A DNA stretch of 64,000 bases from a virus. The position numbers and the translations under genes are program-made. Positions 1 through 64,000 of the stretch are shown here, piece by piece; positions within the stretch are counted from its first letter, which is position 1; every line of letters begins with the position of its first letter. Below the pieces are notes generated by a model, which had not been told where the DNA came from, ran no database searches, and saw only the letters and a list, made by a program, of their open reading frames with translations. The DNA lies in the IMG/VR virus record IMGVR_UViG_3300029704_000004. One strand, written 5' to 3'.

Positions 1-609
1 AGAAAATTAGGTAAAACGTATATAACTTTATTTGGTAATACTATAGAAATTGATAGTAATACAAGTATAGAAAATAAAGTAAGTATAAAAGCTAAAGCAG
101 TTACTAAAGTTAAAAAAGAACTTATAGTTCCTACAATATTCAATATAGATTATAGTAAGAATCCAGGTAAAGAACATGAACTTACTTCTGAAGATAGTGA
201 TGCTATATTTAAATTTATATCTGATTCTAAAATAAAAAGAGAAAGTTATTATTGTGCTAATGATAATCTTTATCTTTTAGTTGAAGATATGAGTATTACA
301 CAAGTAAGAATAATACTTTATATAGCTGCTAAATTAAAATATAATAGTAATGTATTTGTTGCTGACTATACTGAAATAAGTAAAGAACTGAATGTATCTA
401 CAAATACAATTCAAAGGTCTTTTATTGATATATGTGAATCATATAATCAAATAATAATTAAAACAAATAAACCTAAGACGTATCTTATAAATCATAATGT
501 TATATTTAAAGGGAAACTTGAAGATTTTATTAGAGATTATAATGTGATGTATGATGGTCAAAAAGCTAATTTTGATGATAAAGGTAGAGTTATTATAGAT
601 AGTATATAA
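1..609 (+). CDS. 5'-truncated CDS with a C-terminal helix-turn-helix-like DNA-binding segment
   Basis: Frame 1 has no stop from nt 1 to the ATG at 289 given in the ORF track, so the gene probably starts left of the window. The segment YTEISKELNVSTNTIQRSF looks like an HTH. Function is not established. Confidence 0.45.
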   Translation, partial: RKLGKTYITLFGNTIEIDSNTSIENKVSIKAKAVTKVKKELIVPTIFNIDYSKNPGKEHELTSEDSDAIFKFISDSKIKRESYYCANDNLYLLVEDMSITQVRIILYIAAKLKYNSNVFVADYTEISKELNVSTNTIQRSFIDICESYNQIIIKTNKPKTYLINHNVIFKGKLEDFIRDYNVMYDGQKANFDDKGRVIIDSI

Positions 610-619
610 TATAGCCAAT

Positions 620-645
620 CTAGCCGCCCCGTAAAAGGTATTGAA
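620..645 (-). repeat. GC-rich dispersed repeat, copy A (core on - strand)
   Basis: The + strand reads CTAGCCGCCCCGTAAAAGGTATTGAA, and its reverse complement contains TTTACGGGGCGG. The copy starts 11 nt after the stop at 607-609. Confidence 0.9.
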
Positions 646-724
646 CAGATAAAGCTTTAGTACCAATATAAGTTAATTTTATTAAATTAAACTTCAATAA
701 TAGTCTATCTTCGTTATTTATAGC

Positions 725-732
725 TATATTTG
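725..732 (+). promoter_or_regulatory. Bacteroidota-type -7 promoter box (TAnnTTTG)
   Basis: TATATTTG followed by CA lies about 125 nt upstream of ATG 858. It matches the published Bacteroides -7 consensus TAnnTTTG. The -33 element is not clear. Confidence 0.5.
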
Positions 733-857
733 CAGCAGATTTTCGAGCACCCTTTTGAACACCAGTTTCATTAGTTGTTCCTCAATCAGTTTATTTAAAT
801 ATTATATAACTTGAAAAAGATGTATATAATCTAGTTATTAATTAAAATATTAAAGTT

Positions 858-1382
858 ATGGTTAATTTAAAAGTTAATTATCGTGGTGGAGATTATCTCC
901 TTAGTTTGCCAACTACGCTTAGTGAAATCAATGTTGATTATCTTAATAAGATTACTCAGCATATTCATGTAGCTCCAGATTATGCTCTTATTGCTATTTT
1001 GTATAAGGTTCGTCCTATCGAAATTGTAAGTAGTGTAAGACAGAATAAAAACGCTAATGTTGGTGCAGTAGCAATGTTTATTAAAGGTAATAGTAATACT
1101 GGTTTTTATGACAATATTAAACTTGGTGATACTATTATTATTGCTCCTACTGATATTGCTCTTGGTCACACTGTAAGAGTAGTTAATAATAATCTTACTC
1201 CTAGTAAACTTCTTGAACTTGCAGAGACAAATCCTGATTTGAATAAGAAACTTATCGGAGTTATGACTCCTACTTATTTTGTAGATTTTAAAGTTGTAGC
1301 TACTGCTTTTATTCATGGTAGTATGACTAAAGATGAAAGTAAAGAAGCTATGTATTTAGTACCAGGAGGTACACTAGAGTAA
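858..1382 (+). CDS. hypothetical protein (174 aa) bracketed by inverted repeat copies A and B
   Basis: Clean ORF with phage-typical codon usage and its own promoter-like box. It contains a His-Ile-His tripeptide (nt 960-968), which alone does not support an HUH assignment. Confidence 0.65.
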   Translation: MVNLKVNYRGGDYLLSLPTTLSEINVDYLNKITQHIHVAPDYALIAILYKVRPIEIVSSVRQNKNANVGAVAMFIKGNSNTGFYDNIKLGDTIIIAPTDIALGHTVRVVNNNLTPSKLLELAETNPDLNKKLIGVMTPTYFVDFKVVATAFIHGSMTKDESKEAMYLVPGGTLE

Positions 1383-1400
1383 GTTATGAATAAGCTATAT

Positions 1401-1426
1401 ACTCCTTTTACGGGGGGGGCTAGAGC
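1401..1426 (+). repeat. GC-rich dispersed repeat, copy B (+ orientation, G8 run)
   Basis: ACTCCTTTTACGGGGGGGGCTAGAGC. The copy lies 19 nt after stop 1380-1382 and 67 nt before ATG 1493. Confidence 0.9.
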
Positions 1427-1435
1427 GATAGCGGA

Positions 1436-1451
1436 GGGGACGCAAGTCCCC
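1436..1451 (+). other. GC-rich stem-loop with GNRA tetraloop
   Basis: GGGGAC-GCAA-GTCCCC is flanked by the direct repeat GCGATA (1425-1430 and 1455-1460). No T-run follows, so it is not a canonical terminator. Confidence 0.5.
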
Positions 1452-1492
1452 GAAGCGATACCGATTACATTTATAAAATTAATAATAATACA

Positions 1493-1990
1493 ATGAATGA
1501 TGAATTAGAAGTTCGCAAGTTTCCTGCAATGGGTGGATATGATGTTACAATAGTTAATAAAAATGATATTCTTAAAACTATTGATGACAATATTATAGAT
1601 AAAGAAATAGCTTATGAAATAATAACGTCATTAGAGTTGTCTTGTCAAAAGTACGTTTCTGCTGGTGATACTGCTGGTATTCCTTATATAGGAAAAATTA
1701 AAGAACGACTTACAGCAGCTATTGCTAGAGAAAATAAAGAAGCTCTTAATGATGCTAGAGAAGTGTTAGATAAAGAACATTATATAGCTTTTAAACATGC
1801 TTTGTTTGCTGACGAAAGTAAACGTTATAAATATAACAAAGTATATAAACTTGAAATTGCTCGTGTTGTTAGTCATAATAGAAGACAATATTGGAACTAT
1901 GTTGATACAATAGGAGAAGTAAAAGCTGATATAATGTTTCATGGTATAGCTCATTTAAGATATTCACCACCATGCGAAGAACAGATTTAA
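1493..1990 (+). CDS. hypothetical protein (165 aa)
   Basis: ORF-track ORF in the dominant strand and codon style. No motif recognised. Confidence 0.65.
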   Translation: MNDELEVRKFPAMGGYDVTIVNKNDILKTIDDNIIDKEIAYEIITSLELSCQKYVSAGDTAGIPYIGKIKERLTAAIARENKEALNDAREVLDKEHYIAFKHALFADESKRYKYNKVYKLEIARVVSHNRRQYWNYVDTIGEVKADIMFHGIAHLRYSPPCEEQI

Positions 1991-2589
1991 TTATAGATAA
2001 CATGATTGTTATTGACGATAATGGAATGCCTAAAGCTCCAGATGTTCGTCAATTAATGGATAAAGATATTCGTACACTTTATCAACAAGATAAAAGTAAA
2101 GATAAATCACAGTACATAAAAGACTGTATAGTTATTTATTATATGGGAGACCCAAAGTCTCCTGCAAAACAAAGTGGTCTTAGCGATGGTGAAGCACTTA
2201 AAATGGCTATTGAGCAAGCTGGATTACCAGCTAACTATATCCCTAATCAACTTGTTAGAAAAATAATAAGTAGATATTATGCTGCTAATATTGGAGAAGC
2301 TGGTAGAGTAGTTGAGAATCTTCTTAAAACTCTTCATAATGTAAATATAGCTATTGATGCTATAAATATGTTACTTAATGAAAAGCTTAGAGATAAAGCT
2401 AATCTAACTGTTGAAAACGTTAGTGACATAATGGGTTTGATTAATCAAGTTAGCGCTAAGGCTTCTGACTTGCCTAAGATTCTTAAATCACTTGATGAAG
2501 CTAAAGAAAATCTTATGTATGAAAAGGAAACTGAGACTGCAAGAGGTGGAATGGCTGTATCGTCAAGTATGGATGCTAGTGCTTATTAA
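1972..2589 (+). CDS. hypothetical protein (205 aa)
   Basis: The ORF overlaps the upstream gene by 19 nt. No motif recognised. Confidence 0.65.
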   Translation: MRRTDLIIDNMIVIDDNGMPKAPDVRQLMDKDIRTLYQQDKSKDKSQYIKDCIVIYYMGDPKSPAKQSGLSDGEALKMAIEQAGLPANYIPNQLVRKIISRYYAANIGEAGRVVENLLKTLHNVNIAIDAINMLLNEKLRDKANLTVENVSDIMGLINQVSAKASDLPKILKSLDEAKENLMYEKETETARGGMAVSSSMDASAY

Positions 2590-2607
2590 AGTTTAAACTT
2601 AAAAGAT

Positions 2608-3597
2608 ATGAATAGTAATTATAACAATAATTTTCTATATTTCCAAGAAGAAGGTCATAAGTATACTGACACTTTAGGAAATGAATATCTTAGTGTTACA
2701 ACTAATATTGAAAACTACTGTCCAAAGTTTAATGCAGACTATTGGGCACGTAAGAAAGCTAAAGAACGTGGTATTAGTGAAAAGCGTATCAAAGAAGAAT
2801 GGGCTGCTATTACAAAAGAAGCTTGTGAACGTGGTACTGCTACACATAATGGTCTTGAAGATGGAATTAAAGGAAGTAGTATGTTTAAAGATGCTATTCA
2901 GTATCTTACAGAAGTTAAAACTGGTAGATGTATAACTGTTGCTGATATTCCAAATCTTCAAGCTCATCCTCTAGATATAGAACAATTTAAAGAAGCTACT
3001 AATAATAAATATCCTGAGATTTATAGTGTGTTTCAATATTATATTGATAGAGGATATACTATTTATTCAGAGATTGGAAGTTTTGTTCCAGAACTTCTTC
3101 TTAGTGGTACTATAGATGTTCTTTGTATAAGACCTGATAGATTTGTTATTCTTGATTGGAAAACTAATAAAGATGGTCTTCATTTTACTAGTGGATTTTA
3201 TCGTAAAGATAAGAAAGCTAAACCGGTTCAGTTAACTAGTGAATGGTGTAATACTCACGAAATGATGCTTCCTCCTTTTGGTCATTTAGAAAATTGTAAT
3301 GGCAATCATTATACAATACAACTTTCAACTTATGCTCGTATGGTAGAAATGATACTTAATATTCCATGTTATGGTTTAGGTCTTTGTCACATACAAACAC
3401 CTTTTATTAAAAATCAATATGGTATGCCATTACGTGACAAACGAGGAATGTATGAAATAGATAAGAATGGTAAAGAAGTTGTTACTTGGTATCATATTAA
3501 TTATATTCGTAATGAAATAGATGCTATGTTTCAAGATAGAAGAATTTATCTTAATAGTAAAGGACTTCTTAATAAACAAACTCAAATACAATGGTAG
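2608..3597 (+). CDS. PD-(D/E)XK (RecB/Cas4-like) nuclease
   Basis: GTIDVLCI...FVILDWKTNK supplies the D...(D/E)xK core. A downstream QLSTYARM supplies the QxxxY motif typical of this nuclease family. Confidence 0.55.
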   Translation: MNSNYNNNFLYFQEEGHKYTDTLGNEYLSVTTNIENYCPKFNADYWARKKAKERGISEKRIKEEWAAITKEACERGTATHNGLEDGIKGSSMFKDAIQYLTEVKTGRCITVADIPNLQAHPLDIEQFKEATNNKYPEIYSVFQYYIDRGYTIYSEIGSFVPELLLSGTIDVLCIRPDRFVILDWKTNKDGLHFTSGFYRKDKKAKPVQLTSEWCNTHEMMLPPFGHLENCNGNHYTIQLSTYARMVEMILNIPCYGLGLCHIQTPFIKNQYGMPLRDKRGMYEIDKNGKEVVTWYHINYIRNEIDAMFQDRRIYLNSKGLLNKQTQIQW

Positions 3598-3707
3598 AAT
3601 ATAAAACTAGACATATTACACCTAATGGTGTTGTTATGGATGATTATCATTTTGAAAATGGAGTAACTATTACTCTTATTCCTTGTAAAGAAATAAATGA
3701 ATTATGA
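3591..3707 (+). CDS. small ORF (38 aa)
   Basis: ATG 3591 overlaps the upstream stop region, and the ORF ends in an ATGA overlap with the next small ORF. It is below the ORF-track length cutoff and is supported only by tight coupling. Confidence 0.3.
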   Translation: MVEYKTRHITPNGVVMDDYHFENGVTITLIPCKEINEL

Positions 3708-3829
3708 CAAGACGAAGACGAATTAATATTAGAGTTCTTCATGTTGAAGAAATCGATAATATTAAATATGTTTGTAAAGGTATTCCAGAAACTGGAATAT
3801 TTTATGTATTTGGTGTATTAAAACAATAA
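3704..3829 (+). CDS. small basic ORF (41 aa, MTRRRRINIR...)
   Basis: ATGA start/stop overlap with the 3591-3707 ORF. It fills an otherwise empty gap before ATG 3833. Confidence 0.3.
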   Translation: MTRRRRINIRVLHVEEIDNIKYVCKGIPETGIFYVFGVLKQ

Positions 3830-3832
3830 GAT

Positions 3833-4441
3833 ATGAATAAAGAATTATTTAATAAAGCAAGTAAAGCTGATTTCAGCAAAATACTCATCAATAAAGGATA
3901 TGCCTATTTTACTAAAGGTAAGTATAATCTTAACATTATTGGTATTAGAAATTCTGGTAATAATGTTACTAATAAATTTGATGATGTTATTGTATTAGAA
4001 TATATTGATATGTATGGTATCAAATCTAGAAATATATTTGCTGCTACTACTGACCCTGGTATTACTAGTATGACTAAACCTGTAAGTTATAAAGGTTGTG
4101 CTATACTTGTTCCTGGTCAATATCGTTCTGCTTGGAAACTTGGTTATCATAAAGGTAAGTATGAAGCAATTGTTCAATATAAACCAGTAAAAGTTTATAG
4201 AGATAATAATAAAGATGCTGTTTATGATTTTAATCCAAAGACTATAGAAGAAGGTACATTTGGTATCAATATTCATAAAGCCGGAAAACATTCTACTCAA
4301 GTTGATAATTGGTCTGCTGGTTGTCAAGTTCTTGCTAATAAAGAAGATTTTGATACTCTTATGAAACTTGCTCATAGACAAATTAGTCAAGGATATGGTA
4401 AACTATTTACTTATACTTTAATTAATGAGGAGGATTTATAA
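3833..4441 (+). CDS. YkuD-like (L,D-transpeptidase fold) peptidoglycan enzyme; endolysin candidate
   Basis: GINIHKAGKHSTQVDNWSAGCQVLANKEDF resembles the YkuD catalytic pattern H-x(~13)-S-x-G-C-[IV]. This is a motif-level assignment only. Confidence 0.4.
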   Translation: MNKELFNKASKADFSKILINKGYAYFTKGKYNLNIIGIRNSGNNVTNKFDDVIVLEYIDMYGIKSRNIFAATTDPGITSMTKPVSYKGCAILVPGQYRSAWKLGYHKGKYEAIVQYKPVKVYRDNNKDAVYDFNPKTIEEGTFGINIHKAGKHSTQVDNWSAGCQVLANKEDFDTLMKLAHRQISQGYGKLFTYTLINEEDL

Positions 4442-4711
4442 TGGCTTGTATTCTTATTAATGATGAAGTTCAAAGTACTCTTACTATGAAAGATTTAGAA
4501 AAAAGCTATTCGTTATATTTTTTCTACAGAAGAGAAACAAATAATAATTTCTCCTGAAGGAGGAATAGGATATATATCTCGTAAAGAGTATGCTGAAAGA
4601 AATTTTTCAAAACTTATAGAACCTACTCAATGTCAAGAAGATATTGATAAAGAAATTATTAATAGTCTTCATAGTTATAAACCTTTTAGTAAATATTTAA
4701 GTAATGGATAG
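4441..4711 (+). pseudogene. small ORF split by a +1 frame change at an A6 run
   Basis: ATG 4441 opens 38 codons. A second open frame (KKAIRYIFSTEEKQ...SNG*), with no start codon of its own, runs 4499-4711. The two frames meet at A6 (4499-4504), so loss of one A would fuse them. Confidence 0.3.
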
Positions 4712-4970
4712 TTTTAGTAATGAAGATAGTAAAGGTTTTGTAGTAGTTCTTGTTCTTACATTTGTTATTTGTTGCTCTATGGTTATTGGAAAATATTATC
4801 ATACTAAAAATAACAATATTATTGAACAAAATATTGAACTACAAAAACATAATGATAGTCTAAGAATTAAAGTTGATAATTTAGATAGTATTAAAAATGC
4901 AAAAGTTATTGAAGTTAAAGCTCTTGATAATGATAGTACTATTAAGTTGTTCTATCAACTCATTAAGTAA
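4704..4970 (+). CDS. N-terminal TM plus coiled-coil protein (i-spanin- or holin-like)
   Basis: GFVVVLVLTFVICCSMVIG is a hydrophobic helix and the remainder is heptad-like. The next ORF overlaps it in another frame. Confidence 0.45.
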   Translation: MDSFSNEDSKGFVVVLVLTFVICCSMVIGKYYHTKNNNIIEQNIELQKHNDSLRIKVDNLDSIKNAKVIEVKALDNDSTIKLFYQLIK

Positions 4971-5253
4971 AGTTTACATACCTTTTACGGGGGGGATAGA
5001 ACATGATAGTATTAAAGTTGCTATTGATGACCTTCGTAAAGCTAATACAAAATTAATAGAATTAAGTTATGAAAAAGATATTAATAAGAATCTTCGACAA
5101 ATTATTGTCAATGATAGTGTTCTTGCAGAACAAGCTAGACAAAGATATATATTATTGGATAGGTCATGTAAGAAAATAAAGAAGCAACGTAATATTGCTT
5201 ATTGTGGTACTGGTGTTGCTATTGTGTTACTAATTTTAAGTCTATTGAAATGA
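4897..5253 (+). CDS. lipoprotein-signal protein with C-terminal TM helix (spanin-like architecture)
   Basis: MQKLLKLKLLIMIVLLSC has a lipobox-like LLSC, and the C-terminus GTGVAIVLLILSLL is hydrophobic. It overlaps 4704-4970 by 74 nt, ends in an ATGA overlap with the terminase start, and contains repeat copy C. Confidence 0.4.
   Translation: MQKLLKLKLLIMIVLLSCSINSLSKVYIPFTGGIEHDSIKVAIDDLRKANTKLIELSYEKDINKNLRQIIVNDSVLAEQARQRYILLDRSCKKIKKQRNIAYCGTGVAIVLLILSLLK
4975..5000 (+). repeat. GC-rich dispersed repeat, copy C (+, G7)
   Basis: TACATACCTTTTACGGGGGGGATAGA. It starts 5 nt after the stop of ORF 4704-4970 and is read in frame as PFTGG in ORF 4897-5253. Confidence 0.9.
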
Positions 5254-7601
5254 GTGATGATAAGACTGTAGAAAAGTATATTGAAAGCTACCCTTTTCTT
5301 CAATATCAGAAAGAAAACCAAGGTCAATATAGACGAGCTAAAGATGCTGGTTATAAAGACCCTAATGATTTCTTTATGATAGGAGAAAGTGGTGGCTTTC
5401 TTCTTGATATACGTATAGGAGATAAATTTGTAAATACTAATCTTCTTACTGAAATGGCTAATATATACCATATTAATGGTGGTAAATATACATTATATAA
5501 AGAAGATAGTATTCCTCATAGACAACTTCGTAAAAGAGAAGAATATCGAAGAAGTCATGGATTTGATGCTCCTTGTTTTATGCGTGAAGGTAAAGTTCAA
5601 AATCTTCATATTAGTGGAGATATGTATAATTATCTTAATTATACTGTTATTGAACAGTTGGATGAAAAGACTATTATACATACAGATAAAGGTTCTGTTG
5701 CTAAGAAGAAACAAGACTTTCCTAAGTTTATAGATGCACAGTTTTGGACGTTTGCTATTATAGAGTTTTGTGAACTTAATGGTTTTCATCTTCTTATAGA
5801 TAAAACTCGTCGTGGAGGTTTCTCTTATATTATGTCTGCTCATAGTGCTAATAAGATTAATCTTCAACCTAATAAAGTTTGTATTCATGTAGCTGCTGAT
5901 TCAAAGTATCTTACTAAACGTGGAGGTCTTACTGATTTTAGTATTAGAAATCTTTATTTTTATGAAAATAATACATTCTTTAAAAGAGGAATACTTTCTC
6001 GTGCTGCTGAGAACTTTACTTTAGGATTTAAACTTCCTAATGGAGATATTAGTCCTAAGTCTTGGAATAGTGCTTTGTTTAGTGCTTCTGCTAATAACAA
6101 TCCTGATTGTGCTATTGGTAAGGATGCTGTTAGTGTTAAGACTGAGGAGGTTTCTACAATGGAAAACTTTGATGATTATATGAATGTTACTGAACCTGCT
6201 ATGCGTACTGGTAGTTATGTTACTGGTAACTTATTTGCTTGGGGTACTGCAACTAGCGGTAATATGCAGGTTTTTGAAATGAACTTCTATAATCCTAATA
6301 AGTTCCATTTTATGCCTTTTGAAAATGTATGGGATAAAGATTCTCGTAATGAAGTTTGTGGTTATTTTAAACCATATTGTTGGGGTCTTCAAGGTCAGAT
6401 TGGAGACCTTTTTGCAATGGATAAAGATGGTAATTCTAATATAGAAACTGGTCTTCGTATTGCATATAAAGAACGTGTAGCTAAAAAAGAAAGTAGTAAA
6501 ACTTTTAGTGATTATATTAATTATCTAGGTCAGTATGCTAATATGCCTAGTGAATCATTTAGTTCTACTAGTGAAAACTTATTTAGTTCTGAAGCTTTAA
6601 TGAACTGGGAAGAAATTCTAAAGAACGACCCTGCTTATACAGATATTGCAGATGACGGAATGTTCTTTGAAGATATTAATCATAAAATCATATTTAAAAC
6701 TAATGCTCGTATTAAAGCTGAAGGTGGTAAATTTAATGTTGATTATTTTGATTGGATTCAAGGTGTTCCTCGTAAGCCTCGTGAGCATCATCATGGTTGT
6801 GTTCGTAAATGGTTTGAACCAATTAAAGTTTCTTATATAGATAAAGATGGAACTACTAAACTTGGTATTCCTCCTGGTCAATATAGTATTAGTTATGACC
6901 CAGTAGGTGTTAATAAAGAGAATGATGCCCTTACTAATAAACATTCTCATAACAGTATTAAAGTTTGGGAAAATCCTACTCAATATAATAACTTTAAGAC
7001 TAAACTAGTTTGTGCTTATTATGGACGTCCTGAGAAGCTTGAACAAGCTGATTGGATATGTTACCTTATGGCACGTTATTATAACTGTATTGGAACAACT
7101 GGAGTTGAGGTCAATCGAGGTGAAACTGTAAGTAACTTTAGTAAATGGAAAGCATTAAAGTATTTAATGAAAGACCCTGTTGAACTTTGGGATAGTTCTA
7201 TTAAAGCTAAAGTTACTGCTTCTTATGGTGTCAACGTAGGTGGTGGTACTGGTACTGGTAGTAGTAAAGTTCTTGAAGGTCTTCGACTTCTTAAAGAAAT
7301 GCTTTATAGTCCGGTTGGTAAAGATTTAAAAGGTAATGATATTATGTTGTTTCAAACAATATATGACCATCAGACTATACTTGAACTTCTTAAATGGAAC
7401 GTTAAAGGTAATTTCGATAGAGTATCTGAAATGATTATTCGTGCTTTACAATGGAAACTTCAAGATGTTCAAGCAGCTAAAGAACTTGTTCATAGAAAGA
7501 AGACTACTGAACAAAATATTAGAGATGATATTTGGCATAGAAGTTGGTTTACCATAATACCACCAGTAATAACATTAATTATTAATTTTATAACAATATA
7601 G
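5250..7601 (+). CDS. terL: terminase large subunit
   Basis: I prefer ATG 5250 (ATGA overlap with the upstream stop) over the TTG at 5202. DKTRRGGFS resembles the terminase Walker-A-like K-x-R-x-G-x-S loop. Acidic SYDPVG and GVEVNRGE segments sit in the C-terminal nuclease half, and a portal-sized gene follows directly. Confidence 0.8.
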   Translation: MSDDKTVEKYIESYPFLQYQKENQGQYRRAKDAGYKDPNDFFMIGESGGFLLDIRIGDKFVNTNLLTEMANIYHINGGKYTLYKEDSIPHRQLRKREEYRRSHGFDAPCFMREGKVQNLHISGDMYNYLNYTVIEQLDEKTIIHTDKGSVAKKKQDFPKFIDAQFWTFAIIEFCELNGFHLLIDKTRRGGFSYIMSAHSANKINLQPNKVCIHVAADSKYLTKRGGLTDFSIRNLYFYENNTFFKRGILSRAAENFTLGFKLPNGDISPKSWNSALFSASANNNPDCAIGKDAVSVKTEEVSTMENFDDYMNVTEPAMRTGSYVTGNLFAWGTATSGNMQVFEMNFYNPNKFHFMPFENVWDKDSRNEVCGYFKPYCWGLQGQIGDLFAMDKDGNSNIETGLRIAYKERVAKKESSKTFSDYINYLGQYANMPSESFSSTSENLFSSEALMNWEEILKNDPAYTDIADDGMFFEDINHKIIFKTNARIKAEGGKFNVDYFDWIQGVPRKPREHHHGCVRKWFEPIKVSYIDKDGTTKLGIPPGQYSISYDPVGVNKENDALTNKHSHNSIKVWENPTQYNNFKTKLVCAYYGRPEKLEQADWICYLMARYYNCIGTTGVEVNRGETVSNFSKWKALKYLMKDPVELWDSSIKAKVTASYGVNVGGGTGTGSSKVLEGLRLLKEMLYSPVGKDLKGNDIMLFQTIYDHQTILELLKWNVKGNFDRVSEMIIRALQWKLQDVQAAKELVHRKKTTEQNIRDDIWHRSWFTIIPPVITLIINFITI

Positions 7602-7603
7602 AT

Positions 7604-10033
7604 ATGTTTAATAATTTAAGTTTTCAATTTCCTAAACAACAGGTTGATGCTGCTACTAAAGAGAAACCTGATTGGTACGCTAATAGTATAGATTATATTA
7701 TTGGTTTAGGACTTAGTTTGAATGATAGAACTGAGACTGAAACAATGCTCAATGTTCTACATGGAGATTTGCCACAAGAGTTTTATAAAAAGACTCTTAA
7801 TCCTTACAATGCAACTAATGAACGTTTTCAACGTTTTCCTGCAACTCTTCGTAATTATGATATTATGTCCGATATTATACGTAGATATATAGGAGAATAT
7901 TTTAAAGGAACTCATGAATTTGCAGTAGGAGCTAATAATCCTGATATAGTATTTGAAAGAAATCAAGCTTTGAAGGAAAAAGTAATGCAAGCAGCACAAC
8001 AAGCGTTTCAACAAGAGTTTGAACGTAAGTATAAAGAAGCTGTAGAACAAGCTCAAGGTCAAGGTCAATCTCCTGAAAGTATAAATCCTCAAGAAGTAAT
8101 GCCAGACCCAGAAGAGTTTATTGCTAAGTTTAATCAAGATTATATTGATAAAGAAAGTAAGCAAGGTCAAGATATTCTTAATTATATTAGAGACCTTACA
8201 AATGATGCTCAAATATATCTTACTGCTTTCTTTAATTATTGTTCTCTTGGTGAATGTTATACCTATACTGAACTTCGAGGAAATAAGATTATTAAGGAAT
8301 GTGTTCCAACTATTGAAGCGTTTCCGATTCCTAATAATCAATTTATGGTTGAAGACCATGATATGTTTGCAAGACGTATTATGATGTCATATAATCAAAT
8401 ACTTGATACTTTTGAAGATTATTTGACTGATAAAGATAGAGCTTATCTTGATGACCTTTATAATACTTCTCCAGGTGCTTCTACTAAAGTTGTTCAATTA
8501 GGATGGAATCAATTATTTGAGAAATATCCAGAAGTTTGTGGTAAGTTTACTGATAAAGAAAGAAATTTATATAAAACTCAATCTTTAACTCCAAGTGCAA
8601 ATAATAGTAATCTTTATGAAGTTTGGCATGTAGTTTGGAAAGGTTTTGCTCGTCAAGGTATTCTTACTTATACTAATGAACTTGGTTTCCAAGAACAAAG
8701 AATAGTTGAAGAAGATTATGAATTTAATCCAGAAGCTGGAGATATTGATATTGAATGGAAATATAAAACTCAAGTTTATGAAGGCTATCGTATAGGTACT
8801 CGTTATAATGGTATTTATCCTGTTAAAGCTAGACCTATTCTTTATGAACGTAAAGGTAAACTTCCATATAATGGTATTCAAGAACTTCTTCCTTATTGTG
8901 GAAAGTTTAGTATTATTCAAATAATTACTCCTTTCCAAGTTTTTAGAAATATTATTTCTTATCATCAAGAAATGGTAATAGCAAAGAACAAAATGTTGAT
9001 TTTGTTACTTCCAAAATCTCTTGTTTCTTCTGAAACAGAAGATGCTATTTATAGAATGGCAGCAGATGGTGTACTTCCTATAGATGATGAAGAAGACGCA
9101 GCAGGTGTTAAGATGCAAAACATTAGATTACTTAATGCTAATATGGGACAATACATAACAGAACTTAGTAATCTTAATGAAGCAATTAAACAAGAAGCTA
9201 GAGAGCTTGTTGATATGAATGCTCAACGTTATGGTCAAATAGCTCAATCTGCTGGAGCTTCTACAACTCAAAATGCTATTAGTCAATCAAGTACTGGTTC
9301 TGTTTTAATATTCCAAATGTTTGACCTTTTAAGATGTGCTGATTATAATAGAGATTTAGACTTTGCTAAATGTGCTTATATTGAAGGTCTTGAAACATCT
9401 TATATTGATAAGACAACTGGTAAGAAACATTATCTTAGTCTTGATGTTAATAGTTTTGTTAATTCTGACTATTCTACTACTGTTAGAAATAATGGTAAAG
9501 AAATGGATAAGATTCAACAACTTAAACAATGGGCGTTTAGTGCTGCACAAAATGGAGATTTAGAATCTGCTCTTGCAGCTATTCAAGGAGATAATGTTGC
9601 AGCTATTTCTGATAGTATTAGACAATTCTCTGAAATTAGAAGGCAGCATGAGGAACAAATGAAGCAAATGGACCAGGCAATTCAAGAACAAGCTAATCAA
9701 CTGAAGCTTCAAGAGATTTCTGCTAAGGGAGAACAAGATAGACAAACACTTGCTCTTAAAGCACAATATGATTTACAACTTGAATATGCTAAAGGCGATA
9801 TAGCTTTACTTGGAGATGCAAATCCTCAAAACGATGATTATGCTAAAACTCAATTAGCTAAACTTCAGGAGGAAAGTAAGAGAGCTAGTGAAGCTGCTAA
9901 ACTTCAACTTGAACGTCAAAAACTTGCAATGGATGCTTATAATAAAGCAGCAGATAGACAAATTAAAAGAGAAGAAATGGATAATCAATTAAAGATTGCC
10001 AAGACTAATAAGAACAAGTATGATAAGAAATAG
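7604..10033 (+). CDS. portal protein
   Basis: The 809-aa ORF starts 3 nt after the terminase stop and has a long charged coiled-coil C-terminus. The assignment rests on size and position. Confidence 0.7.
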   Translation: MFNNLSFQFPKQQVDAATKEKPDWYANSIDYIIGLGLSLNDRTETETMLNVLHGDLPQEFYKKTLNPYNATNERFQRFPATLRNYDIMSDIIRRYIGEYFKGTHEFAVGANNPDIVFERNQALKEKVMQAAQQAFQQEFERKYKEAVEQAQGQGQSPESINPQEVMPDPEEFIAKFNQDYIDKESKQGQDILNYIRDLTNDAQIYLTAFFNYCSLGECYTYTELRGNKIIKECVPTIEAFPIPNNQFMVEDHDMFARRIMMSYNQILDTFEDYLTDKDRAYLDDLYNTSPGASTKVVQLGWNQLFEKYPEVCGKFTDKERNLYKTQSLTPSANNSNLYEVWHVVWKGFARQGILTYTNELGFQEQRIVEEDYEFNPEAGDIDIEWKYKTQVYEGYRIGTRYNGIYPVKARPILYERKGKLPYNGIQELLPYCGKFSIIQIITPFQVFRNIISYHQEMVIAKNKMLILLLPKSLVSSETEDAIYRMAADGVLPIDDEEDAAGVKMQNIRLLNANMGQYITELSNLNEAIKQEARELVDMNAQRYGQIAQSAGASTTQNAISQSSTGSVLIFQMFDLLRCADYNRDLDFAKCAYIEGLETSYIDKTTGKKHYLSLDVNSFVNSDYSTTVRNNGKEMDKIQQLKQWAFSAAQNGDLESALAAIQGDNVAAISDSIRQFSEIRRQHEEQMKQMDQAIQEQANQLKLQEISAKGEQDRQTLALKAQYDLQLEYAKGDIALLGDANPQNDDYAKTQLAKLQEESKRASEAAKLQLERQKLAMDAYNKAADRQIKREEMDNQLKIAKTNKNKYDKK

Positions 10034-10065
10034 GTTTTGTTTTATTATTTGTTGATTAATGTGTG

Positions 10066-10098
10066 AGAGTAGTGCTCGTGAGGGTACTACTCTTTTTT
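10066..10098 (+). terminator. rho-independent terminator
   Basis: Stem AGAGTAGT/ACTACTCT with a 12-nt loop, followed by T6. It lies 33 nt after the portal stop. Confidence 0.7.
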
Positions 10099-10180
10099 AT
10101 TATCTGTCTATAAAATATTTAATATTTCAAATTCGTCTGTAAGACGTTCAATCATATTTCGTGAATAACTTATCATCGAA

Positions 10181-10188
10181 TATATTTG
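10181..10188 (+). promoter_or_regulatory. possible -7 box abutting repeat copy D
   Basis: TATATTTG is followed by AG rather than the CA seen at the other boxes. It is contiguous with the AGCCGCCCCGTAAAAGG of copy D. Confidence 0.25.
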
Positions 10189-10214
10189 AGAGCCGCCCCG
10201 TAAAAGGAATTACG
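10188..10214 (-). repeat. GC-rich dispersed repeat, copy D (- orientation)
   Basis: The + strand reads GAGAGCCGCCCCGTAAAAGGAATTACG. Intergenic, downstream of the portal terminator. Confidence 0.9.
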
Positions 10215-10425
10215 CTCTACGTCAATGTTTGTTTCTATGAAAGGCTTGTGAAAATCGATTTTAATTCATGCTTGATATAGAACTCATTAAAGCATGCAGT
10301 ACTGGAATTGCTTGAGGAACTAACATTAATAAGACTTTTATATAATAAGGTATACATTATTATATAGTCAATATTAATATATTATAAATAAGTAGACAAG
10401 ATATTGTTTATTAAAATAAAGTTTA

Positions 10426-10433
10426 TACTTTTG
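10426..10433 (+). promoter_or_regulatory. Bacteroidota-type -7 promoter box
   Basis: TACTTTTG followed by CA, 55 nt upstream of ATG 10488. Confidence 0.55.
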
Positions 10434-10487
10434 CAAACAAGTAACTGATGTTACTCTTTTTATTATTAATCATTAAATTATTATTTT

Positions 10488-11837
10488 ATGTTTGTATTTC
10501 GTAATACTCTTGGTTTTAAACCTCATACTCGTTTGATGGGTCCACTTGACGGAATTAATCTTGATTTTGGTGGTGGTGGAACTAATGCTCCAGACATCAA
10601 CGGAGGTGATAATAAAGGAGGCAATAAAGACGGTGATGGTACAGACCCTGAACCTCCTAGTAATAAAGACGGTGACGGAGACGGTAAAGACGGCGATGGA
10701 ACTGGTGATGGTGATGGGAAAGATAATCCTGATGATAAAGACAATAAAGGTAATGATACCACACCTTCTACGGGGGGGCTAGAGCCAGGTACTAATGTAG
10801 AGTTTGAAGGTCAAACTTATACAGTAGATGAAAATGGTAATCTCGTAGATAAAGATAATAAAGTTTTCAAAGAAGCTAAAGATGTAAAAGCTTGGATTGA
10901 TTCTCTTCAAGTAGAAGAACCTACTGATGAAATTAATCTTGCTGCTATTCAAAAGGCTCTTGATGTAGAACTTACTGATGAAGATGGTAAGCCTGCTGAA
11001 TTTGAAGATTCTATTGATGGTATCAAATCTTATGTAGATAAGGTTATTGAACTTAAAAACAATGAAGTAGCTCAAGCTGCAGTTAATAAAGTATTTACTG
11101 ATAATCCTATTCTCAAGCAATTTGTAGATTATCTTACTGTAAATAATGGAGACCCTCGTGGTTTTGGTGAACGTTCAGACCGTAGTTCTATTACAGTAGA
11201 TGAAAAGTCTGAGGAACAACAAATTGCTATTATTAAGACTGCTGCTAAAGAATTTGGTAATGCTAGTCTTAATGACAATTATATTAAGTATCTTAAAGAT
11301 TCAGGCGGTCTTTATGATGAAGCTAAACTTCAGTTAGCTAATCTTCAAGCTGCTGACAAACAACGTGACGAAGCTTACGCTAAACAAGCAGAAGCTGAAC
11401 GTCAAAGAGAAGAAGATGAAACTTTAGCTTATTGGAAAGATATTAAAGATGTTGTTACTAATCGTAAGATTGGTAATTATACATTACCTGAAACTCTTGT
11501 TCGCACAGTTAATGGTCAGAAAGTTACTGTTACTCCTAATGACTTTTATGACTATCTTTATCGTCAGACTAAAGATGCTGATGGTGTTATTGCAACAGCT
11601 TATCAAAGAGATTTGGCTGCTAAGTCTGCTGAACAAGAACGTGATGAAGAACTTCTTAGTGCTTGGTTGATGTATACAGGTGGAACTTATGAAGACCTAG
11701 TAAAAATGGCTATTAATGAGGAAAAAGTAAAAACCCTCAAATTAGTGAACAAACAAAGTAAAGGTCGTGGCACTGTACGAATTACTAAACCAGCAAGTGC
11801 TAATCATAAAGCTATTGATGATATTCAATTTAGCTAA
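10488..11837 (+). CDS. scaffold-like head assembly protein with Gly/Asp-rich N-terminus
   Basis: The gene sits between portal and capsid genes. It has a low-complexity GDGxDG N-terminal ~95 aa and a charged coiled coil (QAADKQRDEAYAKQAEAERQREEDE). The function is positional inference. Confidence 0.4.
   Translation: MFVFRNTLGFKPHTRLMGPLDGINLDFGGGGTNAPDINGGDNKGGNKDGDGTDPEPPSNKDGDGDGKDGDGTGDGDGKDNPDDKDNKGNDTTPSTGGLEPGTNVEFEGQTYTVDENGNLVDKDNKVFKEAKDVKAWIDSLQVEEPTDEINLAAIQKALDVELTDEDGKPAEFEDSIDGIKSYVDKVIELKNNEVAQAAVNKVFTDNPILKQFVDYLTVNNGDPRGFGERSDRSSITVDEKSEEQQIAIIKTAAKEFGNASLNDNYIKYLKDSGGLYDEAKLQLANLQAADKQRDEAYAKQAEAERQREEDETLAYWKDIKDVVTNRKIGNYTLPETLVRTVNGQKVTVTPNDFYDYLYRQTKDADGVIATAYQRDLAAKSAEQERDEELLSAWLMYTGGTYEDLVKMAINEEKVKTLKLVNKQSKGRGTVRITKPASANHKAIDDIQFS
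10761..10785 (+). repeat. GC-rich dispersed repeat, copy E (+, G7, one core mismatch)
   Basis: ACACCTTCTACGGGGGGGCTAGAGC, read in frame as STGGLE at the end of the low-complexity N-terminus. Confidence 0.8.
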
Positions 11838-11871
11838 TCAATTTAATGTTTAACAAATAAATTAATTAAGT

Positions 11872-13350
11872 ATGTACGCAATTCGTGAAGTGCAACGTGG
11901 TAACTATGATGACAGAGGTTATTCTAATGAGGAAACCATTGCTCATCTTATGTTATCTAAACCTAGTGAGATTAATTCTATGCTCACCTATACTTTTGGT
12001 ATGGATGATGATAGATTTCCACTTAATTTCTTGACTGAAGGTCAAGGTGCTGCTGGTACAGTAGATATTGATACTACTGATTGGACTTGGAAGACTATGG
12101 GTCGTATGAAGTTCAATGATACTGTACTTTGGTTTAATACTGCTAATACAACTCCTGGTAAAGGTGGTGCTTTCTTTGAAGTTGAATTTAGAACTCATTG
12201 GTTTATTGAGCAGTATGGTTTGATTGCTCCTGATGGTGTAACTCAGGTTCGTATTATGAAAGACCTTGGTAAAGGCGCTCATGGTGGTTATCTTTATCGT
12301 CTTCGTATTGCAAATCCAAATCCAAATGCTTATGTTGATGTAACTAAGAACTTGGCTGTAGGTAAGAGTTGGTCTTTGACTGCTCCAACTATTCCAGAGA
12401 GTTATTCTAAGGGTAATCGTACTAATACTATGGGACCTGGTAAAATGACTTCTCAACTTGAGTTCCATCGTTTTAGTAAAGAGATTGCTGGTAACATTGC
12501 TAATACAGTAGTTACTTATGAGTTTAAGACTGCTAGTGGTGGTACTACTAATCTTTGGATTAATGAGGAGATGCGCCAGTTCGAGCTTCAACAGAGAGTA
12601 ATGAATGAGGAACGTCTTTGGTTCGCAGAGTACAACAAGACTATTAACGGTGAAATTACAATGGTTGACCCAGATAATGGACAGCCTATTCCTTATACTG
12701 CTGGTATGCAGCAAATTTGCCGTGAAAGTAACTATGATACTTATGGAGAGGAACTTACTCTTAATAAGTTGAATCGTACTATTGGTGATATTCTTGATAA
12801 GGATACTGATACAGGTAAAATGGATATTGTTCTTGCTTGTGGTAAAGGTTTCGTAGAAGACTTTGATAGAGCTATTAAGAATGATGCTAAGGATAGTGGT
12901 TTTGTTACTCCTCTTGGTGATAAGATGATTCAGCAATCTGCAACTGGTCTTACTTATGGTAATTACTTCCGTCAGTATAAGACTGTTGATGGTCACATTA
13001 TTACTTTGAAACATTTGTCATTCCTTGACCGTGGTACATTTGCAGATAATGCTAAAGCTAATGGTGATATTCATCCTCGTACTGGTTATCCAATGACTTC
13101 TCACCAAGCATTTATGCTTGATACTTCTTCTTATGATGGTCACAATAATATTCGTAAGGTACGTAAGAAGGGTCAGGTTTATATTAATGGTGTAATTAAG
13201 GGTCTTACTCCTATTCCTGCTTCTTGGGGTGCAGTTCCTACTAATTCTCTTGCAACTGATATTGACTGCTCTCGTTATGAGGTTAAGAACTCATACGGTC
13301 TGCAAGTAGATAAGGCAACTAAGTTCTTCCAGTTGAAGTGTGTATTGTAA
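11872..13350 (+). CDS. major capsid protein
   Basis: 492 aa with the most biased, GC-richer codon usage in the window (ggt/cgt/ctt/act), suggesting high expression. It follows the scaffold-like gene in the TerL-portal-X-MCP order typical of crAss-like phages. Confidence 0.7.
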   Translation: MYAIREVQRGNYDDRGYSNEETIAHLMLSKPSEINSMLTYTFGMDDDRFPLNFLTEGQGAAGTVDIDTTDWTWKTMGRMKFNDTVLWFNTANTTPGKGGAFFEVEFRTHWFIEQYGLIAPDGVTQVRIMKDLGKGAHGGYLYRLRIANPNPNAYVDVTKNLAVGKSWSLTAPTIPESYSKGNRTNTMGPGKMTSQLEFHRFSKEIAGNIANTVVTYEFKTASGGTTNLWINEEMRQFELQQRVMNEERLWFAEYNKTINGEITMVDPDNGQPIPYTAGMQQICRESNYDTYGEELTLNKLNRTIGDILDKDTDTGKMDIVLACGKGFVEDFDRAIKNDAKDSGFVTPLGDKMIQQSATGLTYGNYFRQYKTVDGHIITLKHLSFLDRGTFADNAKANGDIHPRTGYPMTSHQAFMLDTSSYDGHNNIRKVRKKGQVYINGVIKGLTPIPASWGAVPTNSLATDIDCSRYEVKNSYGLQVDKATKFFQLKCVL

Positions 13351-13372
13351 TAACTAATAAATAAATTAAACT

Positions 13373-14497
13373 ATGAGTGATATTAAAATTCCAGACTTGA
13401 ATATTCCTACTCCTCAAAATAGTAATGCTCCTACAGATAAAACTGTTGCACAAGAAGAAGCTGAGAAGCAAGCTGCTTTAGAAGCTGAACTCGAAGCTGA
13501 ATATATTGATAAACGACAGATTATTATTGCTTCTGTTCTTAATTATTCTGCTTATCGTAGAATTAATATGGCAGCTCTTGGAAAGCCACGTAACACCATT
13601 GGTTCTTCTGTTAATTCAGTTCGTAAACTTATGTCTAATAAAGGTGAAGTTGAACATTACTTCCCAGAGTTAGTTGGTGTTGCTTCTAACAATCCAGAGT
13701 TTATTACTAGAGTTAAGAATTATCTTAATAATATCTTCTTTGATGTTCGTGATACTGAAAGAACTATTGATGTATCTTTCCGTTATCGTCATAAGAAAGA
13801 TTATCTAGAAATTCATAAGGCAGAAGAGAAGATTTGGGAAACTTATAATGCAGTTGACCGTTCTAATACGGCTAAACTTTATGAAGCTGCTGTAATTCGA
13901 GATAATGATTTATTTATGCTCGAAAGCAAGAAGTATCAATATGGTGACCCACTTAATCTTGAACAATATATTCTTTATCGTCATTGTCTTAATTATCCAG
14001 ATGTAGCTAAAGATGAAGCTTTCATTAATTCTAATGCTAATCTTCGTTTCTATATTAAGGATAAGAATAAGGAAGAAGTTCGTAAGAATAAACTTATTAA
14101 AGAACAGCAGGCTGCTCTTAGACATCTTGTTGAACTTCAAGCTTCTCCTGTTAAGACAAATGCAGTTTACGTTGAATATTGTATTTACAGTGGTATTAGT
14201 CTTTCTGATGGTCTTTCTAAGACGGCTCTTATTCAATCTAAAGAATTGATGGATTTTGCTACTACAAACCCTCGTAAGTTCAATGAGTTCGTAAACGATA
14301 AGAATCTTCTTGATAAAGCATTTATTGAAACTCTTATTACAAGAGGTGAACTTGTTCGTTCTGATTTCAATCAACAAATTAGTACACCTGATGGAGAGTT
14401 TATTGGAGCAAATATTAATGAAGCTATTAGTTATTTCAAGAATCCAAATAATGCTGGTCTAAAGACCAAGTTAGAAAATAAGTTGAAACTGATTTAA
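13373..14497 (+). CDS. head-module protein of unknown function (374 aa)
   Basis: Tightly packed after the capsid gene. No motif recognised. Confidence 0.6.
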   Translation: MSDIKIPDLNIPTPQNSNAPTDKTVAQEEAEKQAALEAELEAEYIDKRQIIIASVLNYSAYRRINMAALGKPRNTIGSSVNSVRKLMSNKGEVEHYFPELVGVASNNPEFITRVKNYLNNIFFDVRDTERTIDVSFRYRHKKDYLEIHKAEEKIWETYNAVDRSNTAKLYEAAVIRDNDLFMLESKKYQYGDPLNLEQYILYRHCLNYPDVAKDEAFINSNANLRFYIKDKNKEEVRKNKLIKEQQAALRHLVELQASPVKTNAVYVEYCIYSGISLSDGLSKTALIQSKELMDFATTNPRKFNEFVNDKNLLDKAFIETLITRGELVRSDFNQQISTPDGEFIGANINEAISYFKNPNNAGLKTKLENKLKLI

Positions 14498-14508
14498 TAT
14501 AAATAGAT

Positions 14509-15357
14509 ATGGATATTTCAGAAATGCACCAAATGTTTAGACAATATGCTCAACAGATGGGTATGCAGAATGTTAGAGCAATTTTGCCTGAACAGATTGA
14601 TTTATTTATCAATAATAGTATTTCTGATACCATAAATCAAGTTATTACTCAAAACATTGGTATTACTAATGATAGAGTAATTAGCGATGCTTCAAAACTT
14701 AATCAAGTAAATGCCTTGAAGTCTTTGTATAAAGTATGGAAAGGTAGTATTGCTGATGTAACAATCAAAGGTAAGGAAAAAACTACTTATATTATTAGTT
14801 TTCAATTACCTTTGAATAATTTTAAAACTACTGGAACTTATACTGATGATGGTAATTCATCTACTGCAATTAGTTTTTTATATATGGTTGATTTATCAAT
14901 TAATTATAAGAAATCAGATTTTGTTACTAACGTATTTCCAGTTCGTATAGTTGATGACCAATTTGTTGCTGATGTAATTAATGATTTTGTTTTAGCTCCA
15001 ACAATGAGAAGTCCTGTGGCTTCAATTCACGATAGTCTTATTGAATTGTATATTGATAAGGCTGATGCTAAACCTGAGGATAGACAACCTTTCACTTTTA
15101 AAGGTGTAAGTATTAATGAACTTAGGCTTAGTTATATTGCAAAACCTGCTGTTGTTAGATTTGCTGAAGATGTTGATGGTACTAATGTAGATTGTGATTT
15201 ACCAGAGTACATGCACGTAGATATTGTTAAGCATGCAGTTGAACTTTATCAACTTGCTAAAAGTGGAAGTTTAGCTGCTGTTCAACAAGCTCAACAAAAT
15301 CAACAAAGAGAACAAGTAGCAAACAATTATCGTGAAGATGGTAATCAGAGACAATAA
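14509..15357 (+). CDS. head-module protein of unknown function (282 aa)
   Basis: Clean ORF in the head module. Function unknown. Confidence 0.6.
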   Translation: MDISEMHQMFRQYAQQMGMQNVRAILPEQIDLFINNSISDTINQVITQNIGITNDRVISDASKLNQVNALKSLYKVWKGSIADVTIKGKEKTTYIISFQLPLNNFKTTGTYTDDGNSSTAISFLYMVDLSINYKKSDFVTNVFPVRIVDDQFVADVINDFVLAPTMRSPVASIHDSLIELYIDKADAKPEDRQPFTFKGVSINELRLSYIAKPAVVRFAEDVDGTNVDCDLPEYMHVDIVKHAVELYQLAKSGSLAAVQQAQQNQQREQVANNYREDGNQRQ

Positions 15358-15380
15358 TAATAATTTAATAGAATAACAAT

Positions 15381-16232
15381 ATGAGACAATTATTTGTTGT
15401 AAAGAGTGAGGCAGTTATTGCTCCTAAAACAAGTGCAGCATTTGACCTTACTAAAGTTCCTGCTGGTTCTCTTGGTATCTTTGAACTTAATGATTTAAGC
15501 AAGTTCGTTTCAGATGCTAAATTGACTAAAAATTTTGGAATTGCTTATGGTCGTCCAAATAGTCAAGCTGTAGTACTTGAAGTTAATATTGATAGTCTTA
15601 TTGTAACTAAAGTTACTAAGACTGCTGGTACTAAGTTTAGTGCTAACATTACAATTCCTGCTCCTGTAACTGGTAAGGATTATAGTATTGAGCTTGTTAA
15701 GCTTAATACTACAAAACATGAGCGTCGTGAGTGGACAGCTACTACTCGTTGTAAAATCGGTGATACTGCTGAGACAGTTGCTGCTCGTTTGCAGAAGGAG
15801 TTGGCTGCTAAGGTAGAAAATCAAAATGTAGGTGTTACTATTAGTACAGCTACTATTACTGCTACATCTAAGGATTATCAACCTTGGGAATTGATAGCAG
15901 TTGATGATTTGTATGGCACTACAGTTACTACTACAACTAAGGGTTCCGCTCCAACTTGTGATAAAGCTTATATTCAGAACCTTGCTTCTGAGGCAGCTCA
16001 GAATAGAGGATTTAACAATACTCTTGCTGATGGTGCAACTATTTATCCAGGTTATCCTATGGACGTAGATGCAGACGATTATACACTGTATCATCTTAGA
16101 TTTAAGAATCCTCGTGTTTATGGTCGTACTCGTGATGAAGCAGTTTGGCAAGAAGTAACTATTGCAGTTCCTACTGCTAATTCAGATTTTATTACAGCTG
16201 TTGAAACTGCCTTTGGACTTAGAGTTGATTAA
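15381..16232 (+). CDS. head-module protein, possibly an auxiliary or decoration protein (283 aa)
   Basis: Beta-rich composition and capsid-like codon bias. The function is inference only. Confidence 0.5.
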   Translation: MRQLFVVKSEAVIAPKTSAAFDLTKVPAGSLGIFELNDLSKFVSDAKLTKNFGIAYGRPNSQAVVLEVNIDSLIVTKVTKTAGTKFSANITIPAPVTGKDYSIELVKLNTTKHERREWTATTRCKIGDTAETVAARLQKELAAKVENQNVGVTISTATITATSKDYQPWELIAVDDLYGTTVTTTTKGSAPTCDKAYIQNLASEAAQNRGFNNTLADGATIYPGYPMDVDADDYTLYHLRFKNPRVYGRTRDEAVWQEVTIAVPTANSDFITAVETAFGLRVD

Positions 16233-16283
16233 GCTGATGATATGTAAAATTCAATAGGTAATAGTTTAGATGGGAATGAAGCT

Positions 16284-16312
16284 CTACATTCCTTTTACGG
16301 GGGGTCTAGAGC
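16284..16312 (+). repeat. GC-rich dispersed repeat, copy F (+, G6) nested in a larger hairpin
   Basis: CTACATTCCTTTTACGGGGGGTCTAGAGC. The outer arms GGGAATG-AA-GCTCTA (16272-16286) pair with TAGAGC-AA-CATTCCC (16307-16321). It lies 25 nt upstream of ATG 16337. Confidence 0.9.
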
Positions 16313-16336
16313 AACATTCCCATTAATTGTTTTGAT

Positions 16337-16960
16337 ATGGATGATTTTAATCAAGTTAATCAAATAGTATCTGATGCGATTAAGGATTCGTCTTATATAA
16401 CAGTTTTAATAAGTAGCGGAGTTTATATTCTTTATACTCTTATTATTAGACTAGTTGACCTATTTAAAGCTAAAGACAGAAATAAACCATTAATTCAAAT
16501 GGCTTCTGCTATTAAAGAAGTTAGTGAAAATGTAGTTAAACTTAATACTGTTTTAGATAAACAAATTCAAGATGCAGAAAGTAAAGAACTAACTAAAGTT
16601 CGTCAAGTTATAAGTTTAGCTTTTGATAGCTTTAGAGCTAATATTAGTAAGATTTGTAATGAAATTATTATTCATAATAATATTGAAGAAAATAGAGATT
16701 TAATTAGAGAGAATCTTTTTAAAACTATTAGTACTGAATATTATAAACTTTATAATGTTTTTTCTGCTTACGAAGTTGATGGAATTAATATTGCTACAAA
16801 AATTAAAGATGAATGGATTGACGATACAACTAAAGAATGTTTAGAAGTAATATACGATGGTCAAGATAAGGATGTCCGAATTGGACAAATTATTAATAAA
16901 CTTACTATTATTGCTAATGAACATTCTGTTTATGTAAATAATAAAGTTTTTAATCATTGA
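16337..16960 (+). CDS. membrane-anchored hypothetical protein (207 aa)
   Basis: N-terminal hydrophobic helix YITVLISSGVYILYTLIIRLV. Confidence 0.6.
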   Translation: MDDFNQVNQIVSDAIKDSSYITVLISSGVYILYTLIIRLVDLFKAKDRNKPLIQMASAIKEVSENVVKLNTVLDKQIQDAESKELTKVRQVISLAFDSFRANISKICNEIIIHNNIEENRDLIRENLFKTISTEYYKLYNVFSAYEVDGINIATKIKDEWIDDTTKECLEVIYDGQDKDVRIGQIINKLTIIANEHSVYVNNKVFNH

Positions 16961-16981
16961 ACTATTTAATAAGATGTTCTT

Positions 16982-17206
16982 ATGAATAACAGTGATGTCG
17001 CAAATATTCTCAAACAGGACCTTGAGAGAAAAGAATTTATTGGTGTTAAAACCGAGATAGTTCTTTCTTCTCAAGGTTATGTTATAAATGATAGTAAGAC
17101 TTGTAAATCTATTAGTAATCATATTCTTCAAGATTGTGTTGATAATTATGATTGTCTTACTGATGATAAATTAGAGGCAATTAGGTCTCAAGTAAATAAC
17201 GTTTAA
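16982..17206 (+). CDS. hypothetical protein (74 aa)
   Basis: ORF-track ORF in the dominant codon style. Confidence 0.5.
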   Translation: MNNSDVANILKQDLERKEFIGVKTEIVLSSQGYVINDSKTCKSISNHILQDCVDNYDCLTDDKLEAIRSQVNNV

Positions 17207-17218
17207 ATAGTAAGCCGT

Positions 17219-17812
17219 ATGGAAGAAATTAAGGTAACCCGCCCCGTAAAAGAAGCAGTTGATAATGAATCTTCTATTACTGGACAATTTAATAAAGTTG
17301 TAGTTAAACAACTAGAAAGAGATAGTATTGAAGAAATTCATCCAGAAGTACTTTATCTTACTATTCCTTCAGAATGGACTTGTACATATCATCAACTTAT
17401 TAATTATATTGCTGATGTGGGTAAAGGTATTATTGATGATTGTAGTTTTGCTTGTAAAGGTGATGGTAAGAAATTGTTTAATTGTTGGGGATTATTTCAA
17501 AGTGCTTGTGCTGCTTATCAACAATTAGATTATACTAAAGCTAACTTTTATTATAATTATGTAAAGCAGCAACTTGAAGACTACTATAAAAATTTAGGTA
17601 AACCAATTTATAATGGAACTAATTATTATCCGATTACTCCTGATGGTAAGCTTAAAGCTCTTTGTAGTTGTTCAAATCAAAATGTAATATTTAAAGTTGA
17701 CATTGAAACTGGTAAACTTTATCAGAATTATCTAGATAATAAAGATAATGGTGAAGTATTTACTATTAATGATAATGGTCATTTAAATGTTGAATCTGAT
17801 AATAAAGTTTAG
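17219..17812 (+). CDS. Cys-rich hypothetical protein (197 aa)
   Basis: ATG 17219 is the only in-frame ATG, and codons 7-10 (RPVK) are encoded by repeat copy G. Confidence 0.55.
   Translation: MEEIKVTRPVKEAVDNESSITGQFNKVVVKQLERDSIEEIHPEVLYLTIPSEWTCTYHQLINYIADVGKGIIDDCSFACKGDGKKLFNCWGLFQSACAAYQQLDYTKANFYYNYVKQQLEDYYKNLGKPIYNGTNYYPITPDGKLKALCSCSNQNVIFKVDIETGKLYQNYLDNKDNGEVFTINDNGHLNVESDNKV
17236..17255 (-). repeat. GC-rich dispersed repeat, copy G (- orientation)
   Basis: The + strand reads AACCCGCCCCGTAAAAGAAG. It lies 30 nt after stop 17204-17206 and inside the first codons of ORF 17219. Confidence 0.85.
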
Positions 17813-17845
17813 TCGATTTCAAATTGGCAATTTTGTTCAATTACG

Positions 17846-17860
17846 CATACCTTTTCGGCA
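17846..17860 (+). repeat. decayed copy of the dispersed repeat
   Basis: CATACCTTTTCGGCA compared with the consensus CATACCTTTTACGGGGCGG: the left half is intact and the G-run is lost. It lies 34 nt after stop 17812. Confidence 0.4.
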
Positions 17861-17864
17861 CATC

Positions 17865-17872
17865 GAAATTTG
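17865..17872 (+). promoter_or_regulatory. near-consensus -7 box (GAAATTTG followed by CA)
   Basis: The first base deviates from TAnnTTTG, but the TTTGCAT tail matches the other boxes. It lies 119 nt upstream of ATG 17991. Confidence 0.35.
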
Positions 17873-17990
17873 CATAGACCCATTTTATTTTGTGTCTGAG
17901 CGGTTCAAATATGTAAGTTGATTAACTAATCACGAAATGTGTTTGAGGAGCGTAAATCTCAAATAAAACGTATTTTTTAAATATCATATT

Positions 17991-20900
17991 ATGAAACAAT
18001 TTAGTAAAGACTTAGGAAATGTATCTCTTGTTCCTAAAGGTAAATGGAGTAGAGAACAAGAGTATGAAAGACTTGCTCTTGTTTATAACGCTTGCGATAA
18101 CCTTAGTTATGTTGCTAAGACTAATGTTCCTAGTGGAGTAGATATTGAAAATCGCGAATATTGGCAACCAATGAATGTTACTGGTTATGGTGATAATAAT
18201 TTCATTAATCTTACTACTGAAAACGAAAATGGTACAATTACTGCTTTTGATAGTATTGAAGAAGCTGTAGCTACAATTCTTCCTATTAATCGTAGAGTAG
18301 GTGCTACACTTAGTTTTTATAATCTTAATTCTGATAGACTTGACCGTCAGGCAGAATTTGAACTTTGGCAGTTTAATTCAACCGATTTAGCGAATTGGGA
18401 GAATAAAGATTATTGGAACAATATTTATTATAATTGGAATGTATTTACAGGTTGGTATATTAGTGTTGATAGTTTGGAAAAGCATGTTAAAATACCTAAT
18501 GTTGGTCAATACGCTTATGTTGGTGCTAATCTTAATGATGCACTTTTATATCAATGTAGAACTAATGGTACTTGGACAAATACAGGAATTAAAGTAAGGA
18601 ATTATATATCTGTAGTAGTTAGTGGAAACATAACTATTGGAGAAAATGGTAATTGGTTTAGTGATGGTGAAGACACTGGTATTCCAGCTACTCCTGCTGT
18701 AGATGAACAGCTTGATAATATTATCATACAGTTACAACAACATACTACTGAAATTAGTAATCTTAAAAAGTCTGATGCAAATCTTCAAGACCAAATTACT
18801 TCTAATGATAGTGATATTACTAATCTTACTGCTAAACATAAAAGTTTGAGTAAAACAGTTCAAGGTATTGCTGCAACTGGTGGAGCTAGTACTGCTACTA
18901 ATGTAACTTATAATAATGATGCTAGTGGGTTAAATGCTGAAAACGCTCAAGATGCCATTGATGAACTTCAAAGTTCTAAAATAGGTAAAACGTCAATTTT
19001 GCAGGAATCAGGTGAGGCAAAGGATAAGGTGATGAGTCAGAAGGCTGTTAGGGATGCAGTATCTAAAACTACAAAAGATAGTAGATTCAAAGAAACAATA
19101 GAAGTCATAGTTCCTTCTGGAACAAGTAATGCCAATATAACAATACAGAAATATACTGAAAGTGGAGGAAAATTATATTTTACCATAGATAATAGTAATT
19201 TCCCTCCTAATATATCTTACGTTGGCACACAAATAAGAGATGATGATAATTTAGAAATAACCACTTTTGGTAATGTAACAAATCACACATTAGATAGTTT
19301 TGAGAGTAAGTACTTTAATATAGGTTGTTATTTTGCTTCTGAGGTTCCGAGTGATGTTCATATACCTATTGAAGTAGTATATGAGCAAAGATACAAGACT
19401 TATGATGATGCCATAGATAATAAAATGGGTCTTTGTTATGTTACAATGTATGGCGCACATTGTAGCCCTATATTTAATATAGACTTCAATAGAAAAGAAG
19501 TGACCACCTATAATAAAGAATTTATCTTGTATGATACTAATGCAACATTAAATGATTATCATGGATTATACATAGATTTAAAAGCTGAAGAGGAGAAGAC
19601 AATACCATTTGACATAGAGAGTTATCCAGATAGTAAAATTCCTTATTGGCTAATTTATGACTATACCAATAAGGAATTTAGGGTATGCAACTATGCATGG
19701 ATGAGTAATCATAAAGGTAAAATTGTATTTTATCCTGTTGGATATGGTGCAATTCAATATGTTGATGTGATTGACTCCTTTAAAATAAATTGTGATACAA
19801 GTTTTAAGATTAATGGAGAAGTTTATTATAATGGTCCAAAACAAGTTATGTCTTTAGTTGATAGTGCATTAAAAGGCAAGATAAGTGGTGTAGTAACAAT
19901 AGAAAGTGGCTCAAAGTCAGCTAATGTAACGATAAATCAGACAGTGATGGCTGGTTATAGACTTAGATTTACTATAGACAAATCCAATTTCCCTCAAGAA
20001 ATATCTTATATTGGTGCTCAGATAAGAGATGATAAGAGTACAGAAATAACAACAAGAGGAGAAGATATATTTGAGATAGATAGTTTTAACACAACTAATA
20101 TCAATGTTGCTTTTTATTTCAAATCACAACTGTCAAAAAGCATAGATATACCATTCACTATTGATATATTAACTTACACAAGACAGATAATTGAGGATAA
20201 TGTAGATGAACTTAAATTTCCTTTCTTATCTATAAAAAAATCTCTTACTGTCTCAAATGGAACAAATAACCACGTTGATTATATCTATCATAATTTCTAT
20301 TCTAAAGGAAAAATAAGAATAACTATTGATAAATCTAATTTTCCATTAGATATATCATATAATGGTACACAAATTAGAAATGATAAGGGTACAGAAATAA
20401 CAACACAGGGTGCTAATAGTTTTGAATTTGATAGCCTTGATAGTAGTTATCTTTCAATAGGATGCTATTTCAGATCAAATGTTAGTAAAGATATTGTAAT
20501 TCCTTACACTATTGAGGTAATGCTGCCTTCTCCTTATGAAGAACAAACAAGACAGATAATTGAGGATATATCTTTAGATGGTCTAATTCCAGCAGGTATA
20601 TCAACTAAAAGATTTGAAAATTTCCAAGATTTCAACATATATGGATATGGAAGTTCTGTATCAATATTGAAAGATAGTTCAGGTAATTATGATACTCCAC
20701 CTATTGAGATTGCAGGTGGTGGAATATCTAATATTACAGTAATAGAAGATGGTGGATTCACAGACCATTCAGCCTATTGTGTCCATAGTGATAATAATAA
20801 TGCTAAGGGAAAGACCCTTAGGGTGGATAATTGCCATTTTATCTCCAATTCAGGTTCCTGCTGGGGTGTTGGAACAAGAAATGGTTATACCATGGAGTTT

Positions 20901-21281
20901 AGAAATTGTGTCTTTGAAAAAACTACTGACAGTGAAAGTGAATTATCTGGAGTTTGCTGGTATTCTCATAATACTACTGTAGATGGAAATATTCCTTCAT
21001 TAGATGATAAATCTAAAGTAATATTTATTGGATGTACATTTTTAAGTGATAAAAAGTATTGTATGAGATTACAAGACTGGAATGGAAGTACTACTGATTA
21101 TTGTGAGTGGACTTTCATAAATTGTACATTTATATGTACATCTGATAATACTGATGATGCTGTCTATATAGAATATAAGAACTACCCTGATGAACTTGGA
21201 GCAAAGGGGTTCAAGCATAAATTCTCATTATCAGAAAAGTCTTGTGGTAATAATGTTTCTTGGCTTAATTATAATAATTAG
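17991..21281 (+). CDS. tail fibre / receptor-binding protein, mosaic, with C-terminal beta-helix-like domain
   Basis: The coiled coil and NAENAQDAIDEL...KVMSQKAVRDAV are tail-fibre-type motifs. Three divergent ~100-aa internal repeats follow. The C-terminus has repeated NCxF/GCTF/NCTF turns typical of parallel beta-helix proteins. Confidence 0.7.
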   Translation: MKQFSKDLGNVSLVPKGKWSREQEYERLALVYNACDNLSYVAKTNVPSGVDIENREYWQPMNVTGYGDNNFINLTTENENGTITAFDSIEEAVATILPINRRVGATLSFYNLNSDRLDRQAEFELWQFNSTDLANWENKDYWNNIYYNWNVFTGWYISVDSLEKHVKIPNVGQYAYVGANLNDALLYQCRTNGTWTNTGIKVRNYISVVVSGNITIGENGNWFSDGEDTGIPATPAVDEQLDNIIIQLQQHTTEISNLKKSDANLQDQITSNDSDITNLTAKHKSLSKTVQGIAATGGASTATNVTYNNDASGLNAENAQDAIDELQSSKIGKTSILQESGEAKDKVMSQKAVRDAVSKTTKDSRFKETIEVIVPSGTSNANITIQKYTESGGKLYFTIDNSNFPPNISYVGTQIRDDDNLEITTFGNVTNHTLDSFESKYFNIGCYFASEVPSDVHIPIEVVYEQRYKTYDDAIDNKMGLCYVTMYGAHCSPIFNIDFNRKEVTTYNKEFILYDTNATLNDYHGLYIDLKAEEEKTIPFDIESYPDSKIPYWLIYDYTNKEFRVCNYAWMSNHKGKIVFYPVGYGAIQYVDVIDSFKINCDTSFKINGEVYYNGPKQVMSLVDSALKGKISGVVTIESGSKSANVTINQTVMAGYRLRFTIDKSNFPQEISYIGAQIRDDKSTEITTRGEDIFEIDSFNTTNINVAFYFKSQLSKSIDIPFTIDILTYTRQIIEDNVDELKFPFLSIKKSLTVSNGTNNHVDYIYHNFYSKGKIRITIDKSNFPLDISYNGTQIRNDKGTEITTQGANSFEFDSLDSSYLSIGCYFRSNVSKDIVIPYTIEVMLPSPYEEQTRQIIEDISLDGLIPAGISTKRFENFQDFNIYGYGSSVSILKDSSGNYDTPPIEIAGGGISNITVIEDGGFTDHSAYCVHSDNNNAKGKTLRVDNCHFISNSGSCWGVGTRNGYTMEFRNCVFEKTTDSESELSGVCWYSHNTTVDGNIPSLDDKSKVIFIGCTFLSDKKYCMRLQDWNGSTTDYCEWTFINCTFICTSDNTDDAVYIEYKNYPDELGAKGFKHKFSLSEKSCGNNVSWLNYNN
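19098..20568 (+). repeat. three divergent domain repeats inside the tail fibre gene
   Basis: Units at about 19098-19395, 19890-20199 and 20241-20568 share the pattern ...R/KLxFTIDxSNFPxxISYxGxQIRxDxxxEITTxG...IPxxI.... Units 2 and 3 both end with the exact 22-mer ACAAGACAGATAATTGAGGATA (20178-20199 and 20547-20568). Confidence 0.8.
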
Positions 21282-21322
21282 TAAAAGTATGGTTCTAACA
21301 ACGTAATTAACAATAAATTATT

Positions 21323-21403
21323 ATGAGACAGATAAATTATATTATTATTATTATTCACTGCTCAGCCACTAAGGCTGGGCGTGATTTTCATGTTAGAACT
21401 TAA
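21323..21403 (+). pseudogene. truncated N-terminal remnant of an N-acetylmuramoyl-L-alanine amidase (T7-lysozyme/Amidase_2 type)
   Basis: MRQINYIIIIIHCSATKAGRDFHVRT*. HCSATK is the signature found near the N-terminus of T7 lysozyme (FVHCSATKPS). The ORF stops after 26 codons, and nothing amidase-like follows. Confidence 0.6.
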
Positions 21404-21458
21404 AGTTATAAGACTTGAACTCTAAGTTGCTGAGTTTATAAACTTAAAAAATAGATAT

Positions 21459-21773
21459 ATGAAGAAGAATAAGGAGCAATTACATGAAGCATTAATTGTG
21501 CTTCTTACTAAATTATCATCTGCAAGGGACAATCCCTTATTGATAGATAACTATGTAGTAAATGCTTTACGAACAACTCTTGTAACTTTTAAAGAATCTG
21601 GAGAACTTCATGAAGCATTAAAAGAGCAAATACAAACTGCTATGCAAAGTAACAATCCTTGGATAAGCATTTTGATGAAATCAATGAATATAAATTCTTC
21701 TATTGATGAACATATAACAGATGAAGCCGTTGATAATATGATTGAATCGATGTTAGGAAAGGAACAAAGTTAA
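21459..21773 (+). CDS. helical hypothetical protein (104 aa)
   Basis: ORF whose codon style matches the foreign-looking 3' part of the tail fibre gene. Confidence 0.55.
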   Translation: MKKNKEQLHEALIVLLTKLSSARDNPLLIDNYVVNALRTTLVTFKESGELHEALKEQIQTAMQSNNPWISILMKSMNINSSIDEHITDEAVDNMIESMLGKEQS

Positions 21774-21800
21774 TACAATAAATAAATTATATACTAAAGA

Positions 21801-21831
21801 AAGGAAGTACTAAATAAGTACTTCCTTTTTT
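21801..21831 (+). terminator. rho-independent terminator
   Basis: AAGGAAGTACT-AAATA-AGTACTTCCTT followed by a T-run. Confidence 0.8.
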
Positions 21832-21939
21832 AATTGAAATTAACTGCACAATATTTGTTATTTTGTATGTAATTTATAGATTTATGTTAAACTAATTTAT
21901 AATTATAATCTAATTAATACAACATATTAAAAAGAATCT

Positions 21940-21947
21940 TATATTTG
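21940..21947 (+). promoter_or_regulatory. Bacteroidota-type -7 promoter box
   Basis: TATATTTG followed by CA, 43 nt upstream of ATG 21990. Confidence 0.6.
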
Positions 21948-21989
21948 CAACTATTAATAATATTATTAACTTTTAAAATAAATAAGAGT

Positions 21990-22328
21990 ATGAATAGGAA
22001 AGAAACATTAATTTGGTCTATAATCGACAATGTGATTGTAGCATGTGATATTCCTAGAGCTGACGGTACTCATTCTATTACTAGAGAATCTATTGTTAGT
22101 AAATCTAGAGAAGAAAATGTAGTTATGGCTAGAGCTTTAGTAGTTGAACAAATGGTTCATGCAGGTTTTACTATCACTAGTATAGCTTATATTTTAAATA
22201 GAACTGTTCAAGCTACTAGATATCTATTTAAACTGAGTACTGAATTTTATCGAACTTCTAGAGCTTTTAGACTTGCTACTTCTGAAGCAACTCTTATGAA
22301 TAAAGATGTTGAACCTATTTTTGTTTAA
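21990..22328 (+). CDS. DnaA-domain-IV-like HTH DNA-binding protein (112 aa)
   Basis: I prefer ATG 21990 because the track's TTG start at 21945 lies inside the promoter box. SKSREENVVMARALVVEQMVHAGFTITSIAYILNRTVQATRY parallels the DnaA C-terminal pattern [44 protein letters not shown]. Confidence 0.45.
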   Translation: MNRKETLIWSIIDNVIVACDIPRADGTHSITRESIVSKSREENVVMARALVVEQMVHAGFTITSIAYILNRTVQATRYLFKLSTEFYRTSRAFRLATSEATLMNKDVEPIFV

Positions 22329-22389
22329 CTAAAAAATAATTGGAAAACAAAAGTAATGGCATCGAAATAAGTTATAATTATTTTATTAA

Positions 22390-22426
22390 GATGGTAATTG
22401 GAACAAAATCCGATTACCATCTTTTT
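22390..22426 (+). terminator. rho-independent terminator
   Basis: GATGGTAAT-(14 nt)-ATTACCATC followed by T5. Confidence 0.75.
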
Positions 22427-22447
22427 GTTTATATACCAGATTCTGTT

Positions 22448-22455
22448 TATCTTTG
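22448..22455 (+). promoter_or_regulatory. Bacteroidota-type -7 promoter box
   Basis: TATCTTTG followed by CA. A TTTG about 20 nt upstream, inside the preceding terminator's T-run, could serve as the -33 element. Confidence 0.6.
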
Positions 22456-22520
22456 CAACGTACAAAATACTAGTTAATGTACAAATTAATCTTTTTATTA
22501 ACTTAATAATTTAATAAGTC

Positions 22521-23450
22521 ATGGATGATTCTAAAATTTTTATGTTCCCTGATGGTGGAACTAGTAAGACTTCTAACGATGTTAACAGTCTGCTTCCTTT
22601 ACTTATGTGTAATGGAGGTTTTGGTGGTGGTAATTGGATTTGGATAATCTTCTTGTTCTTCCTTTATCCTCTTATGCGTAATGGTGGATTATTTGGTAAC
22701 TTTGGTCAGAATGGTGCTGGTTGTCTTGGTCCTCTTGCTAATATGGTTAATAATAATGATGGACGTGACTTGCTTATGCAAGCTATTAATGGTAACGGTG
22801 CTGCAACTCAAAGATTGGCTACTATGTTTGGAACTAAAGTTGATATGATTCAAGCAGCTATTGCTCAGGTAAACAATGGTATTACCCAAGTAGGTTGTAA
22901 GATTGATTCTTCTACTGGTGCTTTGCTTAATGCTGGTACTCAGAACACTATGACTCTTGCTAATCAGTTGGCTACTTGCTGCTGTAACTTAAAGAGTGCT
23001 ATTACAGAGGGTAATTATCAAAATCAAATTGCTACTATTCAGCAGACTGATGCTATTAAACAAAGTGTCGGTGATGTAGGTAATGCTGTAACTCGTGGAT
23101 TCTCCGATATGGGTTATGCTCTTCGTGACCAGACTTGCAATATTGATAAGTCTATTGATGTAGTTGGTGATAGAATTATTGCTAAACTTGATGCTTCTGA
23201 AAAGTCTGCAATGCAGGATAAGATTAATGCTCTGCAAACTCAGTTGACTACTGAACATCAAAGTGGAGTAATTGCTCAGCAAATTGCTGCTGCTGTAAAT
23301 CCTATTGCTCAAGCTGTTAATGAAATTAAGTGTGCTCAGCCTCAGACTGTAACAGTTCCTTATCAGCCATTCCAGGCAGTACCAAATTGTATAGCTTATC
23401 AATATGGTATGTATAATGGTTGTAATAATCTTAATGGTTTTTGGCTTTAA
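22521..23450 (+). CDS. Gly-rich membrane-anchored, Cys-rich protein of unknown function (309 aa)
   Basis: GGFGGGNWIWIIFLFFLYPLM is a hydrophobic segment. The remainder is Q/A/T-rich with scattered Cys, including a CCC triplet. Confidence 0.6.
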   Translation: MDDSKIFMFPDGGTSKTSNDVNSLLPLLMCNGGFGGGNWIWIIFLFFLYPLMRNGGLFGNFGQNGAGCLGPLANMVNNNDGRDLLMQAINGNGAATQRLATMFGTKVDMIQAAIAQVNNGITQVGCKIDSSTGALLNAGTQNTMTLANQLATCCCNLKSAITEGNYQNQIATIQQTDAIKQSVGDVGNAVTRGFSDMGYALRDQTCNIDKSIDVVGDRIIAKLDASEKSAMQDKINALQTQLTTEHQSGVIAQQIAAAVNPIAQAVNEIKCAQPQTVTVPYQPFQAVPNCIAYQYGMYNGCNNLNGFWL

Positions 23451-23468
23451 ATTATAGGAGGTAATATT

Positions 23469-23783
23469 ATGGCTTTTAATGATTTCATTGGTAATCGTGG
23501 CGGTATACCTTTAGTAGCTGCTACTCAAACGACTGCTGGCAGTGCTACTGCTAATGCTGTTTTTAGTATGCCTAATCATACTTTCAGAGCTATGGGAGTT
23601 GCTGGTATAATGGTAATTAATTTTAATGCAGCTACAACTACTGCAACTGGTTTTGAGATTATGGTTAATAATAACACTCTTCCTCTCTTGGCAAGTAATG
23701 GAGAAGCTCTTACTGCTCTTACAGAAGGTCTTCACATTATAGTATTTGATAAACAAAATAATAAACTTCAACTCATAGTATAA
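23469..23783 (+). CDS. hypothetical protein (104 aa)
   Basis: Clean ORF with a TAATG overlap onto the next gene. Confidence 0.55.
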   Translation: MAFNDFIGNRGGIPLVAATQTTAGSATANAVFSMPNHTFRAMGVAGIMVINFNAATTTATGFEIMVNNNTLPLLASNGEALTALTEGLHIIVFDKQNNKLQLIV

Positions 23784-24256
23784 TGTTTTCAGCTCTCAAT
23801 CAAGGTAGCCGAGTTTATATTTTAAACAAAGCTAATGGAATAGATTTTAAGATTGGAGAAGTTGTTGGGACTACAACACCTGTATTTGCAACTGATGGTA
23901 TTAATACAATGGTTGTAAACTTAAAGGTTAAAGTAGATGGAAGTACTGTAGATTATAATAATATTCCTGCTAACAATAATTCTGTTAGTTATAATAACGG
24001 AAATCTTATTATAGCTGAAAGTAAACAAACTATCCAATCTGAAGTAGAAGCTACTCTGCAACATGCTAACTATGTTATAGAACATATTGAAGATTATAAA
24101 AATCAAGTAGTTCGATGTGAAGAAGTTCTTAAAGAACTTAATCCTCAATTTGCTAAAGACAAAGCACGTGATGAAAGAATAGCAGGTATAGAAAATGAAG
24201 TTGCTGGAATGAAAGGTGATATAGCTAAGATTCTGGCTGCTGTAACTAAACAATAA
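23783..24256 (+). CDS. hypothetical protein (157 aa)
   Basis: Clean ORF with a C-terminal coiled coil. Confidence 0.55.
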   Translation: MFSALNQGSRVYILNKANGIDFKIGEVVGTTTPVFATDGINTMVVNLKVKVDGSTVDYNNIPANNNSVSYNNGNLIIAESKQTIQSEVEATLQHANYVIEHIEDYKNQVVRCEEVLKELNPQFAKDKARDERIAGIENEVAGMKGDIAKILAAVTKQ

Positions 24257-24260
24257 AATT

Positions 24261-24491
24261 ATGATACTTATGGTACAACGTAATATGAATAAGTCTGAGC
24301 TTAAAGAAAAGATTAGACGTATGAAAATGGAACTTCAGGAGTTAGAAGATGCTCTTGATAAGTGTGAAGATAGAGATAATCGCTATGACGAAGAGGAAAA
24401 CTATCGAAGAAATCATGATTATGATAGACGTGAACATGATTATGAAGACAGAGATAGAGAATATGGTCGTGGTCGTTATGGTAGGTATTAA
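24261..24491 (+). CDS. highly charged Arg/Asp/Glu/Tyr-rich small protein (76 aa)
   Basis: The C-terminal half reads DRDNRYDEEENYRRNHDYDRREHDYEDRDREYGRGRYGRY. The start may instead be the internal ATG at 24285. Confidence 0.45.
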   Translation: MILMVQRNMNKSELKEKIRRMKMELQELEDALDKCEDRDNRYDEEENYRRNHDYDRREHDYEDRDREYGRGRYGRY

Positions 24492-24495
24492 TTGA

Positions 24496-24520
24496 AAGCC
24501 GCCCCGTAAAGAGAATGTAG
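24496..24520 (-). repeat. GC-rich dispersed repeat, copy H (left arm of a doublet)
   Basis: The + strand reads AAGCCGCCCCGTAAAGAGAATGTAG and starts 5 nt after stop 24489-24491. Confidence 0.9.
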
Positions 24521-24530
24521 AATTGTATGA

Positions 24531-24554
24531 TTCAATACCTTTTACGGGGCGGTT
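24531..24554 (+). repeat. GC-rich dispersed repeat, copy I (right arm of a doublet)
   Basis: TTCAATACCTTTTACGGGGCGGTT. TTTACGGGGCGG (24541-24552) is the exact reverse complement of CCGCCCCGTAAA (24499-24510). Confidence 0.9.
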
Positions 24555-24569
24555 ATAATAACTAAAGTT

Positions 24570-24995
24570 ATGAAAGTAAAAGAAGGTTTTGATGTTTATG
24601 ATGAACTTCCTGAAGATATGATAGCTTATCTTAGATATAATGGAAGGCATTTTAATAGAAGACTTGTTGAGTTTGCAACTAGTAAAATGACTACTAGAGA
24701 TTCTAATGGAACAGAAGTTCCTCTTGAACCTATATCTAAAGATAAACTATTTGATATGATGAAACAAAATGGAGTTTATCTTGATAATAATGACAATCCT
24801 TACGATGCAGTATTTGCAGCCAATATGTGTAAAGCTGATTATCTTGGAAGTAGTATTACTGATGAAAAACATTTATGTTTGTATGTTAAAGATGTTATTG
24901 ATGATGTAGATGGTTACGATGGAATTGTTTTTAATCGTTGGTATGCAGATATGTGCCGTAAAGGAGTTCAAGTTGATTGGTATGAATGTAGATAA
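24570..24995 (+). CDS. hypothetical protein (141 aa)
   Basis: Clean ORF that starts 16 nt after the doublet. Confidence 0.6.
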   Translation: MKVKEGFDVYDELPEDMIAYLRYNGRHFNRRLVEFATSKMTTRDSNGTEVPLEPISKDKLFDMMKQNGVYLDNNDNPYDAVFAANMCKADYLGSSITDEKHLCLYVKDVIDDVDGYDGIVFNRWYADMCRKGVQVDWYECR

Positions 24996-25019
24996 CATTA
25001 ATAATTACTATTCTTTATA

Positions 25020-25063
25020 ATAGCTTTCAAGTTAAGAAATTATCTTAATTTGGAAGCTATTTT
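25020..25063 (+). terminator. rho-independent terminator
   Basis: ATAGCTTTCAA...TTGGAAGCTAT (one G:U pair) with inner TTAAGA/TCTTAA pairing, followed by TTT-AG-TTTTT. Confidence 0.65.
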
Positions 25064-25075
25064 AGTTTTTATGAT

Positions 25076-25083
25076 TATCTTTG
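25076..25083 (+). promoter_or_regulatory. Bacteroidota-type -7 promoter box
   Basis: TATCTTTG followed by CA, 41 nt upstream of ATG 25124. Confidence 0.6.
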
Positions 25084-25123
25084 CAGAGGTATTAATATTA
25101 TTAATAATCAAATTGTTATAACA

Positions 25124-26842
25124 ATGAGTACAAAACAACTTTATGAAAAAACTTCTGAAGGAATGAAAGAAGTTAGTCCTCTTGTTTCTATAGAGGATAT
25201 TTATTCTAAACTTAGTGATACTCCGCTTGAAGCTCTTGTATCCCTTTTTAATCACGTAAAATGTGAGTGGAAAGGAAGTGTTTCTGATACTCGTAGAACT
25301 GTTCCATTGTTCTTACGTAGAAGTGGTTTATTTATTACTTATAATAATGGAACAAAATATATTACAGAGTTCTTTAGTGCTGGAGCTGACCAAATTACTA
25401 CAGAAGGTTGGGTAAAAGATTCTAATTGGACTTCTGTTCCTGATGAAGATTATATATCTGCTGGAGTTAAACCAGGAGTAGGAAGTATTGGTTATGAACA
25501 ACTTAATGACAACTTGAAGCAGTTATTTAGAGAGAAAGTTAACGTGACTAATTTTCCAGATGATGAAGATATTGCTTCTGTTGATAATATGCTTAAACTT
25601 AAAGATAGAGAAGTTGATGCTGCAAAATTTCAATCTAAAGGTTATGCAATTCTTAGAAAAAATTTACGTTTAGTTAATGGTGTAGTTAAGAATATTCTTA
25701 CTCAAAAAATGGTTAATGAACCCAATACTATTTATGAAATTAGGTATGATTTTGAATTAAATGAACAAGAAATTACTATTCCAGAAGGATGTACTCTTAA
25801 GTTTAATGGAGGAAATTTAACTAATGGTCTTATAATTTCCAATAAAACTAAAATTCAAAATGCACCTTATATTGACAAAACTGCTAATTTAAAAATAACG
25901 GGTAAAGTGTATGATATAAATAATAATGAAATAACTCATTATAAATGGGAAATTATTAATAGAAAATGTAAATTATATACAACTTTAATACCGTGGTGGG
26001 ATTTCTTAAATGATGTAGAAAATGCTTATAGAATTGGTGTTACTGATTTTCATATTGTATTACATATTTCATCTAATAATAATACTAATTTTGAGGTTAC
26101 AGACCCTTATTACTATTCAGATGAGCGTTTTGTGAATAAAATTTTGAAGTATAATTTAAGTACTCCTTGTCTTAAATTACACATAGATGAAGGAAAACCT
26201 TTTGGTTCAGCTCCTTATAATACTGTATCTTATATAGAAAATACAATAAATTATGTAAAAACATTAGTAAGTAAATATAGAGAATTAGGATTAAAATTTG
26301 ATAAATTTTGGGTATCAAATGAACATATTAATGTAACCTGCAACGATGATAATAATTCAGCAGATTTATGGAGAAGTTATCTTATTGATTTAAAAACATG
26401 GTTACAAACAAACTATAATATAAGTTGTTGGGCATCTTTGCAGCAACCTGTATTAGCAATGGCTTCATATAACGATATTAATATATCTGCTAATTTTTAT
26501 CCAAGGATTAGTAGCTTTGATGATAGATATTGTAGTAATGTAGATACATTGAATAATCTTGTATCTCAAATTAATACTTATATAGCATCTTGCCCTAATA
26601 ATATTTCTTATGTAATATCAGAGTGCGGTTGTAACGGAATATATAAATCATTAAGATTACCTGAAGCTTATTCTCTTAAAGGTCAAAAGCATCTTTATAT
26701 ATTTGATAAATTTTATAGTGCCATAGTTGAAGCACTTAATCAATGTCAAATTGATGAGTGGGTAATATGGTATGGAGATGCACCTAGTGGTTTAAAAGGT
26801 GCTCAAGATTTAGTTTATAACATTTTAAGGAAATTATTATGA
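25124..26842 (+). CDS. tailspike-like protein with C-terminal clan GH-A-like glycosidase signature
   Basis: KGYAILRKN...NILTQKMVNEPNTIYEIRYDFELNEQEITIPEGCTLKFNGGNL is a tailspike beta-helix entry motif. WVSNEH (Glu at 26321-26323) and VISECG (Glu at 26621-26623) lie 100 residues apart, like the acid/base and nucleophile motifs of TIM-barrel glycosidases. Confidence 0.5.
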   Translation: MSTKQLYEKTSEGMKEVSPLVSIEDIYSKLSDTPLEALVSLFNHVKCEWKGSVSDTRRTVPLFLRRSGLFITYNNGTKYITEFFSAGADQITTEGWVKDSNWTSVPDEDYISAGVKPGVGSIGYEQLNDNLKQLFREKVNVTNFPDDEDIASVDNMLKLKDREVDAAKFQSKGYAILRKNLRLVNGVVKNILTQKMVNEPNTIYEIRYDFELNEQEITIPEGCTLKFNGGNLTNGLIISNKTKIQNAPYIDKTANLKITGKVYDINNNEITHYKWEIINRKCKLYTTLIPWWDFLNDVENAYRIGVTDFHIVLHISSNNNTNFEVTDPYYYSDERFVNKILKYNLSTPCLKLHIDEGKPFGSAPYNTVSYIENTINYVKTLVSKYRELGLKFDKFWVSNEHINVTCNDDNNSADLWRSYLIDLKTWLQTNYNISCWASLQQPVLAMASYNDINISANFYPRISSFDDRYCSNVDTLNNLVSQINTYIASCPNNISYVISECGCNGIYKSLRLPEAYSLKGQKHLYIFDKFYSAIVEALNQCQIDEWVIWYGDAPSGLKGAQDLVYNILRKLL

Positions 26843-28149
26843 TAAAAAATATTAATTTATTCAGTAAGCCAGATGCAAGAAATAAGTATGGTATTATAGC
26901 GCAAATTGCGGTACCTCTACCTATTTCCATAGAACTTACTTATTACGTGAATAAAAATAGTAGTAATCCTACTCTCATTAAAGAGGAATATTCTGTTGTG
27001 CCACATCTTAACGGATGGAATCTTAATTATCTTAATTATACACCTAAAAAAGAAGATTACTCTATACATTATCATACAGAAGATGATACAGAACCAAATA
27101 TTTATTTATATTTTGGTAATGATATAACAGGTAAAAGTAATAATCAGTATTTTTATATATTATACAACTGTAAAAATAATATTATTAACAATACTTATAA
27201 TGTTACATTGAAATATGCCGATAGTTATTCCGCCGATATAGCATTAGTTTATCCTATTGGAAAAGAGTTTTGGGCTTCACAATATTCTGGAGATATACCT
27301 TTATCTATTGTAAAGGACAATTTTATAGCGAACGAAAAACTAAATATTGTTAATTCTACTACTATTGAAACATTACTTAATAATAAGAGTAATTTAAATG
27401 GTATTTATTTGCCTACTAATCAAGTAGTTTGTTTTAAGAAAGCTTTAAGAAATGACCATAATTTTCAAAATGTAAAAATTTATATTGTTAATGATAGTTA
27501 CAGGATTGAACGTGATTTGTTAGAAATAATAAAAAATGATATTACAGCTGTGAGTATTGTAGGATTAAATATTAAACCTAAAATAGAAGTCTATATATCA
27601 GATTCAGATGTTTATATAAAATCTCTTGGTTATATAATGGTGTCTATTATAATGTCTCACGCAGATTATAATATTGTTAACGATATACCCGAAGGTATTA
27701 CTCAAGTTAAGATACTTAATAGAGAAAAGGTAACAGTAGAAGAACTTTTGACTTATAGGTCACTTTTAAGATATACTTTTTTACCTTATTTGTGTGACAA
27801 TAATCTACTATATAGAGAGCACAATTATATTAAAAGTGGAACTTTTGCAGATAAACCTACTAAAGCTCCTATAGGTTTTGCTTACTTTTGTACTGATAAA
27901 CAAACAGGCGAAGGTGCAACTGATGGTATAACGATTTATTATAAAGGAAATGATATTTGGGTTGATGCTTTAGGTAGAGTGGTAGATAATAATAATTATC
28001 CTATTATTATAAAAGGTACTACGATTCAAAGACCTACTCTTACATCTACTAATGATGGTTTTGAATATTATGATACTACTCTCAAAAAGAAAATCCTTTG
28101 GAATGGTACTGCTTGGGTAAATCTTGATGGTACAGAATTAGCACAATAA
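26839..28149 (+). CDS. tail fibre / receptor-binding protein
   Basis: ATGA overlap with the upstream gene. Two tandem C-terminal tip motifs are present: GFAYFCTDKQTGEGATDGITIYYKGNDIWVDALGR (27874-27978) and GFEYYDTTLKKKILWNGTAWVNLDG (28057-28131). Confidence 0.5.
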   Translation: MIKNINLFSKPDARNKYGIIAQIAVPLPISIELTYYVNKNSSNPTLIKEEYSVVPHLNGWNLNYLNYTPKKEDYSIHYHTEDDTEPNIYLYFGNDITGKSNNQYFYILYNCKNNIINNTYNVTLKYADSYSADIALVYPIGKEFWASQYSGDIPLSIVKDNFIANEKLNIVNSTTIETLLNNKSNLNGIYLPTNQVVCFKKALRNDHNFQNVKIYIVNDSYRIERDLLEIIKNDITAVSIVGLNIKPKIEVYISDSDVYIKSLGYIMVSIIMSHADYNIVNDIPEGITQVKILNREKVTVEELLTYRSLLRYTFLPYLCDNNLLYREHNYIKSGTFADKPTKAPIGFAYFCTDKQTGEGATDGITIYYKGNDIWVDALGRVVDNNNYPIIIKGTTIQRPTLTSTNDGFEYYDTTLKKKILWNGTAWVNLDGTELAQ

Positions 28150-28151
28150 TT

Positions 28152-28478
28152 ATGGAATTAATAAATCAAATCCTTCAAACTATTATTAATAGTTTTGATG
28201 TTGCTTATTGTTTAGTAGTTAATTTACTGACTTATATTCTTATAAGTAGTATTATTAGTGTAATACATAAGCAAATTACTAGAGTTTGGAAACGTATAAT
28301 ACTATGTGTTAGTATTATTATAGTTAGTATTGCTTATATTAATTTTAGCAGTATTGATATAAGAGTTCTAATTAATAGTATTATACTTGCCCCAATAAGT
28401 TGGAGCTGGGTATTTAAACCTATTGCTAAACGAATGAATTGGGATTATAAAGATTTTGATAACAAATTAAATAATTAA
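28152..28478 (+). CDS. three-TM small membrane protein (holin-like topology)
   Basis: Three hydrophobic segments and a charged C-terminus (NWDYKDFDNKLNN). The function is inferred from topology only. Confidence 0.4.
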   Translation: MELINQILQTIINSFDVAYCLVVNLLTYILISSIISVIHKQITRVWKRIILCVSIIIVSIAYINFSSIDIRVLINSIILAPISWSWVFKPIAKRMNWDYKDFDNKLNN

Positions 28479-28481
28479 GTT

Positions 28482-28835
28482 ATGGATATAAATAAAATTT
28501 ATAATGCTTTGCAAAGTCTTCCTTTGAGTGTTGACCAAAAGAACACTTTATATAATGCTTTATTTGAAGGAAGTAATGATAATATTGAGGAACAATTAAA
28601 TCAACTTAAAAATCAAATAAACAATCTTAACGTTGATGATAAGATAGCAGAATTAAAGAATCAAATAAATGGTATTAAAATTCCAACTAATGCTACTAAA
28701 GAAGTTGCAGGTACAGTAAAAGCAATAAGTAATATTGTAAATATTGATGTTGAAACTGCTACTGTTGAAACAGTAGTTGGAGTAATTAATACTTTGCTTG
28801 TTAATCTTAGAACTGCTGGAATTATTCAAATGTAA
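28482..28835 (+). CDS. coiled-coil hypothetical protein (117 aa)
   Basis: Heptad-like segment EEQLNQLKNQINNLNVDDKIAELKNQING. Confidence 0.55.
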   Translation: MDINKIYNALQSLPLSVDQKNTLYNALFEGSNDNIEEQLNQLKNQINNLNVDDKIAELKNQINGIKIPTNATKEVAGTVKAISNIVNIDVETATVETVVGVINTLLVNLRTAGIIQM

Positions 28836-28867
28836 CTCTGTAACTACTAGATACGTTTGTGTCCGTG

Positions 28868-28900
28868 CCCCTAATGCTAGTAATAGTGTTAGGGGTTTTT
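28868..28900 (+). terminator. rho-independent terminator
   Basis: CCCCTAA-(14 nt)-TTAGGGG followed by T5, 33 nt after stop 28835. Confidence 0.75.
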
Positions 28901-29112
28901 CATATCCTGGAGTTACTAAAGATATTAATAATATAATTAACAATAATACTTCTAATCATAATCGAATTTCTATTACGCATTTGCTTGCGTTCTCCCAACA
29001 TCATGTGTATCAGTCGATTAATCAATCACAACCGCCGTCCGACACGATTTGTGTGCGCACACAGTGGCATATACGTGGGCGTTTGGGATTTGGATAACTG
29101 TCTGAAAATGAT

Positions 29113-29120
29113 TATATTTG
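29113..29120 (+). promoter_or_regulatory. Bacteroidota-type -7 promoter box
   Basis: TATATTTG followed by CA, 23 nt upstream of ATG 29143. Confidence 0.55.
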
Positions 29121-29142
29121 CATGCGTAAGGAATAGGAATTT

Positions 29143-29289
29143 ATGTTAAATAGATTGATAATTGAATTACTTGGTATTGATAGGCTTAGACATGATGTTC
29201 CTTACAATAGAGTTAATAATGTAACAATTAAAGTTATGAGTAGTAAACAAATTAATAGAATTAGACTTCCAACTTGTGAAGTTGAATAA
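29143..29289 (+). CDS. small ORF (48 aa)
   Basis: MLNRLIIELLGIDRLRHD... is the first ORF after the promoter box. It is below the ORF-track length cutoff. Confidence 0.35.
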   Translation: MLNRLIIELLGIDRLRHDVPYNRVNNVTIKVMSSKQINRIRLPTCEVE

Positions 29290-29310
29290 GATGTAGTTAA
29301 TATACTTATT

Positions 29311-29336
29311 CTAGCCGCCCCGTAAAGGATATGTAG
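29311..29336 (-). repeat. GC-rich dispersed repeat, copy J (left arm of a doublet)
   Basis: The + strand reads CTAGCCGCCCCGTAAAGGATATGTAG and starts 22 nt after stop 29289. Confidence 0.9.
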
Positions 29337-29378
29337 ATTTAAATAACGTTCCAATAATTATTTGCTAAAATTCCATGA

Positions 29379-29402
29379 TTACATACCTTTTACGGGGCGG
29401 CT
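29379..29402 (+). repeat. GC-rich dispersed repeat, copy K (right arm of a doublet)
   Basis: TTACATACCTTTTACGGGGCGGCT. TTTACGGGGCGGCT (29389-29402) is the exact reverse complement of AGCCGCCCCGTAAA (29313-29326). Pairing extends through GG/CC and TATGTA/TACATA. Confidence 0.9.
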
Positions 29403-29430
29403 TTAAACGTTTAATGATTTACATATTGAT

Positions 29431-30120
29431 ATGAGTAGTATTGCACAATTAGTTAGCGAAATAGCTCATAGTTATGGTCAACCTAATAATCATTCTCTAA
29501 GAGAAAAGATTAGAAGTGTAATAATTCATACTAGAGCTGAAATTATTAGAAGAAGTTATGAAAATCATAACTATGTAGATAAACTACTTACTCAAAGATT
29601 TAAAGTTACTTTGACTAGTGTAGTTGATGGAGATTTTGAACTTCCAGAAGAACTTCAAGACATTCCAATAGATAAAATTAAAAGAACTAATCAAAAGGTT
29701 CCAAGACCTATTAGACTTACTAATAATCTTCCTTTTGATAGAGTTAGTACAGCAGGTTATCGTACCAATAGAGAACTTCCTTATATTAAAGAAACTACTG
29801 CTAGATTTCGTGGAAGTGTTCCAGGTTTATGTGGGGCTATTGCTTATGATTATATTAATGAATATATTTATTTATTTCCTCCTGCTAACGATAAGCCTAT
29901 TAATATAGGTGCTATAGTAATAGAATCAAGTTTTGAACAACCAAATCAAATTGCTGATATTAATGGTGAAATTACATTCGAGAATAAAATCTATGATGAT
30001 AACGAATGGTTACTTAGTGAAGATATGGTTGGTCAAATTAAAGATATAATATTTAAAAGGGATTTACTAAATCAAAAACATGAAACTGATGAAATCCCTA
30101 GTACAATAAAATATGATTAA
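29431..30120 (+). CDS. tail-operon protein of unknown function (229 aa)
   Basis: First long gene of the 29.4-40.7 kb operon. No motif recognised. Confidence 0.6.
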   Translation: MSSIAQLVSEIAHSYGQPNNHSLREKIRSVIIHTRAEIIRRSYENHNYVDKLLTQRFKVTLTSVVDGDFELPEELQDIPIDKIKRTNQKVPRPIRLTNNLPFDRVSTAGYRTNRELPYIKETTARFRGSVPGLCGAIAYDYINEYIYLFPPANDKPINIGAIVIESSFEQPNQIADINGEITFENKIYDDNEWLLSEDMVGQIKDIIFKRDLLNQKHETDEIPSTIKYD

Positions 30121-30122
30121 TT

Positions 30123-31070
30123 ATGCCGATAAAAGTAAAGAAGTCTATAAATGTTCCTCAATACTATAAAGATTTTATTGAAGAAAACAAAATTAAACGT
30201 GAACGTGCAAGAATAACTGTAGATGAATTAACTGCTACTATTGCTTCTAAACGTTCTGCTATTGTTCCTGATGTAGATAAATTTAAATATCCAGTAATAG
30301 ATTATCCTGAGTTTCAACAAAATAAATATATTAATGGTCGTCTTGAAAATGCAGCTAAAGGTATGTTTGAAGACGAACGTAAAGACCCAGAGATGAAACA
30401 TCTATGTTTTAGACTTGTTGGATATGCTGTAGATTTGAGGAAGATTTATGAAGAAACAGAAAAGATTAGACTTTATGATAAGATGATTAATCTTTCTTTA
30501 AAAGAGTATAAGCGTATAGTTAAAATTTACTATAATGCTGTAGAAAGAGAATTGATTCTTAAAGGAAATGGTTATCGTCTTGAAGATAAACTTGGTTGGA
30601 TTTGTATCAATCGAGTACTTAATACTGGAGCTAAAGTTTGTGATTTTGAAGCAACTAGAAAAAATAAGAAAAGACTTATTGCTGAAGGTAAACAAATTTA
30701 CAATAAAGATGATGCTGAGTATTGTAGAGAACATGGTATTGAATACGATGCTATTGATGCTACTGTTTACAAAGCTGATGAAGTTTGGTATGAATATTGT
30801 TTATTAGGTTCTAAAGTGCAAGGTCGTACTTTGTGTTTTAAAGCTATTGATACTAAAGATATTAAACTTAGACCATATTCTAATGAAGAACTTCTTAAAC
30901 TAACAAATAATGATGTAAATAAAATTATGGATTTAGATGTTTCTATGAAACACAAATTCGTTTTATGTACTCAAGCAGATAAAACATTATATACTAAATT
31001 TATTAGAAATGAAGAACAAAAAAAGAGTCTCTATGGGACGTATAGTAGGAAAGGTAGACAACGACTTTAA
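30123..31070 (+). CDS. tail-operon protein of unknown function (315 aa)
   Basis: Clean ORF that starts 3 nt after the upstream stop. Confidence 0.6.
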   Translation: MPIKVKKSINVPQYYKDFIEENKIKRERARITVDELTATIASKRSAIVPDVDKFKYPVIDYPEFQQNKYINGRLENAAKGMFEDERKDPEMKHLCFRLVGYAVDLRKIYEETEKIRLYDKMINLSLKEYKRIVKIYYNAVERELILKGNGYRLEDKLGWICINRVLNTGAKVCDFEATRKNKKRLIAEGKQIYNKDDAEYCREHGIEYDAIDATVYKADEVWYEYCLLGSKVQGRTLCFKAIDTKDIKLRPYSNEELLKLTNNDVNKIMDLDVSMKHKFVLCTQADKTLYTKFIRNEEQKKSLYGTYSRKGRQRL

Positions 31071-31755
31071 TCTAAGTGAAAGTGATTGGATTCCTCGTGC
31101 TGCTGCTTGGATAATAGATGCACTTAGTCAAATGAAGTGCCTTCCTACTGAACTTAAAACTCGTAAGGTTGAAGTTAGTGGAAGAATAGCTATTTTTCCT
31201 TGTCAATTAGATACTAGTGAGCTTAAAGTGTATGACCGTAATGGTTGTGAAATAAAAGAAGCTGGAGTTAATATTCCTTGTTGTGGAAATGTTAATTCAG
31301 CTTCTTCTGTCGTTAAAGAGATTGCTGTTATTGATGATAGTAATAAAACCGGAGTAGACTTTATGAAAGTTGGAACTATTATCAATGGTGACAATAGAAA
31401 TTATGTAGTAACAGATTGTAATCATATTGAATTAAATTTTGATACTGATTATATTGTTATTACAAGTCGCGAAGTTAAAACGTATTATGATGAATACTAT
31501 GATTGCAATGTTCCTTATGTTTACGATAATGGTCTTCTGCTGGAAGCTTTAAGTTATTATATACTTTATAAGTATTTGAGTAGAGGAAGTAAACATCAAG
31601 TTTATAGTTTAGCAAGTAATAGTCCTGTTACAAATCCATATCTCCAATGGAAAGAATTAAAGAGTAAAGCTATTGCTTCTGTTCGTAATGATATTTATAG
31701 TGATGAAGGTTGGAGAAACTTCTTCTATAATTCAACGTTTGACCCAAGAAGATAA
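31009..31755 (+). CDS. tail-operon protein of unknown function (~240 aa)
   Basis: The start is uncertain (ATG 31009 or 31033). Either start overlaps the upstream gene, by 62 or 38 nt. Confidence 0.55.
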   Translation: MKNKKRVSMGRIVGKVDNDFNLSESDWIPRAAAWIIDALSQMKCLPTELKTRKVEVSGRIAIFPCQLDTSELKVYDRNGCEIKEAGVNIPCCGNVNSASSVVKEIAVIDDSNKTGVDFMKVGTIINGDNRNYVVTDCNHIELNFDTDYIVITSREVKTYYDEYYDCNVPYVYDNGLLLEALSYYILYKYLSRGSKHQVYSLASNSPVTNPYLQWKELKSKAIASVRNDIYSDEGWRNFFYNSTFDPRR

Positions 31756-31757
31756 TT

Positions 31758-34700
31758 ATGGAAATAGTACCAAAACTTGATTTAAATAGAAATCCAAAAG
31801 AAGTTAAGTGTGGTAGTTTAATTGCTGCTAAAAATGTTATGACTGATGATAGTGGTAGTTATTTTACTAATGAATACGGATTTGGAGTTTCTTTTGAAAC
31901 AGACACGGATGATGAAGATTTAGATACTTCTAATCATCCTAGTGAATATATAGTTGGCGTAATTCCATGTAATAAAGAAATTGTGATATTTACGTATTCT
32001 GCTTATGAAGAAAAAGCTAGAATTTATCGTAAACCTGATGAAGGTAAAGCTTATGAAGTTTCTACAAATTGGGAATATCATGGCGGAAAGATTACTGGTA
32101 GTTATACTTACAACTATAAAGGTGAATTAATAATTGTAGTAGCCGAAAGTGATGCTGTTGATTTGAATAATAATAAAATTTATGTTCCTCTTAAAACTTG
32201 GAATTTAAATACAGGTTCTACTGGTCTCGAACATGGTATTGAAGAAAGTATTCCAAAAGCTAAAGTTAATTATGATATTACTAATGGTTCTCTTAATTGT
32301 GGAGTTTATACTTTCTTTATTCGTTATCAGATTGACGATTACAATTATACAAAATGGTTCCAAATTACTGATGATATTATTATTATAAACGATGAAGGAA
32401 AAGATGTTCCTATTCATAATTTTCTTGATAGTAAATCTGCTCTTACTCGTTACAATACTGACGGTAATGGTAATCCTACTACAGAATTTGAACCTTTCTT
32501 AGTAAACGGTAATGATAAATCTAATAAAGGAGTTTACTTTACTCTTGATATAGATAAGAGTTATAAATTTACTAAATATCAAATAGGTTATATTGTTAAG
32601 CATAATGATGCTGTTGATGGTAGAATATTTAATACTTATTCTATTGATATAACTTCTTTAATGTTTAATACTAATACTTATATTGAAGAAGAAAGTGTTG
32701 ATGAAATGCTTCGTGAACCAGTTCAACTTTATGATGTTAAGAATGTAATTAATTACAATAATAGAATTTATGTATCTAATTATAATGAAAACCTTAATGA
32801 AGATTTAACTGGTAATAATAAAAATGTTCATGTTGATATTGAAACTAAAAACATTTCTGATTATAGCAAATCAGTTGTTACTACTAAACAGTTGATTATT
32901 ACAACTAATTTTGCTATTGGAAATTCTACTTCTGTAAATGATGTTTGGGCTGCTGATAAATATACTATTAGTAAAAACGAAGACTTAATAGAATATGTTA
33001 TTAAACCAGAATATATAACAGAGTTTATTAGAAAGTTCTTTACTTCTGCAATTAAAGTATTTGGTTATGGAAGTACTATTAGTATTGACCATGACAATAT
33101 TGAGAACCTTCCTAATAATCCTAAGAATGAACCTTATATGACTAGAAGTAGATTCTCTTTATATATAGGTATTATTAGTGAAGGCACAAGTCAACAAGTT
33201 GCTATTTATGATTCTCATAGTCAGAAAGCTATTAATATAGATAGTATAGTTATTCGTAATGGTTATATTGTAATAACTATTAAAGGAAACAAATATCTAA
33301 TGAATAAGAGTACTGATTTTCAAGTTTTAATTGAACAGGATTTATTCTTTAGAAATGGTTCTACTATAACTCAACGTGCTTTTTATAATCAACCGTTACT
33401 TCATAATCCTCCATATACTTATACTATGGGATATGGAATGAATAGTTCTGCTTATGAAGCTACTACTATTAGTTCTAATAATCATACTTCTCCATTTAAT
33501 AATTTTAGAAGTTTAATTCCTGGTCAGATTTATAGTTTCTATATTCATTATATTAGAAAAGATGGTTCTGCTACTAATGGATTTATAGTTCAAAATGAAG
33601 TTGACGAAAAAAGTAATCAATCTATTTCAGACAAAGAAGCTGATACTGGAGCTAAGTTTGACGTAGTAGTAAATAATGTTGGTAATAAGCTTTTTAGAGT
33701 TCCTACTGTAGCTAACGATAATATACTTATATTTCCAAGATTTAAAGTTGATGTAATTCCTTCTAATTATATTGGATGGTTTGGTTCTTATGAGAAAGTT
33801 GAGGATATGGCTTATCCTTGTACAATTATTAATGGAGAATTAAATGGACATAGATTTACTGTTACTAATACAAACTTTGAGTATAAAGAAGATTCTATTC
33901 AAGGAAATAAATATTTCTTTATTAAATCTGATGAAATAGGAGATAATAATACTGAAAGTTTAACTAGTCATGTTAAACCTACTATTCATCCTAATATTTC
34001 TTTTGGAATTGTTCCTAAAGGTAATGTTGGCGATAAAATTGTAGTTTATAATGATAATAAAGATGTTTATAATAAATCTGTTAAAACTCTTTATAGAGTA
34101 ACAGATAATAATTATGAAACTGGATATAGCAAAGATAATCATAAATATACTCCTAGTTTTTATAATCAAGATAAGATAGTTACTTATAATAAAGAAATCA
34201 TTGCTAATCCTACTGCTTCATTTGTTTTAAATACTAATTCTCAAAAGTTGAACGGATATACTATTAGTATGGATGATAGTTATAGCTATAATAAATATCC
34301 TACTAATGCCTATTCTATTAAACAAGATTATAATGAAGGAGCAGTTTCTTTGACTAATGAAGAAGGTAAGTCTTTAGGAGTTTATTATAATAAAGTTCTT
34401 AGTCCTGACAGACTTAGAGATTTTCTCGAATTAAAGGAATGTTATAAGTCTGCTCCATTAAAGAGTTATACTAATTACAGTAAAGACTATATTGATTCTT
34501 TTGATAAGACTATTCGTAGAAGTGATGTAATTTCTGATGAAAGTCTTGTTAATGGTTTTAAGAATTTCAATGTTGAACAATATAAAATCATAACTGAAAA
34601 TAAAGGTAGTATTACTAATATTGTAGGTATTGGTCTTTATATGTTAGTTCATACTCAATATAGTTTATTTGTATTTGATAGAACTCCAAAACTTACACAA

Positions 34701-35234
34701 AAGAGTCAACTTGAAGTTCCAGATGTATTCGATATTGATTATCAAGAAGTTCTTCCAAGTAATGAAGGATTTGGTGGTCTTGCTAGAAAAGAAGAATCCA
34801 TTCTTAGTAAACATGGATATATTTGGTTTGATTCTGTAAATAAAGTTATATTCAAGTTTGAAAATGGTAAAGCTGAAATTCTTTCAACTAATATAAATAA
34901 CTTGATTAAATCTCTCGATATAGATTATGTTGTATTCGGAGAAGATTTGAAAACTAATAGATTGCTTATTTGTATTTGGTTAAATCAAACGATTGATGGA
35001 AATCTTCGTAATAACCAATACTATATAACTTTAAGTTATAACTTTAATCTTAATGATTATATAAGTCTTCATGATTATTCTTTTACTGCTAATTATAGAA
35101 CTTATAATAATAGTTATTTCTTTAACGAAAAAGTTGATAGAGCTAGACTATATGAGTTTGACGAATCTGAAACTGATTACAAAAATCTTGCTAGTGTTAA
35201 TAACGTTTTATATCCAACAATATATACTAAATAG
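31758..35234 (+). CDS. large tail structural protein (1158 aa)
   Basis: Size, beta-rich Asn/Tyr-rich composition and position in the tail operon. No catalytic motif recognised. Confidence 0.6.
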   Translation: MEIVPKLDLNRNPKEVKCGSLIAAKNVMTDDSGSYFTNEYGFGVSFETDTDDEDLDTSNHPSEYIVGVIPCNKEIVIFTYSAYEEKARIYRKPDEGKAYEVSTNWEYHGGKITGSYTYNYKGELIIVVAESDAVDLNNNKIYVPLKTWNLNTGSTGLEHGIEESIPKAKVNYDITNGSLNCGVYTFFIRYQIDDYNYTKWFQITDDIIIINDEGKDVPIHNFLDSKSALTRYNTDGNGNPTTEFEPFLVNGNDKSNKGVYFTLDIDKSYKFTKYQIGYIVKHNDAVDGRIFNTYSIDITSLMFNTNTYIEEESVDEMLREPVQLYDVKNVINYNNRIYVSNYNENLNEDLTGNNKNVHVDIETKNISDYSKSVVTTKQLIITTNFAIGNSTSVNDVWAADKYTISKNEDLIEYVIKPEYITEFIRKFFTSAIKVFGYGSTISIDHDNIENLPNNPKNEPYMTRSRFSLYIGIISEGTSQQVAIYDSHSQKAINIDSIVIRNGYIVITIKGNKYLMNKSTDFQVLIEQDLFFRNGSTITQRAFYNQPLLHNPPYTYTMGYGMNSSAYEATTISSNNHTSPFNNFRSLIPGQIYSFYIHYIRKDGSATNGFIVQNEVDEKSNQSISDKEADTGAKFDVVVNNVGNKLFRVPTVANDNILIFPRFKVDVIPSNYIGWFGSYEKVEDMAYPCTIINGELNGHRFTVTNTNFEYKEDSIQGNKYFFIKSDEIGDNNTESLTSHVKPTIHPNISFGIVPKGNVGDKIVVYNDNKDVYNKSVKTLYRVTDNNYETGYSKDNHKYTPSFYNQDKIVTYNKEIIANPTASFVLNTNSQKLNGYTISMDDSYSYNKYPTNAYSIKQDYNEGAVSLTNEEGKSLGVYYNKVLSPDRLRDFLELKECYKSAPLKSYTNYSKDYIDSFDKTIRRSDVISDESLVNGFKNFNVEQYKIITENKGSITNIVGIGLYMLVHTQYSLFVFDRTPKLTQKSQLEVPDVFDIDYQEVLPSNEGFGGLARKEESILSKHGYIWFDSVNKVIFKFENGKAEILSTNINNLIKSLDIDYVVFGEDLKTNRLLICIWLNQTIDGNLRNNQYYITLSYNFNLNDYISLHDYSFTANYRTYNNSYFFNEKVDRARLYEFDESETDYKNLASVNNVLYPTIYTK

Positions 35235-35236
35235 AT

Positions 35237-37129
35237 ATGGGCTTACAAAGATTAATTAATGTAGGGGTTTCTAATATATATTATGAAGAAAATGGAAATA
35301 TCCGTTTAACTTATTATATAGATGGAGATGCTATGTCCGGAGCTGGACAAGTTAATATTAAAATAGAACTTGATAATGCTCAAGTTGCAAATAGTAATGT
35401 TGATGCATCATTTCCAGGTAGAACTTCCCTAAATACAACTGTTGGTTTGAGTTCTAGAGTTCCTGGTTCTACACATAATATTAAAATTACTGGTACAAAA
35501 AATGGAGTTGTTAGAACTGCTAGTAAAAGTAATACTTTTCCAGTTCAATCAGATTTAGATAAAATAGATATTAATTTTACTCATAGAGAAACTATCCCAG
35601 AAAAGATATTAACTGATACTTTTTCTTTCATTAATATTGGTAATTTCGGTGGAGTAAGATTTGCTATTGATGAAGATGTAACTGATAGTAGTACTAAATA
35701 CGAAACAAACTCTATACAGACTATACCAAATAATGATAATAAAAGCCACGTTATTAATTATAGGTATAAATGTGGAGATTTAGATGCTACTAAAAGTTAT
35801 ACTGTTGACCATAGTACAAGTGAACCTGAACATAGAGTTCCTTATGTTTATCCAAATCCTGTATTAACTCAAGTAGATAACAACCATTACGAAATAAGTA
35901 TTCATGATTTTACTAACGATGGTTCTAGATACGGAGTTACTGATACTAGTAAAATTAAAGTTCGAGTAACTTATAACAATAAATATATAGATTTTGATTA
36001 TGCCGATTTTACAGGTAATAAATTAAATGTAGAATTAAATTATAGTACTAAAATTACTTGTTTTGTTTATAATACTGAATACAGTACTGATAAATCAGAA
36101 GATGTAATTCTTAAATTTGTATATAAGATTCCTGAAGTTAAGATGTTAAAACCGATTATTAGTTGGAAATATATGAGAACTGGTAGACCAGGAGATAAAA
36201 GAAGAAAAGCAGGAATAATAATTACTGGTAATTTTGATGCTATTAAAAATTTGAATATTAAAGAATTTCCTAATATCGAATCTGATGGTACATTATATAC
36301 AATTTATACTAAAGACGGAAGTATACCAAATATAGATAATACAATAGAAAAATTAACAGAAGAGAAAACAATATTAGATACTAATAATGCTATTTATTAT
36401 TTTAGAAATGTATTTGTTTATAATGATAAAAAACGAAATCCTACATATTCAGATTCTTTAAGATTTGTATATAATGTTAGCGGAGAAGGAAATCCATTTT
36501 ATTTTGATTACGAAAAACCAAGTTTGGAATCTCCCAGTAATATTTGTAGTTATCTTGATGTTATTTATAATAATGATTATAATAATTCTAAGTCTCTAGA
36601 ATCAATTAATTATATTCTTAATTATTTTGATAATAGATATTCTTTAAATGCTAAAAATATTTATAACGTAGCTGAAGATGGTTTAAGACGTAGATATGCT
36701 GGTTACTATCTTGATGTTTACACAGATGAAACTCAAGCTATAAATCTTAAACTTAGTGATGGTTCTAATGATACTGATGAAAACAATAGAGATACTTTCA
36801 ATCATTATAATGATTATAAGTTTGCTAAGTTTGACAAAGGTAGTTGGAACTTTAATTACTTTAGAAATGGTTTTAATAGAGGTAATACTGAATTATCTGA
36901 AACTGAACTTGTAAGAGCTTGTAATTATATTTATTATAATCCAAGTACTAAGCAAAATGAAGTTCATGTTATTACTGAAGAAGATTTAAAGAAATCTCCA
37001 TTATATAAATCCGATAATAGAAGTTTAATTTATGGAAAGTATATTGTTACTAGATTTATATTTAATAATGATGATGCTGCTCATAGATTTAAACTTGAAA
37101 ATATAACATTTAATATTCAACCATATTAA
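35237..37129 (+). CDS. tail-associated structural protein (630 aa)
   Basis: Tightly coupled to its neighbours and beta-rich. Function is inferred from context. Confidence 0.55.
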   Translation: MGLQRLINVGVSNIYYEENGNIRLTYYIDGDAMSGAGQVNIKIELDNAQVANSNVDASFPGRTSLNTTVGLSSRVPGSTHNIKITGTKNGVVRTASKSNTFPVQSDLDKIDINFTHRETIPEKILTDTFSFINIGNFGGVRFAIDEDVTDSSTKYETNSIQTIPNNDNKSHVINYRYKCGDLDATKSYTVDHSTSEPEHRVPYVYPNPVLTQVDNNHYEISIHDFTNDGSRYGVTDTSKIKVRVTYNNKYIDFDYADFTGNKLNVELNYSTKITCFVYNTEYSTDKSEDVILKFVYKIPEVKMLKPIISWKYMRTGRPGDKRRKAGIIITGNFDAIKNLNIKEFPNIESDGTLYTIYTKDGSIPNIDNTIEKLTEEKTILDTNNAIYYFRNVFVYNDKKRNPTYSDSLRFVYNVSGEGNPFYFDYEKPSLESPSNICSYLDVIYNNDYNNSKSLESINYILNYFDNRYSLNAKNIYNVAEDGLRRRYAGYYLDVYTDETQAINLKLSDGSNDTDENNRDTFNHYNDYKFAKFDKGSWNFNYFRNGFNRGNTELSETELVRACNYIYYNPSTKQNEVHVITEEDLKKSPLYKSDNRSLIYGKYIVTRFIFNNDDAAHRFKLENITFNIQPY

Positions 37130-37131
37130 TT

Positions 37132-40100
37132 ATGACAAAGAAGTGTAATAGATTAAGAGGTGAACGACCTAAAGCATTTTGGGGTGCTTTAGTTGGTGGT
37201 GCTATGAATTTAATTGGTAGTGCTATTAGTTCTAAATCTCAAGCTAGAGCTATCAGAAGACAAATTGAAGCTCAGAAAGAAGCTGCTCGAACTCAATTAG
37301 AGTTAGCTAATAATAGTAATCTTGCTAGTACGTTGAATAGTTATGTAACTGCTACAAGAAGTTATAATGATGAAGATGATTATAATTTAAAGTATCGTCT
37401 TGGTGGTAATAAACGTTTAGAAAGTAATAGAATTTATATTACTGATGGAGGCAATGCTACTAAGATTGGAAATGATACATACCTTTTACGGGGGGGTTCT
37501 CACGAGCAAACCAATGAGACTGGTCAAACAGGTATTGGTATCAATGTTGGTGGTAACGAAGTTGAAGCTGAGGGAGGTGAAGTTGCTCAGAAGAAGAATG
37601 GTGCTCTAAGAATCTTTAGTGCTCAACCTATTCTTGGTAATGGTATGAGTCCTGCTCAAGCTATTCTTAGAGGTTATAATAAAGATAAAGTATTTAATGC
37701 TCAACAAGCATTTAAGAGAAGAAATGGTCTTAAAGATGATGGAGGTAAAGCAAAATGGGGTATTGGATGGCTTGACAGTTTATTTGGAAACGATAATCCT
37801 AAAAAGAAAACTGTTCATTTTTATAAATCTCAAGCTACAGGTAAAGTATTTAAAACTAGACAAGAAGCTATAGCCGAAAATAATAAATATAAAACTAATT
37901 TAGGTTATAGAAGAACTATCAATAGAGAACGAGAATTTGAAGCTGCTAAAAACAAAAGCGGTAATGAACGAATACCTTATATTAAAGAAAAAGAAATTAA
38001 ATTAAGTAAGGCAGGTAAATTAACAGGAATAAAACTTACTACTAATCAATTAGATAGTATTGCTAAATATGCAAATAAAGTAGGACTTCCTATTAAAACT
38101 GCTTTAGGATTGGTTGGACAAGAAAGTGCTTTTGGAAACTATTTTGGTTATGCAAATAATGCTAAATTTCTAAATGAATATCATAAACAAGGAGAAATGA
38201 ATAGAGATATTTTTGGTATTCCTGCATATAATATAGTAAATTACGAAAGATTACTTCCTAATAAAATACCAACATTGGTAGATGATAATGCCATAAATGA
38301 TAAATACGCAAAAAGAGGTATAAATAAATTTGGATATTCTGCTGTAATCAATGGTGATGAATTAGATAAACTTAAAGTTCAACATGAAGCTTATCCAGGT
38401 CTTGCTAAAAAACGTGCAAAATTTTGGAAAGATATTAAAGTTCCAACTTTGGAATTGGCATTTAAAGCTTATAAAGACCATCCGAATTTATATAATGCTG
38501 GTAATCCTAATCAACAAAATTTAGTTAATAACAAAGCTAATGATGTTTGGGGAAGTCCAGAAATTCAAAAATGGTATAGAACATCTCCTTATGTAAAACA
38601 TCGTCTTGGTGGTCGTTGTAAACTTAGAAATGACGGTTTAACTTCTAAAGATAGAGGTTCTTCTAAACGTCTTTATCCTTCGGTATCATCTAAAGATTTT
38701 GCAGGTGGTGGTAGAAGTTATCCTATTCCAACTAAAGCTGATGCTGTTGATGCTTTAAGACTTGCTGGTCTTCATGGAAGAAGTGATGTTAGAAGTAAAG
38801 TATATAGTAAATATCCTAGTCTTCGTCCTAAAGCTAGAATTGGTGGCAGTTGGAAAGCTCCAGTTTATAATACTAATAAATATAGAGTTTCCAATCGTAT
38901 GAGAAGACAAATAGCAACTTGGGAAGGTTCTGATTTTGCAGGTCAAAATAGAAGATTCAAAGGTGATGCTATTGGTGCTAAAGAAAGAGAACTTAGACGA
39001 ATAATGGGAAGAACTTATAATTATCTTAATGATAATCAAAGAGATTCTCTTAATAGTATTTACTATAATAGTCGAGTTGATACTTTCAAAAATGCTTTTG
39101 GTAAATGGTTTAGAAATTTAAATAGTGCAGTAGATAGAGGTGATGAACGTGCGTTCAATAATAGTCTTGCTGGTATTAGACAAAGTATGACTGTTGGAGA
39201 AAATAGAAAAAGTATGAGTGGTTTAGCTAAACGTAGAGCTTGGGAAAGAAATTGGTTTGGCAATCCTATTCCAATGGATAGTAATGAAACTAAAGCTATT
39301 CTTAATCAACAAGCTGAAGCTAAAATGGTTCAACCTACAGATAATACTAGAGTTGTTATTCAGCCTGAGTATATTGAAATTCCTACTCCTGTCGGTCATG
39401 GTGTTGTTCCAGTAGATAATCCAGACCCTAATTTATTGCAAGGTAATATTAAAGATAATTTAATTAATATGGGAAATAAATTTAGATTAGGACAAAGATG
39501 TGGTGGAAGTACTAGAATGCGTAAAGCCTTAGGTGGTGAAAGCCGCCCCGTAAAAGGCATGAGACGTAAACTTGCTTGGGGTGATGTAACTTATCCTTAT
39601 CGTAGAAATAATAATTTTGATTATTGGGATATTATAGACCAAGAACAAAAAATTAATGATAAAGGTGGTATAAGTCCTTGGACAACATCTAATAAATACG
39701 ATGTTAAAGTTCCTTATGTAATTACTAAGAGTACTCCTACTATTCCTTATACAAGTCAAGTTAGTACTCCAACTTCTGGAGTTTCTGAAAATAAGACTAT
39801 TCCTACTTATACTGGTAATAAGTCGGGTATGATAATTCGTGATGCTGATTGGTATGGTCTTGGAGCTGATTTAGTTTCTAGTATTGGAGGAAGTATTCTT
39901 GGTTTGGGTGCTTATAAAAACTTAGATTTTGATTATAATCTTCCAAACTTTGTAGAGGAAAGTCCAGTTGCTCTTAATACTACTTATCATAATGAAGCTC
40001 AAAAGTCTAATGTTGAACGTAATCGTTTAAATAGTAGAAATAGTATTCTTAGAAATACTATGAGTGGTAGTACTGCTGTTGGTCGTATGCAAGGTGTTGA

Positions 40101-40680
40101 TACTAACGCTTTATATCAACTTAATCAACTTGCTGATGAAAAAACTAATAAAGAAACTGAACTTATGAATCAGAATCTTTTGAACGAACAACAAGTTAGA
40201 GCTAGAAACGCTGCTGCTAGAAATCAGTATTATAATACTGTTGCTAGTATTAAGAATGCTGCTATTCAAGCTAAGAATGAAGCTGAACTTGCTAAGGGAC
40301 AAATTCTTAGTGGAAGTCTTCAAGGTATTGGAAATAGTTTCCAAAACTTTATTAGTCAAGGTCGTCAAAATTATGATGATACTCAAGCTATGCTTATGGG
40401 AGTTGCAGCTTCTGATTATGCTACTCCATCTAGATTACTTGAACTTGGTGTTGATGTTGGTGATGATGCTGCTCTTGCAGGTATTTATCGTTCAGCTATG
40501 AATATTCCAAATCCAGGTGCTAGACCTAAGAGAGAAGACTATTCAGATAATACTGAATATAGTTATGCTCTTACTAGATGGGAGAATCAGAACAAAGCAT
40601 ACCAAAGAAGAAATAGTTATGCTGATTTAATTAAAGGTAGAATGAGTAAAAAGAATCTTATTAAATACGGTATTATTTAA
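37132..40680 (+). CDS. virion-associated protein with two lysozyme-like (SLT-like and GH24-like) segments
   Basis: LGLVGQESAFGNY (Glu at 38122-38124) resembles the lytic-transglycosylase E-S motif. IATWEGS...NDNQRDSLNSIYYNSRVDTF resembles the phage-lysozyme EG...Q-x-x-L-x-S-x-x-(F/Y)N pattern. The C-terminus is a long Q/N/A-rich coiled coil. Confidence 0.5.
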   Translation: MTKKCNRLRGERPKAFWGALVGGAMNLIGSAISSKSQARAIRRQIEAQKEAARTQLELANNSNLASTLNSYVTATRSYNDEDDYNLKYRLGGNKRLESNRIYITDGGNATKIGNDTYLLRGGSHEQTNETGQTGIGINVGGNEVEAEGGEVAQKKNGALRIFSAQPILGNGMSPAQAILRGYNKDKVFNAQQAFKRRNGLKDDGGKAKWGIGWLDSLFGNDNPKKKTVHFYKSQATGKVFKTRQEAIAENNKYKTNLGYRRTINREREFEAAKNKSGNERIPYIKEKEIKLSKAGKLTGIKLTTNQLDSIAKYANKVGLPIKTALGLVGQESAFGNYFGYANNAKFLNEYHKQGEMNRDIFGIPAYNIVNYERLLPNKIPTLVDDNAINDKYAKRGINKFGYSAVINGDELDKLKVQHEAYPGLAKKRAKFWKDIKVPTLELAFKAYKDHPNLYNAGNPNQQNLVNNKANDVWGSPEIQKWYRTSPYVKHRLGGRCKLRNDGLTSKDRGSSKRLYPSVSSKDFAGGGRSYPIPTKADAVDALRLAGLHGRSDVRSKVYSKYPSLRPKARIGGSWKAPVYNTNKYRVSNRMRRQIATWEGSDFAGQNRRFKGDAIGAKERELRRIMGRTYNYLNDNQRDSLNSIYYNSRVDTFKNAFGKWFRNLNSAVDRGDERAFNNSLAGIRQSMTVGENRKSMSGLAKRRAWERNWFGNPIPMDSNETKAILNQQAEAKMVQPTDNTRVVIQPEYIEIPTPVGHGVVPVDNPDPNLLQGNIKDNLINMGNKFRLGQRCGGSTRMRKALGGESRPVKGMRRKLAWGDVTYPYRRNNNFDYWDIIDQEQKINDKGGISPWTTSNKYDVKVPYVITKSTPTIPYTSQVSTPTSGVSENKTIPTYTGNKSGMIIRDADWYGLGADLVSSIGGSILGLGAYKNLDFDYNLPNFVEESPVALNTTYHNEAQKSNVERNRLNSRNSILRNTMSGSTAVGRMQGVDTNALYQLNQLADEKTNKETELMNQNLLNEQQVRARNAAARNQYYNTVASIKNAAIQAKNEAELAKGQILSGSLQGIGNSFQNFISQGRQNYDDTQAMLMGVAASDYATPSRLLELGVDVGDDAALAGIYRSAMNIPNPGARPKREDYSDNTEYSYALTRWENQNKAYQRRNSYADLIKGRMSKKNLIKYGII
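37475..37500 (+). repeat. GC-rich dispersed repeat, copy L (+, G7), intragenic
   Basis: ATACATACCTTTTACGGGGGGGTTCT, read as TYLLRGGS. Confidence 0.9.
39538..39561 (-). repeat. GC-rich dispersed repeat, copy M (-), intragenic
   Basis: The + strand reads GAAAGCCGCCCCGTAAAAGGCATG, read as ESRPVKGM. Confidence 0.9.
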
Positions 40681-40692
40681 AATAAATAAATA

Positions 40693-40724
40693 GTTCTAGT
40701 GAAATTTTGTTCACTAGAACTTTT
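40693..40724 (+). terminator. rho-independent terminator
   Basis: GTTCTAGTGAA-ATTTTG-TTCACTAGAAC followed by TTTT. Confidence 0.8.
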
Positions 40725-40728
40725 ATCG

Positions 40729-40736
40729 TATATTTG
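40729..40736 (+). promoter_or_regulatory. Bacteroidota-type -7 promoter box
   Basis: TATATTTG followed by CA, 28 nt upstream of ATG 40764 and immediately after the terminator. Confidence 0.6.
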
Positions 40737-40763
40737 CATTAGTAATAATAAAAATAAATAGAT

Positions 40764-43331
40764 ATGCCAAACGTAATAAATTATGGAAATCCTGTTCCAT
40801 TAAGAGCCCCTCATCGTAGAAATGTAGAAGCATTTACAAATGCTCTTAATAAAATTGATGAGAAAGCTAAAGAGAGTTTACAAACTCAGAACCAAATTAA
40901 AATGGCTTTAGCTAATTTAGATATTAATGCTGCTGAAGATAGTTGGAAAGCTGGTTATGTAAGAAATATTCAGAATCAACTTGATGATGCTGCTATGTAT
41001 GGAGATTATTCTCGTAGTCTTAATACTGCAAGAGAACTTGCTGGTCAAGTAGCTTCTGACCCTGCTGTTCTTGGAAGAGTTAGAGCACAAGCTGCATATA
41101 AAACTTTTATGGACAATCTTGATAAGAGACAAGATATTACTCAAGATGTTAAGAATTGGGCTAAAGATAACAATCCTTACCACTATCAAGACCAAGTAGA
41201 TAAAGAAGGACATATTATTGGTGGTACAAATTGGGAACCAAATAGAACTCCAGTTAGTACTGTTGATTTAAGTAATCTTATGACTAAAGCAAAACAATGG
41301 GTTGCTGTTCATAAAGGTAGTGGAGTTAGTGATATTAAATATGTTGATGCTGATGGTAATCTTACTTCTGACCCAGGTAAAAATTTTTATGGTTTAGCTT
41401 ATAAGAAATCTGGTAGTTGGGAATATGTTAGTGAGAAAGATTTAAATGATGCTCTTAAATCTGCTATTGATACAACTCCTGGTGCTAGAGCAAGTCTTCA
41501 ACAAGATTACGAAGTTGCGCTTTGGAAATATAATAAAATGACTCCTGAAGAAAAGAAGAAGAATATTGATTCTGATATTACTGAAAATGGTCTTCTTCTT
41601 AATCCTGAAGAATATCTTGCAAAGAGAGTTAAACCTGGTATTCATGCTATGAGTTATTATAATAGCGGTTCGGATATAGAAGTTGGTAACGGACAAGCTG
41701 CATATAGACAAGATGTTGCTGCACGTCAAGCTGCGGCTCAACAAGCTGCTGCATTAAATATGAATCTTGATGCTACAAACGAAGGTGCTGCTATTGATGT
41801 AGATGTTCCAGATATTATTGGTACAACTAAAGTAGGTCTTGATGAAACTCTTAATACTCTTAGAACTTTGTTTCCAAAACTTTCTAAAAGTAATGCTTTT
41901 CAAAGAGGAGTTAATCAAGGAAGATATAATGAACTTGCTAATCTTTGTCGTCATAGTATGACTAGTAACGACCCAGTTGTAAGACATCAAGCTAGACAAG
42001 CAATTACAGCTTTAAGAACTTATGGTAATCAATATAATCATTATGTTTCAGGTCTTAGTAAACCTGAACAAGATGCTGTGGCTTTTGATGCTGCTAGACG
42101 TGCTGGTTCTAGATTACCTGCAAATAATGAGTTTACTAGAGAATATAATCAACAGATTAATCATTTATTTGATAATGGAAAAATTAGAGAACTTGGTTAT
42201 AAATGTTATGATGATGAACAATACAATGCTATTTCTCAAGCAATGGGTTGTCATTCTGAATCAGATTGGAGAAGAAAAGGTTTTAGAATTACTTCTGTAA
42301 ATGGACAAAAGACTATTACTTTTGACAAGAACAATACTTGGCTTTCTAAACTTAGTGATAGTGTTGATTCTTCTATGGGATTTTGGAAAGGTATTGGCAG
42401 TAGTTTTAGTAATGCTTTTACTGGAGGTGGAGCTGGAATTATAGATATGTCTGATGGTTCACAAGTTCGTAATGCTAATTATACATTTAAAAATCTTGGA
42501 ACAATAAATGTTGCAGGTATTGATATTTTAAATCCAGCATCTAATAGTCCAGCACAAGCTGCTTCTTGGAGAGCTAATACGATAAACCAACGTAGAGGTT
42601 TTGGCAAAGTTCCAATTAACTCTAAGATGTATAGTTCTACTCTTGATAGAAATGCTTTATTTAATAAATATACAAGTGGACAAATCAATAAAGAAACTTA
42701 CGATGTTGGTCTTGCTAAAATTACTCATGATGAAGATAATCTTACTAATCCAAGTTTATTGATGAATGCAGCTCTGTATGTTGACGGTAAACGTATTCCA
42801 GAAGATGAAAAAGCTCAATATATTGAAGCTATAACTCAAGCTAAACAAGAGAACGTTCTTAATGTAACTGTTGGTAGAAATCATGGTTTAGCTCAAACTG
42901 TTACTGAATTTAATATTGGTAAAGCTGAGAATAGTACTCCACAAACTATTACAATGGTTGGAGCTAATGGTTCTACAGTTCTTCAAAGTTATGAAAGAAA
43001 TACTTCTACTTTAGCTAGAGATGAAGCTACTCAATTAAACATTAGCGGAACTTCTAAATCATTAGGTAATGGAGTTACTATTAGTAATGTTACAAATAAT
43101 AATGCTCTTTATACTAATGCTTATGGTAGACGAACTGTTATTAGTAGAAGTCAAGCTGAGAATATTTTAAGGCGAGAACTTAATCGCCAACAAATAGCTG
43201 ATGCTTTATATATGGGAGAAGGTGATAGTGTTATAAAAAAGGCTATCGTTAAATCATTAACTGAGTCTGGAAAACCAATTAATGATATTACTGTAGCACA
43301 AGAATTTAAATATATTAAAGATAATTATTAA
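40764..43331 (+). CDS. large virion/cargo protein of unknown function (855 aa)
   Basis: First gene of the giant-protein operon. No motif recognised. Confidence 0.6.
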   Translation: MPNVINYGNPVPLRAPHRRNVEAFTNALNKIDEKAKESLQTQNQIKMALANLDINAAEDSWKAGYVRNIQNQLDDAAMYGDYSRSLNTARELAGQVASDPAVLGRVRAQAAYKTFMDNLDKRQDITQDVKNWAKDNNPYHYQDQVDKEGHIIGGTNWEPNRTPVSTVDLSNLMTKAKQWVAVHKGSGVSDIKYVDADGNLTSDPGKNFYGLAYKKSGSWEYVSEKDLNDALKSAIDTTPGARASLQQDYEVALWKYNKMTPEEKKKNIDSDITENGLLLNPEEYLAKRVKPGIHAMSYYNSGSDIEVGNGQAAYRQDVAARQAAAQQAAALNMNLDATNEGAAIDVDVPDIIGTTKVGLDETLNTLRTLFPKLSKSNAFQRGVNQGRYNELANLCRHSMTSNDPVVRHQARQAITALRTYGNQYNHYVSGLSKPEQDAVAFDAARRAGSRLPANNEFTREYNQQINHLFDNGKIRELGYKCYDDEQYNAISQAMGCHSESDWRRKGFRITSVNGQKTITFDKNNTWLSKLSDSVDSSMGFWKGIGSSFSNAFTGGGAGIIDMSDGSQVRNANYTFKNLGTINVAGIDILNPASNSPAQAASWRANTINQRRGFGKVPINSKMYSSTLDRNALFNKYTSGQINKETYDVGLAKITHDEDNLTNPSLLMNAALYVDGKRIPEDEKAQYIEAITQAKQENVLNVTVGRNHGLAQTVTEFNIGKAENSTPQTITMVGANGSTVLQSYERNTSTLARDEATQLNISGTSKSLGNGVTISNVTNNNALYTNAYGRRTVISRSQAENILRRELNRQQIADALYMGEGDSVIKKAIVKSLTESGKPINDITVAQEFKYIKDNY

Positions 43332-43332
43332 T

Positions 43333-46300
43333 ATGGATTTTGAAGAAATAAAAAATATGGCTACTAATGGTGTTAGTTATATAAATCCTAGCCCTAGTAG
43401 AAGTAAGAAGCATCCAAGTCCTAAAATACTTAATAGTTTAGACCCTATAAAGATTGCTGAATTAACAACTGGTTTTGCTGATAGAGAAATCAATGAAGGT
43501 CTTACTAGTGGTAAAGTTCTTACTAATCAAGCTGATAAAGCAGACCAACTTCGTCATTATGGAGTTACTCCAAATGCTAGTATCGTTGACGTAGATAAGG
43601 TTCTTGCTGAATCTCAAAGTAATCTTCGTAAGTTAGGTTCTGCTGTTAGTCAAGCAGTAGTTAGTGAAATTGGTCTCGGCACTGTAAGAGGTGCCGCAGA
43701 CCTTTTTGACCTTATAGGTAATGTAGTTACAGGAAATGCTGCTAATAATGATTATACTAACCCAGTTAGCGAAAAGATTCAAGAATGGCAAGATTATTTT
43801 AATACTGAAGTTGCTCCTATTTATGCTGACCCAAATTTAGATATAACTAATGGTGGTTTAACTAATTTTGGTTGGTGGGCAAGTAATATGCCAAGTATTA
43901 TGAGTTCTGTTACTTTATTACTTCCTAGTACAGCTGCAACTAAAGGTTTACAATGGTTAGCTAAAGCTTCTGCTGCAAGTAAACTTGGAACTGCTACTCG
44001 TAATGGAATTAAAGCTCTTGTTGGAATAGATAGAGCTCTTGGTAAAGAAGGTAGAACTCTGAATAAATTTCAACAAGGAGTTAAAACTCTTGTAGATGCT
44101 CCTATTAATGGTCTTGGTGCTAGAACTGGACAATTTGTAGAAACAGGTTTAAATGCTGCTTTAAGTAGAACTATGGAGAACTATCAAGAAGCACAAGGTG
44201 TATATAGTGATGTATTTAATACAGCTACTGATACACTTAATAAAATGACTCCACAAGAGTTTACAGAATTTGTCAATAAGAACCAAGACATTTATAATGA
44301 AGCTGGTGGTGATAATGCTAGTAAAGAAGATATTGCTAGAGTTATTGCTCAAAAGTCTGCTAATCAAGACTTCCTTACTAACTATGTAAATATTGGTTCT
44401 GATATTCTTCAATTATATGGTTTACGAAATATGTGGAAAGGTTTAAAGAATGGAGTTAGTTCTTCTACTTTAACTTCTGCTGCTCGTAATGCTAGACGAA
44501 CACTTGGTAAAACTCCTGAAGAAATAGCTGAAATGGAAGCTAAACAATCTTTTTTAAAGAAAGCTGGTCAAAAGATTATTGATAAAGCTTTAGATGAAAA
44601 GACTGTTATTGCTGGAGAACTTAGTGAAGGTCTTGAAGAAGCAGTTAACTATATTTCCCAAATGGAAGGTACTCATCTTGGTAATGTTTATCTTGGACTT
44701 GAAAGTGATTCAGCTTTTGATGATAGACTTCAAAAGTATATGCGAAGTGGAGGTCTTTGGGATAGTGTATTCTGGGGAGTAATGGGTGGTGTTGTATTTC
44801 ATCATTTAGGCAGTGGTTTTGGAAGAATTAGCCAAACTTTAAAAGATAGAGCTGATTCTAAAACTGACGAAAGAACTGGTGAAGGTAAATCAAAATCTAT
44901 GTTTAGTCTTAGTGAAACTTCTGAAATCAAAGCTCGTAAAGCTAATATTGAATCTTGGAACAATAGTATAGAAAACTATTGGAACCAAATGTCCCAAATT
45001 AAAGACGGAAATAATCCTTTTAGTGTTAGCAATGAAGATAAAACTTTCAATAACGATTTAGATAAAGAAGCTGCTGCTCAACGAGCTTATGATGAACTTC
45101 TTACTGGTATGACTTTAAATGCTGCTCATAATGGAAATCTTGGTATGCTTAGAAGTTATATGTCTAGTGATGATGTTCGTAAAGCTATGGTTGATAAAGG
45201 TGTAACTGATGAAGCTAATTCTAAAGTTGACCAACAGAAAGCTTTGGATAAAATGGATGAAGTTACTGCTAGTTATGAAGCTGAATTAAAGAAACTTGTC
45301 AATTTAAGTGAAGCAGTTAGAGTAACTAAACATACTGATGATATTCTTCCTATAGAGTTCTTGCAAAGTATTGCTACTAATAACGTTGTTAATAAACAAT
45401 ACAATGATAAGATTAATACTCAAATTGATGAACTTGATAAGCAAATAAATACTGCTTTTGATAATGAAGATATTAAAAATATTTTAGGTCAAGATTATAC
45501 TCCTGAACAATATCAAATTGCTGCAAGTACCGCTTTGCTTACTAATGAACTTCGTACACTTCAAGCTGAAAGAAGTCGTCTTCTTAGTGATAAAAAGAAG
45601 ATGAATAATATTAGTACTAAAGTTGCTGTTGATAATATCAATAAACTTATGAATAAGTATCAAGACATGATTGATACTAATAGTTTAAGATATGCTCTTC
45701 ATGAATCTTTACAAGGTGCTTATAATGATGAAGGTAAAGTACAAAGTTTTACTAATCAAGCTAGTACTACTCTTGCCAATATACTTAGTGGTAAAACAAA
45801 TAGCGGATTGTGGCTTACTGATGATGATATTGTTGAAGAATTAAAGAACTTTGCTAAGAAGTTCTCTGTTAGTCCTAGAATTGCAGAATTTGAAAATCCT
45901 ACTGATATAGTTAATCAAGTTAGAGAACATGGAACTTATCTCAGAAGGATTAATCAAAAACTTCAAGCTACTGATAAAATTGGAGTAAATGGAACTGATG
46001 GTACTCTTTCAGCTTTACTTGTTAATAAGACTGCTCTTGAATTAAGACGTGCTTATAATGAAAGTAAAATGGTTAATAACGCTGATGAACTTGCTACAGA
46101 GATTTCATTTATGAATAATACTATGAATGAAGGTCGTAAGAAAGCTATTGATTCAGCTTATGAAACTATTACTAAATTATCAGATAAGTACGGTAATGAT
46201 AAATTTGCTGCAAGAATAGGTGATGCTATTGGAGCTTATTATCAAAGAAGTAAAGATGATATTGATTCTATTCTTGATTTTATGAATGAAGATGATAAAT

Positions 46301-49300
46301 CTGCACTTAATGATGCTCTTGATGTTCTTAATCTTACTAAAGGAAAGAATTATCGTTTAGGAGAACAAATTCAAGGTTTCCTTAGTCTTCGTCAAGATAT
46401 ATTTGATAGTCAAGAAAGAGAAGAAAGTCATAATGTTAATAATCCAGATGATAGTAATAATGGTGCTGAACCAGAGAGTACAACTACTCCTCCCCCTAGC
46501 ACGCAAACGACCTCAAATCCTGCGTCACAAGCCACTCAACCTCAGCAGCCTATTAATCAATCGGCAAGCACCCCACAGTCGCCTATAGCGCAAGGAAACA
46601 CGCCTACAGGCAATTCGCAATCACAAAGTGCGCAGCCAACACTACGCAACGAAGTGGGTGAGCGGGTCACAGAATTTTTAAATAGTCATAGTTCTATAAA
46701 ACCAACTAATATAAAAGTAGATAAAAATGGTAATGTTTCTAGTGGTGAACTTACTATTGATAATAATGCTAGAACGGAAGATATATTTGCTTTTATGGGT
46801 AATGCAGATTTATTTGAAAATCCTGAACTCGCTAATATTCCTAGTGCTACTGTAGAAAGAAATCCAAGTTTTGAATATGATGATAATAGTAATCCTATTA
46901 TTATTCAAAAAGGAAAAATTGACGTACAATTAGCAACTGGTCAATCAAATAGTTCAATACCTTTTACGGGGGGGTCTTCTGGTTCTAATGCTAGTACATC
47001 TACACAAGATAATACTAGTACTAATCAACAAACTACTCAGCAACAAGCTCAACCAGCTACTCAACCTCAAGTTGTAGATAGAGCTGAACTTACTGCTAAT
47101 TTTATGGGAAAACTTAGAACTAGTGGTAAAGAAATTAAAGCAGGTAATTTAACTGCTGAAGAGTTTATTAAATCTCTTAAAGATGAAGGTATTGCTCTTG
47201 GAGCAAGTCAAGAAGATATTGACGGAGCTATAACCAGTGTAAAAGCTGTTATGAACAACCTTCTTGGAACTACTTTTGCTTCTAGTGTTGGTGAAGTTAT
47301 GCTTGCTAGTGCAGTAGAGGAATATAAACCAAGTTTATCTTTCGGAAATGAATATAAAGATGCTGCTAATAATATGCTTAAAAATTATGCTTTTGAAGTT
47401 AAACTCAGACAACATAACGGAAAGTATTATGGTAATCTTGAAGATTTACTCCGATATATAAACGAACATAGTCCTAGTAAGAATACTGCTGATTTCATTT
47501 ATAATAGTCTTAAAGAATATCTTAAAACTGAAGAAGCTAAAAAGCAATTTGTAATGCTTGATGCTGATTCAGTTGATGATGCTGAATTTATGACTAATGT
47601 TCGTAAGACTGCTGGTGAACGTAGAGCCGAAGCTATTAAAGCTGGTACTCTTAAACGAGTTAATATTCGTGAGCTTAGTGAAGTAGTTCCTCCTGATAGA
47701 ATTGATGCAAGTTTAGCAGAACTTGATAAAATTAAAGAAGGCGATAAACTTACTGTAAAGAAAGCAAACAAGCTTGCTACTAATACTGATGTTTTATTAG
47801 TTCAACATAATGGTACTACTGTTGGTTGGATGGGTATTCCTACTTTTGATGTATCAACAGGAAGATATATTCAAGTTAACGATTGTATCAAATATACTGT
47901 AGGTAGGTCTGCTGAATATGATGGTGCTGTTAAAGATTGGATTCTTTCTATAGCTGACCCAAAAGATGAAGATAGTAGAAAACTTAACGACCTTCTTTAT
48001 AAAATAGCATTTGATAAGAAATATGATGGTTCATTTGTTGAGAAGTTTAAGAATAATCCTAGAGTTCAGGAAGCTGTAAAGAATGATTTTATAGTTATCA
48101 ATAAAGATAAAGGTTTTACTTATGCTAAAGCTCTTGATGGTATGGTTAAATTATGGAGATATAATCCTAATGTATCTTCTTTTAATCCTATTCCTGAAAG
48201 TATTAAATTGTTCTTTGATAATCTTAGAACTAGTTATCAAACTAGTTTAGCTTTGATTAATAACAATCAAGAACTTACTGTTAGTAAAATAAGTAAAGGT
48301 GAACTTCTTAGACTTGCTCCGCATGGAACTCCTGGAGAAGCATTTAGATTTGCTCAACCTGCAAGTATTGCTATTAGTAGTAAAACTGATGCTAGAATAG
48401 CTTTAGCTAGAAATCTATCTCAAATTGAAGTTAGCGGTAAGCAAACTAATGATAATCTTGGTTTTAGAATGAACCAAACATTAATTGCTATCGATAATGG
48501 AAATGGTACTATAGATTATACTAATGCTTATCCTGTAAATTGGGGAGTTACTAACTATGAGAAAGATGGTAAACTTGTAAATATGCCACATAGTAAAGTT
48601 CTTGCTGATTTAACTAACGCTATTGAAGGGCAAATTATTGATAGACTTACTAATCTTCAGAAAGGTGATAGTTTAGCTAATTGGAATGAGTTTAGAAGTT
48701 TTCTTGATACTCTTCTTGATTATAACAATAATAGTACTCTATTTAAAACTAGTGGTGTTTTTCATCGTAACAATGGACTTACTTATATTAATGCTGGAAG
48801 TAAAGCTGTAGCACTTTATGCTTGTGATACTAAACGTACTGGTGCTCCTACACAACTTGTATTTATGGAACATGGTAAAAAAGTTAGTAGTTATAGCTTG
48901 TTAGATAATGGAGCTGAAGCTGGTAAAGCTCTTGTTCAATTCCTTAGAGAAAACGCTACTGTAAACTTTGCTCACGAACTTCTTAGTAGTGATAATAATA
49001 CTTCTATTCCTTTAAAAGGTTTTGTAAGTAGAAATGCTGACGGAAAACTTGTGATTAATATACCTGAGTATAATGGTAAAAATGGTTTTAATCGTGTTGA
49101 AGAATCATATAATGATTTTATGATTAAGAATGATTTACTTAGAGTAGATTTAGCTCAAGTTGATGGAAGTAACTATTCAAGATTTTCATCTAATATGAAA
49201 GCTAATAGCGTACTTGAATTTACTGTAGGTGATGAGGTGAAACAAGAAGAAGAAAAGCCACTAGAACCCCCCCGTAAAGAGAATGTATCCACCAATACCA

Positions 49301-50349
49301 CTGACCGAGTTAAATCTATTATTGAAAGTGATAGTAAAACTAAAGGTCTTGATATTGCAAAAGCTATTCTTCCTGAAGAAGCTGTAAATCTTCTTAATAA
49401 TGCAGGCAAATTAACTAGTATTTTACCAGAAAATGTTATCTTTGCAAATGACAGAATCGAAAAGTTTAGAGCTTCTGAAAAGAATAACAATATCAACGCT
49501 ATGTATGAAAAAGGAGATATTGTCGTTGGTGATGATTTCTTTAAAGAAACTAGTGGTCGTCAAGTAAGAATACTTATTCACGAAGGTCTTCATAAAAGAC
49601 TTCATGATTATGGTCCTTCTCAACACAGAAAGTTCCTCAATAATATGACTGAAATTTATGATGATTTTAGTAAAGCTATTGATGAAGACCTTAAAGATAT
49701 TGCTGATGGTAATATTAAAGCTGTTAGAGAAAGACGTAACTTTGAAGATACTTTAACTGACGAAGCTATAACAGATTGGCTTAAATACATAGACAGTTTC
49801 AAATTTAAAGAATATGTAGATAGAGGTCAACTTGATAGAGCTAAAGAAGAGTTTATCGTAGAATCTCTTACTAATGTAGAGTTCATTGATTATCTTAATA
49901 AAGTCAAAGTAGATGATGTTGGAGATAAATCTAGACATAGAACTGCTTGGCAAATGATTATGGACTTTATCAATAAATTGTTTAGACTTGATATAGCTGA
50001 AGGAAGTCTCAGAGAAAAAGAGTATAATGCATTTGCTAAAGCTTTAAGTATAGATAAAAATGCTGATACAAATGTTCAAACTGAGACAGAACCTACTATA
50101 GAAGAAACTCAAGATGAACAAGTTGAAGATGAAGTTGTCGAAGATGAAACTCCTACTCCTGGAGGCGATAAAGACATAAATAATGGTGTTGATTTAGATG
50201 ATGTTTATGATGATGATGATGATGTTAATCTATCCTCACGCTCAGAATATCCGTCCCTCTACTCGACAATCGAAAGCCTTCCAATGGAGCAACATTCGCA
50301 ATTTGCCACTTTGCTTGCGTCAGGTGACATTTCGATTACATGCAAATAA
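43333..50349 (+). CDS. giant virion/cargo protein (2338 aa) with C-terminal HExxH zincin-like motif
   Basis: HEGLH at 49579-49593 lies within RQVRILIHEGLHKRLHDYG. There is an N-terminal hydrophobic segment (WWASNMPSIMSSVTLLLP) and P/Q/S/T-rich linkers. The protease assignment is motif-level only. Confidence 0.55.
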   Translation: MDFEEIKNMATNGVSYINPSPSRSKKHPSPKILNSLDPIKIAELTTGFADREINEGLTSGKVLTNQADKADQLRHYGVTPNASIVDVDKVLAESQSNLRKLGSAVSQAVVSEIGLGTVRGAADLFDLIGNVVTGNAANNDYTNPVSEKIQEWQDYFNTEVAPIYADPNLDITNGGLTNFGWWASNMPSIMSSVTLLLPSTAATKGLQWLAKASAASKLGTATRNGIKALVGIDRALGKEGRTLNKFQQGVKTLVDAPINGLGARTGQFVETGLNAALSRTMENYQEAQGVYSDVFNTATDTLNKMTPQEFTEFVNKNQDIYNEAGGDNASKEDIARVIAQKSANQDFLTNYVNIGSDILQLYGLRNMWKGLKNGVSSSTLTSAARNARRTLGKTPEEIAEMEAKQSFLKKAGQKIIDKALDEKTVIAGELSEGLEEAVNYISQMEGTHLGNVYLGLESDSAFDDRLQKYMRSGGLWDSVFWGVMGGVVFHHLGSGFGRISQTLKDRADSKTDERTGEGKSKSMFSLSETSEIKARKANIESWNNSIENYWNQMSQIKDGNNPFSVSNEDKTFNNDLDKEAAAQRAYDELLTGMTLNAAHNGNLGMLRSYMSSDDVRKAMVDKGVTDEANSKVDQQKALDKMDEVTASYEAELKKLVNLSEAVRVTKHTDDILPIEFLQSIATNNVVNKQYNDKINTQIDELDKQINTAFDNEDIKNILGQDYTPEQYQIAASTALLTNELRTLQAERSRLLSDKKKMNNISTKVAVDNINKLMNKYQDMIDTNSLRYALHESLQGAYNDEGKVQSFTNQASTTLANILSGKTNSGLWLTDDDIVEELKNFAKKFSVSPRIAEFENPTDIVNQVREHGTYLRRINQKLQATDKIGVNGTDGTLSALLVNKTALELRRAYNESKMVNNADELATEISFMNNTMNEGRKKAIDSAYETITKLSDKYGNDKFAARIGDAIGAYYQRSKDDIDSILDFMNEDDKSALNDALDVLNLTKGKNYRLGEQIQGFLSLRQDIFDSQEREESHNVNNPDDSNNGAEPESTTTPPPSTQTTSNPASQATQPQQPINQSASTPQSPIAQGNTPTGNSQSQSAQPTLRNEVGERVTEFLNSHSSIKPTNIKVDKNGNVSSGELTIDNNARTEDIFAFMGNADLFENPELANIPSATVERNPSFEYDDNSNPIIIQKGKIDVQLATGQSNSSIPFTGGSSGSNASTSTQDNTSTNQQTTQQQAQPATQPQVVDRAELTANFMGKLRTSGKEIKAGNLTAEEFIKSLKDEGIALGASQEDIDGAITSVKAVMNNLLGTTFASSVGEVMLASAVEEYKPSLSFGNEYKDAANNMLKNYAFEVKLRQHNGKYYGNLEDLLRYINEHSPSKNTADFIYNSLKEYLKTEEAKKQFVMLDADSVDDAEFMTNVRKTAGERRAEAIKAGTLKRVNIRELSEVVPPDRIDASLAELDKIKEGDKLTVKKANKLATNTDVLLVQHNGTTVGWMGIPTFDVSTGRYIQVNDCIKYTVGRSAEYDGAVKDWILSIADPKDEDSRKLNDLLYKIAFDKKYDGSFVEKFKNNPRVQEAVKNDFIVINKDKGFTYAKALDGMVKLWRYNPNVSSFNPIPESIKLFFDNLRTSYQTSLALINNNQELTVSKISKGELLRLAPHGTPGEAFRFAQPASIAISSKTDARIALARNLSQIEVSGKQTNDNLGFRMNQTLIAIDNGNGTIDYTNAYPVNWGVTNYEKDGKLVNMPHSKVLADLTNAIEGQIIDRLTNLQKGDSLANWNEFRSFLDTLLDYNNNSTLFKTSGVFHRNNGLTYINAGSKAVALYACDTKRTGAPTQLVFMEHGKKVSSYSLLDNGAEAGKALVQFLRENATVNFAHELLSSDNNTSIPLKGFVSRNADGKLVINIPEYNGKNGFNRVEESYNDFMIKNDLLRVDLAQVDGSNYSRFSSNMKANSVLEFTVGDEVKQEEEKPLEPPRKENVSTNTTDRVKSIIESDSKTKGLDIAKAILPEEAVNLLNNAGKLTSILPENVIFANDRIEKFRASEKNNNINAMYEKGDIVVGDDFFKETSGRQVRILIHEGLHKRLHDYGPSQHRKFLNNMTEIYDDFSKAIDEDLKDIADGNIKAVRERRNFEDTLTDEAITDWLKYIDSFKFKEYVDRGQLDRAKEEFIVESLTNVEFIDYLNKVKVDDVGDKSRHRTAWQMIMDFINKLFRLDIAEGSLREKEYNAFAKALSIDKNADTNVQTETEPTIEETQDEQVEDEVVEDETPTPGGDKDINNGVDLDDVYDDDDDVNLSSRSEYPSLYSTIESLPMEQHSQFATLLASGDISITCK
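46953..46978 (+). repeat. GC-rich dispersed repeat, copy N (+, G7), intragenic
   Basis: TTCAATACCTTTTACGGGGGGGTCTT, read as SIPFTGGSS inside a low-complexity linker. Confidence 0.9.
49261..49290 (-). repeat. GC-rich dispersed repeat, copy O (-, C7 variant), intragenic
   Basis: The + strand reads CTAGAACCCCCCCGTAAAGAGAATGTATCC, read as LEPPRKENVS. Confidence 0.9.
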
Positions 50350-50358
50350 GATTAATCG

Positions 50359-50391
50359 CTCGCTGAGAAATAAGCCTCTCAGCGAGTTTTT
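50359..50391 (+). terminator. rho-independent terminator between the two giant ORFs
   Basis: CTCGCTGAGA-AATAAGCC-TCTCAGCGAG (perfect 10-bp stem) followed by T5. Confidence 0.8.
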
Positions 50392-50421
50392 AAAATATTA
50401 AATAACTTAATATAGATAGTT

Positions 50422-53400
50422 ATGGCTAATAATTGTAGTTTAAAATTTAATGAAACTAAGGTTTACACCAACCTTAAAGCTGAAGTTGGAAACGATGATG
50501 TTTTATTTAACAGCTTAATGAGTGCAGTAATTGATGGTTCTAGACCATCTGGTTTTAACAAGGAATTTGAAACCTATTATGCTAATAATTATGGTTCTAT
50601 TCCTAATACAAATGATGAAAGTAAAGAAGTTGCTACTGCTATTCAAAATTTTTATAAGAATAGAAATTTTAATGTAAATGAGCATACAACTGATTCTGCT
50701 TTCATTTCTGATGTTAAGTCTAAAGGTTATACTAGTACTGCTGCTAAAACTTGTGGTATTAGAACTACTGGTAATTTGATGTTAGCATTCTATCATAACG
50801 ATTTAATTAAAGGTCGTCTTGAAGAACATGCTGAAGATAGAAAAGATAATCTCGCAAATAGAGTTATAAATCGTATGTTGGGAGCTGTAGCAACAAATAT
50901 TCTTGAAGCTAGAAAAGTAGAAGCTACAAAAGAAGAAATTGCTAAAGTTCGTAAACAACTTATGAATACTAAGAGTAATGATTTTGTTAAGCTTGAGGAT
51001 GAAGTTTCTAAAACTACTCCTCAACTTAGAAATCAATTTGCTACTCTTAAAGATATGCTTTCTGATAAAGTTAAATATTTTACTCAAGTTATTCAAACTG
51101 ATGATAGACTTGGCGAAATTCGTTTTAAGAAAGATGATGATTTAAGTCAGCAAGAAGCAGATTGGAGTGAAAGTTTCGATATAGAAGATGATGATGATTT
51201 AAATCTTAACAATGCTGCTGATAATGCAAGTAACAACGAAAAAGATACTACTACTGCTCGTTGGGAAGATAATGGAACTAAATCTGACTTTATGAAAGAT
51301 TTTAGTTTTGCTGTTCGTAGTTATCTTTCAACTATTCCTAAACTTAGTAGTACAGAAGTAAGTGCTGACGGTAAATATCAATATGATAAAAGTAATCCTC
51401 TTGGAATGGTAGATTATATGGATTTTAAAGTCGTAAACTCTGCAATTAGAGGAGATATTGAAACTACTAATATTGATGCTTTTTTAAAGAAACTTGAAGA
51501 TATTGCAAAATCTAATAAAGAATATGCTGGTCTTGCTTATTTAGCTAATGACCTTAAAAAGAAACCAGATTTTGCTTATAAATTATTTCAAGTTTATAGA
51601 AGAAGAACTATAAGAAAACAGCAAGTTCGTATTGATGATAATTCTGTTTCTCCTACTAGAAGTAATAATCGTGCAGATAAACTTGAAACTTTAAGAATTA
51701 ATTATCTTAATGATATTAAGTCAACTGCTCTTAATATCATGATTGAAGATACTAATGATATTCTTGGAGCAATTAAAACTAAAATAGATGATTATAAGAC
51801 ACTTCAAAAAACTAAAGGATTTGATTTAAATAAACAAGCATTAAGTGCTGATATTATCAATGCTATTGCTAGTCGTTTAAAGCAATATTATCCTTCTCTT
51901 GATAAAGCTGCTATTGAAAGATTCGCTAGACTTAATGGAAAAGTTGACGGTAAAACTCCAAATATTGCTAATAATCTTACTCAACTTTATGGTTATCTTG
52001 AGAATACTGCAAAGTATGCTAACGAAACTCTTAATAATAAGCGAAATCTTGATAATAGATTTAAAGAAGCTAACAAGATTAAAGATAAGAAAGCTAAGAA
52101 AGAAGCTCTAGATAGTGTTCGTGAAGCTTATAAACAAGGCTATCTTTCTACTAATACAAAAGCTTATGCTCTTGAATTAGCTAAATCTTTAGCTCCATAT
52201 TCTGTAGTTAATATTGATTCTAATTCTACTAATGCTCTTGGTAATCAGTCTGCTGACCAAATTAATGACAGTATGATTACTAATTTCCTTAATGCAGTTA
52301 AAGCAACTTTAACTGAACAGCAAAAAGATGGAAGCAAAGTTTCTACTGAACTTATTAATTATGGAAAGTATAAGTTCCAAGGAGTACAATACAATCTTAG
52401 TGGTATTCTTATGGAACATCGTGATGAGAATGGTGCTGTAATTAATTATGGTCTTTTCTACAAAGATAAAGACGGTAATATTCAAATCACTAATTATGCT
52501 AGAGATATGGTTAATATCTCTTTGTTCGATGGTGCAGGAAATCCTAATACTAAAGATAATGTTCTTTATTCAGGTATGTCTAAAGGAGATTATGTATATA
52601 CAGGATTTGCTCAATACTTTAATACAGAGCAAAATCCTAAGATGCTTATGGGTGATTACTTTATGCGTATTCCTTCTGATGCTCCAAAGAACTTTGTAGT
52701 TCATGCTCCTAGATATAAAGTTGATGGCTTATTCTCTAAGATGCACGCTATTAAAAATGCTAAAGGTGAAGTTATAGCTAAAGAAGTTAGTGTTGATGAT
52801 ATTAACGAAAATCATCCAATAGTACAACAGTTTAGAAATATATTCAAACAGGAACTGTTGGATATGGTAAACTTTATCAACATTGTATTTGAAGTTAAAG
52901 AAAATACAGAAACTCTTGAAGATGGTACAGTTGTTGACCAAAGAGGAAGAATTGTATTTAATAATGACAATACTCCAATGTTTAAAAAAGGTTGGGGATT
53001 AGATGCTGAATCTGCTCGTAGAGTATTTGCTAATTATCATATTGGTAAAGGACATAAACATTTTATTGAAAAGAAAGGTGATGGTTGGGCATTTAATGGA
53101 CTTCTTTTTAAAGATGATAGATTTGTTCTTACAGATTATAAAACTGGTACAACTACAAAGTATGGTGACGATTTATTAAAATACTTGTTTCCTTCTCTTT
53201 ACGGGGGGGCTAGAGATGGCTTTATTCCTTTCACTACTAACGCTAATGGTGAAGTAGAACTTAACCTTACAGCAGACCAAGAAGCTATGATTACTAGAAT
53301 GGTTAAAGGTTTTGTAACTGACTATTCTAATAATGCTATTACTCGTATGAGCGAATATAAAGACCTTGACATTAATAATCTTATTAATGAAAAGAATAGT

Positions 53401-56400
53401 ATTGATTTTGCTCTTAATCATAGACTTATGTATATTGCTTTTAATGATATATTTGAAGGTGATACTAAGTTTTATAAAGATACTCAGACTTTCTTGAAAA
53501 GAAGTAAAGAGTCTCAAGCTAGTGGTGTTCCTTATGGTTTTGTTGATACAAGTCTTGACCTTAGAGAAAATAGCACAATAATTCAAGGAGCTTTTCTTAA
53601 TACTCCTGAAGTTCAATCTAGACTTAAAGCTATCGGTCTTGATGTTCAACAAAAGACTAAGTTTAATGGTATTACTATTAAGAATACTGTTAGAACTAGT
53701 GAGGAATGTAAAGTTGCTAAAACTTATCCAGATGGTAAAGTTGAAGGAGAAGATGGTATTCTTGTAAAAGACTTAGTAAAGAATTCTAAACTTACTCTTG
53801 AGCAAGCTAGAGATTTGATGGGCGGTCCTATTATGTATGATAATAATGGTAAGCCAAAACTTAATGCTGACGGAAGTTATAGACGTAGTGGTGGTTTTAG
53901 TAATACTACTATTAACGATGCTCAATCTTATATTACTTTTGAAGAATGGATTCGTCGTATTGCTGGTAGAGGTCAACTTAATGATTATCTTCCTTTGATT
54001 GAAGCTATTCAAGATGAAAGTAAAGAGATTCCTGCTGACTTATTGAAGAAGTTTGTGCAAGTACAGAAGAACTTCTACTATGACCAATATTATGATGATA
54101 AACTTAATACTATTGCTCCTCGTCAAATTAAGAATGCTGAATTTGTTCTTGTTCCAAGATTTATTAGAGGAACTCAACTTGAACAAGTTTATGAAGCAAT
54201 GAAAGCTAATAAGATTGACCAGCTTAATACTGAGGAAACTAGTAAAGCAGGTAAAGCTAGAGTACTTACTATCTTTGATGAGAAGACTGGTGAAGTTACT
54301 GAAGAGCATCTTAAAGATTTCAACAATAAAGCTGAAGATTATCGTGAGGAATACGATTATAATCATCTTTATACTCAGCAAGAAACTCCTCAACACATGA
54401 ATGCTAAGAATAAAGCTGGTATTCAGATTATGAAGAAGATACTTGATAATATTGATAGTAATAGTCCTCTTCATGCGTATAAAGAAGATTTCTTCAATAT
54501 GTATGTTGCTAATATTAAAGATAGTTTTAATAAGCTTGTTGATGAATTAAAGATTTCTCTTGATGAAGATGGTAATATTAAATTTGATGAGAGTGGAAAT
54601 ATTACAGGAGTAGATATGCAAGTATTCTTTGATAAACTCAAAGATGAGTGTATGAGACTTGGTCTTGATAGTAATATGATGGACTTTGTTACCCTTAATG
54701 CTAGTATGCCTATAGCTGCTAATGGTTGTCCAAATCCTGTAATGCCTACTTATCTTAGTAATGTAGTTAATAAGCTTGAGAGTATTTCCCAAGCTATGTT
54801 TAATAGTGCTATTACTCGACAAGAACTTCCTGGTTTTCATGCTGCTCAGATTACTAATGTTGGTTTTAAAGCAACTAAAGACCAAGTTAGTTATTCTAAA
54901 GAATTAAAGTATCATCCAAATGGTGAACGCTATATTGAAATAATGCTTCCTGCTAGTAATTTTGGCTTTGCTAAAAATGCTGATGGTACTTATAAAAAGA
55001 GCAAAGAAGAACTTCTTAAAGAACTTCAAGATGCTGGTCTTGATACTCTTATTGGTTATCGTATTCCAACTGAGGGTAAACAATCTGTTTGTGTAATGAA
55101 AGTAGTTGGTTTTCTTGATGATGCTCAAGGTTCTACTATTGTTGTTCCTGATGATTGGGTTTCTCAAACTGGTTCTGACTTTGATATTGACTCTGTATAT
55201 GGTATTCAATATAATACTTATATTGGAAGAGATGGTAATATTAAAAGAGCTACTTGGAAAGATACTGTAACTGAAAATGATTGGCTTAATTATGTAAGAA
55301 GAGAAACAGGTCTTAGACTTTCTGGTATCGACAATGAAAAATTTGAAAATATTAAGGCTGATGCTAAAGCTTCCACAAAAGCTGAGGCTAGAGATGCTAG
55401 AAAAGCAGAAATAGCAGAAATTAAAAATAGATTTGATGAAATTGAATCAGAAGCTTATTTTAATCTTGATGACGATACTAAAGAAGTTATTAAACTTATT
55501 CACGAAAAGATTAATGAAGCTTATGGACCAAAACCATCTAAAGCCAAGTATCAAGAACAGCTTGAAGTTGAAATATCTACTCTTACTGGTAGATTAGAAG
55601 AGTTCAAAGATATTTATATTGAAGAAGAATTAGATGCTATAAAAGATTATATTGAAGCTAAAAAACAAATTCTTAATAATGTTATAAATGGATTTGAACT
55701 ATCTGATGATTTTGATTATAATGCTATTAAATCTGAAAAGATTAAGAGTGCTATAAAAGCTTATAAAGATGAACAATTACGTTTAGCTAAACAAATTGCT
55801 AGAAGTTCTAGACTTTTACAATTTGAAGCTTATAAGAAGAAGTTTGATAGTGATGTTATTGGTAACAATACTCGTGAAGCTCGTAATAATAGACTTCTTG
55901 ATGATATGATTCATATTCTGCAAGCTAATGAATCTCTTGAAGAGAACCTTTCTCGTTCTAATTTTGAGAGTATTATTGCAGCTCGTGATAAAGTCATGAA
56001 TCCAGTAGTTAAAGAAGTTCGTGAAGCTAGAAGTCCTTATGACTTTCTTGACCAAGCTGCTTATCAAGAAGATGTAATGAGTGGTGCTAAACTTAAAGCG
56101 TTTAGTGTTACTAGAGATACTTTCTGTTCTGTATGTAATACAGTTCATCCTCATATTACAGATAAATATACTATTAAAGTTGCATATAGTAAAGATAAGT
56201 ATAATCTTGAAGAACTTCAAAAGAGATTTGAGAAAGTAGAAGAAACTGATGAAGGTTATGTTGTTACACATAATACTCTTGGTTGGACAAATGATAATAA
56301 AAATGTAGATGGTTATATTCTTACTGCATACAGTTCTCAGACTACTGCTCATATTCTTGATGCTGTTAAGGAAGGTGCTATTCCAAATGTAAATGATTTT

Positions 56401-59400
56401 ACTTTTGCAGTATATAAAACTCTTGCTGATATTGGTAGTAATTATGATACTGCTGTAGGTTTTATTATGCAACCTGCTATTACAAAAATTGTAAATGCTT
56501 ATAATGCTAATAAATCTATTTATTCAGATAAACATAATAAACCAATAGAAGAAGCTATTAGGTCATTAGGCAAAGAGATTCTTAATACTTATCATATTAA
56601 TACTGATAAAATGAATCTTGGTGAAATAGTTGCTAGAGTTAATGGATTACTTGGTACTAAGTATAGTTTAGATAAACATAATGATATTATTTTATCGCCT
56701 GATGAGTTAGCAAAGAGATTGCTTAATGATAAAAACCGCCCCGTAAAAGTAAGTATATATCAACATGATTGGGGTGTTCTTTTTGCTTATAATGATTTAG
56801 CTAAACTTTCTGATAAAATTGGTTCTACTGCAAGGGTTTGTAATCCTGATAGATTTGGTGCTAAACAAAGTATTTTCGCTACTCGTAAAGTATTTAATGA
56901 TATTGCAGATTTAATTGAAGATGAAAATCCAGCTTTAGTTGTTGGAACTTCTTCTATTGTTAATAGTATCTATGCAGGTTATGACCCTACTAAAGGTTTA
57001 AGAAGCTATATTACTAGTAATGCTAAAAGTGCATATCCTAGTCTTAATGCTTTCTTAAAATATGCTAGTGCTCCTTCTATTCTTGTAAATAGAATGTTGT
57101 TTGATACAGAACAAGATAATTTTAGAATAGCTAATAGAGCTATTGAAGTTATAAACGGTAGTAATAATGTTACTGAGAAAGATTATAAAGGTTTTACTCA
57201 GTATATTCTTAATGCTGCTTATAAACAAACAGATGCTGTTGTAAACAACTATACTTATGATGTAGAGAAGAAACAAACTATAGTAAATAAAGAATTTGAT
57301 GAAACGGATGAAGCTCTCAGAATTATGGGTTATGGTTGTACTCCTGATTTTACTTTTAATGTTAAAGATGTAACTAATCCTACACAAGAAGAAGTAAATG
57401 CTTGGAGTAAACTTAGTCCTGCTCAAAAAATTAGTTGGCTTAAATCTAATAGTGTTGATGCTGGTATATTCAATTATATAAATACTAATTTATTTAATGA
57501 ATATGAAATGAATAGAGATGGTCAAAGTCGTCAAACTATTCGTTTTAACGAAGATGCCGTTGATAATGAAACTGCTTATAATCTTTTTGATACTGCATTT
57601 AGTTCAGATAATCCATTAGTTAAACTTGCTGCTATGGATATGGTTAAGTATGCTTTTGTCGCAGAAGGTTTTAAAATAGGTAGAGGTGCTATTAATAAAT
57701 GTATTAAAAATACTGCTCTTCGTGATGAAAACACTTTTGTTCAATTTAATGGTGCTAGAACTAGTATTATTGCTCAAATTAAAGCTCAAGTAGATAATGC
57801 AGTTTCTAGAACTGATTTAGTTGAACAATATCTTAGAAGTGACCCAGGAGTTAGTAATGTTCCTCATAAATTTATGAATAAAAAATATAGTTCTATGTTC
57901 GAAACTGTAACTAGAGGAATGTACGAATTTAGTTTGGACGATAAAGATAATGCTATCGAATTTGGATTTGCTAGAGAAAGTAATGCAGAGTTCGTTCCAA
58001 TACAATTTAATAATTATATTTATATTACTAAAAAAGAAGGTAACGAAAGCGTTACTAGACTATATAAAATTGTTTCTCCTGACCTTGGTTCTGGTATAGG
58101 TTTTGCTTATCCATTAAATGGTTTGGAAGCTGGTGAAGATAGAGAAGTTAGTATTAATAATGCTAATAATAGTGTTCCTCTTCCAAGTTATTATGAAGCA
58201 GTTATTGATAACTTGATGAACAGTGAAGTTGCTGATTATACATTAGATGAATTAAATGAATTGTATAAGAAGCATGTTGCTACAACAAAAGTCAATAAAG
58301 TCAAAGCTGTTACACATTTTGATATAATGTCAGATGCTAATAATGATAATGGTGGAGCTAAAGATGCTATTAATAAGATTATTAAAACTTTCAACAATTA
58401 TGAAGGTAATAGAATCTTTATTCAAAATATGTATCTTTATGGTAAAACTAAATATGATTCATTTACTCCTCCTATTCATGTTGAAGGTGAAACTATTTCT
58501 AATGGTGGTGAACCTATTAGTATTAATGGAAACTTCTTATTTAGACGTGCTACTAAAGTAAGTATTGAAAGTCATAATATTCGTACAGGAGAACATATTG
58601 AGGAAAAACCTCAACTTGTTGAAATAGTTAGGGAAACTCCTATGGCTAGTTCTCGTGAAGAGGTAACTCTTGGTTCTGCAAGTTCTAAACTTGAACAAAG
58701 TCTTAGAACTACAACTGATTCTTTTGAAAAGAATATAGTAAAAGAACTTAATCGTAGAAGTGGTCTTGGAGATATAGAAGCTGGAAAACTTATGCGTCAA
58801 CTTCGTGGAGAAGGATTTGAACAAAGTACTAAAGGCTATAAAGAGTTTAAAGATAGCGTATTCTATAGTGGTTATGCTTATCTTAAACATAAAGTTAATA
58901 GTACTCTTGGAAAGTTTAGTCAATTCTACAGAGATGAAAATGGTAATTACTTTGCTATCAATAGTCCTGAAGTAATCAATGTTATTAAGAATAATCCTGC
59001 TTTACAAAGACAGTTCCTTGAAACACTTGCTGATGCTAATGCTATTGTTGATAAATTTGGAATTATTAATCAGATTAAAGCTGATGAAATTGAGAATCCT
59101 ACTTTGAAATTCTACATTGATGAAATGCAGAAGATGATTAAGGAACTCAGTAATAGTTCTATTATTGATGATGCAGAAGTTAAGTTTGGACTTGATTATC
59201 TTCAGAAACTTAGTAATGACCCTAATATTCAAAATGGTCTTATTAGTATATACGATGGTTTCCATTCTAGTGGTTGGCTTGATGCTTGGTTTGGTGATTT
59301 ACAAGAACAAGGTAACAGTCTTGTTCAAGTAGTTACTAGAAAAGTAATGGCTGATATTCGTGCTAAAGAAAGTCAAGCAAAAGATTTTGCTGTAGCTTTT

Positions 59401-62400
59401 GGAAAACATTTTGAAGACATTAAAGCTAGAGCTGCTAAAGTTGGTGTTTCAGTTGACATCAATAAGATATTTGATAAGAACGGAAATATAGTTCGTAATT
59501 ATACAGATAAATTTGTTGAAGATATTAAAGAACTTAAACGTAATGTAGCTAAAGCTAGAGTTAATGTTCAAGAGAATCCAATGGAATATATTCAAGCTAA
59601 ACATAAACTTGATAAGTTCCTTCTTGACCACGTTAATCGTGAATATGTTGATAGTTATTATCAGAAGCTTTATGATGAAGATGAATTTATTATTAATAAT
59701 CATCCTCAAATTTATTCTGAGTATGTAAAACTTCGAGAAGCTATTAGACAGATTAATAGTCGTAGAATTGATGGCGTTTTAAGTAAAGAGTTTGAAGATA
59801 AACTTGTCGAACTCAGAACTAAGATTAATGATTTAACTAGTCAATTTATTGGTAATGAGTATAAGCCAGCTTACGAATATGGTTTTCCTGGTACTGAACA
59901 AGCTCCTGATGGTAGCATTATTGTAACTAATCAAGAAGTTTATGATAATGCTCGTAAACAGTCTCTTAATGATGCCGTTCAATTAGACCAATATCTTAGA
60001 AGAATTAAAGATATTAAGGAAGAATATACTGCTAAAGAGGAGAAAGAGGGTTTCCATGATATGCTTGATAAAATGCTTAATATTATTGATAATGCTGAAG
60101 TTAGAGATTCTAACGGTAAAGTCACTACTCCAGCTAGTCAGCTTGACACTAATAAAGAGTATAAGAAAGCTAAAGAATGGATTGCTAATAATGCTCATTG
60201 GTCAGTAGATGATGTTCTTAAAGTTAGAATTGAAGATGCTTATAAAAAACTTGGTATTACTAATTTCAAAGCTTCTAAAGCTAGAGCATTTATTAAAGAT
60301 AAACTAGCTAAAGGTGAACAGATTTATGATGAGTTTGGTAATATTGATGCTAGTAAGTTTACTAATACAGAGATTGCTGCAATTAAAGAAGACGTAGAAC
60401 GTAATTATGGTACAACTAATACCTCTTTATTCTCTGATAGAAATCTTATAAATTCAGCTGAACCAACTAATGAAGCTGCTCCTAGTGAGTTCTTTAAAAT
60501 GCTTAATAGTGGCGGTATGACTAATCCTGAGTATCAAGAGATTATCACTAAGATTAATAATATTACTCGTAAATATTATAATAGTGCTGCTAAAATAGTT
60601 GAAACTTCTAAGATGAGTATCGAAGATTTGAAATCTCTTGGAGACCTTTACGATGAATTAGATAAAACTAAGAAACATAAAGGAAAAGGCAGTTACGATG
60701 CTTATCAAGCATATAGTAAATATGCTAAAGAAAATGTAAACGAACAAGCTTATTATTCTGAAGAAGATGAAGCTAAGAAGCGAACTGAACCAGAGTTCTA
60801 TACTTTATGGAAGCGAGTTAATGCTAGATATGAAGTTCTTAGAGATAAGAAAGGTAAAATAGTTATTGATGAAACAACTGGTAAAGCTGTTTATGATTTA
60901 ACTAAAGCACCAACACCTAATCATTGGCTTTATACTACTATTGCTCCTAATGATGCTTATTGGGAAGATTTAAACAAACGTGACCCTAAAGAAGCAGCCA
61001 GACAAAAGAAAGAAGTTGAGGATAAAACTAAAGCTCAAGAGTTCCTTAGTAATACTCTTGAAACTATTAATACTCCTCAATATTATAAAGCTAAAAATGC
61101 TGCTCTTGCAAAAGGTATCGCTTATTATAAAGAATGGTATAATAACAATCATGTTTACAATCCATTTACTCATGCTTACGAAGCTCTTCCTATTTGGAAT
61201 AGAACAAGAGTTATTCCTAGTATAGATAATGGTGAGTATTCTCCTAATTGGACTCAGACTACTCTTACTCCTAAAGCTCATTATAAGAATCCAAATTATA
61301 TTGAAGGCTATACAGATAATGAAAATTATAAAACTGTTGAAACTGATGATAAAAATGGAACTACTCATGTTCCTGGTTATGATAATAATTTAGGACTTAA
61401 TGAGTACGAGCAAGAAGCTAAACAATATATTCAAGATACTCTCATGAGTTTTGCTAAAACTGAAACTGCAAAGAGAGCTATTGCTAGTGGAATGGCTCCT
61501 CATAGAGCTAAGAAAGCAGAACATGACGCTAAATGGGCTGCAAAGCAAGCTAAAGAGTTTATTGGATTTAGTGATATGCTTCCTAGCGGTAAAGATAGTT
61601 GGTATGAGAAGATTGATTACTCTGAAGATAGAACTATCGATATGCCTATGCTAATGACTCAACTTAAAAATAAGGAGAGTGTTGACTTGGATAATATTCG
61701 TAGTACTAAACCGAAGAGAGAAACTTATGCTAGTGATGAAGCTTATGAAAAAGATTTAGAAGCTTATCAAAAACGTATTGATGAAGCAATTAAGAAAAAC
61801 GAAGAAATACATCAAAAACTTCTTGATAGAGATTATATTGGTGCTATTCAAGATTTCATTAGTGCTGCCGGACATTATAATGCTATTCAAGACAATAAAC
61901 AATTATTGTTCTATACACATAGAATGTTAGGTAAGATGAAAGCTTATGATACTAATCTTGGTTGGAATAACTTACGTAAAGATAGTCAAACTAGTACAAG
62001 TGATGAAACTTCTTATATTGAGAAAGTTGATACTCGTCTTCAAGAACAATTTGATAACTGGGTTCGTAGATTAGTTTATGACCAATATAAAATTCCTCAG
62101 AATAAGTTAACTAGAACTGCTAGTATGCTTCAAAGTTTTACTAGTGCTAAATTTATGATGTTAAACATTACGGGTGGTATTGGTAACATAACTGTTGGTG
62201 AATCTGCTATTGCTGGAGAATATATAGCTAAAGAGTACTTCACTCCTACAGGTTGGTTAAAAGGAAAGAACATGTGGAGACATGCTATTCCAAGCTTTAT
62301 TAGAGGTATGGCTAACGAAGATAGTACAACACTTGCTGATGCTCTTGTTAAGTTTATGAATATTGTTGACTTTGATGAAGTTAATAATAGACCTACAGTA

Positions 62401-63831
62401 CATCTTGATGCTGATACTGTTCTTAATAAGATTAGAGACTTTATGTATAGTCCTAATAGTATGGGTGAGCATTTCATGCAGAATGGTGCTATGTTTAGTA
62501 TGTTCTTTGATAATAGAATGGTTAAAGTTCCAGACGCTGAAAGTAATGGAAGACTTGGTTATGAAGCTATGACTTGGGAACAATATAAAAATAAGTTCCA
62601 CGAATATGCTATGAGAAATATTATTGGAGGTAATGAAGAACTTCTTAATAAATATGAAACATTTAAAAAGGATATTCTTGCTGACGATAATAAAAAGAAA
62701 GAGTATGTTTGGAATCGTAGAGATATTAATACTGAGTTTGCTAATCTGTATCTTACAAAGGAACAGAAGAAACAATTTATCACTGAAAAAAAGAAGCTTG
62801 AGAAAGAAGCTAAAGTTAAGTTTGAAGAACTTCCTACAGTAATGGACCAAGTTGACCTTAAAGATGGAAGACTTGCTTTTAAAGAAGGAAGTATTCTTGC
62901 TGAACTTCAAGCTAAATCTAAAGATAAAGAAGTAGGTGATGGTTATATGTTCCTTGGATATATGAAAGGCAAAGTTATTTCAGTTAATAAGAAGATTCAC
63001 GGAGTATATGATAAACTTGGTGCTGCTCAACTCGAAAAACAATGGTGGGGTTCATTAGCTATGCAGTATCATAAACATATTTATCCTGGAGTTATGAAAC
63101 ATTATCGTAGAAAAGGTTATTTCAATGAAGAAAGAGGAACTAAAGAAATAGGTTGTGCTCCTGCTTTATTTGATTTCCTTACTACTCCTATCAGAAAACT
63201 TAGATACGAAAAAGAAATGTCTGATGGTCAAGTAGAAGTATTGGAAAGTCTTCAGGTACTTCTTAAAGGTTATGCTGAGTTTGCAATGAATTTACAAACT
63301 AATTGGCAGTTAATGCCGAAATGGCAAAGAGCAAGTATTGAACGTGCTGCTGGTGATGTAGTTGGTGCTCTTGGTGGCATTTGTACTGCTCTTGCTGTTC
63401 GTTGTATTTGGGACGATGATGATTTAAAAAATAGTCTTTGGGGTAATCTTATGCTTTATGAAGCTGATGAGTTAACTACTCAGTCAATGATGTATAATAT
63501 GTTGTTCTTACCACAACAGTTTGACCAATTATGGTCTAGTCCTATTGCAGGTGTAACTGCTGGTAAAGATATAATGGCTGCTTGTAATAATATCGCTGCT
63601 TATGTAATGGATGACGATTATGACCCTAATTATACTAGCGGTCGTTATGCAGGTCAAAACAAGATTATTGTTAAACTTGGTCGTCAAATTCCAATTTACA
63701 GAAGTCTTAATAACCTTGCTACTCTTGATAAAGCTAATAGTTATTATAAGACTGGTGATAATCTTCTTACTTTGATTAATGTAAAAGATTGGGCTAATGA
63801 TATTAGAGGTACTAGTAGTCTAGAACGTTAA
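50422..63831 (+). CDS. giant virion RNA polymerase-like protein (4469 aa) with DxDxD motif
   Basis: The ORF is uninterrupted over 13.4 kb. DFDID at 55177-55191 (residues 1586-1590) lies within VVPDDWVSQTGSDFDIDSVYG and matches the metal-binding DxDxD signature of two-barrel RNAPs, as reported for crAss-like virion RNAPs. Confidence 0.65.
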   Translation: MANNCSLKFNETKVYTNLKAEVGNDDVLFNSLMSAVIDGSRPSGFNKEFETYYANNYGSIPNTNDESKEVATAIQNFYKNRNFNVNEHTTDSAFISDVKSKGYTSTAAKTCGIRTTGNLMLAFYHNDLIKGRLEEHAEDRKDNLANRVINRMLGAVATNILEARKVEATKEEIAKVRKQLMNTKSNDFVKLEDEVSKTTPQLRNQFATLKDMLSDKVKYFTQVIQTDDRLGEIRFKKDDDLSQQEADWSESFDIEDDDDLNLNNAADNASNNEKDTTTARWEDNGTKSDFMKDFSFAVRSYLSTIPKLSSTEVSADGKYQYDKSNPLGMVDYMDFKVVNSAIRGDIETTNIDAFLKKLEDIAKSNKEYAGLAYLANDLKKKPDFAYKLFQVYRRRTIRKQQVRIDDNSVSPTRSNNRADKLETLRINYLNDIKSTALNIMIEDTNDILGAIKTKIDDYKTLQKTKGFDLNKQALSADIINAIASRLKQYYPSLDKAAIERFARLNGKVDGKTPNIANNLTQLYGYLENTAKYANETLNNKRNLDNRFKEANKIKDKKAKKEALDSVREAYKQGYLSTNTKAYALELAKSLAPYSVVNIDSNSTNALGNQSADQINDSMITNFLNAVKATLTEQQKDGSKVSTELINYGKYKFQGVQYNLSGILMEHRDENGAVINYGLFYKDKDGNIQITNYARDMVNISLFDGAGNPNTKDNVLYSGMSKGDYVYTGFAQYFNTEQNPKMLMGDYFMRIPSDAPKNFVVHAPRYKVDGLFSKMHAIKNAKGEVIAKEVSVDDINENHPIVQQFRNIFKQELLDMVNFINIVFEVKENTETLEDGTVVDQRGRIVFNNDNTPMFKKGWGLDAESARRVFANYHIGKGHKHFIEKKGDGWAFNGLLFKDDRFVLTDYKTGTTTKYGDDLLKYLFPSLYGGARDGFIPFTTNANGEVELNLTADQEAMITRMVKGFVTDYSNNAITRMSEYKDLDINNLINEKNSIDFALNHRLMYIAFNDIFEGDTKFYKDTQTFLKRSKESQASGVPYGFVDTSLDLRENSTIIQGAFLNTPEVQSRLKAIGLDVQQKTKFNGITIKNTVRTSEECKVAKTYPDGKVEGEDGILVKDLVKNSKLTLEQARDLMGGPIMYDNNGKPKLNADGSYRRSGGFSNTTINDAQSYITFEEWIRRIAGRGQLNDYLPLIEAIQDESKEIPADLLKKFVQVQKNFYYDQYYDDKLNTIAPRQIKNAEFVLVPRFIRGTQLEQVYEAMKANKIDQLNTEETSKAGKARVLTIFDEKTGEVTEEHLKDFNNKAEDYREEYDYNHLYTQQETPQHMNAKNKAGIQIMKKILDNIDSNSPLHAYKEDFFNMYVANIKDSFNKLVDELKISLDEDGNIKFDESGNITGVDMQVFFDKLKDECMRLGLDSNMMDFVTLNASMPIAANGCPNPVMPTYLSNVVNKLESISQAMFNSAITRQELPGFHAAQITNVGFKATKDQVSYSKELKYHPNGERYIEIMLPASNFGFAKNADGTYKKSKEELLKELQDAGLDTLIGYRIPTEGKQSVCVMKVVGFLDDAQGSTIVVPDDWVSQTGSDFDIDSVYGIQYNTYIGRDGNIKRATWKDTVTENDWLNYVRRETGLRLSGIDNEKFENIKADAKASTKAEARDARKAEIAEIKNRFDEIESEAYFNLDDDTKEVIKLIHEKINEAYGPKPSKAKYQEQLEVEISTLTGRLEEFKDIYIEEELDAIKDYIEAKKQILNNVINGFELSDDFDYNAIKSEKIKSAIKAYKDEQLRLAKQIARSSRLLQFEAYKKKFDSDVIGNNTREARNNRLLDDMIHILQANESLEENLSRSNFESIIAARDKVMNPVVKEVREARSPYDFLDQAAYQEDVMSGAKLKAFSVTRDTFCSVCNTVHPHITDKYTIKVAYSKDKYNLEELQKRFEKVEETDEGYVVTHNTLGWTNDNKNVDGYILTAYSSQTTAHILDAVKEGAIPNVNDFTFAVYKTLADIGSNYDTAVGFIMQPAITKIVNAYNANKSIYSDKHNKPIEEAIRSLGKEILNTYHINTDKMNLGEIVARVNGLLGTKYSLDKHNDIILSPDELAKRLLNDKNRPVKVSIYQHDWGVLFAYNDLAKLSDKIGSTARVCNPDRFGAKQSIFATRKVFNDIADLIEDENPALVVGTSSIVNSIYAGYDPTKGLRSYITSNAKSAYPSLNAFLKYASAPSILVNRMLFDTEQDNFRIANRAIEVINGSNNVTEKDYKGFTQYILNAAYKQTDAVVNNYTYDVEKKQTIVNKEFDETDEALRIMGYGCTPDFTFNVKDVTNPTQEEVNAWSKLSPAQKISWLKSNSVDAGIFNYINTNLFNEYEMNRDGQSRQTIRFNEDAVDNETAYNLFDTAFSSDNPLVKLAAMDMVKYAFVAEGFKIGRGAINKCIKNTALRDENTFVQFNGARTSIIAQIKAQVDNAVSRTDLVEQYLRSDPGVSNVPHKFMNKKYSSMFETVTRGMYEFSLDDKDNAIEFGFARESNAEFVPIQFNNYIYITKKEGNESVTRLYKIVSPDLGSGIGFAYPLNGLEAGEDREVSINNANNSVPLPSYYEAVIDNLMNSEVADYTLDELNELYKKHVATTKVNKVKAVTHFDIMSDANNDNGGAKDAINKIIKTFNNYEGNRIFIQNMYLYGKTKYDSFTPPIHVEGETISNGGEPISINGNFLFRRATKVSIESHNIRTGEHIEEKPQLVEIVRETPMASSREEVTLGSASSKLEQSLRTTTDSFEKNIVKELNRRSGLGDIEAGKLMRQLRGEGFEQSTKGYKEFKDSVFYSGYAYLKHKVNSTLGKFSQFYRDENGNYFAINSPEVINVIKNNPALQRQFLETLADANAIVDKFGIINQIKADEIENPTLKFYIDEMQKMIKELSNSSIIDDAEVKFGLDYLQKLSNDPNIQNGLISIYDGFHSSGWLDAWFGDLQEQGNSLVQVVTRKVMADIRAKESQAKDFAVAFGKHFEDIKARAAKVGVSVDINKIFDKNGNIVRNYTDKFVEDIKELKRNVAKARVNVQENPMEYIQAKHKLDKFLLDHVNREYVDSYYQKLYDEDEFIINNHPQIYSEYVKLREAIRQINSRRIDGVLSKEFEDKLVELRTKINDLTSQFIGNEYKPAYEYGFPGTEQAPDGSIIVTNQEVYDNARKQSLNDAVQLDQYLRRIKDIKEEYTAKEEKEGFHDMLDKMLNIIDNAEVRDSNGKVTTPASQLDTNKEYKKAKEWIANNAHWSVDDVLKVRIEDAYKKLGITNFKASKARAFIKDKLAKGEQIYDEFGNIDASKFTNTEIAAIKEDVERNYGTTNTSLFSDRNLINSAEPTNEAAPSEFFKMLNSGGMTNPEYQEIITKINNITRKYYNSAAKIVETSKMSIEDLKSLGDLYDELDKTKKHKGKGSYDAYQAYSKYAKENVNEQAYYSEEDEAKKRTEPEFYTLWKRVNARYEVLRDKKGKIVIDETTGKAVYDLTKAPTPNHWLYTTIAPNDAYWEDLNKRDPKEAARQKKEVEDKTKAQEFLSNTLETINTPQYYKAKNAALAKGIAYYKEWYNNNHVYNPFTHAYEALPIWNRTRVIPSIDNGEYSPNWTQTTLTPKAHYKNPNYIEGYTDNENYKTVETDDKNGTTHVPGYDNNLGLNEYEQEAKQYIQDTLMSFAKTETAKRAIASGMAPHRAKKAEHDAKWAAKQAKEFIGFSDMLPSGKDSWYEKIDYSEDRTIDMPMLMTQLKNKESVDLDNIRSTKPKRETYASDEAYEKDLEAYQKRIDEAIKKNEEIHQKLLDRDYIGAIQDFISAAGHYNAIQDNKQLLFYTHRMLGKMKAYDTNLGWNNLRKDSQTSTSDETSYIEKVDTRLQEQFDNWVRRLVYDQYKIPQNKLTRTASMLQSFTSAKFMMLNITGGIGNITVGESAIAGEYIAKEYFTPTGWLKGKNMWRHAIPSFIRGMANEDSTTLADALVKFMNIVDFDEVNNRPTVHLDADTVLNKIRDFMYSPNSMGEHFMQNGAMFSMFFDNRMVKVPDAESNGRLGYEAMTWEQYKNKFHEYAMRNIIGGNEELLNKYETFKKDILADDNKKKEYVWNRRDINTEFANLYLTKEQKKQFITEKKKLEKEAKVKFEELPTVMDQVDLKDGRLAFKEGSILAELQAKSKDKEVGDGYMFLGYMKGKVISVNKKIHGVYDKLGAAQLEKQWWGSLAMQYHKHIYPGVMKHYRRKGYFNEERGTKEIGCAPALFDFLTTPIRKLRYEKEMSDGQVEVLESLQVLLKGYAEFAMNLQTNWQLMPKWQRASIERAAGDVVGALGGICTALAVRCIWDDDDLKNSLWGNLMLYEADELTTQSMMYNMLFLPQQFDQLWSSPIAGVTAGKDIMAACNNIAAYVMDDDYDPNYTSGRYAGQNKIIVKLGRQIPIYRSLNNLATLDKANSYYKTGDNLLTLINVKDWANDIRGTSSLER
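53191..53216 (+). repeat. GC-rich dispersed repeat, copy P (+, G7), intragenic
   Basis: CCTTCTCTTTACGGGGGGGCTAGAGA, read as PSLYGGARD. Confidence 0.9.
56733..56756 (-). repeat. GC-rich dispersed repeat, copy Q (-), intragenic
   Basis: The + strand reads AAACCGCCCCGTAAAAGTAAGTAT, read as KNRPVKVSI. Confidence 0.9.
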
Positions 63832-63843
63832 ACATTAAATGGT

Positions 63844-63870
63844 TATAGCCGCCCCGTAAAAGGAATGTAT
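63844..63870 (-). repeat. GC-rich dispersed repeat, copy R (-)
   Basis: The + strand reads TATAGCCGCCCCGTAAAAGGAATGTAT and starts 13 nt after the stop of the 4469-aa ORF. Confidence 0.9.
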
Positions 63871-63913
63871 GGTTCATAAGCATTAAATAAGTTTAATCGT
63901 AGTAAATTAATTG

Positions 63914-63970
63914 CCTTCAACTGTTGGAGATATAAATATTATTTGTATCTTTGCATCAGTTGAAGGTTTT
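63914..63970 (+). terminator. long-loop hairpin plus T-run (possible terminator)
   Basis: CCTTCAACTG (63914-63923) pairs perfectly with CAGTTGAAGG (63957-63966), followed by TTTT. The 33-nt loop contains a promoter box. Confidence 0.45.
63946..63953 (+). promoter_or_regulatory. Bacteroidota-type -7 promoter box
   Basis: TATCTTTG followed by CA. The downstream gene lies beyond the window. Confidence 0.5.
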
Positions 63971-64000
63971 CTTGTTCTAAGCAAAATGGTTTTAAAGTTT

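Follow-up and report, generated by a model that had tools for sequence, protein, structure and literature searches.

We describe an ancient signal that crAssphage and its relatives have kept at the same places in their genomes: a 25-nt asymmetric motif (CATWCCTTTTACGGGGSGGCTWKAR) repeated on both strands. Eighteen copies, nine per strand, were identified in a 64,000-nt stretch of viral DNA, hereafter the window, which is closely related to crAssphage cr8_1 (Crassvirales, Intestiviridae). Across lineages, the position and orientation of the copies are conserved and the motif has changed in concert. The copies are probably start sites for a phage enzyme. Our best guess, made with low confidence, is that a phage polymerase starts there, with primase priming ranked slightly ahead of a phage RNAP promoter and nick sites as the next rival.

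Results

An 18-copy family of DNA-level signals

Searching both strands of the window for the 9-mer core TTTACGGGG yielded exactly 17 matches, whereas dinucleotide-preserving shuffles of the window averaged 0.03 and never gave more than 1, in agreement with the excess over chance claimed in the original prediction. That prediction had also described the 9-mer as exact in 17 of 18 copies, and the exception carries TCTACGGGG as its core, at 10767. Information content delimited the unit to 25 nt, from -7 to +17 relative to the core, with the consensus C-A-T-W-C-C-T-T-T-T-A-C-G-G-G-G-S-G-G-C-T-W-K-A-R. A weight matrix built from the copies recovered exactly 18 matches in the window, scoring 25-42 bits, with no other position above 12 bits and no intermediates at 12-25 bits; mononucleotide shuffles (n = 20) gave 0-1 matches above 12 bits. 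The weight matrix and the information content together confirmed the proposed family of about 25 nt with conserved flanks on both sides, and the coordinates and orientations given for its members, nine plus and nine minus, all proved correct. The same sites are carried by an independent record, NC_055877.1, and by many IMG/VR contigs from other samples, and the copies are not an assembly artefact. Collectively, the shuffles, the weight matrix and these independent records rule out chance or artefact, and the repeats are real and in excess of chance. A decayed copy had further been placed at 17846; the sequence there (GCATACCTTTTCGGCAC, 17845-17861, plus strand) is a plausible remnant copy that scores below 12 bits and shows resemblance only.

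The information profile is asymmetric and without inverted termini, and neither terminal inverted repeats nor target duplications were found at the copies. As anticipated, a copy on its own folds no better than its shuffled versions (z -0.75 to +1.05). This excludes an intrinsic terminator, in which a T run follows a GC-rich hairpin; terminator-like hairpins lie at other places, such as 10065-10099 past the portal gene. A known RNA family or tRNA-like element was rejected, as the window contains no Rfam match at the gathering threshold and no tRNA. A sigma-70 scan of the window found 59 sites against 53 expected.

Half of the copies (9/18) are intergenic, although intergenic DNA makes up 5.5% of the window (P = 1.5e-7). 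These are located at 618-642 (minus strand, 38.0 bits), about 18 nt past the stop of ORF 289-609 with the G-rich form on the minus strand; at 1400-1424 (plus, 29.1 bits), 25 nt past the stop of ORF 858-1382 and 78 nt ahead of ORF 1493; at 10187-10211 (minus), 163 nt past the portal gene; at 16287-16311 (plus), 35 nt ahead of ORF 16337; and at 63843-63867 (minus, 42.3 bits), 21 nt past the stop of a 4469-aa ORF, whose giant orthologue in cr271_1 has a copy 7 nt past its stop. The others form back-to-back pairs, each with a minus-strand copy on the left and a plus-strand copy on the right. The first consists of 24493-24517, a few nt past the stop of a small ORF, and 24534-24558, 21 nt ahead of ORF 24570; the second of 29309-29333, about 22 nt past the stop of a small ORF, and 29382-29406 (41.9 bits), 34 nt ahead of ORF 29431.

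The remaining copies lie inside ORFs. On the plus strand, 4977-5001 reads IPFTGG within 4897-5253, a small ORF immediately before the large terminase gene, and 10760-10784, the copy with the TCTACGGGG core, reads TPSTGG about 280 nt into ORF 10488-11837. The minus-strand copy at 17233-17257 (25.1 bits), which has the weakest flanks of the set, reads TRPVKE at the start of ORF 17219-17812. ORF 37132-40680 holds 37478-37502 (plus, TYLLRGGS) and 39537-39561 (minus, SRPVKGM), a 2338-aa ORF holds 46956-46980 (plus, IPFTGGS) and 49261-49285 (minus, EPPRKEN), and the 4469-aa ORF holds 53191-53215 (plus, SLYGGAR) and 56730-56754 (minus, NRPVKVS). Overall, 9 of the 18 window copies are antisense to genes, and many sit deep within ORFs. 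A peptide motif was ruled out because the copies inside ORFs use every reading frame, in either orientation. The motif is a signal selected at the level of DNA, and its sites explain odd, DNA-driven peptides (PFTGG, RPVK, YGG) in otherwise unrelated proteins.

Conserved positions and concerted change across lineages

Lineage-specific variants of the motif were found (TTCTACGGGGGAGCT, CTTTAYGGGGGAA and CCTCYACGGGGRGT), with 17 copies of CACATYTCTTCTACGGGGGAGCTA in cr271_1, 29 copies of ACTCCTYTAYGGGGGAA in crAss002 and 31 copies of CCATCCTCYACGGGGRGTMTA in p-crAssphage, the prototypical crAssphage. The plus/minus split is 9/9 in the window, 13/13 in cr8_1, 15/13 in crAss002 and 13/18 in p-crAssphage, and about half of the copies are antisense in cr8_1, cr271_1, crAss002 and p-crAssphage. 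Protein alignments of these last four genomes placed the core in a shared column and orientation, in all four, for the helicase, the primase and the ORF before TerL, and the window copy at 4977-5001 lies in such a four-genome column. In the gene after the portal gene, the core column is shared by cr271_1, crAss002 and p-crAssphage and is decayed in cr8_1; the window copy at 10760-10784 falls in this column, where cr8_1 retains a decayed copy (TTPSTE). The primase-gene copy reads FYGG, LYGG or LRGN within a single alignment column.

Individual sites persist over considerable divergence. Relatives with about 70% nucleotide identity carry the copy at 37478-37502 in the same position, the rare codon CGG included, and the copy at 39537-39561 is retained even where the surrounding protein of a relative is no more than about 40% identical. 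At 49261-49285 (site 49270), distant relatives keep the place in another frame (SRPVKGV). At 53191-53215 (site 53198), relatives read SLYNGSK without an indel, indicating that this copy arose in situ. Divergence between close relatives is 0-4% in the core and higher in the flanks, and it is locally raised on one side of the motif. Since every lineage has its own variant, all sites have co-evolved in concert. The related-genome scan that had been suggested revealed position-conserved sites, not random presence or absence. The extension to the prototypical crAssphage with its lineage variants, the positional conservation, the even per-strand spacing and the polarity were not part of the original prediction.

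A REP/REPIN- or MITE-like selfish element had been among the proposed roles, and we considered any miniature mobile element of these types, or of the GC-cluster type, that spreads through AT-rich DNA. The copies are indeed dispersed in both orientations and rich in GC against an AT-rich background, and one of them (56730-56754, site 56739) coincides with a 4-aa (RPVK), 12-nt indel relative to distant relatives. However, four Intestiviridae lineages carry copies in shared alignment columns with the same orientation, and the sequence of all copies has changed together. One copy arose with no indel, and at another site the copy is kept in a different frame. Terminal inverted repeats, target duplications and an intermediate decayed population are all lacking, and transposition would not be expected to space copies evenly. 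A credible transposase was not seen: in cr8_1 the label 'transposase' is given only to a 56-aa ORF, besides which there is a 142-aa putative HNH endonuclease. With orthologous columns in four lineages, no foldable unit, no insertion signature and no presence in bacteria, a MITE or REP/REPIN was ruled out, and we regard a selfish element of any of these types as extremely improbable.

Of 50,697 phage records, cr8_1 alone matched this variant of the motif. A search of 185,579 species genomes of bacteria and archaea (596 Gb) with the 17-mer gave 57 single matches, which is chance level (roughly 140 expected at uniform base composition). The motif is restricted to phages, and a host genomic repeat, Chi site or uptake sequence was discarded on account of these chance-level matches. 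The motif is absent from two Steigviridae phages; crAss001 is without it, and no comparable word was found in the phi14:2 genome. Polymerase type does not explain this distribution, because phi14:2 has PolB and lacks the motif. No identified Intestiviridae genome was present among the matches listed for crAss001 PolA.

Even spacing and polarity of the copies

About one copy occurs every 6-7 kb per strand. Per-strand gaps had a coefficient of variation (CV) of 0.31-0.52, compared with about 0.9 for random placement (P <0.0001 to 0.008; cr8_1, crAss002 and p-crAssphage), and the plus-strand gaps of cr271_1 had a CV of 0.43 (P = 0.003). Antisense copies are spaced no less evenly than sense copies, and orientation alternates (P 0.005-0.02). 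A link between motif sites and mosaic breakpoints was rejected, as one block end lies 24 nt from copy 627 and the other five of the six are 148-3085 nt away.

Among pairs less than 150 bp apart, eight of nine are back-to-back, and a GC-rich module of AGCG repeats and mini-hairpins lies 3' of 15 of the 103 copies in four genomes and 5' of none. Together, the back-to-back arrangement and the strictly 3' module show that the signal is polar. In the window, the module is found at 1424-1458 (plus strand) on the 3' side of copy 1400-1424, and comprises AGCGAT-AGCGGA, the hairpin GGGGAC-GCAA-GTCCCC (1436-1451) and then GAAGCGA. The extended GC-rich module accompanies 13 copies, 10 of them in sense orientation and several upstream of genes. 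A general downstream hairpin was not detected, as the 45-nt segments on the two sides of 94 copies folded alike (Wilcoxon P = 0.995). Sense and antisense copies differ at the degenerate base (cr8_1, P = 0.002; crAss002, 11:4 vs 3:11), so that transcription direction matters in some way.

The copies could be promoters of the giant, fast-evolving crAss RNAP encoded in the window, with the antisense copies driving antisense or priming transcripts, which we consider possible but doubtful. The motif is asymmetric, about 25 nt long and includes a G run, so that it is a co-varying unit in the promoter range of about 20-25 bp, and at conserved positions it has changed in step from one lineage to the next; crAss RNAPs are unusually fast-evolving (PMC7886860). 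Intergenic enrichment, sense copies 21-78 nt ahead of start codons, back-to-back pairs (in p-crAssphage, an outward-facing pair occupies the junction of two divergent gene blocks) and a GC-rich, 5'-leader-like hairpin module, found downstream only and mainly at sense copies, would also suit a promoter. However, about half of the copies are antisense to all surrounding genes, even inside 13-kb ORFs, their series is spaced as evenly as that of the sense copies, and the divergent junctions of cr8_1, cr271_1 and crAss002 hold no copy; the copies are thus not the gene-directed set upstream of transcription units that promoters would form. Host-type TAnnTTTG promoters, from which the motif had correctly been distinguished, occur separately. 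In phi14:2, moreover, the virion RNAP transcribes early genes only, and a promoter motif was not found (bioRxiv 10.1101/2020.03.07.982082).

Close pairs can fold: 24493/24534 into a long hairpin at -15.5 kcal/mol (z -5.8) and 29309/29382 at -22.4 kcal/mol (z -5.8), the latter having an orthologous pair in cr271_1 at 31907/31987. Such folding could reflect an RNA signal in which complementary G-form and C-form copies pair into processing or stability hairpins, with stems of 13-16 bp (z -5.8), and in the relative L102 both members of a pair have changed from C to G with complementarity kept. Most copies, however, lie kilobases from the nearest partner and do not fold singly, isolated sense and antisense copies differ at a central base, which would break RNA pairing, conservation exceeds what a stem needs, and Rfam gave no matches. 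An RNA processing or stability signal, another of the roles first proposed, is unlikely as a general function because copies split equally between sense and antisense, and we judge it very improbable.

Sites for a phage nickase, at which single-strand interruptions would be introduced on both strands of virion or replicating DNA, offer a further, unlikely explanation. Each nick of tf, phiKMV-like and T5-like phages lies at a copy of a dispersed consensus. Relatives share similar site positions but differ in the consensus itself (tf TACTGTGAC, LUZ24 TACTATGAC), a difference that the authors interpret as co-evolution with the nickase (PMC3517423). The motif is likewise a co-evolving consensus kept in position, these phages encode HNH endonucleases, and the local excess of divergence lies on one side of the motif. 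By contrast, every described case is confined to a single strand (PMC3517423), whereas the copies here are split about equally between the strands and interleaved. Opposite-strand pairs 39-71 bp apart would weaken the duplex, and the HNH genes of the different lineages are not clear orthologues.

The presence of copies on both strands, their even spacing, their occurrence within ORFs in all frames and their inverted intergenic pairs would also be compatible with sites that bind an architectural or self-marking factor, such as an IHF/HU-like virion protein that would organise the packaged DNA, or a translocating enzyme for which a Chi- or uptake-like tag would mark DNA as that of the phage; IHF-like virion genes adjoin one conserved pair. 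We give this explanation only a slim chance. A Chi-like tag should be common to phages of the same host and abundant in hosts, but the motif is lineage-specific, the full motif is absent from bacteria and the 17-mer is not abundant in host genomes. Both crAss001 and phi14:2 encode IHF-like proteins and lack the motif, and an architectural role does not require the polarity features.

Discussion

Our analysis of the window and its relatives leads us to propose, tentatively, that the copies are cis-acting, strand-specific phage signals that start nucleic-acid synthesis, specifically priming sites for a primase or primosome. The choice of priming over transcription or nicking is speculative. We infer that a phage protein reads the sites. 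This phage-encoded reader would drift in specificity along with all of its sites, so that each Intestiviridae lineage would come to have its own version of the motif at the same places. The phage would retain one copy per 6-7 kb or so on each strand, in intergenic DNA where such DNA exists, and in the giant virion genes, which have none, the signal would be written into the coding sequence. Pointing from the CAT/pyrimidine side to the G run, every copy would act as a start site at which a phage DnaG-family primase or primosome may use the template 5'-CCCCGTA-3' to make a G-rich primer, pppACGGGG. Both strands would be primed at regular intervals, and the back-to-back pairs would be small bidirectional starts.

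Priming is favoured by the equal and even service of both strands (CV 0.31-0.52 vs about 0.9, P <= 0.008). DnaG-type primases such as those of T7 (GTC) and T4 (GTT/GCT) start opposite T beside a cryptic base. The core fits this start logic, with the variable Y of p-crAssphage coinciding with the would-be cryptic base, and crAss primases belong to the DnaG family (PMC7886860). Several observations count against priming. Steigviridae encode a primase (annotated as bacterial-type in crAss001) yet are without the motif, and fragments of 6-7 kb would be long for Okazaki pieces. Copies with the extended module are mostly sense (10/13), resembling a promoter with a leader, the outward-facing pair at the divergent junction of p-crAssphage is promoter-like, and the degenerate base is biased between sense and antisense copies. 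Furthermore, the site is an unfolded 25-mer instead of the short (3-5 nt) or folded 60-100 nt site of a primase, and 25 conserved bases are, to our knowledge, far beyond the need of any known primase.

The reader was sought among the cr8_1 primase and neighbouring replication proteins using Pfam, PHROGs and PDB, which returned nothing specific; the primase itself had no informative Pfam or PDB match. Ten window proteins, including the neighbours of motif pairs, gave one PHROGs match, to a family of unknown function, and none for the other nine. Among the roles put forward in the original prediction, recognition by a phage protein or RNAP and a nick site are viable and form the favoured class, whereas the selfish element is refuted and the RNA signal unlikely.

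In broader terms, there is a reasonable but minority chance that Intestiviridae, including the prototypical crAssphage, possess a genome-wide punctuation in which evenly spaced, interleaved 25-nt polar start signals on each strand would be read by a co-evolving enzyme. If so, replication, or transcription of both strands, would proceed in units of about 6-7 kb from sequence-defined points, and one reader enzyme would have co-evolved with all 17-31 sites. We know of no phage reported to have such a system.

Among human gut viruses, the crAss-like phages are described as the most abundant (PMC7886860). For their gut members, we found no description of the replication start, the target of the virion RNAP or structural marks on the DNA, and the element provides a sequence-defined handle on one of these three. 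With 17-31 copies per genome, it is conserved in position across subfamilies and lineage-specific in sequence, so that a motif variant can serve as a compact lineage marker. Because the motif is present in the cultured crAss002 and in the prototypical crAssphage, it is directly testable. Repeated 25-mers on both strands may also cause assembly breaks. Our literature search on the motif sequences and on crAss promoters, repeats and motifs, with most subscription-journal papers outside its scope, found no description of the element, in line with the original statement that none was known in crAss-like phages.

Several known systems share part of this pattern. Uptake sequences (USS/DUS) and Chi sites are over-represented on both strands, evenly spaced, found in ORFs in all frames and present as inverted intergenic pairs; they belong, however, to cellular genomes and machinery, whereas the motif is absent from bacteria and varies with the phage lineage. 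REP/REPIN elements, MITEs and mitochondrial GC clusters are likewise short, GC-rich repeats dispersed in both orientations, but the motif has no palindrome or terminal repeats, no mobility signature and no credible transposase, and its positions are orthologous across subfamilies. DnaG-type sites (T7 GTC, T4 GTT/GCT and the G4 origin) resemble it in being strand-specific, polar and on both strands, and 5'-CCCCGTA-3' fits them; the known primase sites are 3-5 nt long and very frequent, and we are aware of none that is a conserved 25-mer every 6-7 kb. Promoters of the T7 group (T7, T3, SP6 and K11) are asymmetric units of about 23 bp with an initiating G run, number about 15-20 per genome, sometimes lie inside upstream coding sequence and co-vary with polymerase specificity between related phages. 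The motif is a comparable asymmetric unit with a G run that co-varies between related phages, yet T7-group promoters all point with the genes, whereas half of the copies here are antisense, and the crAss RNAP is a two-barrel enzyme unrelated to the single-subunit polymerases of that group. Finally, the nick sites of T5-, phiKMV- and LUZ24-like phages (the latter including tf) share a dispersed, phage-specific consensus that is kept in position, with about 4-14 sites per genome; theirs are 9-20 nt long and on one strand, whereas the sites described here, known from sequence, are 25 nt long, evenly spaced and interleaved on both strands.

The motif is a DNA-level signal

The core 9-mer TTTACGGGG was found 17 times in the window, whereas dinucleotide-preserving shuffles averaged 0.03 occurrences and never exceeded 1; an eighteenth copy, at 10767 (10760-10784), reads TCTACGGGG. 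The original prediction had placed and oriented all copies correctly, nine per strand, with the 9-mer exact in all but this one. Adding 10 copies from the remainder of the closest genome to these 18 yielded an asymmetric 25-nt consensus, CATWCCTTTTACGGGGSGGCTWKAR, which has neither inverted termini nor a flanking duplication. A weight matrix derived from the window's copies scored all 18 at 25-42 bits and gave no further match above 12 bits in the 64 kb (shuffles, 0-1 matches), which leaves no tail of decaying copies; the supposed decayed copy at 17845-17861 (GCATACCTTTTCGGCAC) scored below 12 bits and is a mere resemblance. Single copies did not fold, in line with the earlier view that they cannot form terminators; both close pairs in the window form long hairpins (z -5.8). 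The family is real, and broader and more structured than first described.

The signal resides in DNA, not protein. Half of the copies (9/18) lie in the intergenic 5.5% of the window (binomial P = 1.5e-7), and the other nine are embedded in ORFs, where each of the three frames and either orientation is represented. Among IMG/VR relatives of ~70% nucleotide identity, in-ORF copy 53198 (53191-53215) reads SLYGGAR against SLYNGSK without an indel and was therefore created in place, copy 49270 (49261-49285) keeps its place in a different reading frame (EPPRKEN versus SRPVKGV), copy 39546 (39537-39561) is retained despite only ~40% identity of the surrounding protein, and copy 37485 (37478-37502) retains CTT-TTA-CGG, including the rare codon CGG. 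Divergence of the core and 3' half was 0-4% in relatives of 80-99% identity. In these relatives it reached 9-11% over the 40 nt beside the pyrimidine/CAT end (-40..-1 of the core on the strand carrying the G run), against ~3% on the 3' side and in farther flanks. At 15 of 18 sites this upstream side had diverged more, with no more than 2-7 related sequences available for each site and a spacer shared within each of the two close pairs.

Genome context

The window, whose long ORFs are all on the + strand, matches crAssphage cr8_1 (NC_055877.1; Crassvirales, Intestiviridae, Obtuvirinae, Fohxhuevirus) in reverse complement, with blocks of 98% identity, and spans genes for terminase, portal, capsid, tail and the giant virion proteins (RNAP). 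In the complete cr8_1 genome there are 26 exact cores, 13 per strand, some in replication genes. Mosaic differences from cr8_1 occupy 1-602, 18968-24122 and 25764-28144; homology begins at 603, 24 nt from copy 627 (618-642). Two blocks, around a 1096-aa ORF and ORFs 25124-28149, have either been replaced or diverged strongly and are probably receptor-binding genes. Two giant ORFs (43333-50349, 2338 aa; 50422-63831, 4469 aa), whose counterparts in p-crAssphage and crAss002 are annotated as RNAP-associated and RNAP catalytic proteins, each embed copies in both orientations at ~3-kb intervals.

An intrinsic-terminator-like hairpin at 10065-10099 (GAGAGTAGT...ACTACTCT, then TTTTT), ~30 nt past the portal stop, is separate from the copy at 10187-10211. 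Bacteroidetes-type TAnnTTTGCA elements precede a small ORF at 29144 (element at 29113-29122) and ORF 10488 (element at 10426-10435); host-type promoters thus coexist with the motif and are distinct from it, as originally proposed.

Lineage versions occupy conserved positions

Among 50,697 phage records, a 32-nt consensus matched only cr8_1, and a 17-mer searched in 185,579 bacterial and archaeal species, each represented by one genome, gave single matches only, at or below the ~140 calculated under uniform base composition. Looking in related Crassvirales, a check the original prediction had suggested, revealed the family in three further genomes, each with its own version by word enrichment: CACATYTCTTCTACGGGGGAGCTA in cr271_1 (Hacihdavirus; 17 copies), ACTCCTYTAYGGGGGAA in the cultured crAss002 (Churivirinae; 29 copies) and CCATCCTCYACGGGGRGTMTA in p-crAssphage, the prototypical crAssphage (Carjivirus communis; 31 copies).

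In protein alignments of the SNF2/DnaB-type helicase, the primase and the small ORF before TerL, the core falls in one shared column and one orientation in all four genomes. For a fourth gene, that after portal, column and orientation are common to cr271_1, crAss002 and p-crAssphage, and the cr8_1 record has a decayed copy (TTPSTE) aligned where the window still has TCTACGGGG. These columns lie in poorly conserved protein segments, with the frame shifted once (primase: FYGG, LYGG, LRGN, LYGG). Capsid proteins are ~63% identical between these subfamilies. The shared columns place the sites before the subfamily split, and the sequence of all sites changed in concert between lineages. Such concerted change at conserved sites is the mark of a cis-element that co-evolves with a reader encoded by the phage. 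A selfish element of the REP/REPIN or MITE type, among the roles first offered, is incompatible with both observations and is scarcely credible.

In crAss001 (MH675552.1, Steigviridae), no ACGGGG was found in the 100 kb scanned of the 102.7-kb genome. Its most enriched word, CTTCTGGAG or CTTCYTGAG, could be an analogous, shorter signal; the broader pattern has 43 matches, spread over both strands and running with as well as against the genes. In phi14:2 (Steigviridae), nothing comparable to the motif was found.

Two even series interleave

Per-strand gaps between copies had coefficients of variation of 0.44 and 0.41 in cr8_1, 0.52 and 0.45 in crAss002 and 0.43 and 0.31 in p-crAssphage, compared with ~0.9 for random placement (P from <0.0001 to 0.008). 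The cr271_1 + strand was likewise even (0.43, P = 0.003); spacing on its sparser - strand was not significant. Because two even series interleave, orientation tends to alternate (P 0.005-0.02) and giant ORFs, which have no intergenic space, embed copies in both orientations. Single intergenic copies, sense and antisense alike, tend to sit ~20 nt past the upstream stop codon, so orientation gives no clean division into promoters and terminators. Across the cr8_1 record ends (L001 1-130, L002 42650-42668), copies 92657+, 44+ and 113- lie within ~140 bp; the only face-to-face close pair seen is in this cluster, which spans arbitrary record ends, and relatives differ in the length of the G run at site 44 (6 to 9).

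Nick sites would explain a dispersed, positionally conserved and co-evolving consensus, the pattern in the T5, phiKMV and tf groups, but published nick sites are always on one strand (PMC3517423) and the motif occupies both, making this reading unlikely.

The element is polar

Polarity is evident from back-to-back pairs and a one-sided accessory module. Across the four genomes, 8 of 9 pairs <150 bp apart are back-to-back, with pyrimidine/CAT ends facing and G runs outward. The GC-rich module consists of AGCGN repeats, in many cases with a mini-hairpin that has a GNA or GNRA loop, and lies on the G-run side of 15 of 103 copies and 5' of none (background ~1%); in the window it occupies 1424-1458. 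Tandem AGCGN pentamers occur at 6028, 28080, 28179, 44956, 58730, 93670 and 95871 in p-crAssphage (L184/L185) and at 4216, 47846, 64782, 86215 and 89654 in crAss002 (L182/L183). They stand only 3' of some motif copies, some inside coding sequence, and often enclose a mini-hairpin with a GAA, GTA, GAAA or GCAA loop (e.g. GCGAAGC). In Bacillus subtilis the Chi sequence is AGCGG, and GCGAAGC forms a mini-hairpin that is very stable as DNA.

These modules, mostly on sense copies, would suit GC-rich leaders behind a phage RNAP promoter, as would the T7-like concerted change of the motif and an outward-facing pair at the p-crAssphage divergent junction. Antisense copies, however, equal sense ones in number and evenness, and the phi14:2 virion RNAP transcribes early genes only, with no promoter motif found (bioRxiv 10.1101/2020.03.07.982082). 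We regard a promoter as possible but doubtful.

The degenerate S position in cr8_1 is G in sense and C in antisense copies (P = 0.002), and the Y position in crAss002 is C in sense and T in antisense copies. One reading is that this skew reflects selection against perfect RNA complementarity of sense and antisense copies in one long transcript. That the element itself acts at the RNA level is very improbable.

Proposed activity

Collectively, the motif is a selected DNA-level signal, restricted to phages, with lineage variants at conserved positions, polar and evenly spaced on both strands. We infer that its reader is a phage-encoded protein, and we favor a start signal for nucleic-acid synthesis. 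Tentatively, and slightly ahead of an RNAP promoter, we propose that each copy would be primed by a phage DnaG-family primase or primosome, since priming best accounts for the equal and even service of both strands. A 5'-CCCCGTA-3' template would yield pppACGGGG next to a cryptic base. T7 and T4 primases initiate next to a cryptic base, a logic that the motif core would fit. The crAss primases belong to the DnaG family (PMC7886860). An architectural or self-tag role is slightly less likely than nicking.

The literature covered on the motif sequences and on crAss promoters, repeats and motifs, including the original crAssphage paper and PMC7886860, does not describe the element; most subscription-journal papers lay outside this scope, making this absence of evidence only. 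The presence of the motif in cultured crAss002 makes it directly testable there. Among known kinds of element, nick-site consensus sequences and T7-group promoters come nearest; the evenly interleaved layout on both strands and the 25-nt length distinguish the motif from both.

Follow-up and report, generated by a model that had tools for sequence, protein, structure and literature searches.

The intergenic hairpin at 24.5 kb of a crAss-like phage is two inverted copies of a dispersed GC-rich DNA word that may be a strand-specific recognition site

The DNA uptake sequences of Pasteurellaceae (USS) and Neisseriaceae (DUS) are over-represented short words which occur on both strands and in genic as well as intergenic positions. 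They are also more evenly spaced than random, form lineage dialects and include some close inverted hairpin pairs after genes. Molecular drive by biased exchange has been proposed for them. REP units are palindromic, extragenic, polymorphic in their presence and dependent on a RAYT. Chi and KOPS are words of 5–8 nt that are read by host machines and lie in the host genome, where Chi is abundant. Sequence- and strand-specific priming sites recognized by the element's own protein are known from RSF1010 (ssiA/ssiB, read by RepB') and ColE2 (ori, read by Rep); ssiA and ssiB are located on opposite strands, inverted, beside an AT-rich region. The promoters of the T7 group are words of about 20–23 bp in about 17 copies, which change with the specificity of the phage protein.

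The word described here was found in a crAss-like phage. It has the architecture of an uptake-type genomic word, being over-represented, present on both strands, evenly spaced and arranged in inverted pairs after genes. However, uptake sequences are bacterial and chromosomal, serve a competence receptor and number hundreds to thousands of copies, whereas the crAss-like word occurs in a lytic-type phage genome in 17–31 copies, has about 20 bp constrained and involves no uptake step, and the likeness is architectural only. With REP/REPIN elements and their RAYTs it shares a GC-rich unit and inverted doublets able to form an intergenic hairpin, but its unit is not palindromic, about half of its copies are genic, close relatives show no polymorphism in its presence, and the proteins scanned include no RAYT. 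Like Chi and KOPS it is strand-specific, a class of words whose usefulness is set by orientation and density and not by local genes; unlike them it is about 20 bp long and specific to phage lineages, and no host enrichment was seen among the matches listed. The inverted ssi pair beside its AT-rich region seems analogous to the tight doublets of the word, yet ssi and ColE2 sites occur once or twice at an origin, those of ssi type as hairpins, while the word is dispersed and mostly hairpin-free. T7-group promoters are all co-oriented and intergenic, in contrast to a word that is independent of transcription and mostly genic.

The analyzed window, a stretch of 64,000 nucleotides, belongs to a crAss-like phage with about 98% identity to cr8_1 over the aligned parts. 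CCGCCCCGTAAA is located at 24499–24510 and its exact reverse complement TTTACGGGGCGG at 24541–24552, separated by 30 nt, within an intergenic gap of 78 nt between the stop of the upstream ORF at 24491 and the next ATG at 24570. Perfect 12-bp inverted repeats (at least 8 G/C, spacer of at most 80 nt) are found in the window only here and at 29315/29389; composition-preserving shuffles yielded 0 in 200, so these repeats are not due to chance. The doublet region is predicted to fold with a 13-bp closing stem and further internal pairing, both as RNA (dG −29.7 kcal/mol, z −5.14, a stability reached by 0 of 200 shuffles) and as DNA (−16.6 kcal/mol, z −5.5). The 3' arm is followed by TTATAATAAC, a T-run is absent, and in a terminator scan of 16–32 kb, which gave 11 terminator-like sites versus 4 expected, the doublet is not among the listed sites. 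Searches of the window for Rfam families (gathering thresholds) and tRNAs returned no matches. The original prediction stands in its coordinates, its hairpin, its distinction from canonical terminators and its description as two dispersed repeat units in inverted orientation, since both arms belong to a family of 18 copies. Its 12-bp arms are exact but slightly understate the unit, as each arm is a unit of ~26 nt, 24494–24519 (+) and 24532–24557 (−). The 24.5-kb hairpin (54 bp) is two inverted copies of a GC-rich DNA word of ~21–27 bp, placed tail to tail; their profile matches are 12 nt apart.

The unit has the consensus (CT)AG-CCSCCCCGTAAA-AGGWATGTA and its 18 copies in the window are distributed over both strands. 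The 12-mer occurs 18 times at no more than 2 mismatches versus 0.21 expected, and profile scores separate true copies (at least 16.5 bits) from all others (at most 4.2 bits). Single copies account for 14 of the 18. The copies and associated features are as follows:

1–609, + strand: ORF with a RepL/winged-helix-like domain (Pfam RepL, E 9e-5), 5' end off the window
619–644, + strand: unit copy, 14 nt past the stop of the RepL/HTH-like ORF ending at 609
1398–1420, − strand: unit copy, intergenic; relatives differ in length here (G7 or G8)
4975–5000, − strand: unit copy, located 8 nt upstream of an ATG at ~5003 and at the tip of a local hairpin (z −3.8), kept in a relative at about 70% identity; it falls inside an ORF if the longer ATG-started reading 4897–5253 is used
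10188–10211, + strand: unit copy, intergenic, downstream of the 816-aa ORF 7586–10033, which precedes the capsid gene (synteny with the cr8_1 portal gene)
10758–10783, − strand: unit copy inside ORF 10488–11837, variant GTAGA, decayed in cr8_1 and L094, retained in L091 (70% identity)
16285–16310, − strand: unit copy, located 31 nt upstream of an ATG and at the tip of a strong local hairpin (z −5.2)
17235–17255, + strand: unit copy in codons 7–10 of ORF 17219–17812
24494–24519, + strand: unit copy, 5' arm of the 24.5-kb doublet (GAAAGCCGCCCCGTAAAGAGAATGTA), nhmmer 23.0 bits, beginning 2 nt past the stop of ORF 24261–24491
24498–24553, + strand: predicted hairpin or cruciform from both arms, with 13-bp closing stem, internal imperfect stem and small apical loop; no RepL-like gene adjoins this doublet
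24532–24557, − strand: unit copy, 3' arm of the 24.5-kb doublet (TATAACCGCCCCGTAAAAGGTATTGA on the − strand), nhmmer 26.0 bits, ending 12 nt upstream of the ATG at 24570
29310–29335, + strand: unit copy, 5' arm of the second tight doublet
29380–29406, − strand: unit copy, 3' arm of the second tight doublet, ~30 nt upstream of the ATG of tail ring protein 2 (29431–30120)
37476–37501, − strand: unit copy inside the 1182-aa ORF, encoding YLLRGGSHE; many relatives, the most distant at about 74% identity, retain it
39537–39561, + strand: unit copy inside the 1182-aa ORF, encoding SRPVKG
46954–46977, − strand: unit copy inside the 2338-aa ORF
49262–49287, + strand: unit copy inside the 2338-aa ORF, with an orthologous site in p-crAssphage
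53189–53214, − strand: unit copy inside the 4469-aa ORF, encoding LYGGA; cr271_1, cr3_1 and p-crAssphage have the orthologous site in the dialect of the respective genome
56733–56753, + strand: unit copy inside the 4469-aa ORF, encoding NRPVK, with an orthologous site in cr271_1
63843–63869, + strand: unit copy, 17 nt past the stop of the 4469-aa ORF; the equivalent copy in cr271_1 lies 6 nt past the stop of its giant ORF

Depending on the gene calls, 8 or 9 of the 18 copies lie inside ORFs, in all three frames, and the six copies held by the three giant ORFs are likewise spread over all three. Intron or intein boundaries were ruled out for the giant-ORF copies, as the ORFs are continuous and the copies occur in all frames. 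A single unit is not palindromic and offers an internal stem of at most 2–4 bp. Of the 14 single copies, eleven are no more stable than shuffled sequence (z −1.3 to +1.5) and the one at 63849 is borderline (z −2.2); only those at 4984 and 16294 sit in hairpins, which are built with non-repeat flanks.

The word is present 17–31 times in each complete Intestiviridae genome examined, including p-crAssphage, and forms lineage-specific dialects. Unique copies number 27 in cr8_1, 17 in cr271_1, 29 in cr3_1 and 31 in p-crAssphage. The first 50 kb of the cultured crAss002 contain 9 copies, the first 50 kb of crAss001 none. Relatives fetched by motif search are biased toward having the motif, the unbiased set being cr8_1 and four other annotated complete genomes; a per-position conservation profile from motif-selected loci was set aside, because the choice of loci biases it. 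The cr8_1 record ends in a copy, which was considered as a genome terminus or nick and proved to be only a 55-nt overlap of the circular assembly. A literature search with six motif variants and their complements as literal strings returned only unrelated primers, and papers on crAss promoters, genomics and phage-plasmid lifestyle do not mention the motif. The word seems not to have been described before.

On each strand the copies are evenly spaced, about 6–8 kb apart. In the window the gaps have a coefficient of variation of 0.21 on the + strand (p 0.00025) and of 0.29 on the − strand (p 0.001). Across the genomes it amounts to 0.31–0.55 versus about 0.9, with p ≤0.004 in 6 of 8 strand sets, and maximum gaps are shorter than random; for the + copies of cr271_1 (n = 6) even spacing was not seen (p 0.36). 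Orientation switches in 76 of 104 neighboring pairs (p 1.4e-6) and is inverted in all 18 pairs less than 1 kb apart, 10 of them convergent and 8 divergent. Removing the copies at 24499 and 24541 would open strand gaps of 12.1 and 13.1 kb; the 24.5-kb doublet supplies both strand series with a mid-site in an otherwise 12–13-kb gap. The orientation of a copy is independent of the direction of transcription: among 105 copies over four genomes 45 run along it and 60 against it. Intergenic positions hold 34 of these copies versus about 8 expected, an enrichment of about 4-fold, while 71 are located inside genes. A Shine-Dalgarno-like reading of GGAGGATG in the p-crAssphage dialect was ruled out because orientation is independent of transcription. 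Tight doublets are intergenic, the A arm lying 7–25 nt past a stop and the B arm 17–31 nt before a start; cr271_1 has a convergent doublet at 31907/31992, ~33 nt upstream of a gene start at 32026.

The original prediction had likened the doublet to REPINs and MITE ends. On such a reading the doublet would be a non-autonomous element, mobilized as a hairpin by a RAYT or transposase, and the singles would be its remnants. A hairpin of two inverted units in an intergenic gap fits this description, and the pair 624...1418 (A...B) flanks a whole 174-aa ORF in the manner of terminal repeats. A past copy-and-paste origin is plausible, since a word of 12–20 nt is unlikely to arise often by point mutation. 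In the sister genus the 24.5-kb doublet is missing together with the upstream 76-aa gene; this is not a clean empty site, because the neighboring gene is missing too and the genes overlap there. However, relatives of 91–99% identity all carry the doublet, and they show no presence or absence of a block at any of the 18 sites, of which cr8_1 retains 17; close relatives conserve the unit without indel polymorphism, an outcome that the original prediction had named as counting against its REPIN/MITE view. L012 and L075 differ from the doublet of the window only by an 11-nt spacer deletion and C-to-T changes in one arm, and sites that are missing in distant relatives differ by substitution or by an indel of 6 nt. 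For several single sites, orthology extends across subfamilies. Singles predominate and are conserved, not decaying, and half of the copies are located in ORFs. The occurrence of both pair polarities leaves no fixed outer end, and no target-site duplication surrounds the 24.5-kb doublet (flanks GAAAG / TTATA). Even spacing on each strand is unexpected for selfish insertions. The scanned proteins contain no transposase or RAYT: no RAYT/Y1/HUH domain was detected in 10 copy-adjacent ORFs of the window (Pfam, PHROGs) or in 9 cr8_1 proteins, including a 56-aa protein annotated 'transposase'. A 15-mer scan of 185,579 species genomes showed, among the matches listed, no host repeat family in the bacterial genomes, the hits being isolated ones in unrelated taxa as expected by chance. 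The REPIN/MITE reading is largely refuted, and we regard it as highly improbable. A transposon with ORF 858–1382 as cargo or transposase was also considered and rejected; this ORF has no Pfam or PHROG match and the pair polarity is not fixed.

The stability of the hairpin RNA raises the question of an RNA element. In a late polycistronic mRNA the doublet could be a barrier to 3' exonucleases, an RNase III site or a terminator lacking a T-tract, which would set the relative expression of the flanking genes, the singles being a separate matter. The intergenic position of the tight doublets close to stops and starts is consistent with such a role. So are the bases at the degenerate position, which in tail-to-tail doublets are complementary between the arms, contrary to the preference of single copies, and the two upstream singles at the apices of strong hairpins just before start codons. 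In the literature, bacterial uptake-sequence pairs are discussed in connection with terminators. Left unexplained by an RNA element are the 71 of 105 copies in genes, the lack of transcription bias and the spacing on the antisense strand, and the missing T-run speaks against termination. Furthermore, arm substitutions in relatives do not consistently keep pairing: a G-to-A arm change in L012 produces an A-C mismatch, and more distant doublets show a GTAAA/GTAGA arm difference with an A-C mismatch in one possible transcript orientation. An argument from RNA wobble, by which a C-to-T change in the 5' arm gives G-U, was dropped because the same position changes in the 3' arm, giving an A-C mismatch. 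We consider an RNA element unlikely as the explanation. We place the signal at the DNA level rather than the RNA level, because the giant-ORF copies occur in all frames, transcription bias is absent and most singles are unfolded. Since both arms would be transcribed in one late mRNA, an RNA hairpin of −30 kcal/mol would necessarily form as well, and at 24.5 kb it may act as a 3' barrier or processing point in a secondary role.

Every genome uses one dialect at all of its sites, orthologous ones included. Where helicase, primase, UDG and the giant proteins (24–65% aa identity) have orthologous sites, these carry the dialect of their own genome including the flanks. Our preferred explanation, to which we give somewhat less than even confidence, is that the word is a genome-wide, strand-specific recognition site of a co-evolving phage protein, most plausibly for replication. 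We infer that a phage-encoded sequence-specific DNA-binding or DNA-processing protein reads the word and co-evolves with it, and that the process concerned would run along each strand and require signals a few kilobases apart. The most plausible functions would be those of strand-specific sites for priming, re-initiation or loading, and tight inverted doublets with AT-rich spacers could be two-sided, origin-like sites serving both strands. The complementarity of the arms in tail-to-tail doublets also speaks for this explanation, and in L101 both arms are changed.

Of the six tight doublets counted over cr8_1 and p-crAssphage, three precede a RepL-like gene by no more than 550 nt, and their spacers are AT-rich. 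The RepL-like ORF 1–609 has a paralogue in cr8_1 gp01, which carries a tight doublet 245 nt upstream. According to a preprint the Ori-Finder-predicted origin of p-crAssphage is located in an intergenic region (PMC10983915), and one of the RepL-proximal doublets lies in this region. The link between doublets and replication is circumstantial; if the doublets are taken as intergenic anyway, the RepL association is marginally significant, at an estimated p of about 0.06. The ORF 1–609 is one candidate for the word-recognizing protein. RepL-like proteins were recognizable in only two genomes, jackhmmer searches linked the RepL-like paralogues within genomes but not between them, and Pfam left the primase and several replication proteins unclassified. 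An argument against replication priming is that single-strand initiation signals, where known, are hairpins; the majority of single units have no hairpin potential. DnaG-type primases normally read trinucleotides.

Even spacing and alternation of orientation fit nuclease control, nicking or spread by biased recombination equally well. A Chi-like signal would be an oriented word that makes a host or phage helicase-nuclease stop degrading and load a recombinase; set in both orientations at regular intervals it would protect any broken end. The word is suitably strand-specific, evenly spaced in both orientations and independent of transcription, and the phages encode RecT, an exonuclease, a Gam-like inhibitor and a RecD/PIF1-like SF1 helicase. 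We nevertheless rate this function as rather unlikely: about 20 nt are constrained here, with dialects that follow the phage lineage, the matches listed include no multi-copy bacterial genome, and with a Gam-like inhibitor the phage would have no need of a Chi signal directed at the host nuclease.

Fixed nicks have been described in phage T5 and in phiKMV-like phages. By analogy the word could direct a phage nickase, and virion DNA would then carry nicks at fixed positions on both strands. An asymmetric word of ~20 bp on both strands that co-evolves with the phage would suit such an enzyme, as would the encoded HNH and PD-(D/E)XK nucleases, but convergent doublets 27–120 bp apart would bring opposite-strand nicks close together and risk double-strand breaks, and we think nicking improbable. 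We are just as skeptical of molecular drive or recombination 'linker' sequences, by which segments carrying the word would be preferentially exchanged or converted between co-infecting phages with no function for the individual phage. The uptake-like architecture (a short word on both strands with even spacing, inverted pairs after genes and genic copies) and the mosaicism of the related genomes are in keeping with it. On the other hand, mosaic breakpoints near 24.1, 25.1 and 28.1 kb, which are rough estimates, miss the copies, and a concerted change of dialect at orthologous sites would still need a specific recognizer. We know of no uptake-like step for phage DNA.

A role as operator or promoter, used by a transcription regulator or polymerase of the phage, is suggested by the length of the word and its lineage dialects, which recall the T7-group promoters, by the intergenic enrichment and by the doublets upstream of RepL/HTH-like genes. 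However, half of the copies oppose all local genes, two thirds lie inside ORFs, and a scan for sigma-70-type promoters showed no enrichment. In phi14:2 middle and late promoters are of host sigma type, nearly all of them sense-oriented, and the early vRNAP transcripts have no common motif. A role as operator or promoter is, in our judgment, very improbable.

CrAss-like phages are among the most abundant human gut viruses, and their replication and persistence are poorly understood. The word provides a concrete, testable handle on their biology: it predicts a sequence-specific phage protein, offers defined sites for the mapping of origins, primers, nicks and binding, and may serve as a genome signature for classification. 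With the cultured crAss002 and the reported culture system of Carjivirus communis it is testable now. For annotators, GC-rich inverted repeats in AT-rich crAss genomes should not be taken as terminators or mobile elements by default. In its most specific form, which we put forward as possible though doubtful, our proposal is an Intestiviridae 'punctuation': a strand-specific word of ~20 bp every 6–8 kb per strand, read by a co-evolving phage protein and directing the priming or re-initiation of replication or another strand-wise maintenance of the genome, with tight doublets as bidirectional, origin-like sites. If true, the DNA replication of these phages would be organized in a mode that has no described counterpart in phages.

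Inspection of the sequence at 24.5 kb confirmed the layout of the original prediction: the arm CCGCCCCGTAAA (24499-24510) is the exact reverse complement of the arm TTTACGGGGCGG (24541-24552), with 30 nt between them, and no T-run is present 3' of the doublet. The gap that it occupies measures 78 nt and separates the stop codon (24491) of a 76-aa ORF from the ATG (24570) of a DUF7841 gene. The proposed hairpin was also predicted on folding, with -29.7 kcal/mol (z -5.1) for RNA and -16.6 kcal/mol (z -5.5) for DNA. The window has only two pairs of perfect, GC-rich 12-bp inverted repeats separated by a short spacer, 24499/24541 and 29315/29389, and 200 shuffles yielded none. Terminator-like hairpins with T-runs are located on the + strand at 21359-21381, 22388-22423, 25019-25061 and 28867-28896; the phage therefore uses canonical terminators, from which the motif doublets are distinct.

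Allowing up to two mismatches, the 12-mer is present in 18 copies in the window, nine per strand, against 0.21 expected. Alignment of the copies revealed a longer unit, (CT)AG-CCSCCCCGTAAA-AGGWATGTA, whose profile recovers the same 18 copies and no others, the next match scoring clearly lower. The 24.5-kb doublet thus consists of two full-length units in tail-to-tail arrangement, their profile matches separated by 12 nt. The non-coding ~5% of the window contains nine or ten of the copies. Giant ORFs of 1182, 2338 and 4469 aa hold six copies in all three reading frames and are uninterrupted; the motif is therefore a signal in the nucleic acid rather than in the protein. Rfam and tRNA scans of the window gave no matches.

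Each of these ORFs (37114-40680, 43297-50349 and 50416-63831) carries exactly one opposed copy and then one co-oriented copy, at distances of 2.1, 2.3 and 3.5 kb. Two single copies just 5' of start codons, in the regions 4937-5014 and 16270-16323, lie in the loops of long hairpins (z -3.8 and -5.2) with stems of non-repeat flanks, which puts the element at the hairpin tip in the mRNA or in single-stranded DNA. Between the copy at 1398-1420, which it follows immediately, and the ORF 1493-1990 we noticed a GC-rich structured stretch, GCGATAGCGGAGGGGACGCAAGTCCCCGAAGCGATACC (1421-1465), with the core hairpin GGGGAC-GCAA-GTCCCC. Relatives differ around it: the G-run is expanded in one (L046), and that of the neighbouring motif is 7 or 8 nt long.

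The window corresponds to the late-gene arm of a crAss-like phage. The uncultured cr8_1 (Intestiviridae, Obtuvirinae, Fohxhuevirus) is ~98% identical over the aligned parts, has a 100% identical major capsid protein, keeps 17 of the 18 sites and contains 27 unique copies genome-wide, including copies in the oppositely transcribed replication module. Motif position 3 is simply degenerate, since the choice between CCG and CCC tracks the sense strand in both modules. Window segments 22000-24120 and ~25100-28150 gave no megablast alignment to cr8_1, although their flanks are 98% identical; they include ORFs of 572 and 436 aa, in place of which cr8_1 encodes one 775-aa 'virion structural protein', and look like a swapped tail-fibre or receptor-binding module.

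The doublet had been read as a REPIN/MITE-like mobile element. Block presence or absence among relatives was found at no site: in public viral contigs, relatives of 91-99% identity, fetched by motif search and hence biased towards carrying the motif, have every covered site. In relatives of ~66-74% identity, sites 4984, 10767, 37485 and 63849 are still present, and sites 53198 and 56736, where missing, show substitution or a 6-nt indel. A bacterial scan with one genome per species gave, among the matches listed, single matches only; the taxa were unrelated, in line with chance. The proteins scanned contained no transposase or RAYT, close pairs occur in both polarities, and most single copies do not fold by themselves. 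Because all these lines disagree with it, the REPIN/MITE label is not supported, and we regard it as wrong.

At the doublet itself, cr8_1 differs by two substitutions, both in the spacer, and two further relatives (L012, L075) only by an 11-nt spacer deletion and C-to-T changes in one arm. In cr271_1, from the sister genus, the gene of the DUF7841 homologue and the one before it overlap, and neither the 76-aa gene nor the doublet is present, so the site is specific to the Fohxhuevirus lineage. The 76-aa ORF (24261-24491; L001 6140-6370) is highly charged and intact in the window. Its cr8_1 counterpart has an A-run longer by one A (cttaaaagaaaag against cttaaagaaaag), and two short CDSs are annotated there, one under the probably spurious name 'proline utilization transcription activator'.

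By de novo k-mer enrichment we found dialects of the word in other Intestiviridae, each specific to its lineage and scattered over both strands:
cr271_1 (Hacihdavirus), both strands: tAGC-TCCCCCGTAGAAGA-rATG, 17 copies
cr3_1 (Crudevirinae), both strands: TTGyTCCCCCGTAGAGGAA, 29 copies
p-crAssphage (prototypical crAssphage, Carjivirus communis), both strands: tAGAC-YCCCCGTRGAGGATGGA, 31 copies
crAss002 (cultured; Churivirinae), both strands: TTCCCCCGTARAGG, 9 copies in 50 kb

The dispersed family to which the 24.5-kb doublet belongs thus spans at least three Intestiviridae subfamilies; among GenBank phages the Fohxhuevirus dialect occurs in cr8_1 only. The word was not found in 50 kb of crAss001 (Steigviridae). 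There, the region 6000-50000 lacks the CCCCGTA word and over-represents another, CTCCTTCTGGAG / TCCAGAAGGA, with CTTCTGGA occurring 19 times against 0.9 expected; this may be an analogous element or the reflection of a repeated peptide.

Between genera or subfamilies, the share of alignable gene-internal sites that are orthologous ranges from roughly a quarter (3 of 12) to most (6 of 7), the others having turned over. Orthologous sites in helicase, primase, UDG and the giant virion proteins, which are 24-65% identical in amino acids, show the dialect of the genome that carries them, flanks included, as in the primase, with CTATCCCCCCCGTAAAAGGTATG in cr8_1 versus TAGACCCCCCGTAGAGGATGGA in p-crAssphage. 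Sites thus change in concert while each genome keeps its dialect, indicating either that ~20 bp are read by a co-evolving factor or that copies are homogenised. In our reading the word would be the recognition site of a phage-encoded sequence-specific protein; one rival reading is that molecular drive has spread it, an idea put forward for uptake sequences. The crAss word is closest in architecture to bacterial uptake sequences or Chi, and it shares its dialect behaviour with phage promoters.

We analysed architecture in four complete genomes, with 105 copies defined by a simple regular expression, and spacing also in the window. Intergenic copies number 34 (~8 expected), and 71 lie in genes. 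With 45 copies co-oriented with local transcription and 60 opposed, the signal is independent of transcription direction; the mild opposed excess can be explained by the stop codon that the co-oriented form makes in one frame. Neighbouring copies switch orientation in 76 of 104 pairs (p 1.4e-6): all 18 pairs closer than 1 kb are inverted, and 55 of 83 more distant pairs alternate (p 0.002). Same-strand gaps lack both very short and very long values, with a CV in the window of 0.21 on the + strand (p 0.00025) and 0.29 on the - strand (p 0.001), and in the genomes of 0.31-0.55 versus ~0.9 for random placement (p <=0.004 in 6 of 8 strand sets). Copies are evenly spaced per strand with alternating orientations, and the alternation would already follow from two regular series interleaved with each other. 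The 24.5-kb doublet sits midway in what would otherwise be gaps of 12.1 kb (+ series) and 13.1 kb (- series). The word acts at the DNA level and strand-specifically. Late mRNA spanning the 24.5-kb doublet must fold into the RNA hairpin, which may affect mRNA stability or processing; such a role, a rival reading that would concern doublets only, cannot be the function of the word family as a whole.

Very tight pairs (<130 nt) number eight, the 24.5-kb doublet among them, versus ~2 expected by a rough estimate; seven are convergent, and the pairs lie between genes and have AT-rich spacers. At the three tail-to-tail loci in the clade of the window phage the arms are complementary at the degenerate position (CCG/CGG), contrary to the preference of single copies, and in one relative (L101) both arms have changed (CCC/GGG). 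This provides some evidence that arm pairing, or half-site identity, is maintained; head-to-head doublets are less consistent. Of the six tight doublets of cr8_1 and p-crAssphage, three are found no more than 550 nt 5' of RepL/HTH-like genes. In p-crAssphage there are three tight convergent doublets (22901-22938, 28077-28183, 95745-95875); two stand 5' of its two RepL genes, and they look like origins, with long AT-rich spacers that contain short repeats. One of the doublets near RepL/HTH-like genes, 95745-95875, shares its intergenic region with an origin that a preprint (PMC10983915) predicts by Ori-Finder. In the window, a copy lies 14 nt 3' of the stop codon of the RepL/HTH-like ORF ending at 609.

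The putative reader protein would serve a process travelling along each strand. A Chi-like signal controlling nucleases or a set of fixed nick sites are rival candidates; we favour replication on circumstantial grounds: copies recur periodically on each strand, doublet spacers are AT-rich, and some doublets adjoin RepL genes and a predicted origin. The copies would then be priming, re-initiation or loading sites, and doublets two-sided, origin-like sites. In the papers searched, the literal motif strings gave no relevant match, and those examined on the promoters and genomics of crAss phages and on the phage-plasmid lifestyle do not mention the motif. The word behind the doublet, a genome-wide DNA word of crAss-like phages that is apparently new to description, is more interesting than the proposed REPIN/MITE element.

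Follow-up and report, generated by a model that had tools for sequence, protein, structure and literature searches.

Among the closest described systems to the repeated element reported here are the stoperators of Cluster A mycobacteriophages, the sites of the L5 repressor gp71, which are 13 bp long, nearly all share one orientation with respect to transcription, and occur in temperate phages whose repressor has been identified. Like them, our element, found in a 64,000-nt stretch of viral DNA (IMG/VR record IMGVR_UViG_3300029704_000004, hereafter the window), forms a few dozen asymmetric sites genome-wide, in short intergenic spacers as well as genes, with a lineage-specific consensus, largely kept positions, and a co-evolution with one phage protein that we infer here. 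Unlike them, it measures about 25 bp, occupies both strands, its neighbouring copies being inverted, and occurs in a family without a known repressor or known lysogeny. The stoperator features compared here are reportedly those described by Brown et al. (1997) and by Mavrich & Hatfull (2019). The promoters of T7-group phages resemble the element in size (23-25 bp), number (about 17-37 copies), high conservation within a genome, and the succession of a T-rich or AT-rich part and a G run; furthermore, these phages and ours all encode their own polymerase. As in the promoters of T7, T3 and SP6, the consensus is lineage-specific and changes in concert at orthologous positions. T7 promoters, however, all point the way the genes run, whereas about half of our copies are reversed and 65-81% are intragenic in five of six genomes, against 15 of 28 in the sixth, cr8_1.

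Bacterial repeats offer further parallels. The REP and BIME elements of enterobacteria and pseudomonads are likewise short and GC-rich with a species-specific consensus, are found alone or in inverted doublets, and often lie just past stop codons; REPs, though, are extragenic, clear imperfect palindromes with a cognate RAYT transposase, whereas our element is 54-81% intragenic, its hairpin is not significant in the window's genus, and a RAYT-like gene was not found. Rickettsia palindromic elements (RPEs) also stand in frame within ORFs, at sites where an additional peptide can be accommodated by the protein, but they are 100-150 bp long, decay over time and have no known function, while our element has 25 nt, is held to a genus consensus, and shifts its reading frame between genera. 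Chi and the ssiA/ssiB sites of RSF1010 are G-rich signals read on a single strand that act on a DNA-tracking enzyme, as we propose for our element; two-way traffic requires both orientations of such signals, and ssiA/ssiB itself is an inverted doublet. Chi differs in its length of 5-8 nt, in its reader, the host RecBCD/AddAB, and in its abundance in the host's own DNA, whereas bacterial genomes contain our element only as 17 scattered single matches in 596 Gb, none beyond chance. Known ssi signals depend on stable ssDNA hairpins, whereas the element folds, with DNA energy parameters, at just 0 to -2.2 kcal/mol with z-scores that are not significant.

The window is about 98% identical to the crAss-like phage cr8_1 (Intestiviridae) and carries exactly 18 copies of the motif tACATaCCTTTTACGGGGSGGCTAGA (about 25 nt), organized as a pyrimidine tract, TAC and a G run with conserved flanks. 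The core TTACGGGGSGG, with one mismatch allowed, gave 18 matches where 0.06 were expected by chance, and a scan with a position weight matrix (PWM) returned exactly the same copies, every one scoring at least 22.6. The scores are bimodal: none falls between 12 and 22, and the maximum in shuffled sequence was 11.6. Copy coordinates are those of the 25-nt PWM. In the genus of cr8 and the window the solo sense copies carry seven Gs (G7) and the antisense copies GGGGCGG, the choice following the coding strand. No prior description of the element was found in the searched literature.

Six of the copies form +/- pairs within the three largest ORFs of the window, which encode 4469, 2338 and 1182 aa. 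These pairs had been pointed out in an earlier note, and all six sites, named L to Q, are present within 0-2 nt of the positions given there. The smallest of the three proteins is a homologue of the crAss001 cargo protein gp45; its gene holds L (G7; 37477..37501, +; aa ~119, encoding TYLLRGGS) and M (GGGGCGG; 39538..39562, -; aa ~804, encoding ESRPVKG). Copy L is retained in cr8_1, many IMG/VR relatives and cr271_1, and copy M in close relatives and a second genus-level group, being missing from cr271_1. For the lysozyme-like segments that this pair was said to bracket, sequence searches of the protein against Pfam, NCBIfam and PDB gave no signal. The 2338-aa RNAP-associated/zincin fusion gene contains N (G7; 46955..46979, +; aa ~1211, encoding PFTGGSS), located in a low-complexity linker, and O (G7; 49262..49286, -; aa ~1979, encoding EPPRKE), the sole antisense G7 copy, some 100 aa N-terminal to HEGLH (nt 49579, aa 2083); the pair lies just upstream of the HExxH region, as had been described. 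In the 4469-aa virion RNA polymerase gene, P (G7; 53190..53214, +; aa ~926, encoding LYGGARD) and Q (GGGGCGG; 56731..56755, -; aa ~2105, encoding KNRPVKV) indeed bracket the DFDID motif (nt 55177, aa 1586). The three sense copies of the giant ORFs use three different reading frames.

The arrangement is kept in related genomes. The first sense/antisense pair of the polymerase gene brackets DFDxD in all six genomes compared, with the sense copy about 610-670 aa ahead of the motif in five of six genera and the antisense copy past it in all six, its distance varying from +47 to +1066 aa. Similarly, the zincin-fusion gene has an antisense copy 95-120 aa and a sense copy 870-950 aa ahead of HExxH, each in five of six genomes; the linker position of copy O is common to five of six genera and is read there in another frame (TTPVEE, RPPVED). 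When orientations were shuffled with positions fixed, the '+,-' order in all three giant ORFs had a probability of 0.019, and it recurs in five other genera, in line with the view that three of three was no accident. The reason offered for it, the bracketing of catalytic modules, was not supported: copies L to Q belong, with nothing to set them apart, to a family of ~25-bp cis-elements that runs through the whole genome, and the intragenic copies are located in low-complexity linkers, since nowhere else can a protein accommodate a fixed 25-nt sequence.

At the start of the window, the intergenic copy 619..643 (-) begins 10 nt past the stop of ORF 289..609, and another, 1399..1423 (+, with a G8 run), lies between ORFs 858..1382 and 1493..1990. 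Copy 4976..5000 (+) stands 5' of the large terminase gene within the small ORF 4897..5253, and 10188..10212 (-) is intergenic, about 155 nt past the portal gene stop. The gene preceding the major capsid gene contains 10759..10783 (+) about 270 nt from its start, and an intragenic sense copy at a similar offset is also found there in cr271, ZA, RJ and crAss002. Further on, the intergenic copy 16286..16310 (+, GGGGGGT) ends 26 nt 5' of ORF 16337..16960, and 17234..17258 (-) occupies the extreme 5' end of ORF 17219..17812, starting about 27 nt past the stop of the preceding small gene. Two doublets, with GGGGCGG in both arms and G-rich ends outward, are situated at 24494..24557 (24494-24518, -; 24533-24557, +), ending 12 nt ahead of ORF 24570, and at 29310..29405 (29310-29334, -; 29381-29405, +), ending 25 nt ahead of ORF 29431 and with an orthologous doublet in cr271_1. 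Finally, 63844..63868 (-) starts 12 nt past the stop of the polymerase gene, and its orthologue in cr271_1 lies 3 nt past the stop.

Six genera from three subfamilies of Intestiviridae have the motif, at 17-37 copies per genome, in versions of their own: ACATaCCTTTTACGGGGSGGCTAGA in cr8 and the window, CTCTTCTACGGGGGAGCT in cr271, ATCCTCYACGGGGRGT in p-crAssphage ZA and cr11, CTCCTYTACAGGGGAG in Rudgehvirus, and CTCCTTTAYGGGGGAA in crAss002. Shuffled sequence, examined for the ZA and cr271 versions, gave no copies. Besides the giant genes, the genome-wide set includes intergenic DNA and the UDG, helicase and primase genes. Copies often occupy orthologous positions across genera, and the encoded amino acids, even the reading frame, shift there to match the version of the genus: in one genus the UDG copy is read as PFTGGL, in another as SSTGEL; the helicase copy is read as SRPVKE and STPVEE (nucleotide offsets 486-511 in four genera), and three genera have a copy in the primase gene, at offsets 818-919. 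Since the proteins follow the motif version of their genus, selection acts on the nucleic acid; Intestiviridae keep the element under nucleic-acid-level selection, and the protein adapts to the intragenic copy. Opposite the G run, which is invariant, the pyrimidine tract varies between C and T.

Orientation is far from random. The copies are equal in number on both strands, about half of them pointing against the sole coding strand, and neighbours are inverted in 121 of 163 cases over the six genomes. Less than 500 nt apart there are 28 inverted pairs and one direct pair, where about 12 of each would be expected, an excess of inverted pairs (28 vs 12) beyond what avoidance of direct repeats alone explains; same-orientation copies almost never lie less than 2 kb apart, and the median spacing is 4.6 kb for direct and 2.6 kb for inverted neighbours. 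In three of the six genomes the widest interval between copies falls short of that obtained by random placement. Within ORFs the G-rich ends point toward each other, a polarity opposite to that of the intergenic doublets (24499-/24542+ and 29315-/29390+), as had been claimed. At the large divergent non-coding junction of ZA, RJ and cr11 the doublets face outward, each G end toward one gene module. Three operon-like blocks (e.g. 24533...29334) are preceded by a sense copy, ahead of their first start, and followed by an antisense copy beyond their last stop.

How these features fit together is best accommodated, tentatively and with a probability of about 0.4, by copies that serve as orientation-sensitive binding sites for a phage-encoded factor acting on DNA-tracking enzymes. 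All copies in a genome change in concert and would therefore be read by one co-evolving factor, which is probably encoded by the phage; no candidate for it emerged when selected cr8_1 proteins were scanned with Pfam and PHROGs. In the window's genus no stable self-structure was found (RNA fold z = -0.4, DNA fold 0 kcal/mol), and therefore we take the element to be a linear, asymmetric duplex-DNA site, a mode of binding that we infer from the absence of other signals. Because both strands bear copies, neighbours are inverted and, in some genomes, the spacing is even, we propose that a bound site would act as a polar mark, whether barrier, loader or modulator, on enzymes travelling the DNA both ways, which may be the replication or recombination machinery, or transcription as with the mycobacteriophage stoperators. 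Giant genes of 3.5-13 kb would have to hold internal copies, which would fit only inter-domain linkers, and it is this confinement to linkers that would make them resemble module brackets. Four observations sit less easily with this reading, the excess of close inverted pairs being one of them. The G-rich strand forms an RNA hairpin that beats shuffles in cr271 (z = -3.3) and Rudgehvirus (z = -2.2), which, like the C/T drift opposite the G run, is as expected of an RNA helix and counts against it; and the strand-dependent choice of G7 or GGGGCGG suggests a transcript-level or strand-specific effect that a symmetric duplex-binding model does not predict.

Best placed among the alternatives, though unlikely, is that the copies are promoters of the phage's own giant RNA polymerase, with transcripts starting in the G run and running outward, and antisense RNA arising from opposing copies. 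The T7-like features listed above speak for it, the low-GC, T-rich pyrimidine part and G run being reminiscent of ...TATAGGGAGA, and the phage encodes a polymerase without known promoters, while no early-promoter motif was found for phi14:2. Sense copies 18-75 nt ahead of several start codons would suit promoters, as would the outward doublets of the divergent junction; the opposing and intragenic copies would not, and the post-polymerase copy of cr8_1 and cr271_1 faces away from the downstream tRNA-Gln. This copy and the junction doublets imply opposite polarities, and therefore no single polarity fits every site. Ranked after promoters, and also unlikely, is an action at the RNA level, by sense/antisense stems (of the rRNA processing stalk, RNase III or BIME type) or by a small UACG-loop hairpin. 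Every sense/antisense pair can form a duplex, at -21 to -45 kcal/mol, and the alternation of copies, the excess of close inverted pairs, the matching GGGGCGG arms of both window doublets, the bounded operon-like blocks and the G-strand hairpins (in crAss002 as well as cr271 and Rudgehvirus) all agree with it. But adjacent partners are no more alike than other sense/antisense pairs in the six genomes, contrary to the long-range pairing put forward in the earlier note: the RNAduplex energies of L/M (-38 kcal/mol), N/O (-33) and P/Q (-22) are inside or below the non-partner range, and the best complementarities of the region join non-partners, L with O and O with P. The G-G mismatch foreseen for a G7 arm against CCGCCCC is there in L/M and P/Q, not in N/O, where G7 meets C7, and for solo copies of this genus it is built in, which hardly favours stems. 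Pairing alone also fails to explain a genome-wide consensus that includes the flanks, ribosomes would unwind stems in translated ORFs, and the hairpin, no better than shuffles in the window's genus, is mismatched at its fourth stem pair in half of the copies, with no within-genome covariation found.

Placed next, and doubtful too, is strand-specific initiation of DNA synthesis, through priming or origin sites of the ssiA/ssiB type or nicks like those of phage T5, needed on both strands throughout the genome. It would account for equal, alternating copies, evenly spaced in three of six genomes, for inverted doublets flanking AT-rich spacers, including the divergent junction (the assumed origin region), and for a placement governed by sequence tolerance, ORF interiors included; the motif could co-evolve with the phage primase or with an HNH nuclease, whose gene adjoins the ligase gene in cr8_1 and cr271_1. 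Set against this are the lack of a DNA fold, the annotation of the cr11_1 primase as DnaG-like, such primases recognising sites of about 3 nt, and HNH gene positions that are not conserved across the family; nicks in the DNA of crAss-like phages have not, to our knowledge, been reported. We consider it improbable that this is a selfish or once mobile element (of MITE, REP or RPE type) that would have spread through the genome, surviving where harmless and functionless for the phage. The close doublets do look MITE-like, with 25-bp inverted ends and a short spacer (60-170 bp in total) that is AT-rich in most doublets shown, CTAG adjoins some ends, and copies are enriched in intergenic DNA and, as with RPEs, in permissive linkers. 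Decaying copies, however, would diverge, whereas positions are kept across three subfamilies while the sequence tracks the genus consensus, and the bimodal scores leave no degenerate copies; moreover, neither a transposase, RAYT or HUH gene nor a consistent target-site duplication was found, and 66 related loci showed no insertion polymorphism of copies. Least probable by far is that the pairs are recombination junctions for module exchange, inversion or excision, as once suggested, a reading already largely refuted by the breakpoint and deletion-junction data. A homology boundary at 603-609 does adjoin copy 619..643 in four relatives plus cr8_1, and one relative diverges over a short patch around N, while another has a small gap at Q. 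Yet that boundary coincides with a gene end, and most clusters of homology breakpoints (3595-3830, 21400, 25045-25827, 28030-28145, 37742-37762, 38596-38618 and 55867) lie away from copies. All 66 loci are colinear, without any inversion, and the five junctions that resemble deletions map to three distinct indel sites, all off the copies: 25121/28145, 18754/25045 and ~37745/38615.

The six sites in the three largest ORFs of the window lie where the earlier note had placed them and on the strands it gave: 37477-37501 (+) and 39538-39562 (-) in the 1182-aa ORF (copies L and M), 46955-46979 (+) and 49262-49286 (-) in the 2338-aa ORF (N and O), and 53190-53214 (+) and 56731-56755 (-) in the 4469-aa ORF (P and Q). 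The repeat is longer than the 14 positions first ascribed to it, since the aligned copies give a motif of about 25 nt, tACATaCCTTTTACGGGGSGGCTAGA, with a G run that is mostly G7 or GGGGCGG. The motif core occurs 18 times in the window against 0.06 expected, and a position-weight scan picks out the same 18 and no others, every one scoring at least 22.6, with no score between 12 and 22 and a maximum of 11.6 in shuffled sequence. Degenerate 'missing partner' copies that would complete a perfect alternation of strands were also considered and are ruled out, as the same scan finds none. The copies are split evenly between the strands (nine + and nine -) in DNA of about 30% G+C in which all genes, including every long ORF, are on the + strand, and 7 of the 18 are well inside ORFs. 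The '+ then -' order in all three giant ORFs is indeed non-random (p = 0.019 by orientation shuffling), and the earlier note was likewise right that both intergenic doublets have the opposite polarity and that a G7 arm pairs with CCGCCCC at the cost of one G-G mismatch. These doublets, at 24494-24557 and 29310-29405, have inverted ends of 25 bp each, and their flanks (gaaag/ttata and tctag/cttta, respectively) carry no duplication. A block of six ORFs (24533-29334) is flanked by a sense copy, i.e. one with its G-rich strand as the coding strand, ending 12 nt upstream of the first start codon, and by an antisense copy starting 18 nt after the last stop, both of the GGGGCGG type; comparable flanking is seen at 16286-17258.

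Over about 70% of a test segment the DNA has 98% identity to 'uncultured phage cr8_1' (NC_055877; Crassvirales, Intestiviridae, Obtuvirinae, Fohxhuevirus); in reverse complement, the window corresponds to about 3.4-64 kb of cr8_1, the structural module. The 1182-aa protein is a homologue of the crAss001 cargo protein gp45 (PDB 7qog_M, E = 1e-18); the 'lysozyme-like segments' formerly attributed to it could not be reproduced. Other Intestiviridae have an 'RNAP-associated protein fused to zincin protease' to which the 2338-aa protein is matched, and the virion RNA polymerase is the 4469-aa protein, whose DFDID lies at aa 1586. Positions 1-602 are without counterpart in cr8_1; homology with cr8_1 and four IMG/VR relatives begins at 603-609, where ORF 289..609 ends in its stop codon, shortly ahead of the copy at 624. 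Several larger segments are missing in related loci: an in-frame cargo-gene segment of about 870 nt between L and M (37743-38615; loci L036 and L080), two whole genes (25122-28144; loci L013 and L076), and a block of 6.3 kb (18754-25045; locus L032). The cargo gene also contains an island of about 310 nt (37432-37742, aa ~101-204), with copy L near its 5' end, that has 86-92% identity in IMG/VR contigs of another genus-level group, the rest of whose DNA is unalignable with the window at the blastn settings used. Third-codon divergence in the island is only about 20%, and it could be a recently exchanged or an unusually constrained segment.

The element recurs throughout the family in lineage-specific versions. 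In cr8_1 about 27 copies (13 sense and 14 antisense) are spread over both gene modules, and 17 to 37 copies are present in each of five other genomes, where the motif reads CTCTTCTACGGGGGAGCT in cr271_1 (Hacihdavirus), ATCCTCYACGGGGRGT in CrAssphage ZA (p-crAssphage type) and cr11_1, CTCCTYTACAGGGGAG..TTACA in Rudgehvirus jaberico, and CTCCTTTAYGGGGGAA in crAss002. In IMG/VR the motif occurs many times per contig only in contigs of crAss size and about 30% G+C; single matches in GC-rich contigs look like chance. The 18-mer ACCTTTTACGGGGSGGCT gave only 17 scattered single matches in 596 Gb of bacterial genomes, by our estimate at or below chance, and for this 18-mer a host repeat or host Chi site is rejected; Chi sites are over-represented in the host chromosome, whereas this 18-mer is not so in bacterial genomes. 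The Bacteroides phage crAss001 (NC_049977), of the Steigviridae, is without the Intestiviridae motif; over-represented there is another 9-mer, CTTCTGGAG, found 27 times where 0.36 is expected. Its copies are on both strands, 26 of them inside ORFs, and are often embedded in CTCC-TTCT-GGAG; in gp44, gp45 (cargo) and gp50 (RNAP) the sense copy precedes the antisense one. This 9-mer may be an analogous element in a second family of Crassvirales. A literature search by motif strings and by topic over 8 million papers and preprints, which logos present only in figures would escape, turned up no description of the element.

Orthologous places in different genera hold copies, each of its own genus's version. 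The copy in the UDG gene is translated as PFTGGL in cr8_1 versus SSTGEL in cr271_1, and that in the helicase gene (nucleotide offsets 486-511 in four genera) as SRPVKE versus STPVEE; the primase gene has its copy at offsets 818-919 in three genera, and the gene preceding the major capsid gene has one some 200-280 nt from its start in five genomes. In the zincin-fusion gene the antisense copy (O in the window) lies 95-120 aa, and the sense copy (N) 870-950 aa, ahead of HExxH, each in five of the six genomes and both in low-complexity linkers. The peptide at O, EPPRKE in cr8_1, becomes TTPVEE, RPPVED or VSPIEE elsewhere, which shows that the motif is translated in different frames from genus to genus while the DNA element stays. 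That P and Q bracket the DFDID motif was correctly noted earlier, and the bracketing extends to all six genomes, in each of which the first sense/antisense pair of the polymerase gene encloses DFDxD. The sense copies in the giant ORFs encode TYLLRGGS, PFTGGSS and LYGGARD, which are three different frames, so the motif is not a repeated peptide; together with the changed frame at O this rules out a protein-level repeat. Comparison of the genomes points firmly to the nucleic acid as the target of selection on the copies. Intragenic copies might also mark former gene ends at fusion junctions; all detectable homologues of the zincin-fusion gene are fused too, and the cargo gene, split in cr271_1, shows almost no alignable similarity there. 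Each of the six sites L to Q thus belongs to a conserved family of cis-elements that has lineage-specific versions and is selected at the nucleotide level; the six sit in protein linkers and follow genome-wide rules of orientation.

As to these rules, sense and antisense copies are about equally frequent, and neighbours tend to be inverted (121 of 163 pairs; per-genome permutation p from <0.0002 to 0.24). Among neighbours less than 500 nt apart 28 are inverted and one is direct, random placement giving about 12 of each, and the median distance is 4.6 kb for direct and 2.6 kb for inverted neighbours (Mann-Whitney p = 1e-6). In doublets less than 150 nt apart, mostly intergenic, the G-rich ends point outward 16 times and towards each other 4 times; in pairs 150-500 nt apart, located in ORFs, they face each other in 7 cases and point outward in 1. 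Within ORFs holding at least two copies, neighbouring pairs are sense-antisense (23), antisense-sense (8) or antisense-antisense (2), and never sense-sense; because many sites are orthologous, all these orientation counts overstate the number of independent events. 'Sense first, then antisense' is no proof of dependence on the direction of transcription, since an inverted pair looks alike from both strands. In cr8_1 (p = 0.03), ZA (p = 0.002) and crAss002 (p = 0.003) the widest interval without a copy falls short of that under random placement, and not so in the other three of the six genomes.

The earlier note had proposed that each pair of copies forms a long-range duplex or serves as a junction for module exchange, and neither proposal fared well. 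Duplexes of -21 to -45 kcal/mol are possible for every combination of a sense with an antisense copy, and the proper partners hold no privilege in this range: L/M reach -38, N/O -33 and P/Q -22 kcal/mol, P/Q being the weakest in P's row. The longest and best inverted matches within 37-57 kb join L with O and O with P, and over the six genomes adjacent partners are no closer in sequence than random sense/antisense pairs. Non-partners thus match better, and partner-specific pairing is rejected. In the window's genus, moreover, the variant depends on the strand: copies whose G strand is the coding strand mostly carry G7 (56 G, 39 C, 5 A) and those on the other strand mostly GGGGCGG (93 C, 12 G), so that a mismatch is built into distant pairs. 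Module exchange at the copies is hardly credible. Homology breakpoints, mapped with cr8_1 and 66 IMG/VR loci, gather at sites other than the copies, the sole exception being 603-609 beside copy 624, which is also a gene end; the 66 loci contain zero inversions and zero non-colinear arrangements, and five deletion-like junctions represent three distinct indel sites, none at a copy. Local folding of single copies, attractive at first, draws the pyrimidine tract, UACG and the G run of the G-rich strand as a hairpin of 5-6 bp. As RNA it folds better than shuffles in cr271_1 (z = -3.3), Rudgehvirus (z = -2.2) and crAss002 (z = -1.85), and no better in the genus of the window (z = -0.4; -2.6 kcal/mol for the window consensus) or in ZA (z = -0.9); as DNA no stable structure forms (0 kcal/mol for the window consensus). 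The fourth stem pair is mismatched in half of the copies in the window's genus and ZA, and no covariation is seen within genomes. Across genera the fifth pair is C-G, T.G or T-A and never C.A, which is compatible with pairing, albeit in six lineages only. From the folding and covariation results the local hairpin is rejected for the window's genus, where we treat the element as a linear motif and an RNA hairpin as a minor possibility; RNA stems or hairpins as the general explanation seem to us rather unlikely.

Among known kinds of signal, stoperators, T7-type promoters, REP/BIME, RPE and Chi/ssi come nearest, and the element departs from each in at least one defining property. Promoters of the phage polymerase are an unlikely explanation: T7-like promoters lie upstream of genes and are co-oriented with them, whereas the copies occupy both strands about equally. 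The paper on the phi14:2 polymerase, from another crAss group, describes a different, sigma70-like middle-promoter motif and found none for the polymerase-dependent early transcripts. Outward doublets do occupy the large non-coding junction between divergently transcribed modules in ZA (46486-46617 of locus L143, ZA 96486-96604) and RJ, i.e. Rudgehvirus jaberico (35901-36026 of locus L145, RJ 85901-86014), both with a long AT-rich spacer, and in cr11_1 (11911-12052 of locus L146, with a long spacer), a junction that may be an origin or a region of divergent promoters. Priming or nick sites are quite unlikely as the common function. A search for a trans-acting factor with Pfam, PHROGs and PDB, covering primase, HNH and neighbouring proteins, yielded nothing specific. 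A selfish element is very unlikely. MITEs show presence/absence polymorphism, whereas no indel junction falls at any copy in the 66 related loci. REP/BIME are extragenic and built on a stable imperfect palindrome, whereas 54-81% of the copies in the six genomes lie within ORFs of at least 100 aa, so that location does not agree, and the window consensus has no significant RNA hairpin (a moderate one in some other genera). Pfam finds no HUH (Y1) domain of the RAYT type, or any transposase, in 10 proteins of the cr8_1 replication module, and a 56-aa ORF annotated 'transposase' is without a Pfam match. Invertible segments of the Hin/Gin or Bacteroides Mpi type need a recombinase; no invertase is among the proteins scanned, and all ORFs on the reverse strands of the bracketed segments are short. 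Intrinsic terminators combine a stable hairpin with a U tract, whereas single copies in the window's genus form no stable hairpin and the doublet stems run into ttataat and ctttaaa, not a T run. No Rfam family matches the 64-kb window at gathering score. Stoperators share with the copies the many asymmetric sites throughout the genome and a consensus that co-evolves with the lineage, but have one orientation relative to transcription and an identified repressor; the copies have both orientations, and no cognate repressor was found among the proteins scanned.

From the concerted change at all sites, including those in essential genes, we infer a single co-evolving recognition factor that would read all copies, probably as asymmetric duplex sites. 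The use of both strands, the inverted neighbours and the spread of the copies suggest that they are polar marks for enzymes travelling the DNA in both directions, whether in replication or recombination or as a transcription barrier of the stoperator type. We put the probability of this mechanism at roughly 0.4. Pairs would then occur in the giant genes on account of the length of these genes, in which copies find room only between domains. The strand-dependent choice of G7 or GGGGCGG and the excess of close inverted pairs are left unexplained by the polar-mark model. More tentatively, the Intestiviridae, and possibly all Crassvirales, may possess an undescribed genome punctuation: a 25-bp signal, specific to the lineage and sensitive to orientation, that recurs at intervals of a few kb on alternating strands and runs through essential genes, and by which a phage factor would steer replication or recombination or bidirectional transcription. 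In one version it would be a phage-private 'self' mark, analogous to Chi. If so, a DNA signal would dictate linker peptides in the proteins of a whole virus family. Among viruses of the human gut the crAss-like phages are the most abundant, and a family-wide cis-element that is conserved in position, co-evolves in sequence and overrides protein sequence offers a direct experimental handle; the cultured relatives crAss002 and Rudgehvirus jaberico carry it. It is also a clean natural case of non-coding constraint within coding sequence, and its genus-specific versions could be used as a simple marker in the classification of crAss-like contigs.

Some minor observations concern individual copies. 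The divergent junction of ZA adjoins a RepL-like gene. Two assemblies (cr8_1 and IMGVR 3300029391_000005) begin 40-100 nt from one and the same doublet. A perfect GNRA-loop hairpin, GGGGAC-GCAA-GTCCCC, stands in an intergenic position at 1437-1452, 14 nt past copy 1408 (1399-1423). The G run varies in length (G8, G9) among intergenic copies of close relatives, and all G-run copies within ORFs have G7 (the variable sites are 1408-1419 in the window, 43-60 in cr8_1, and loci L005 and L049), which could reflect slippage tolerated only outside genes or an effect of poly-G on sequencing or assembly.
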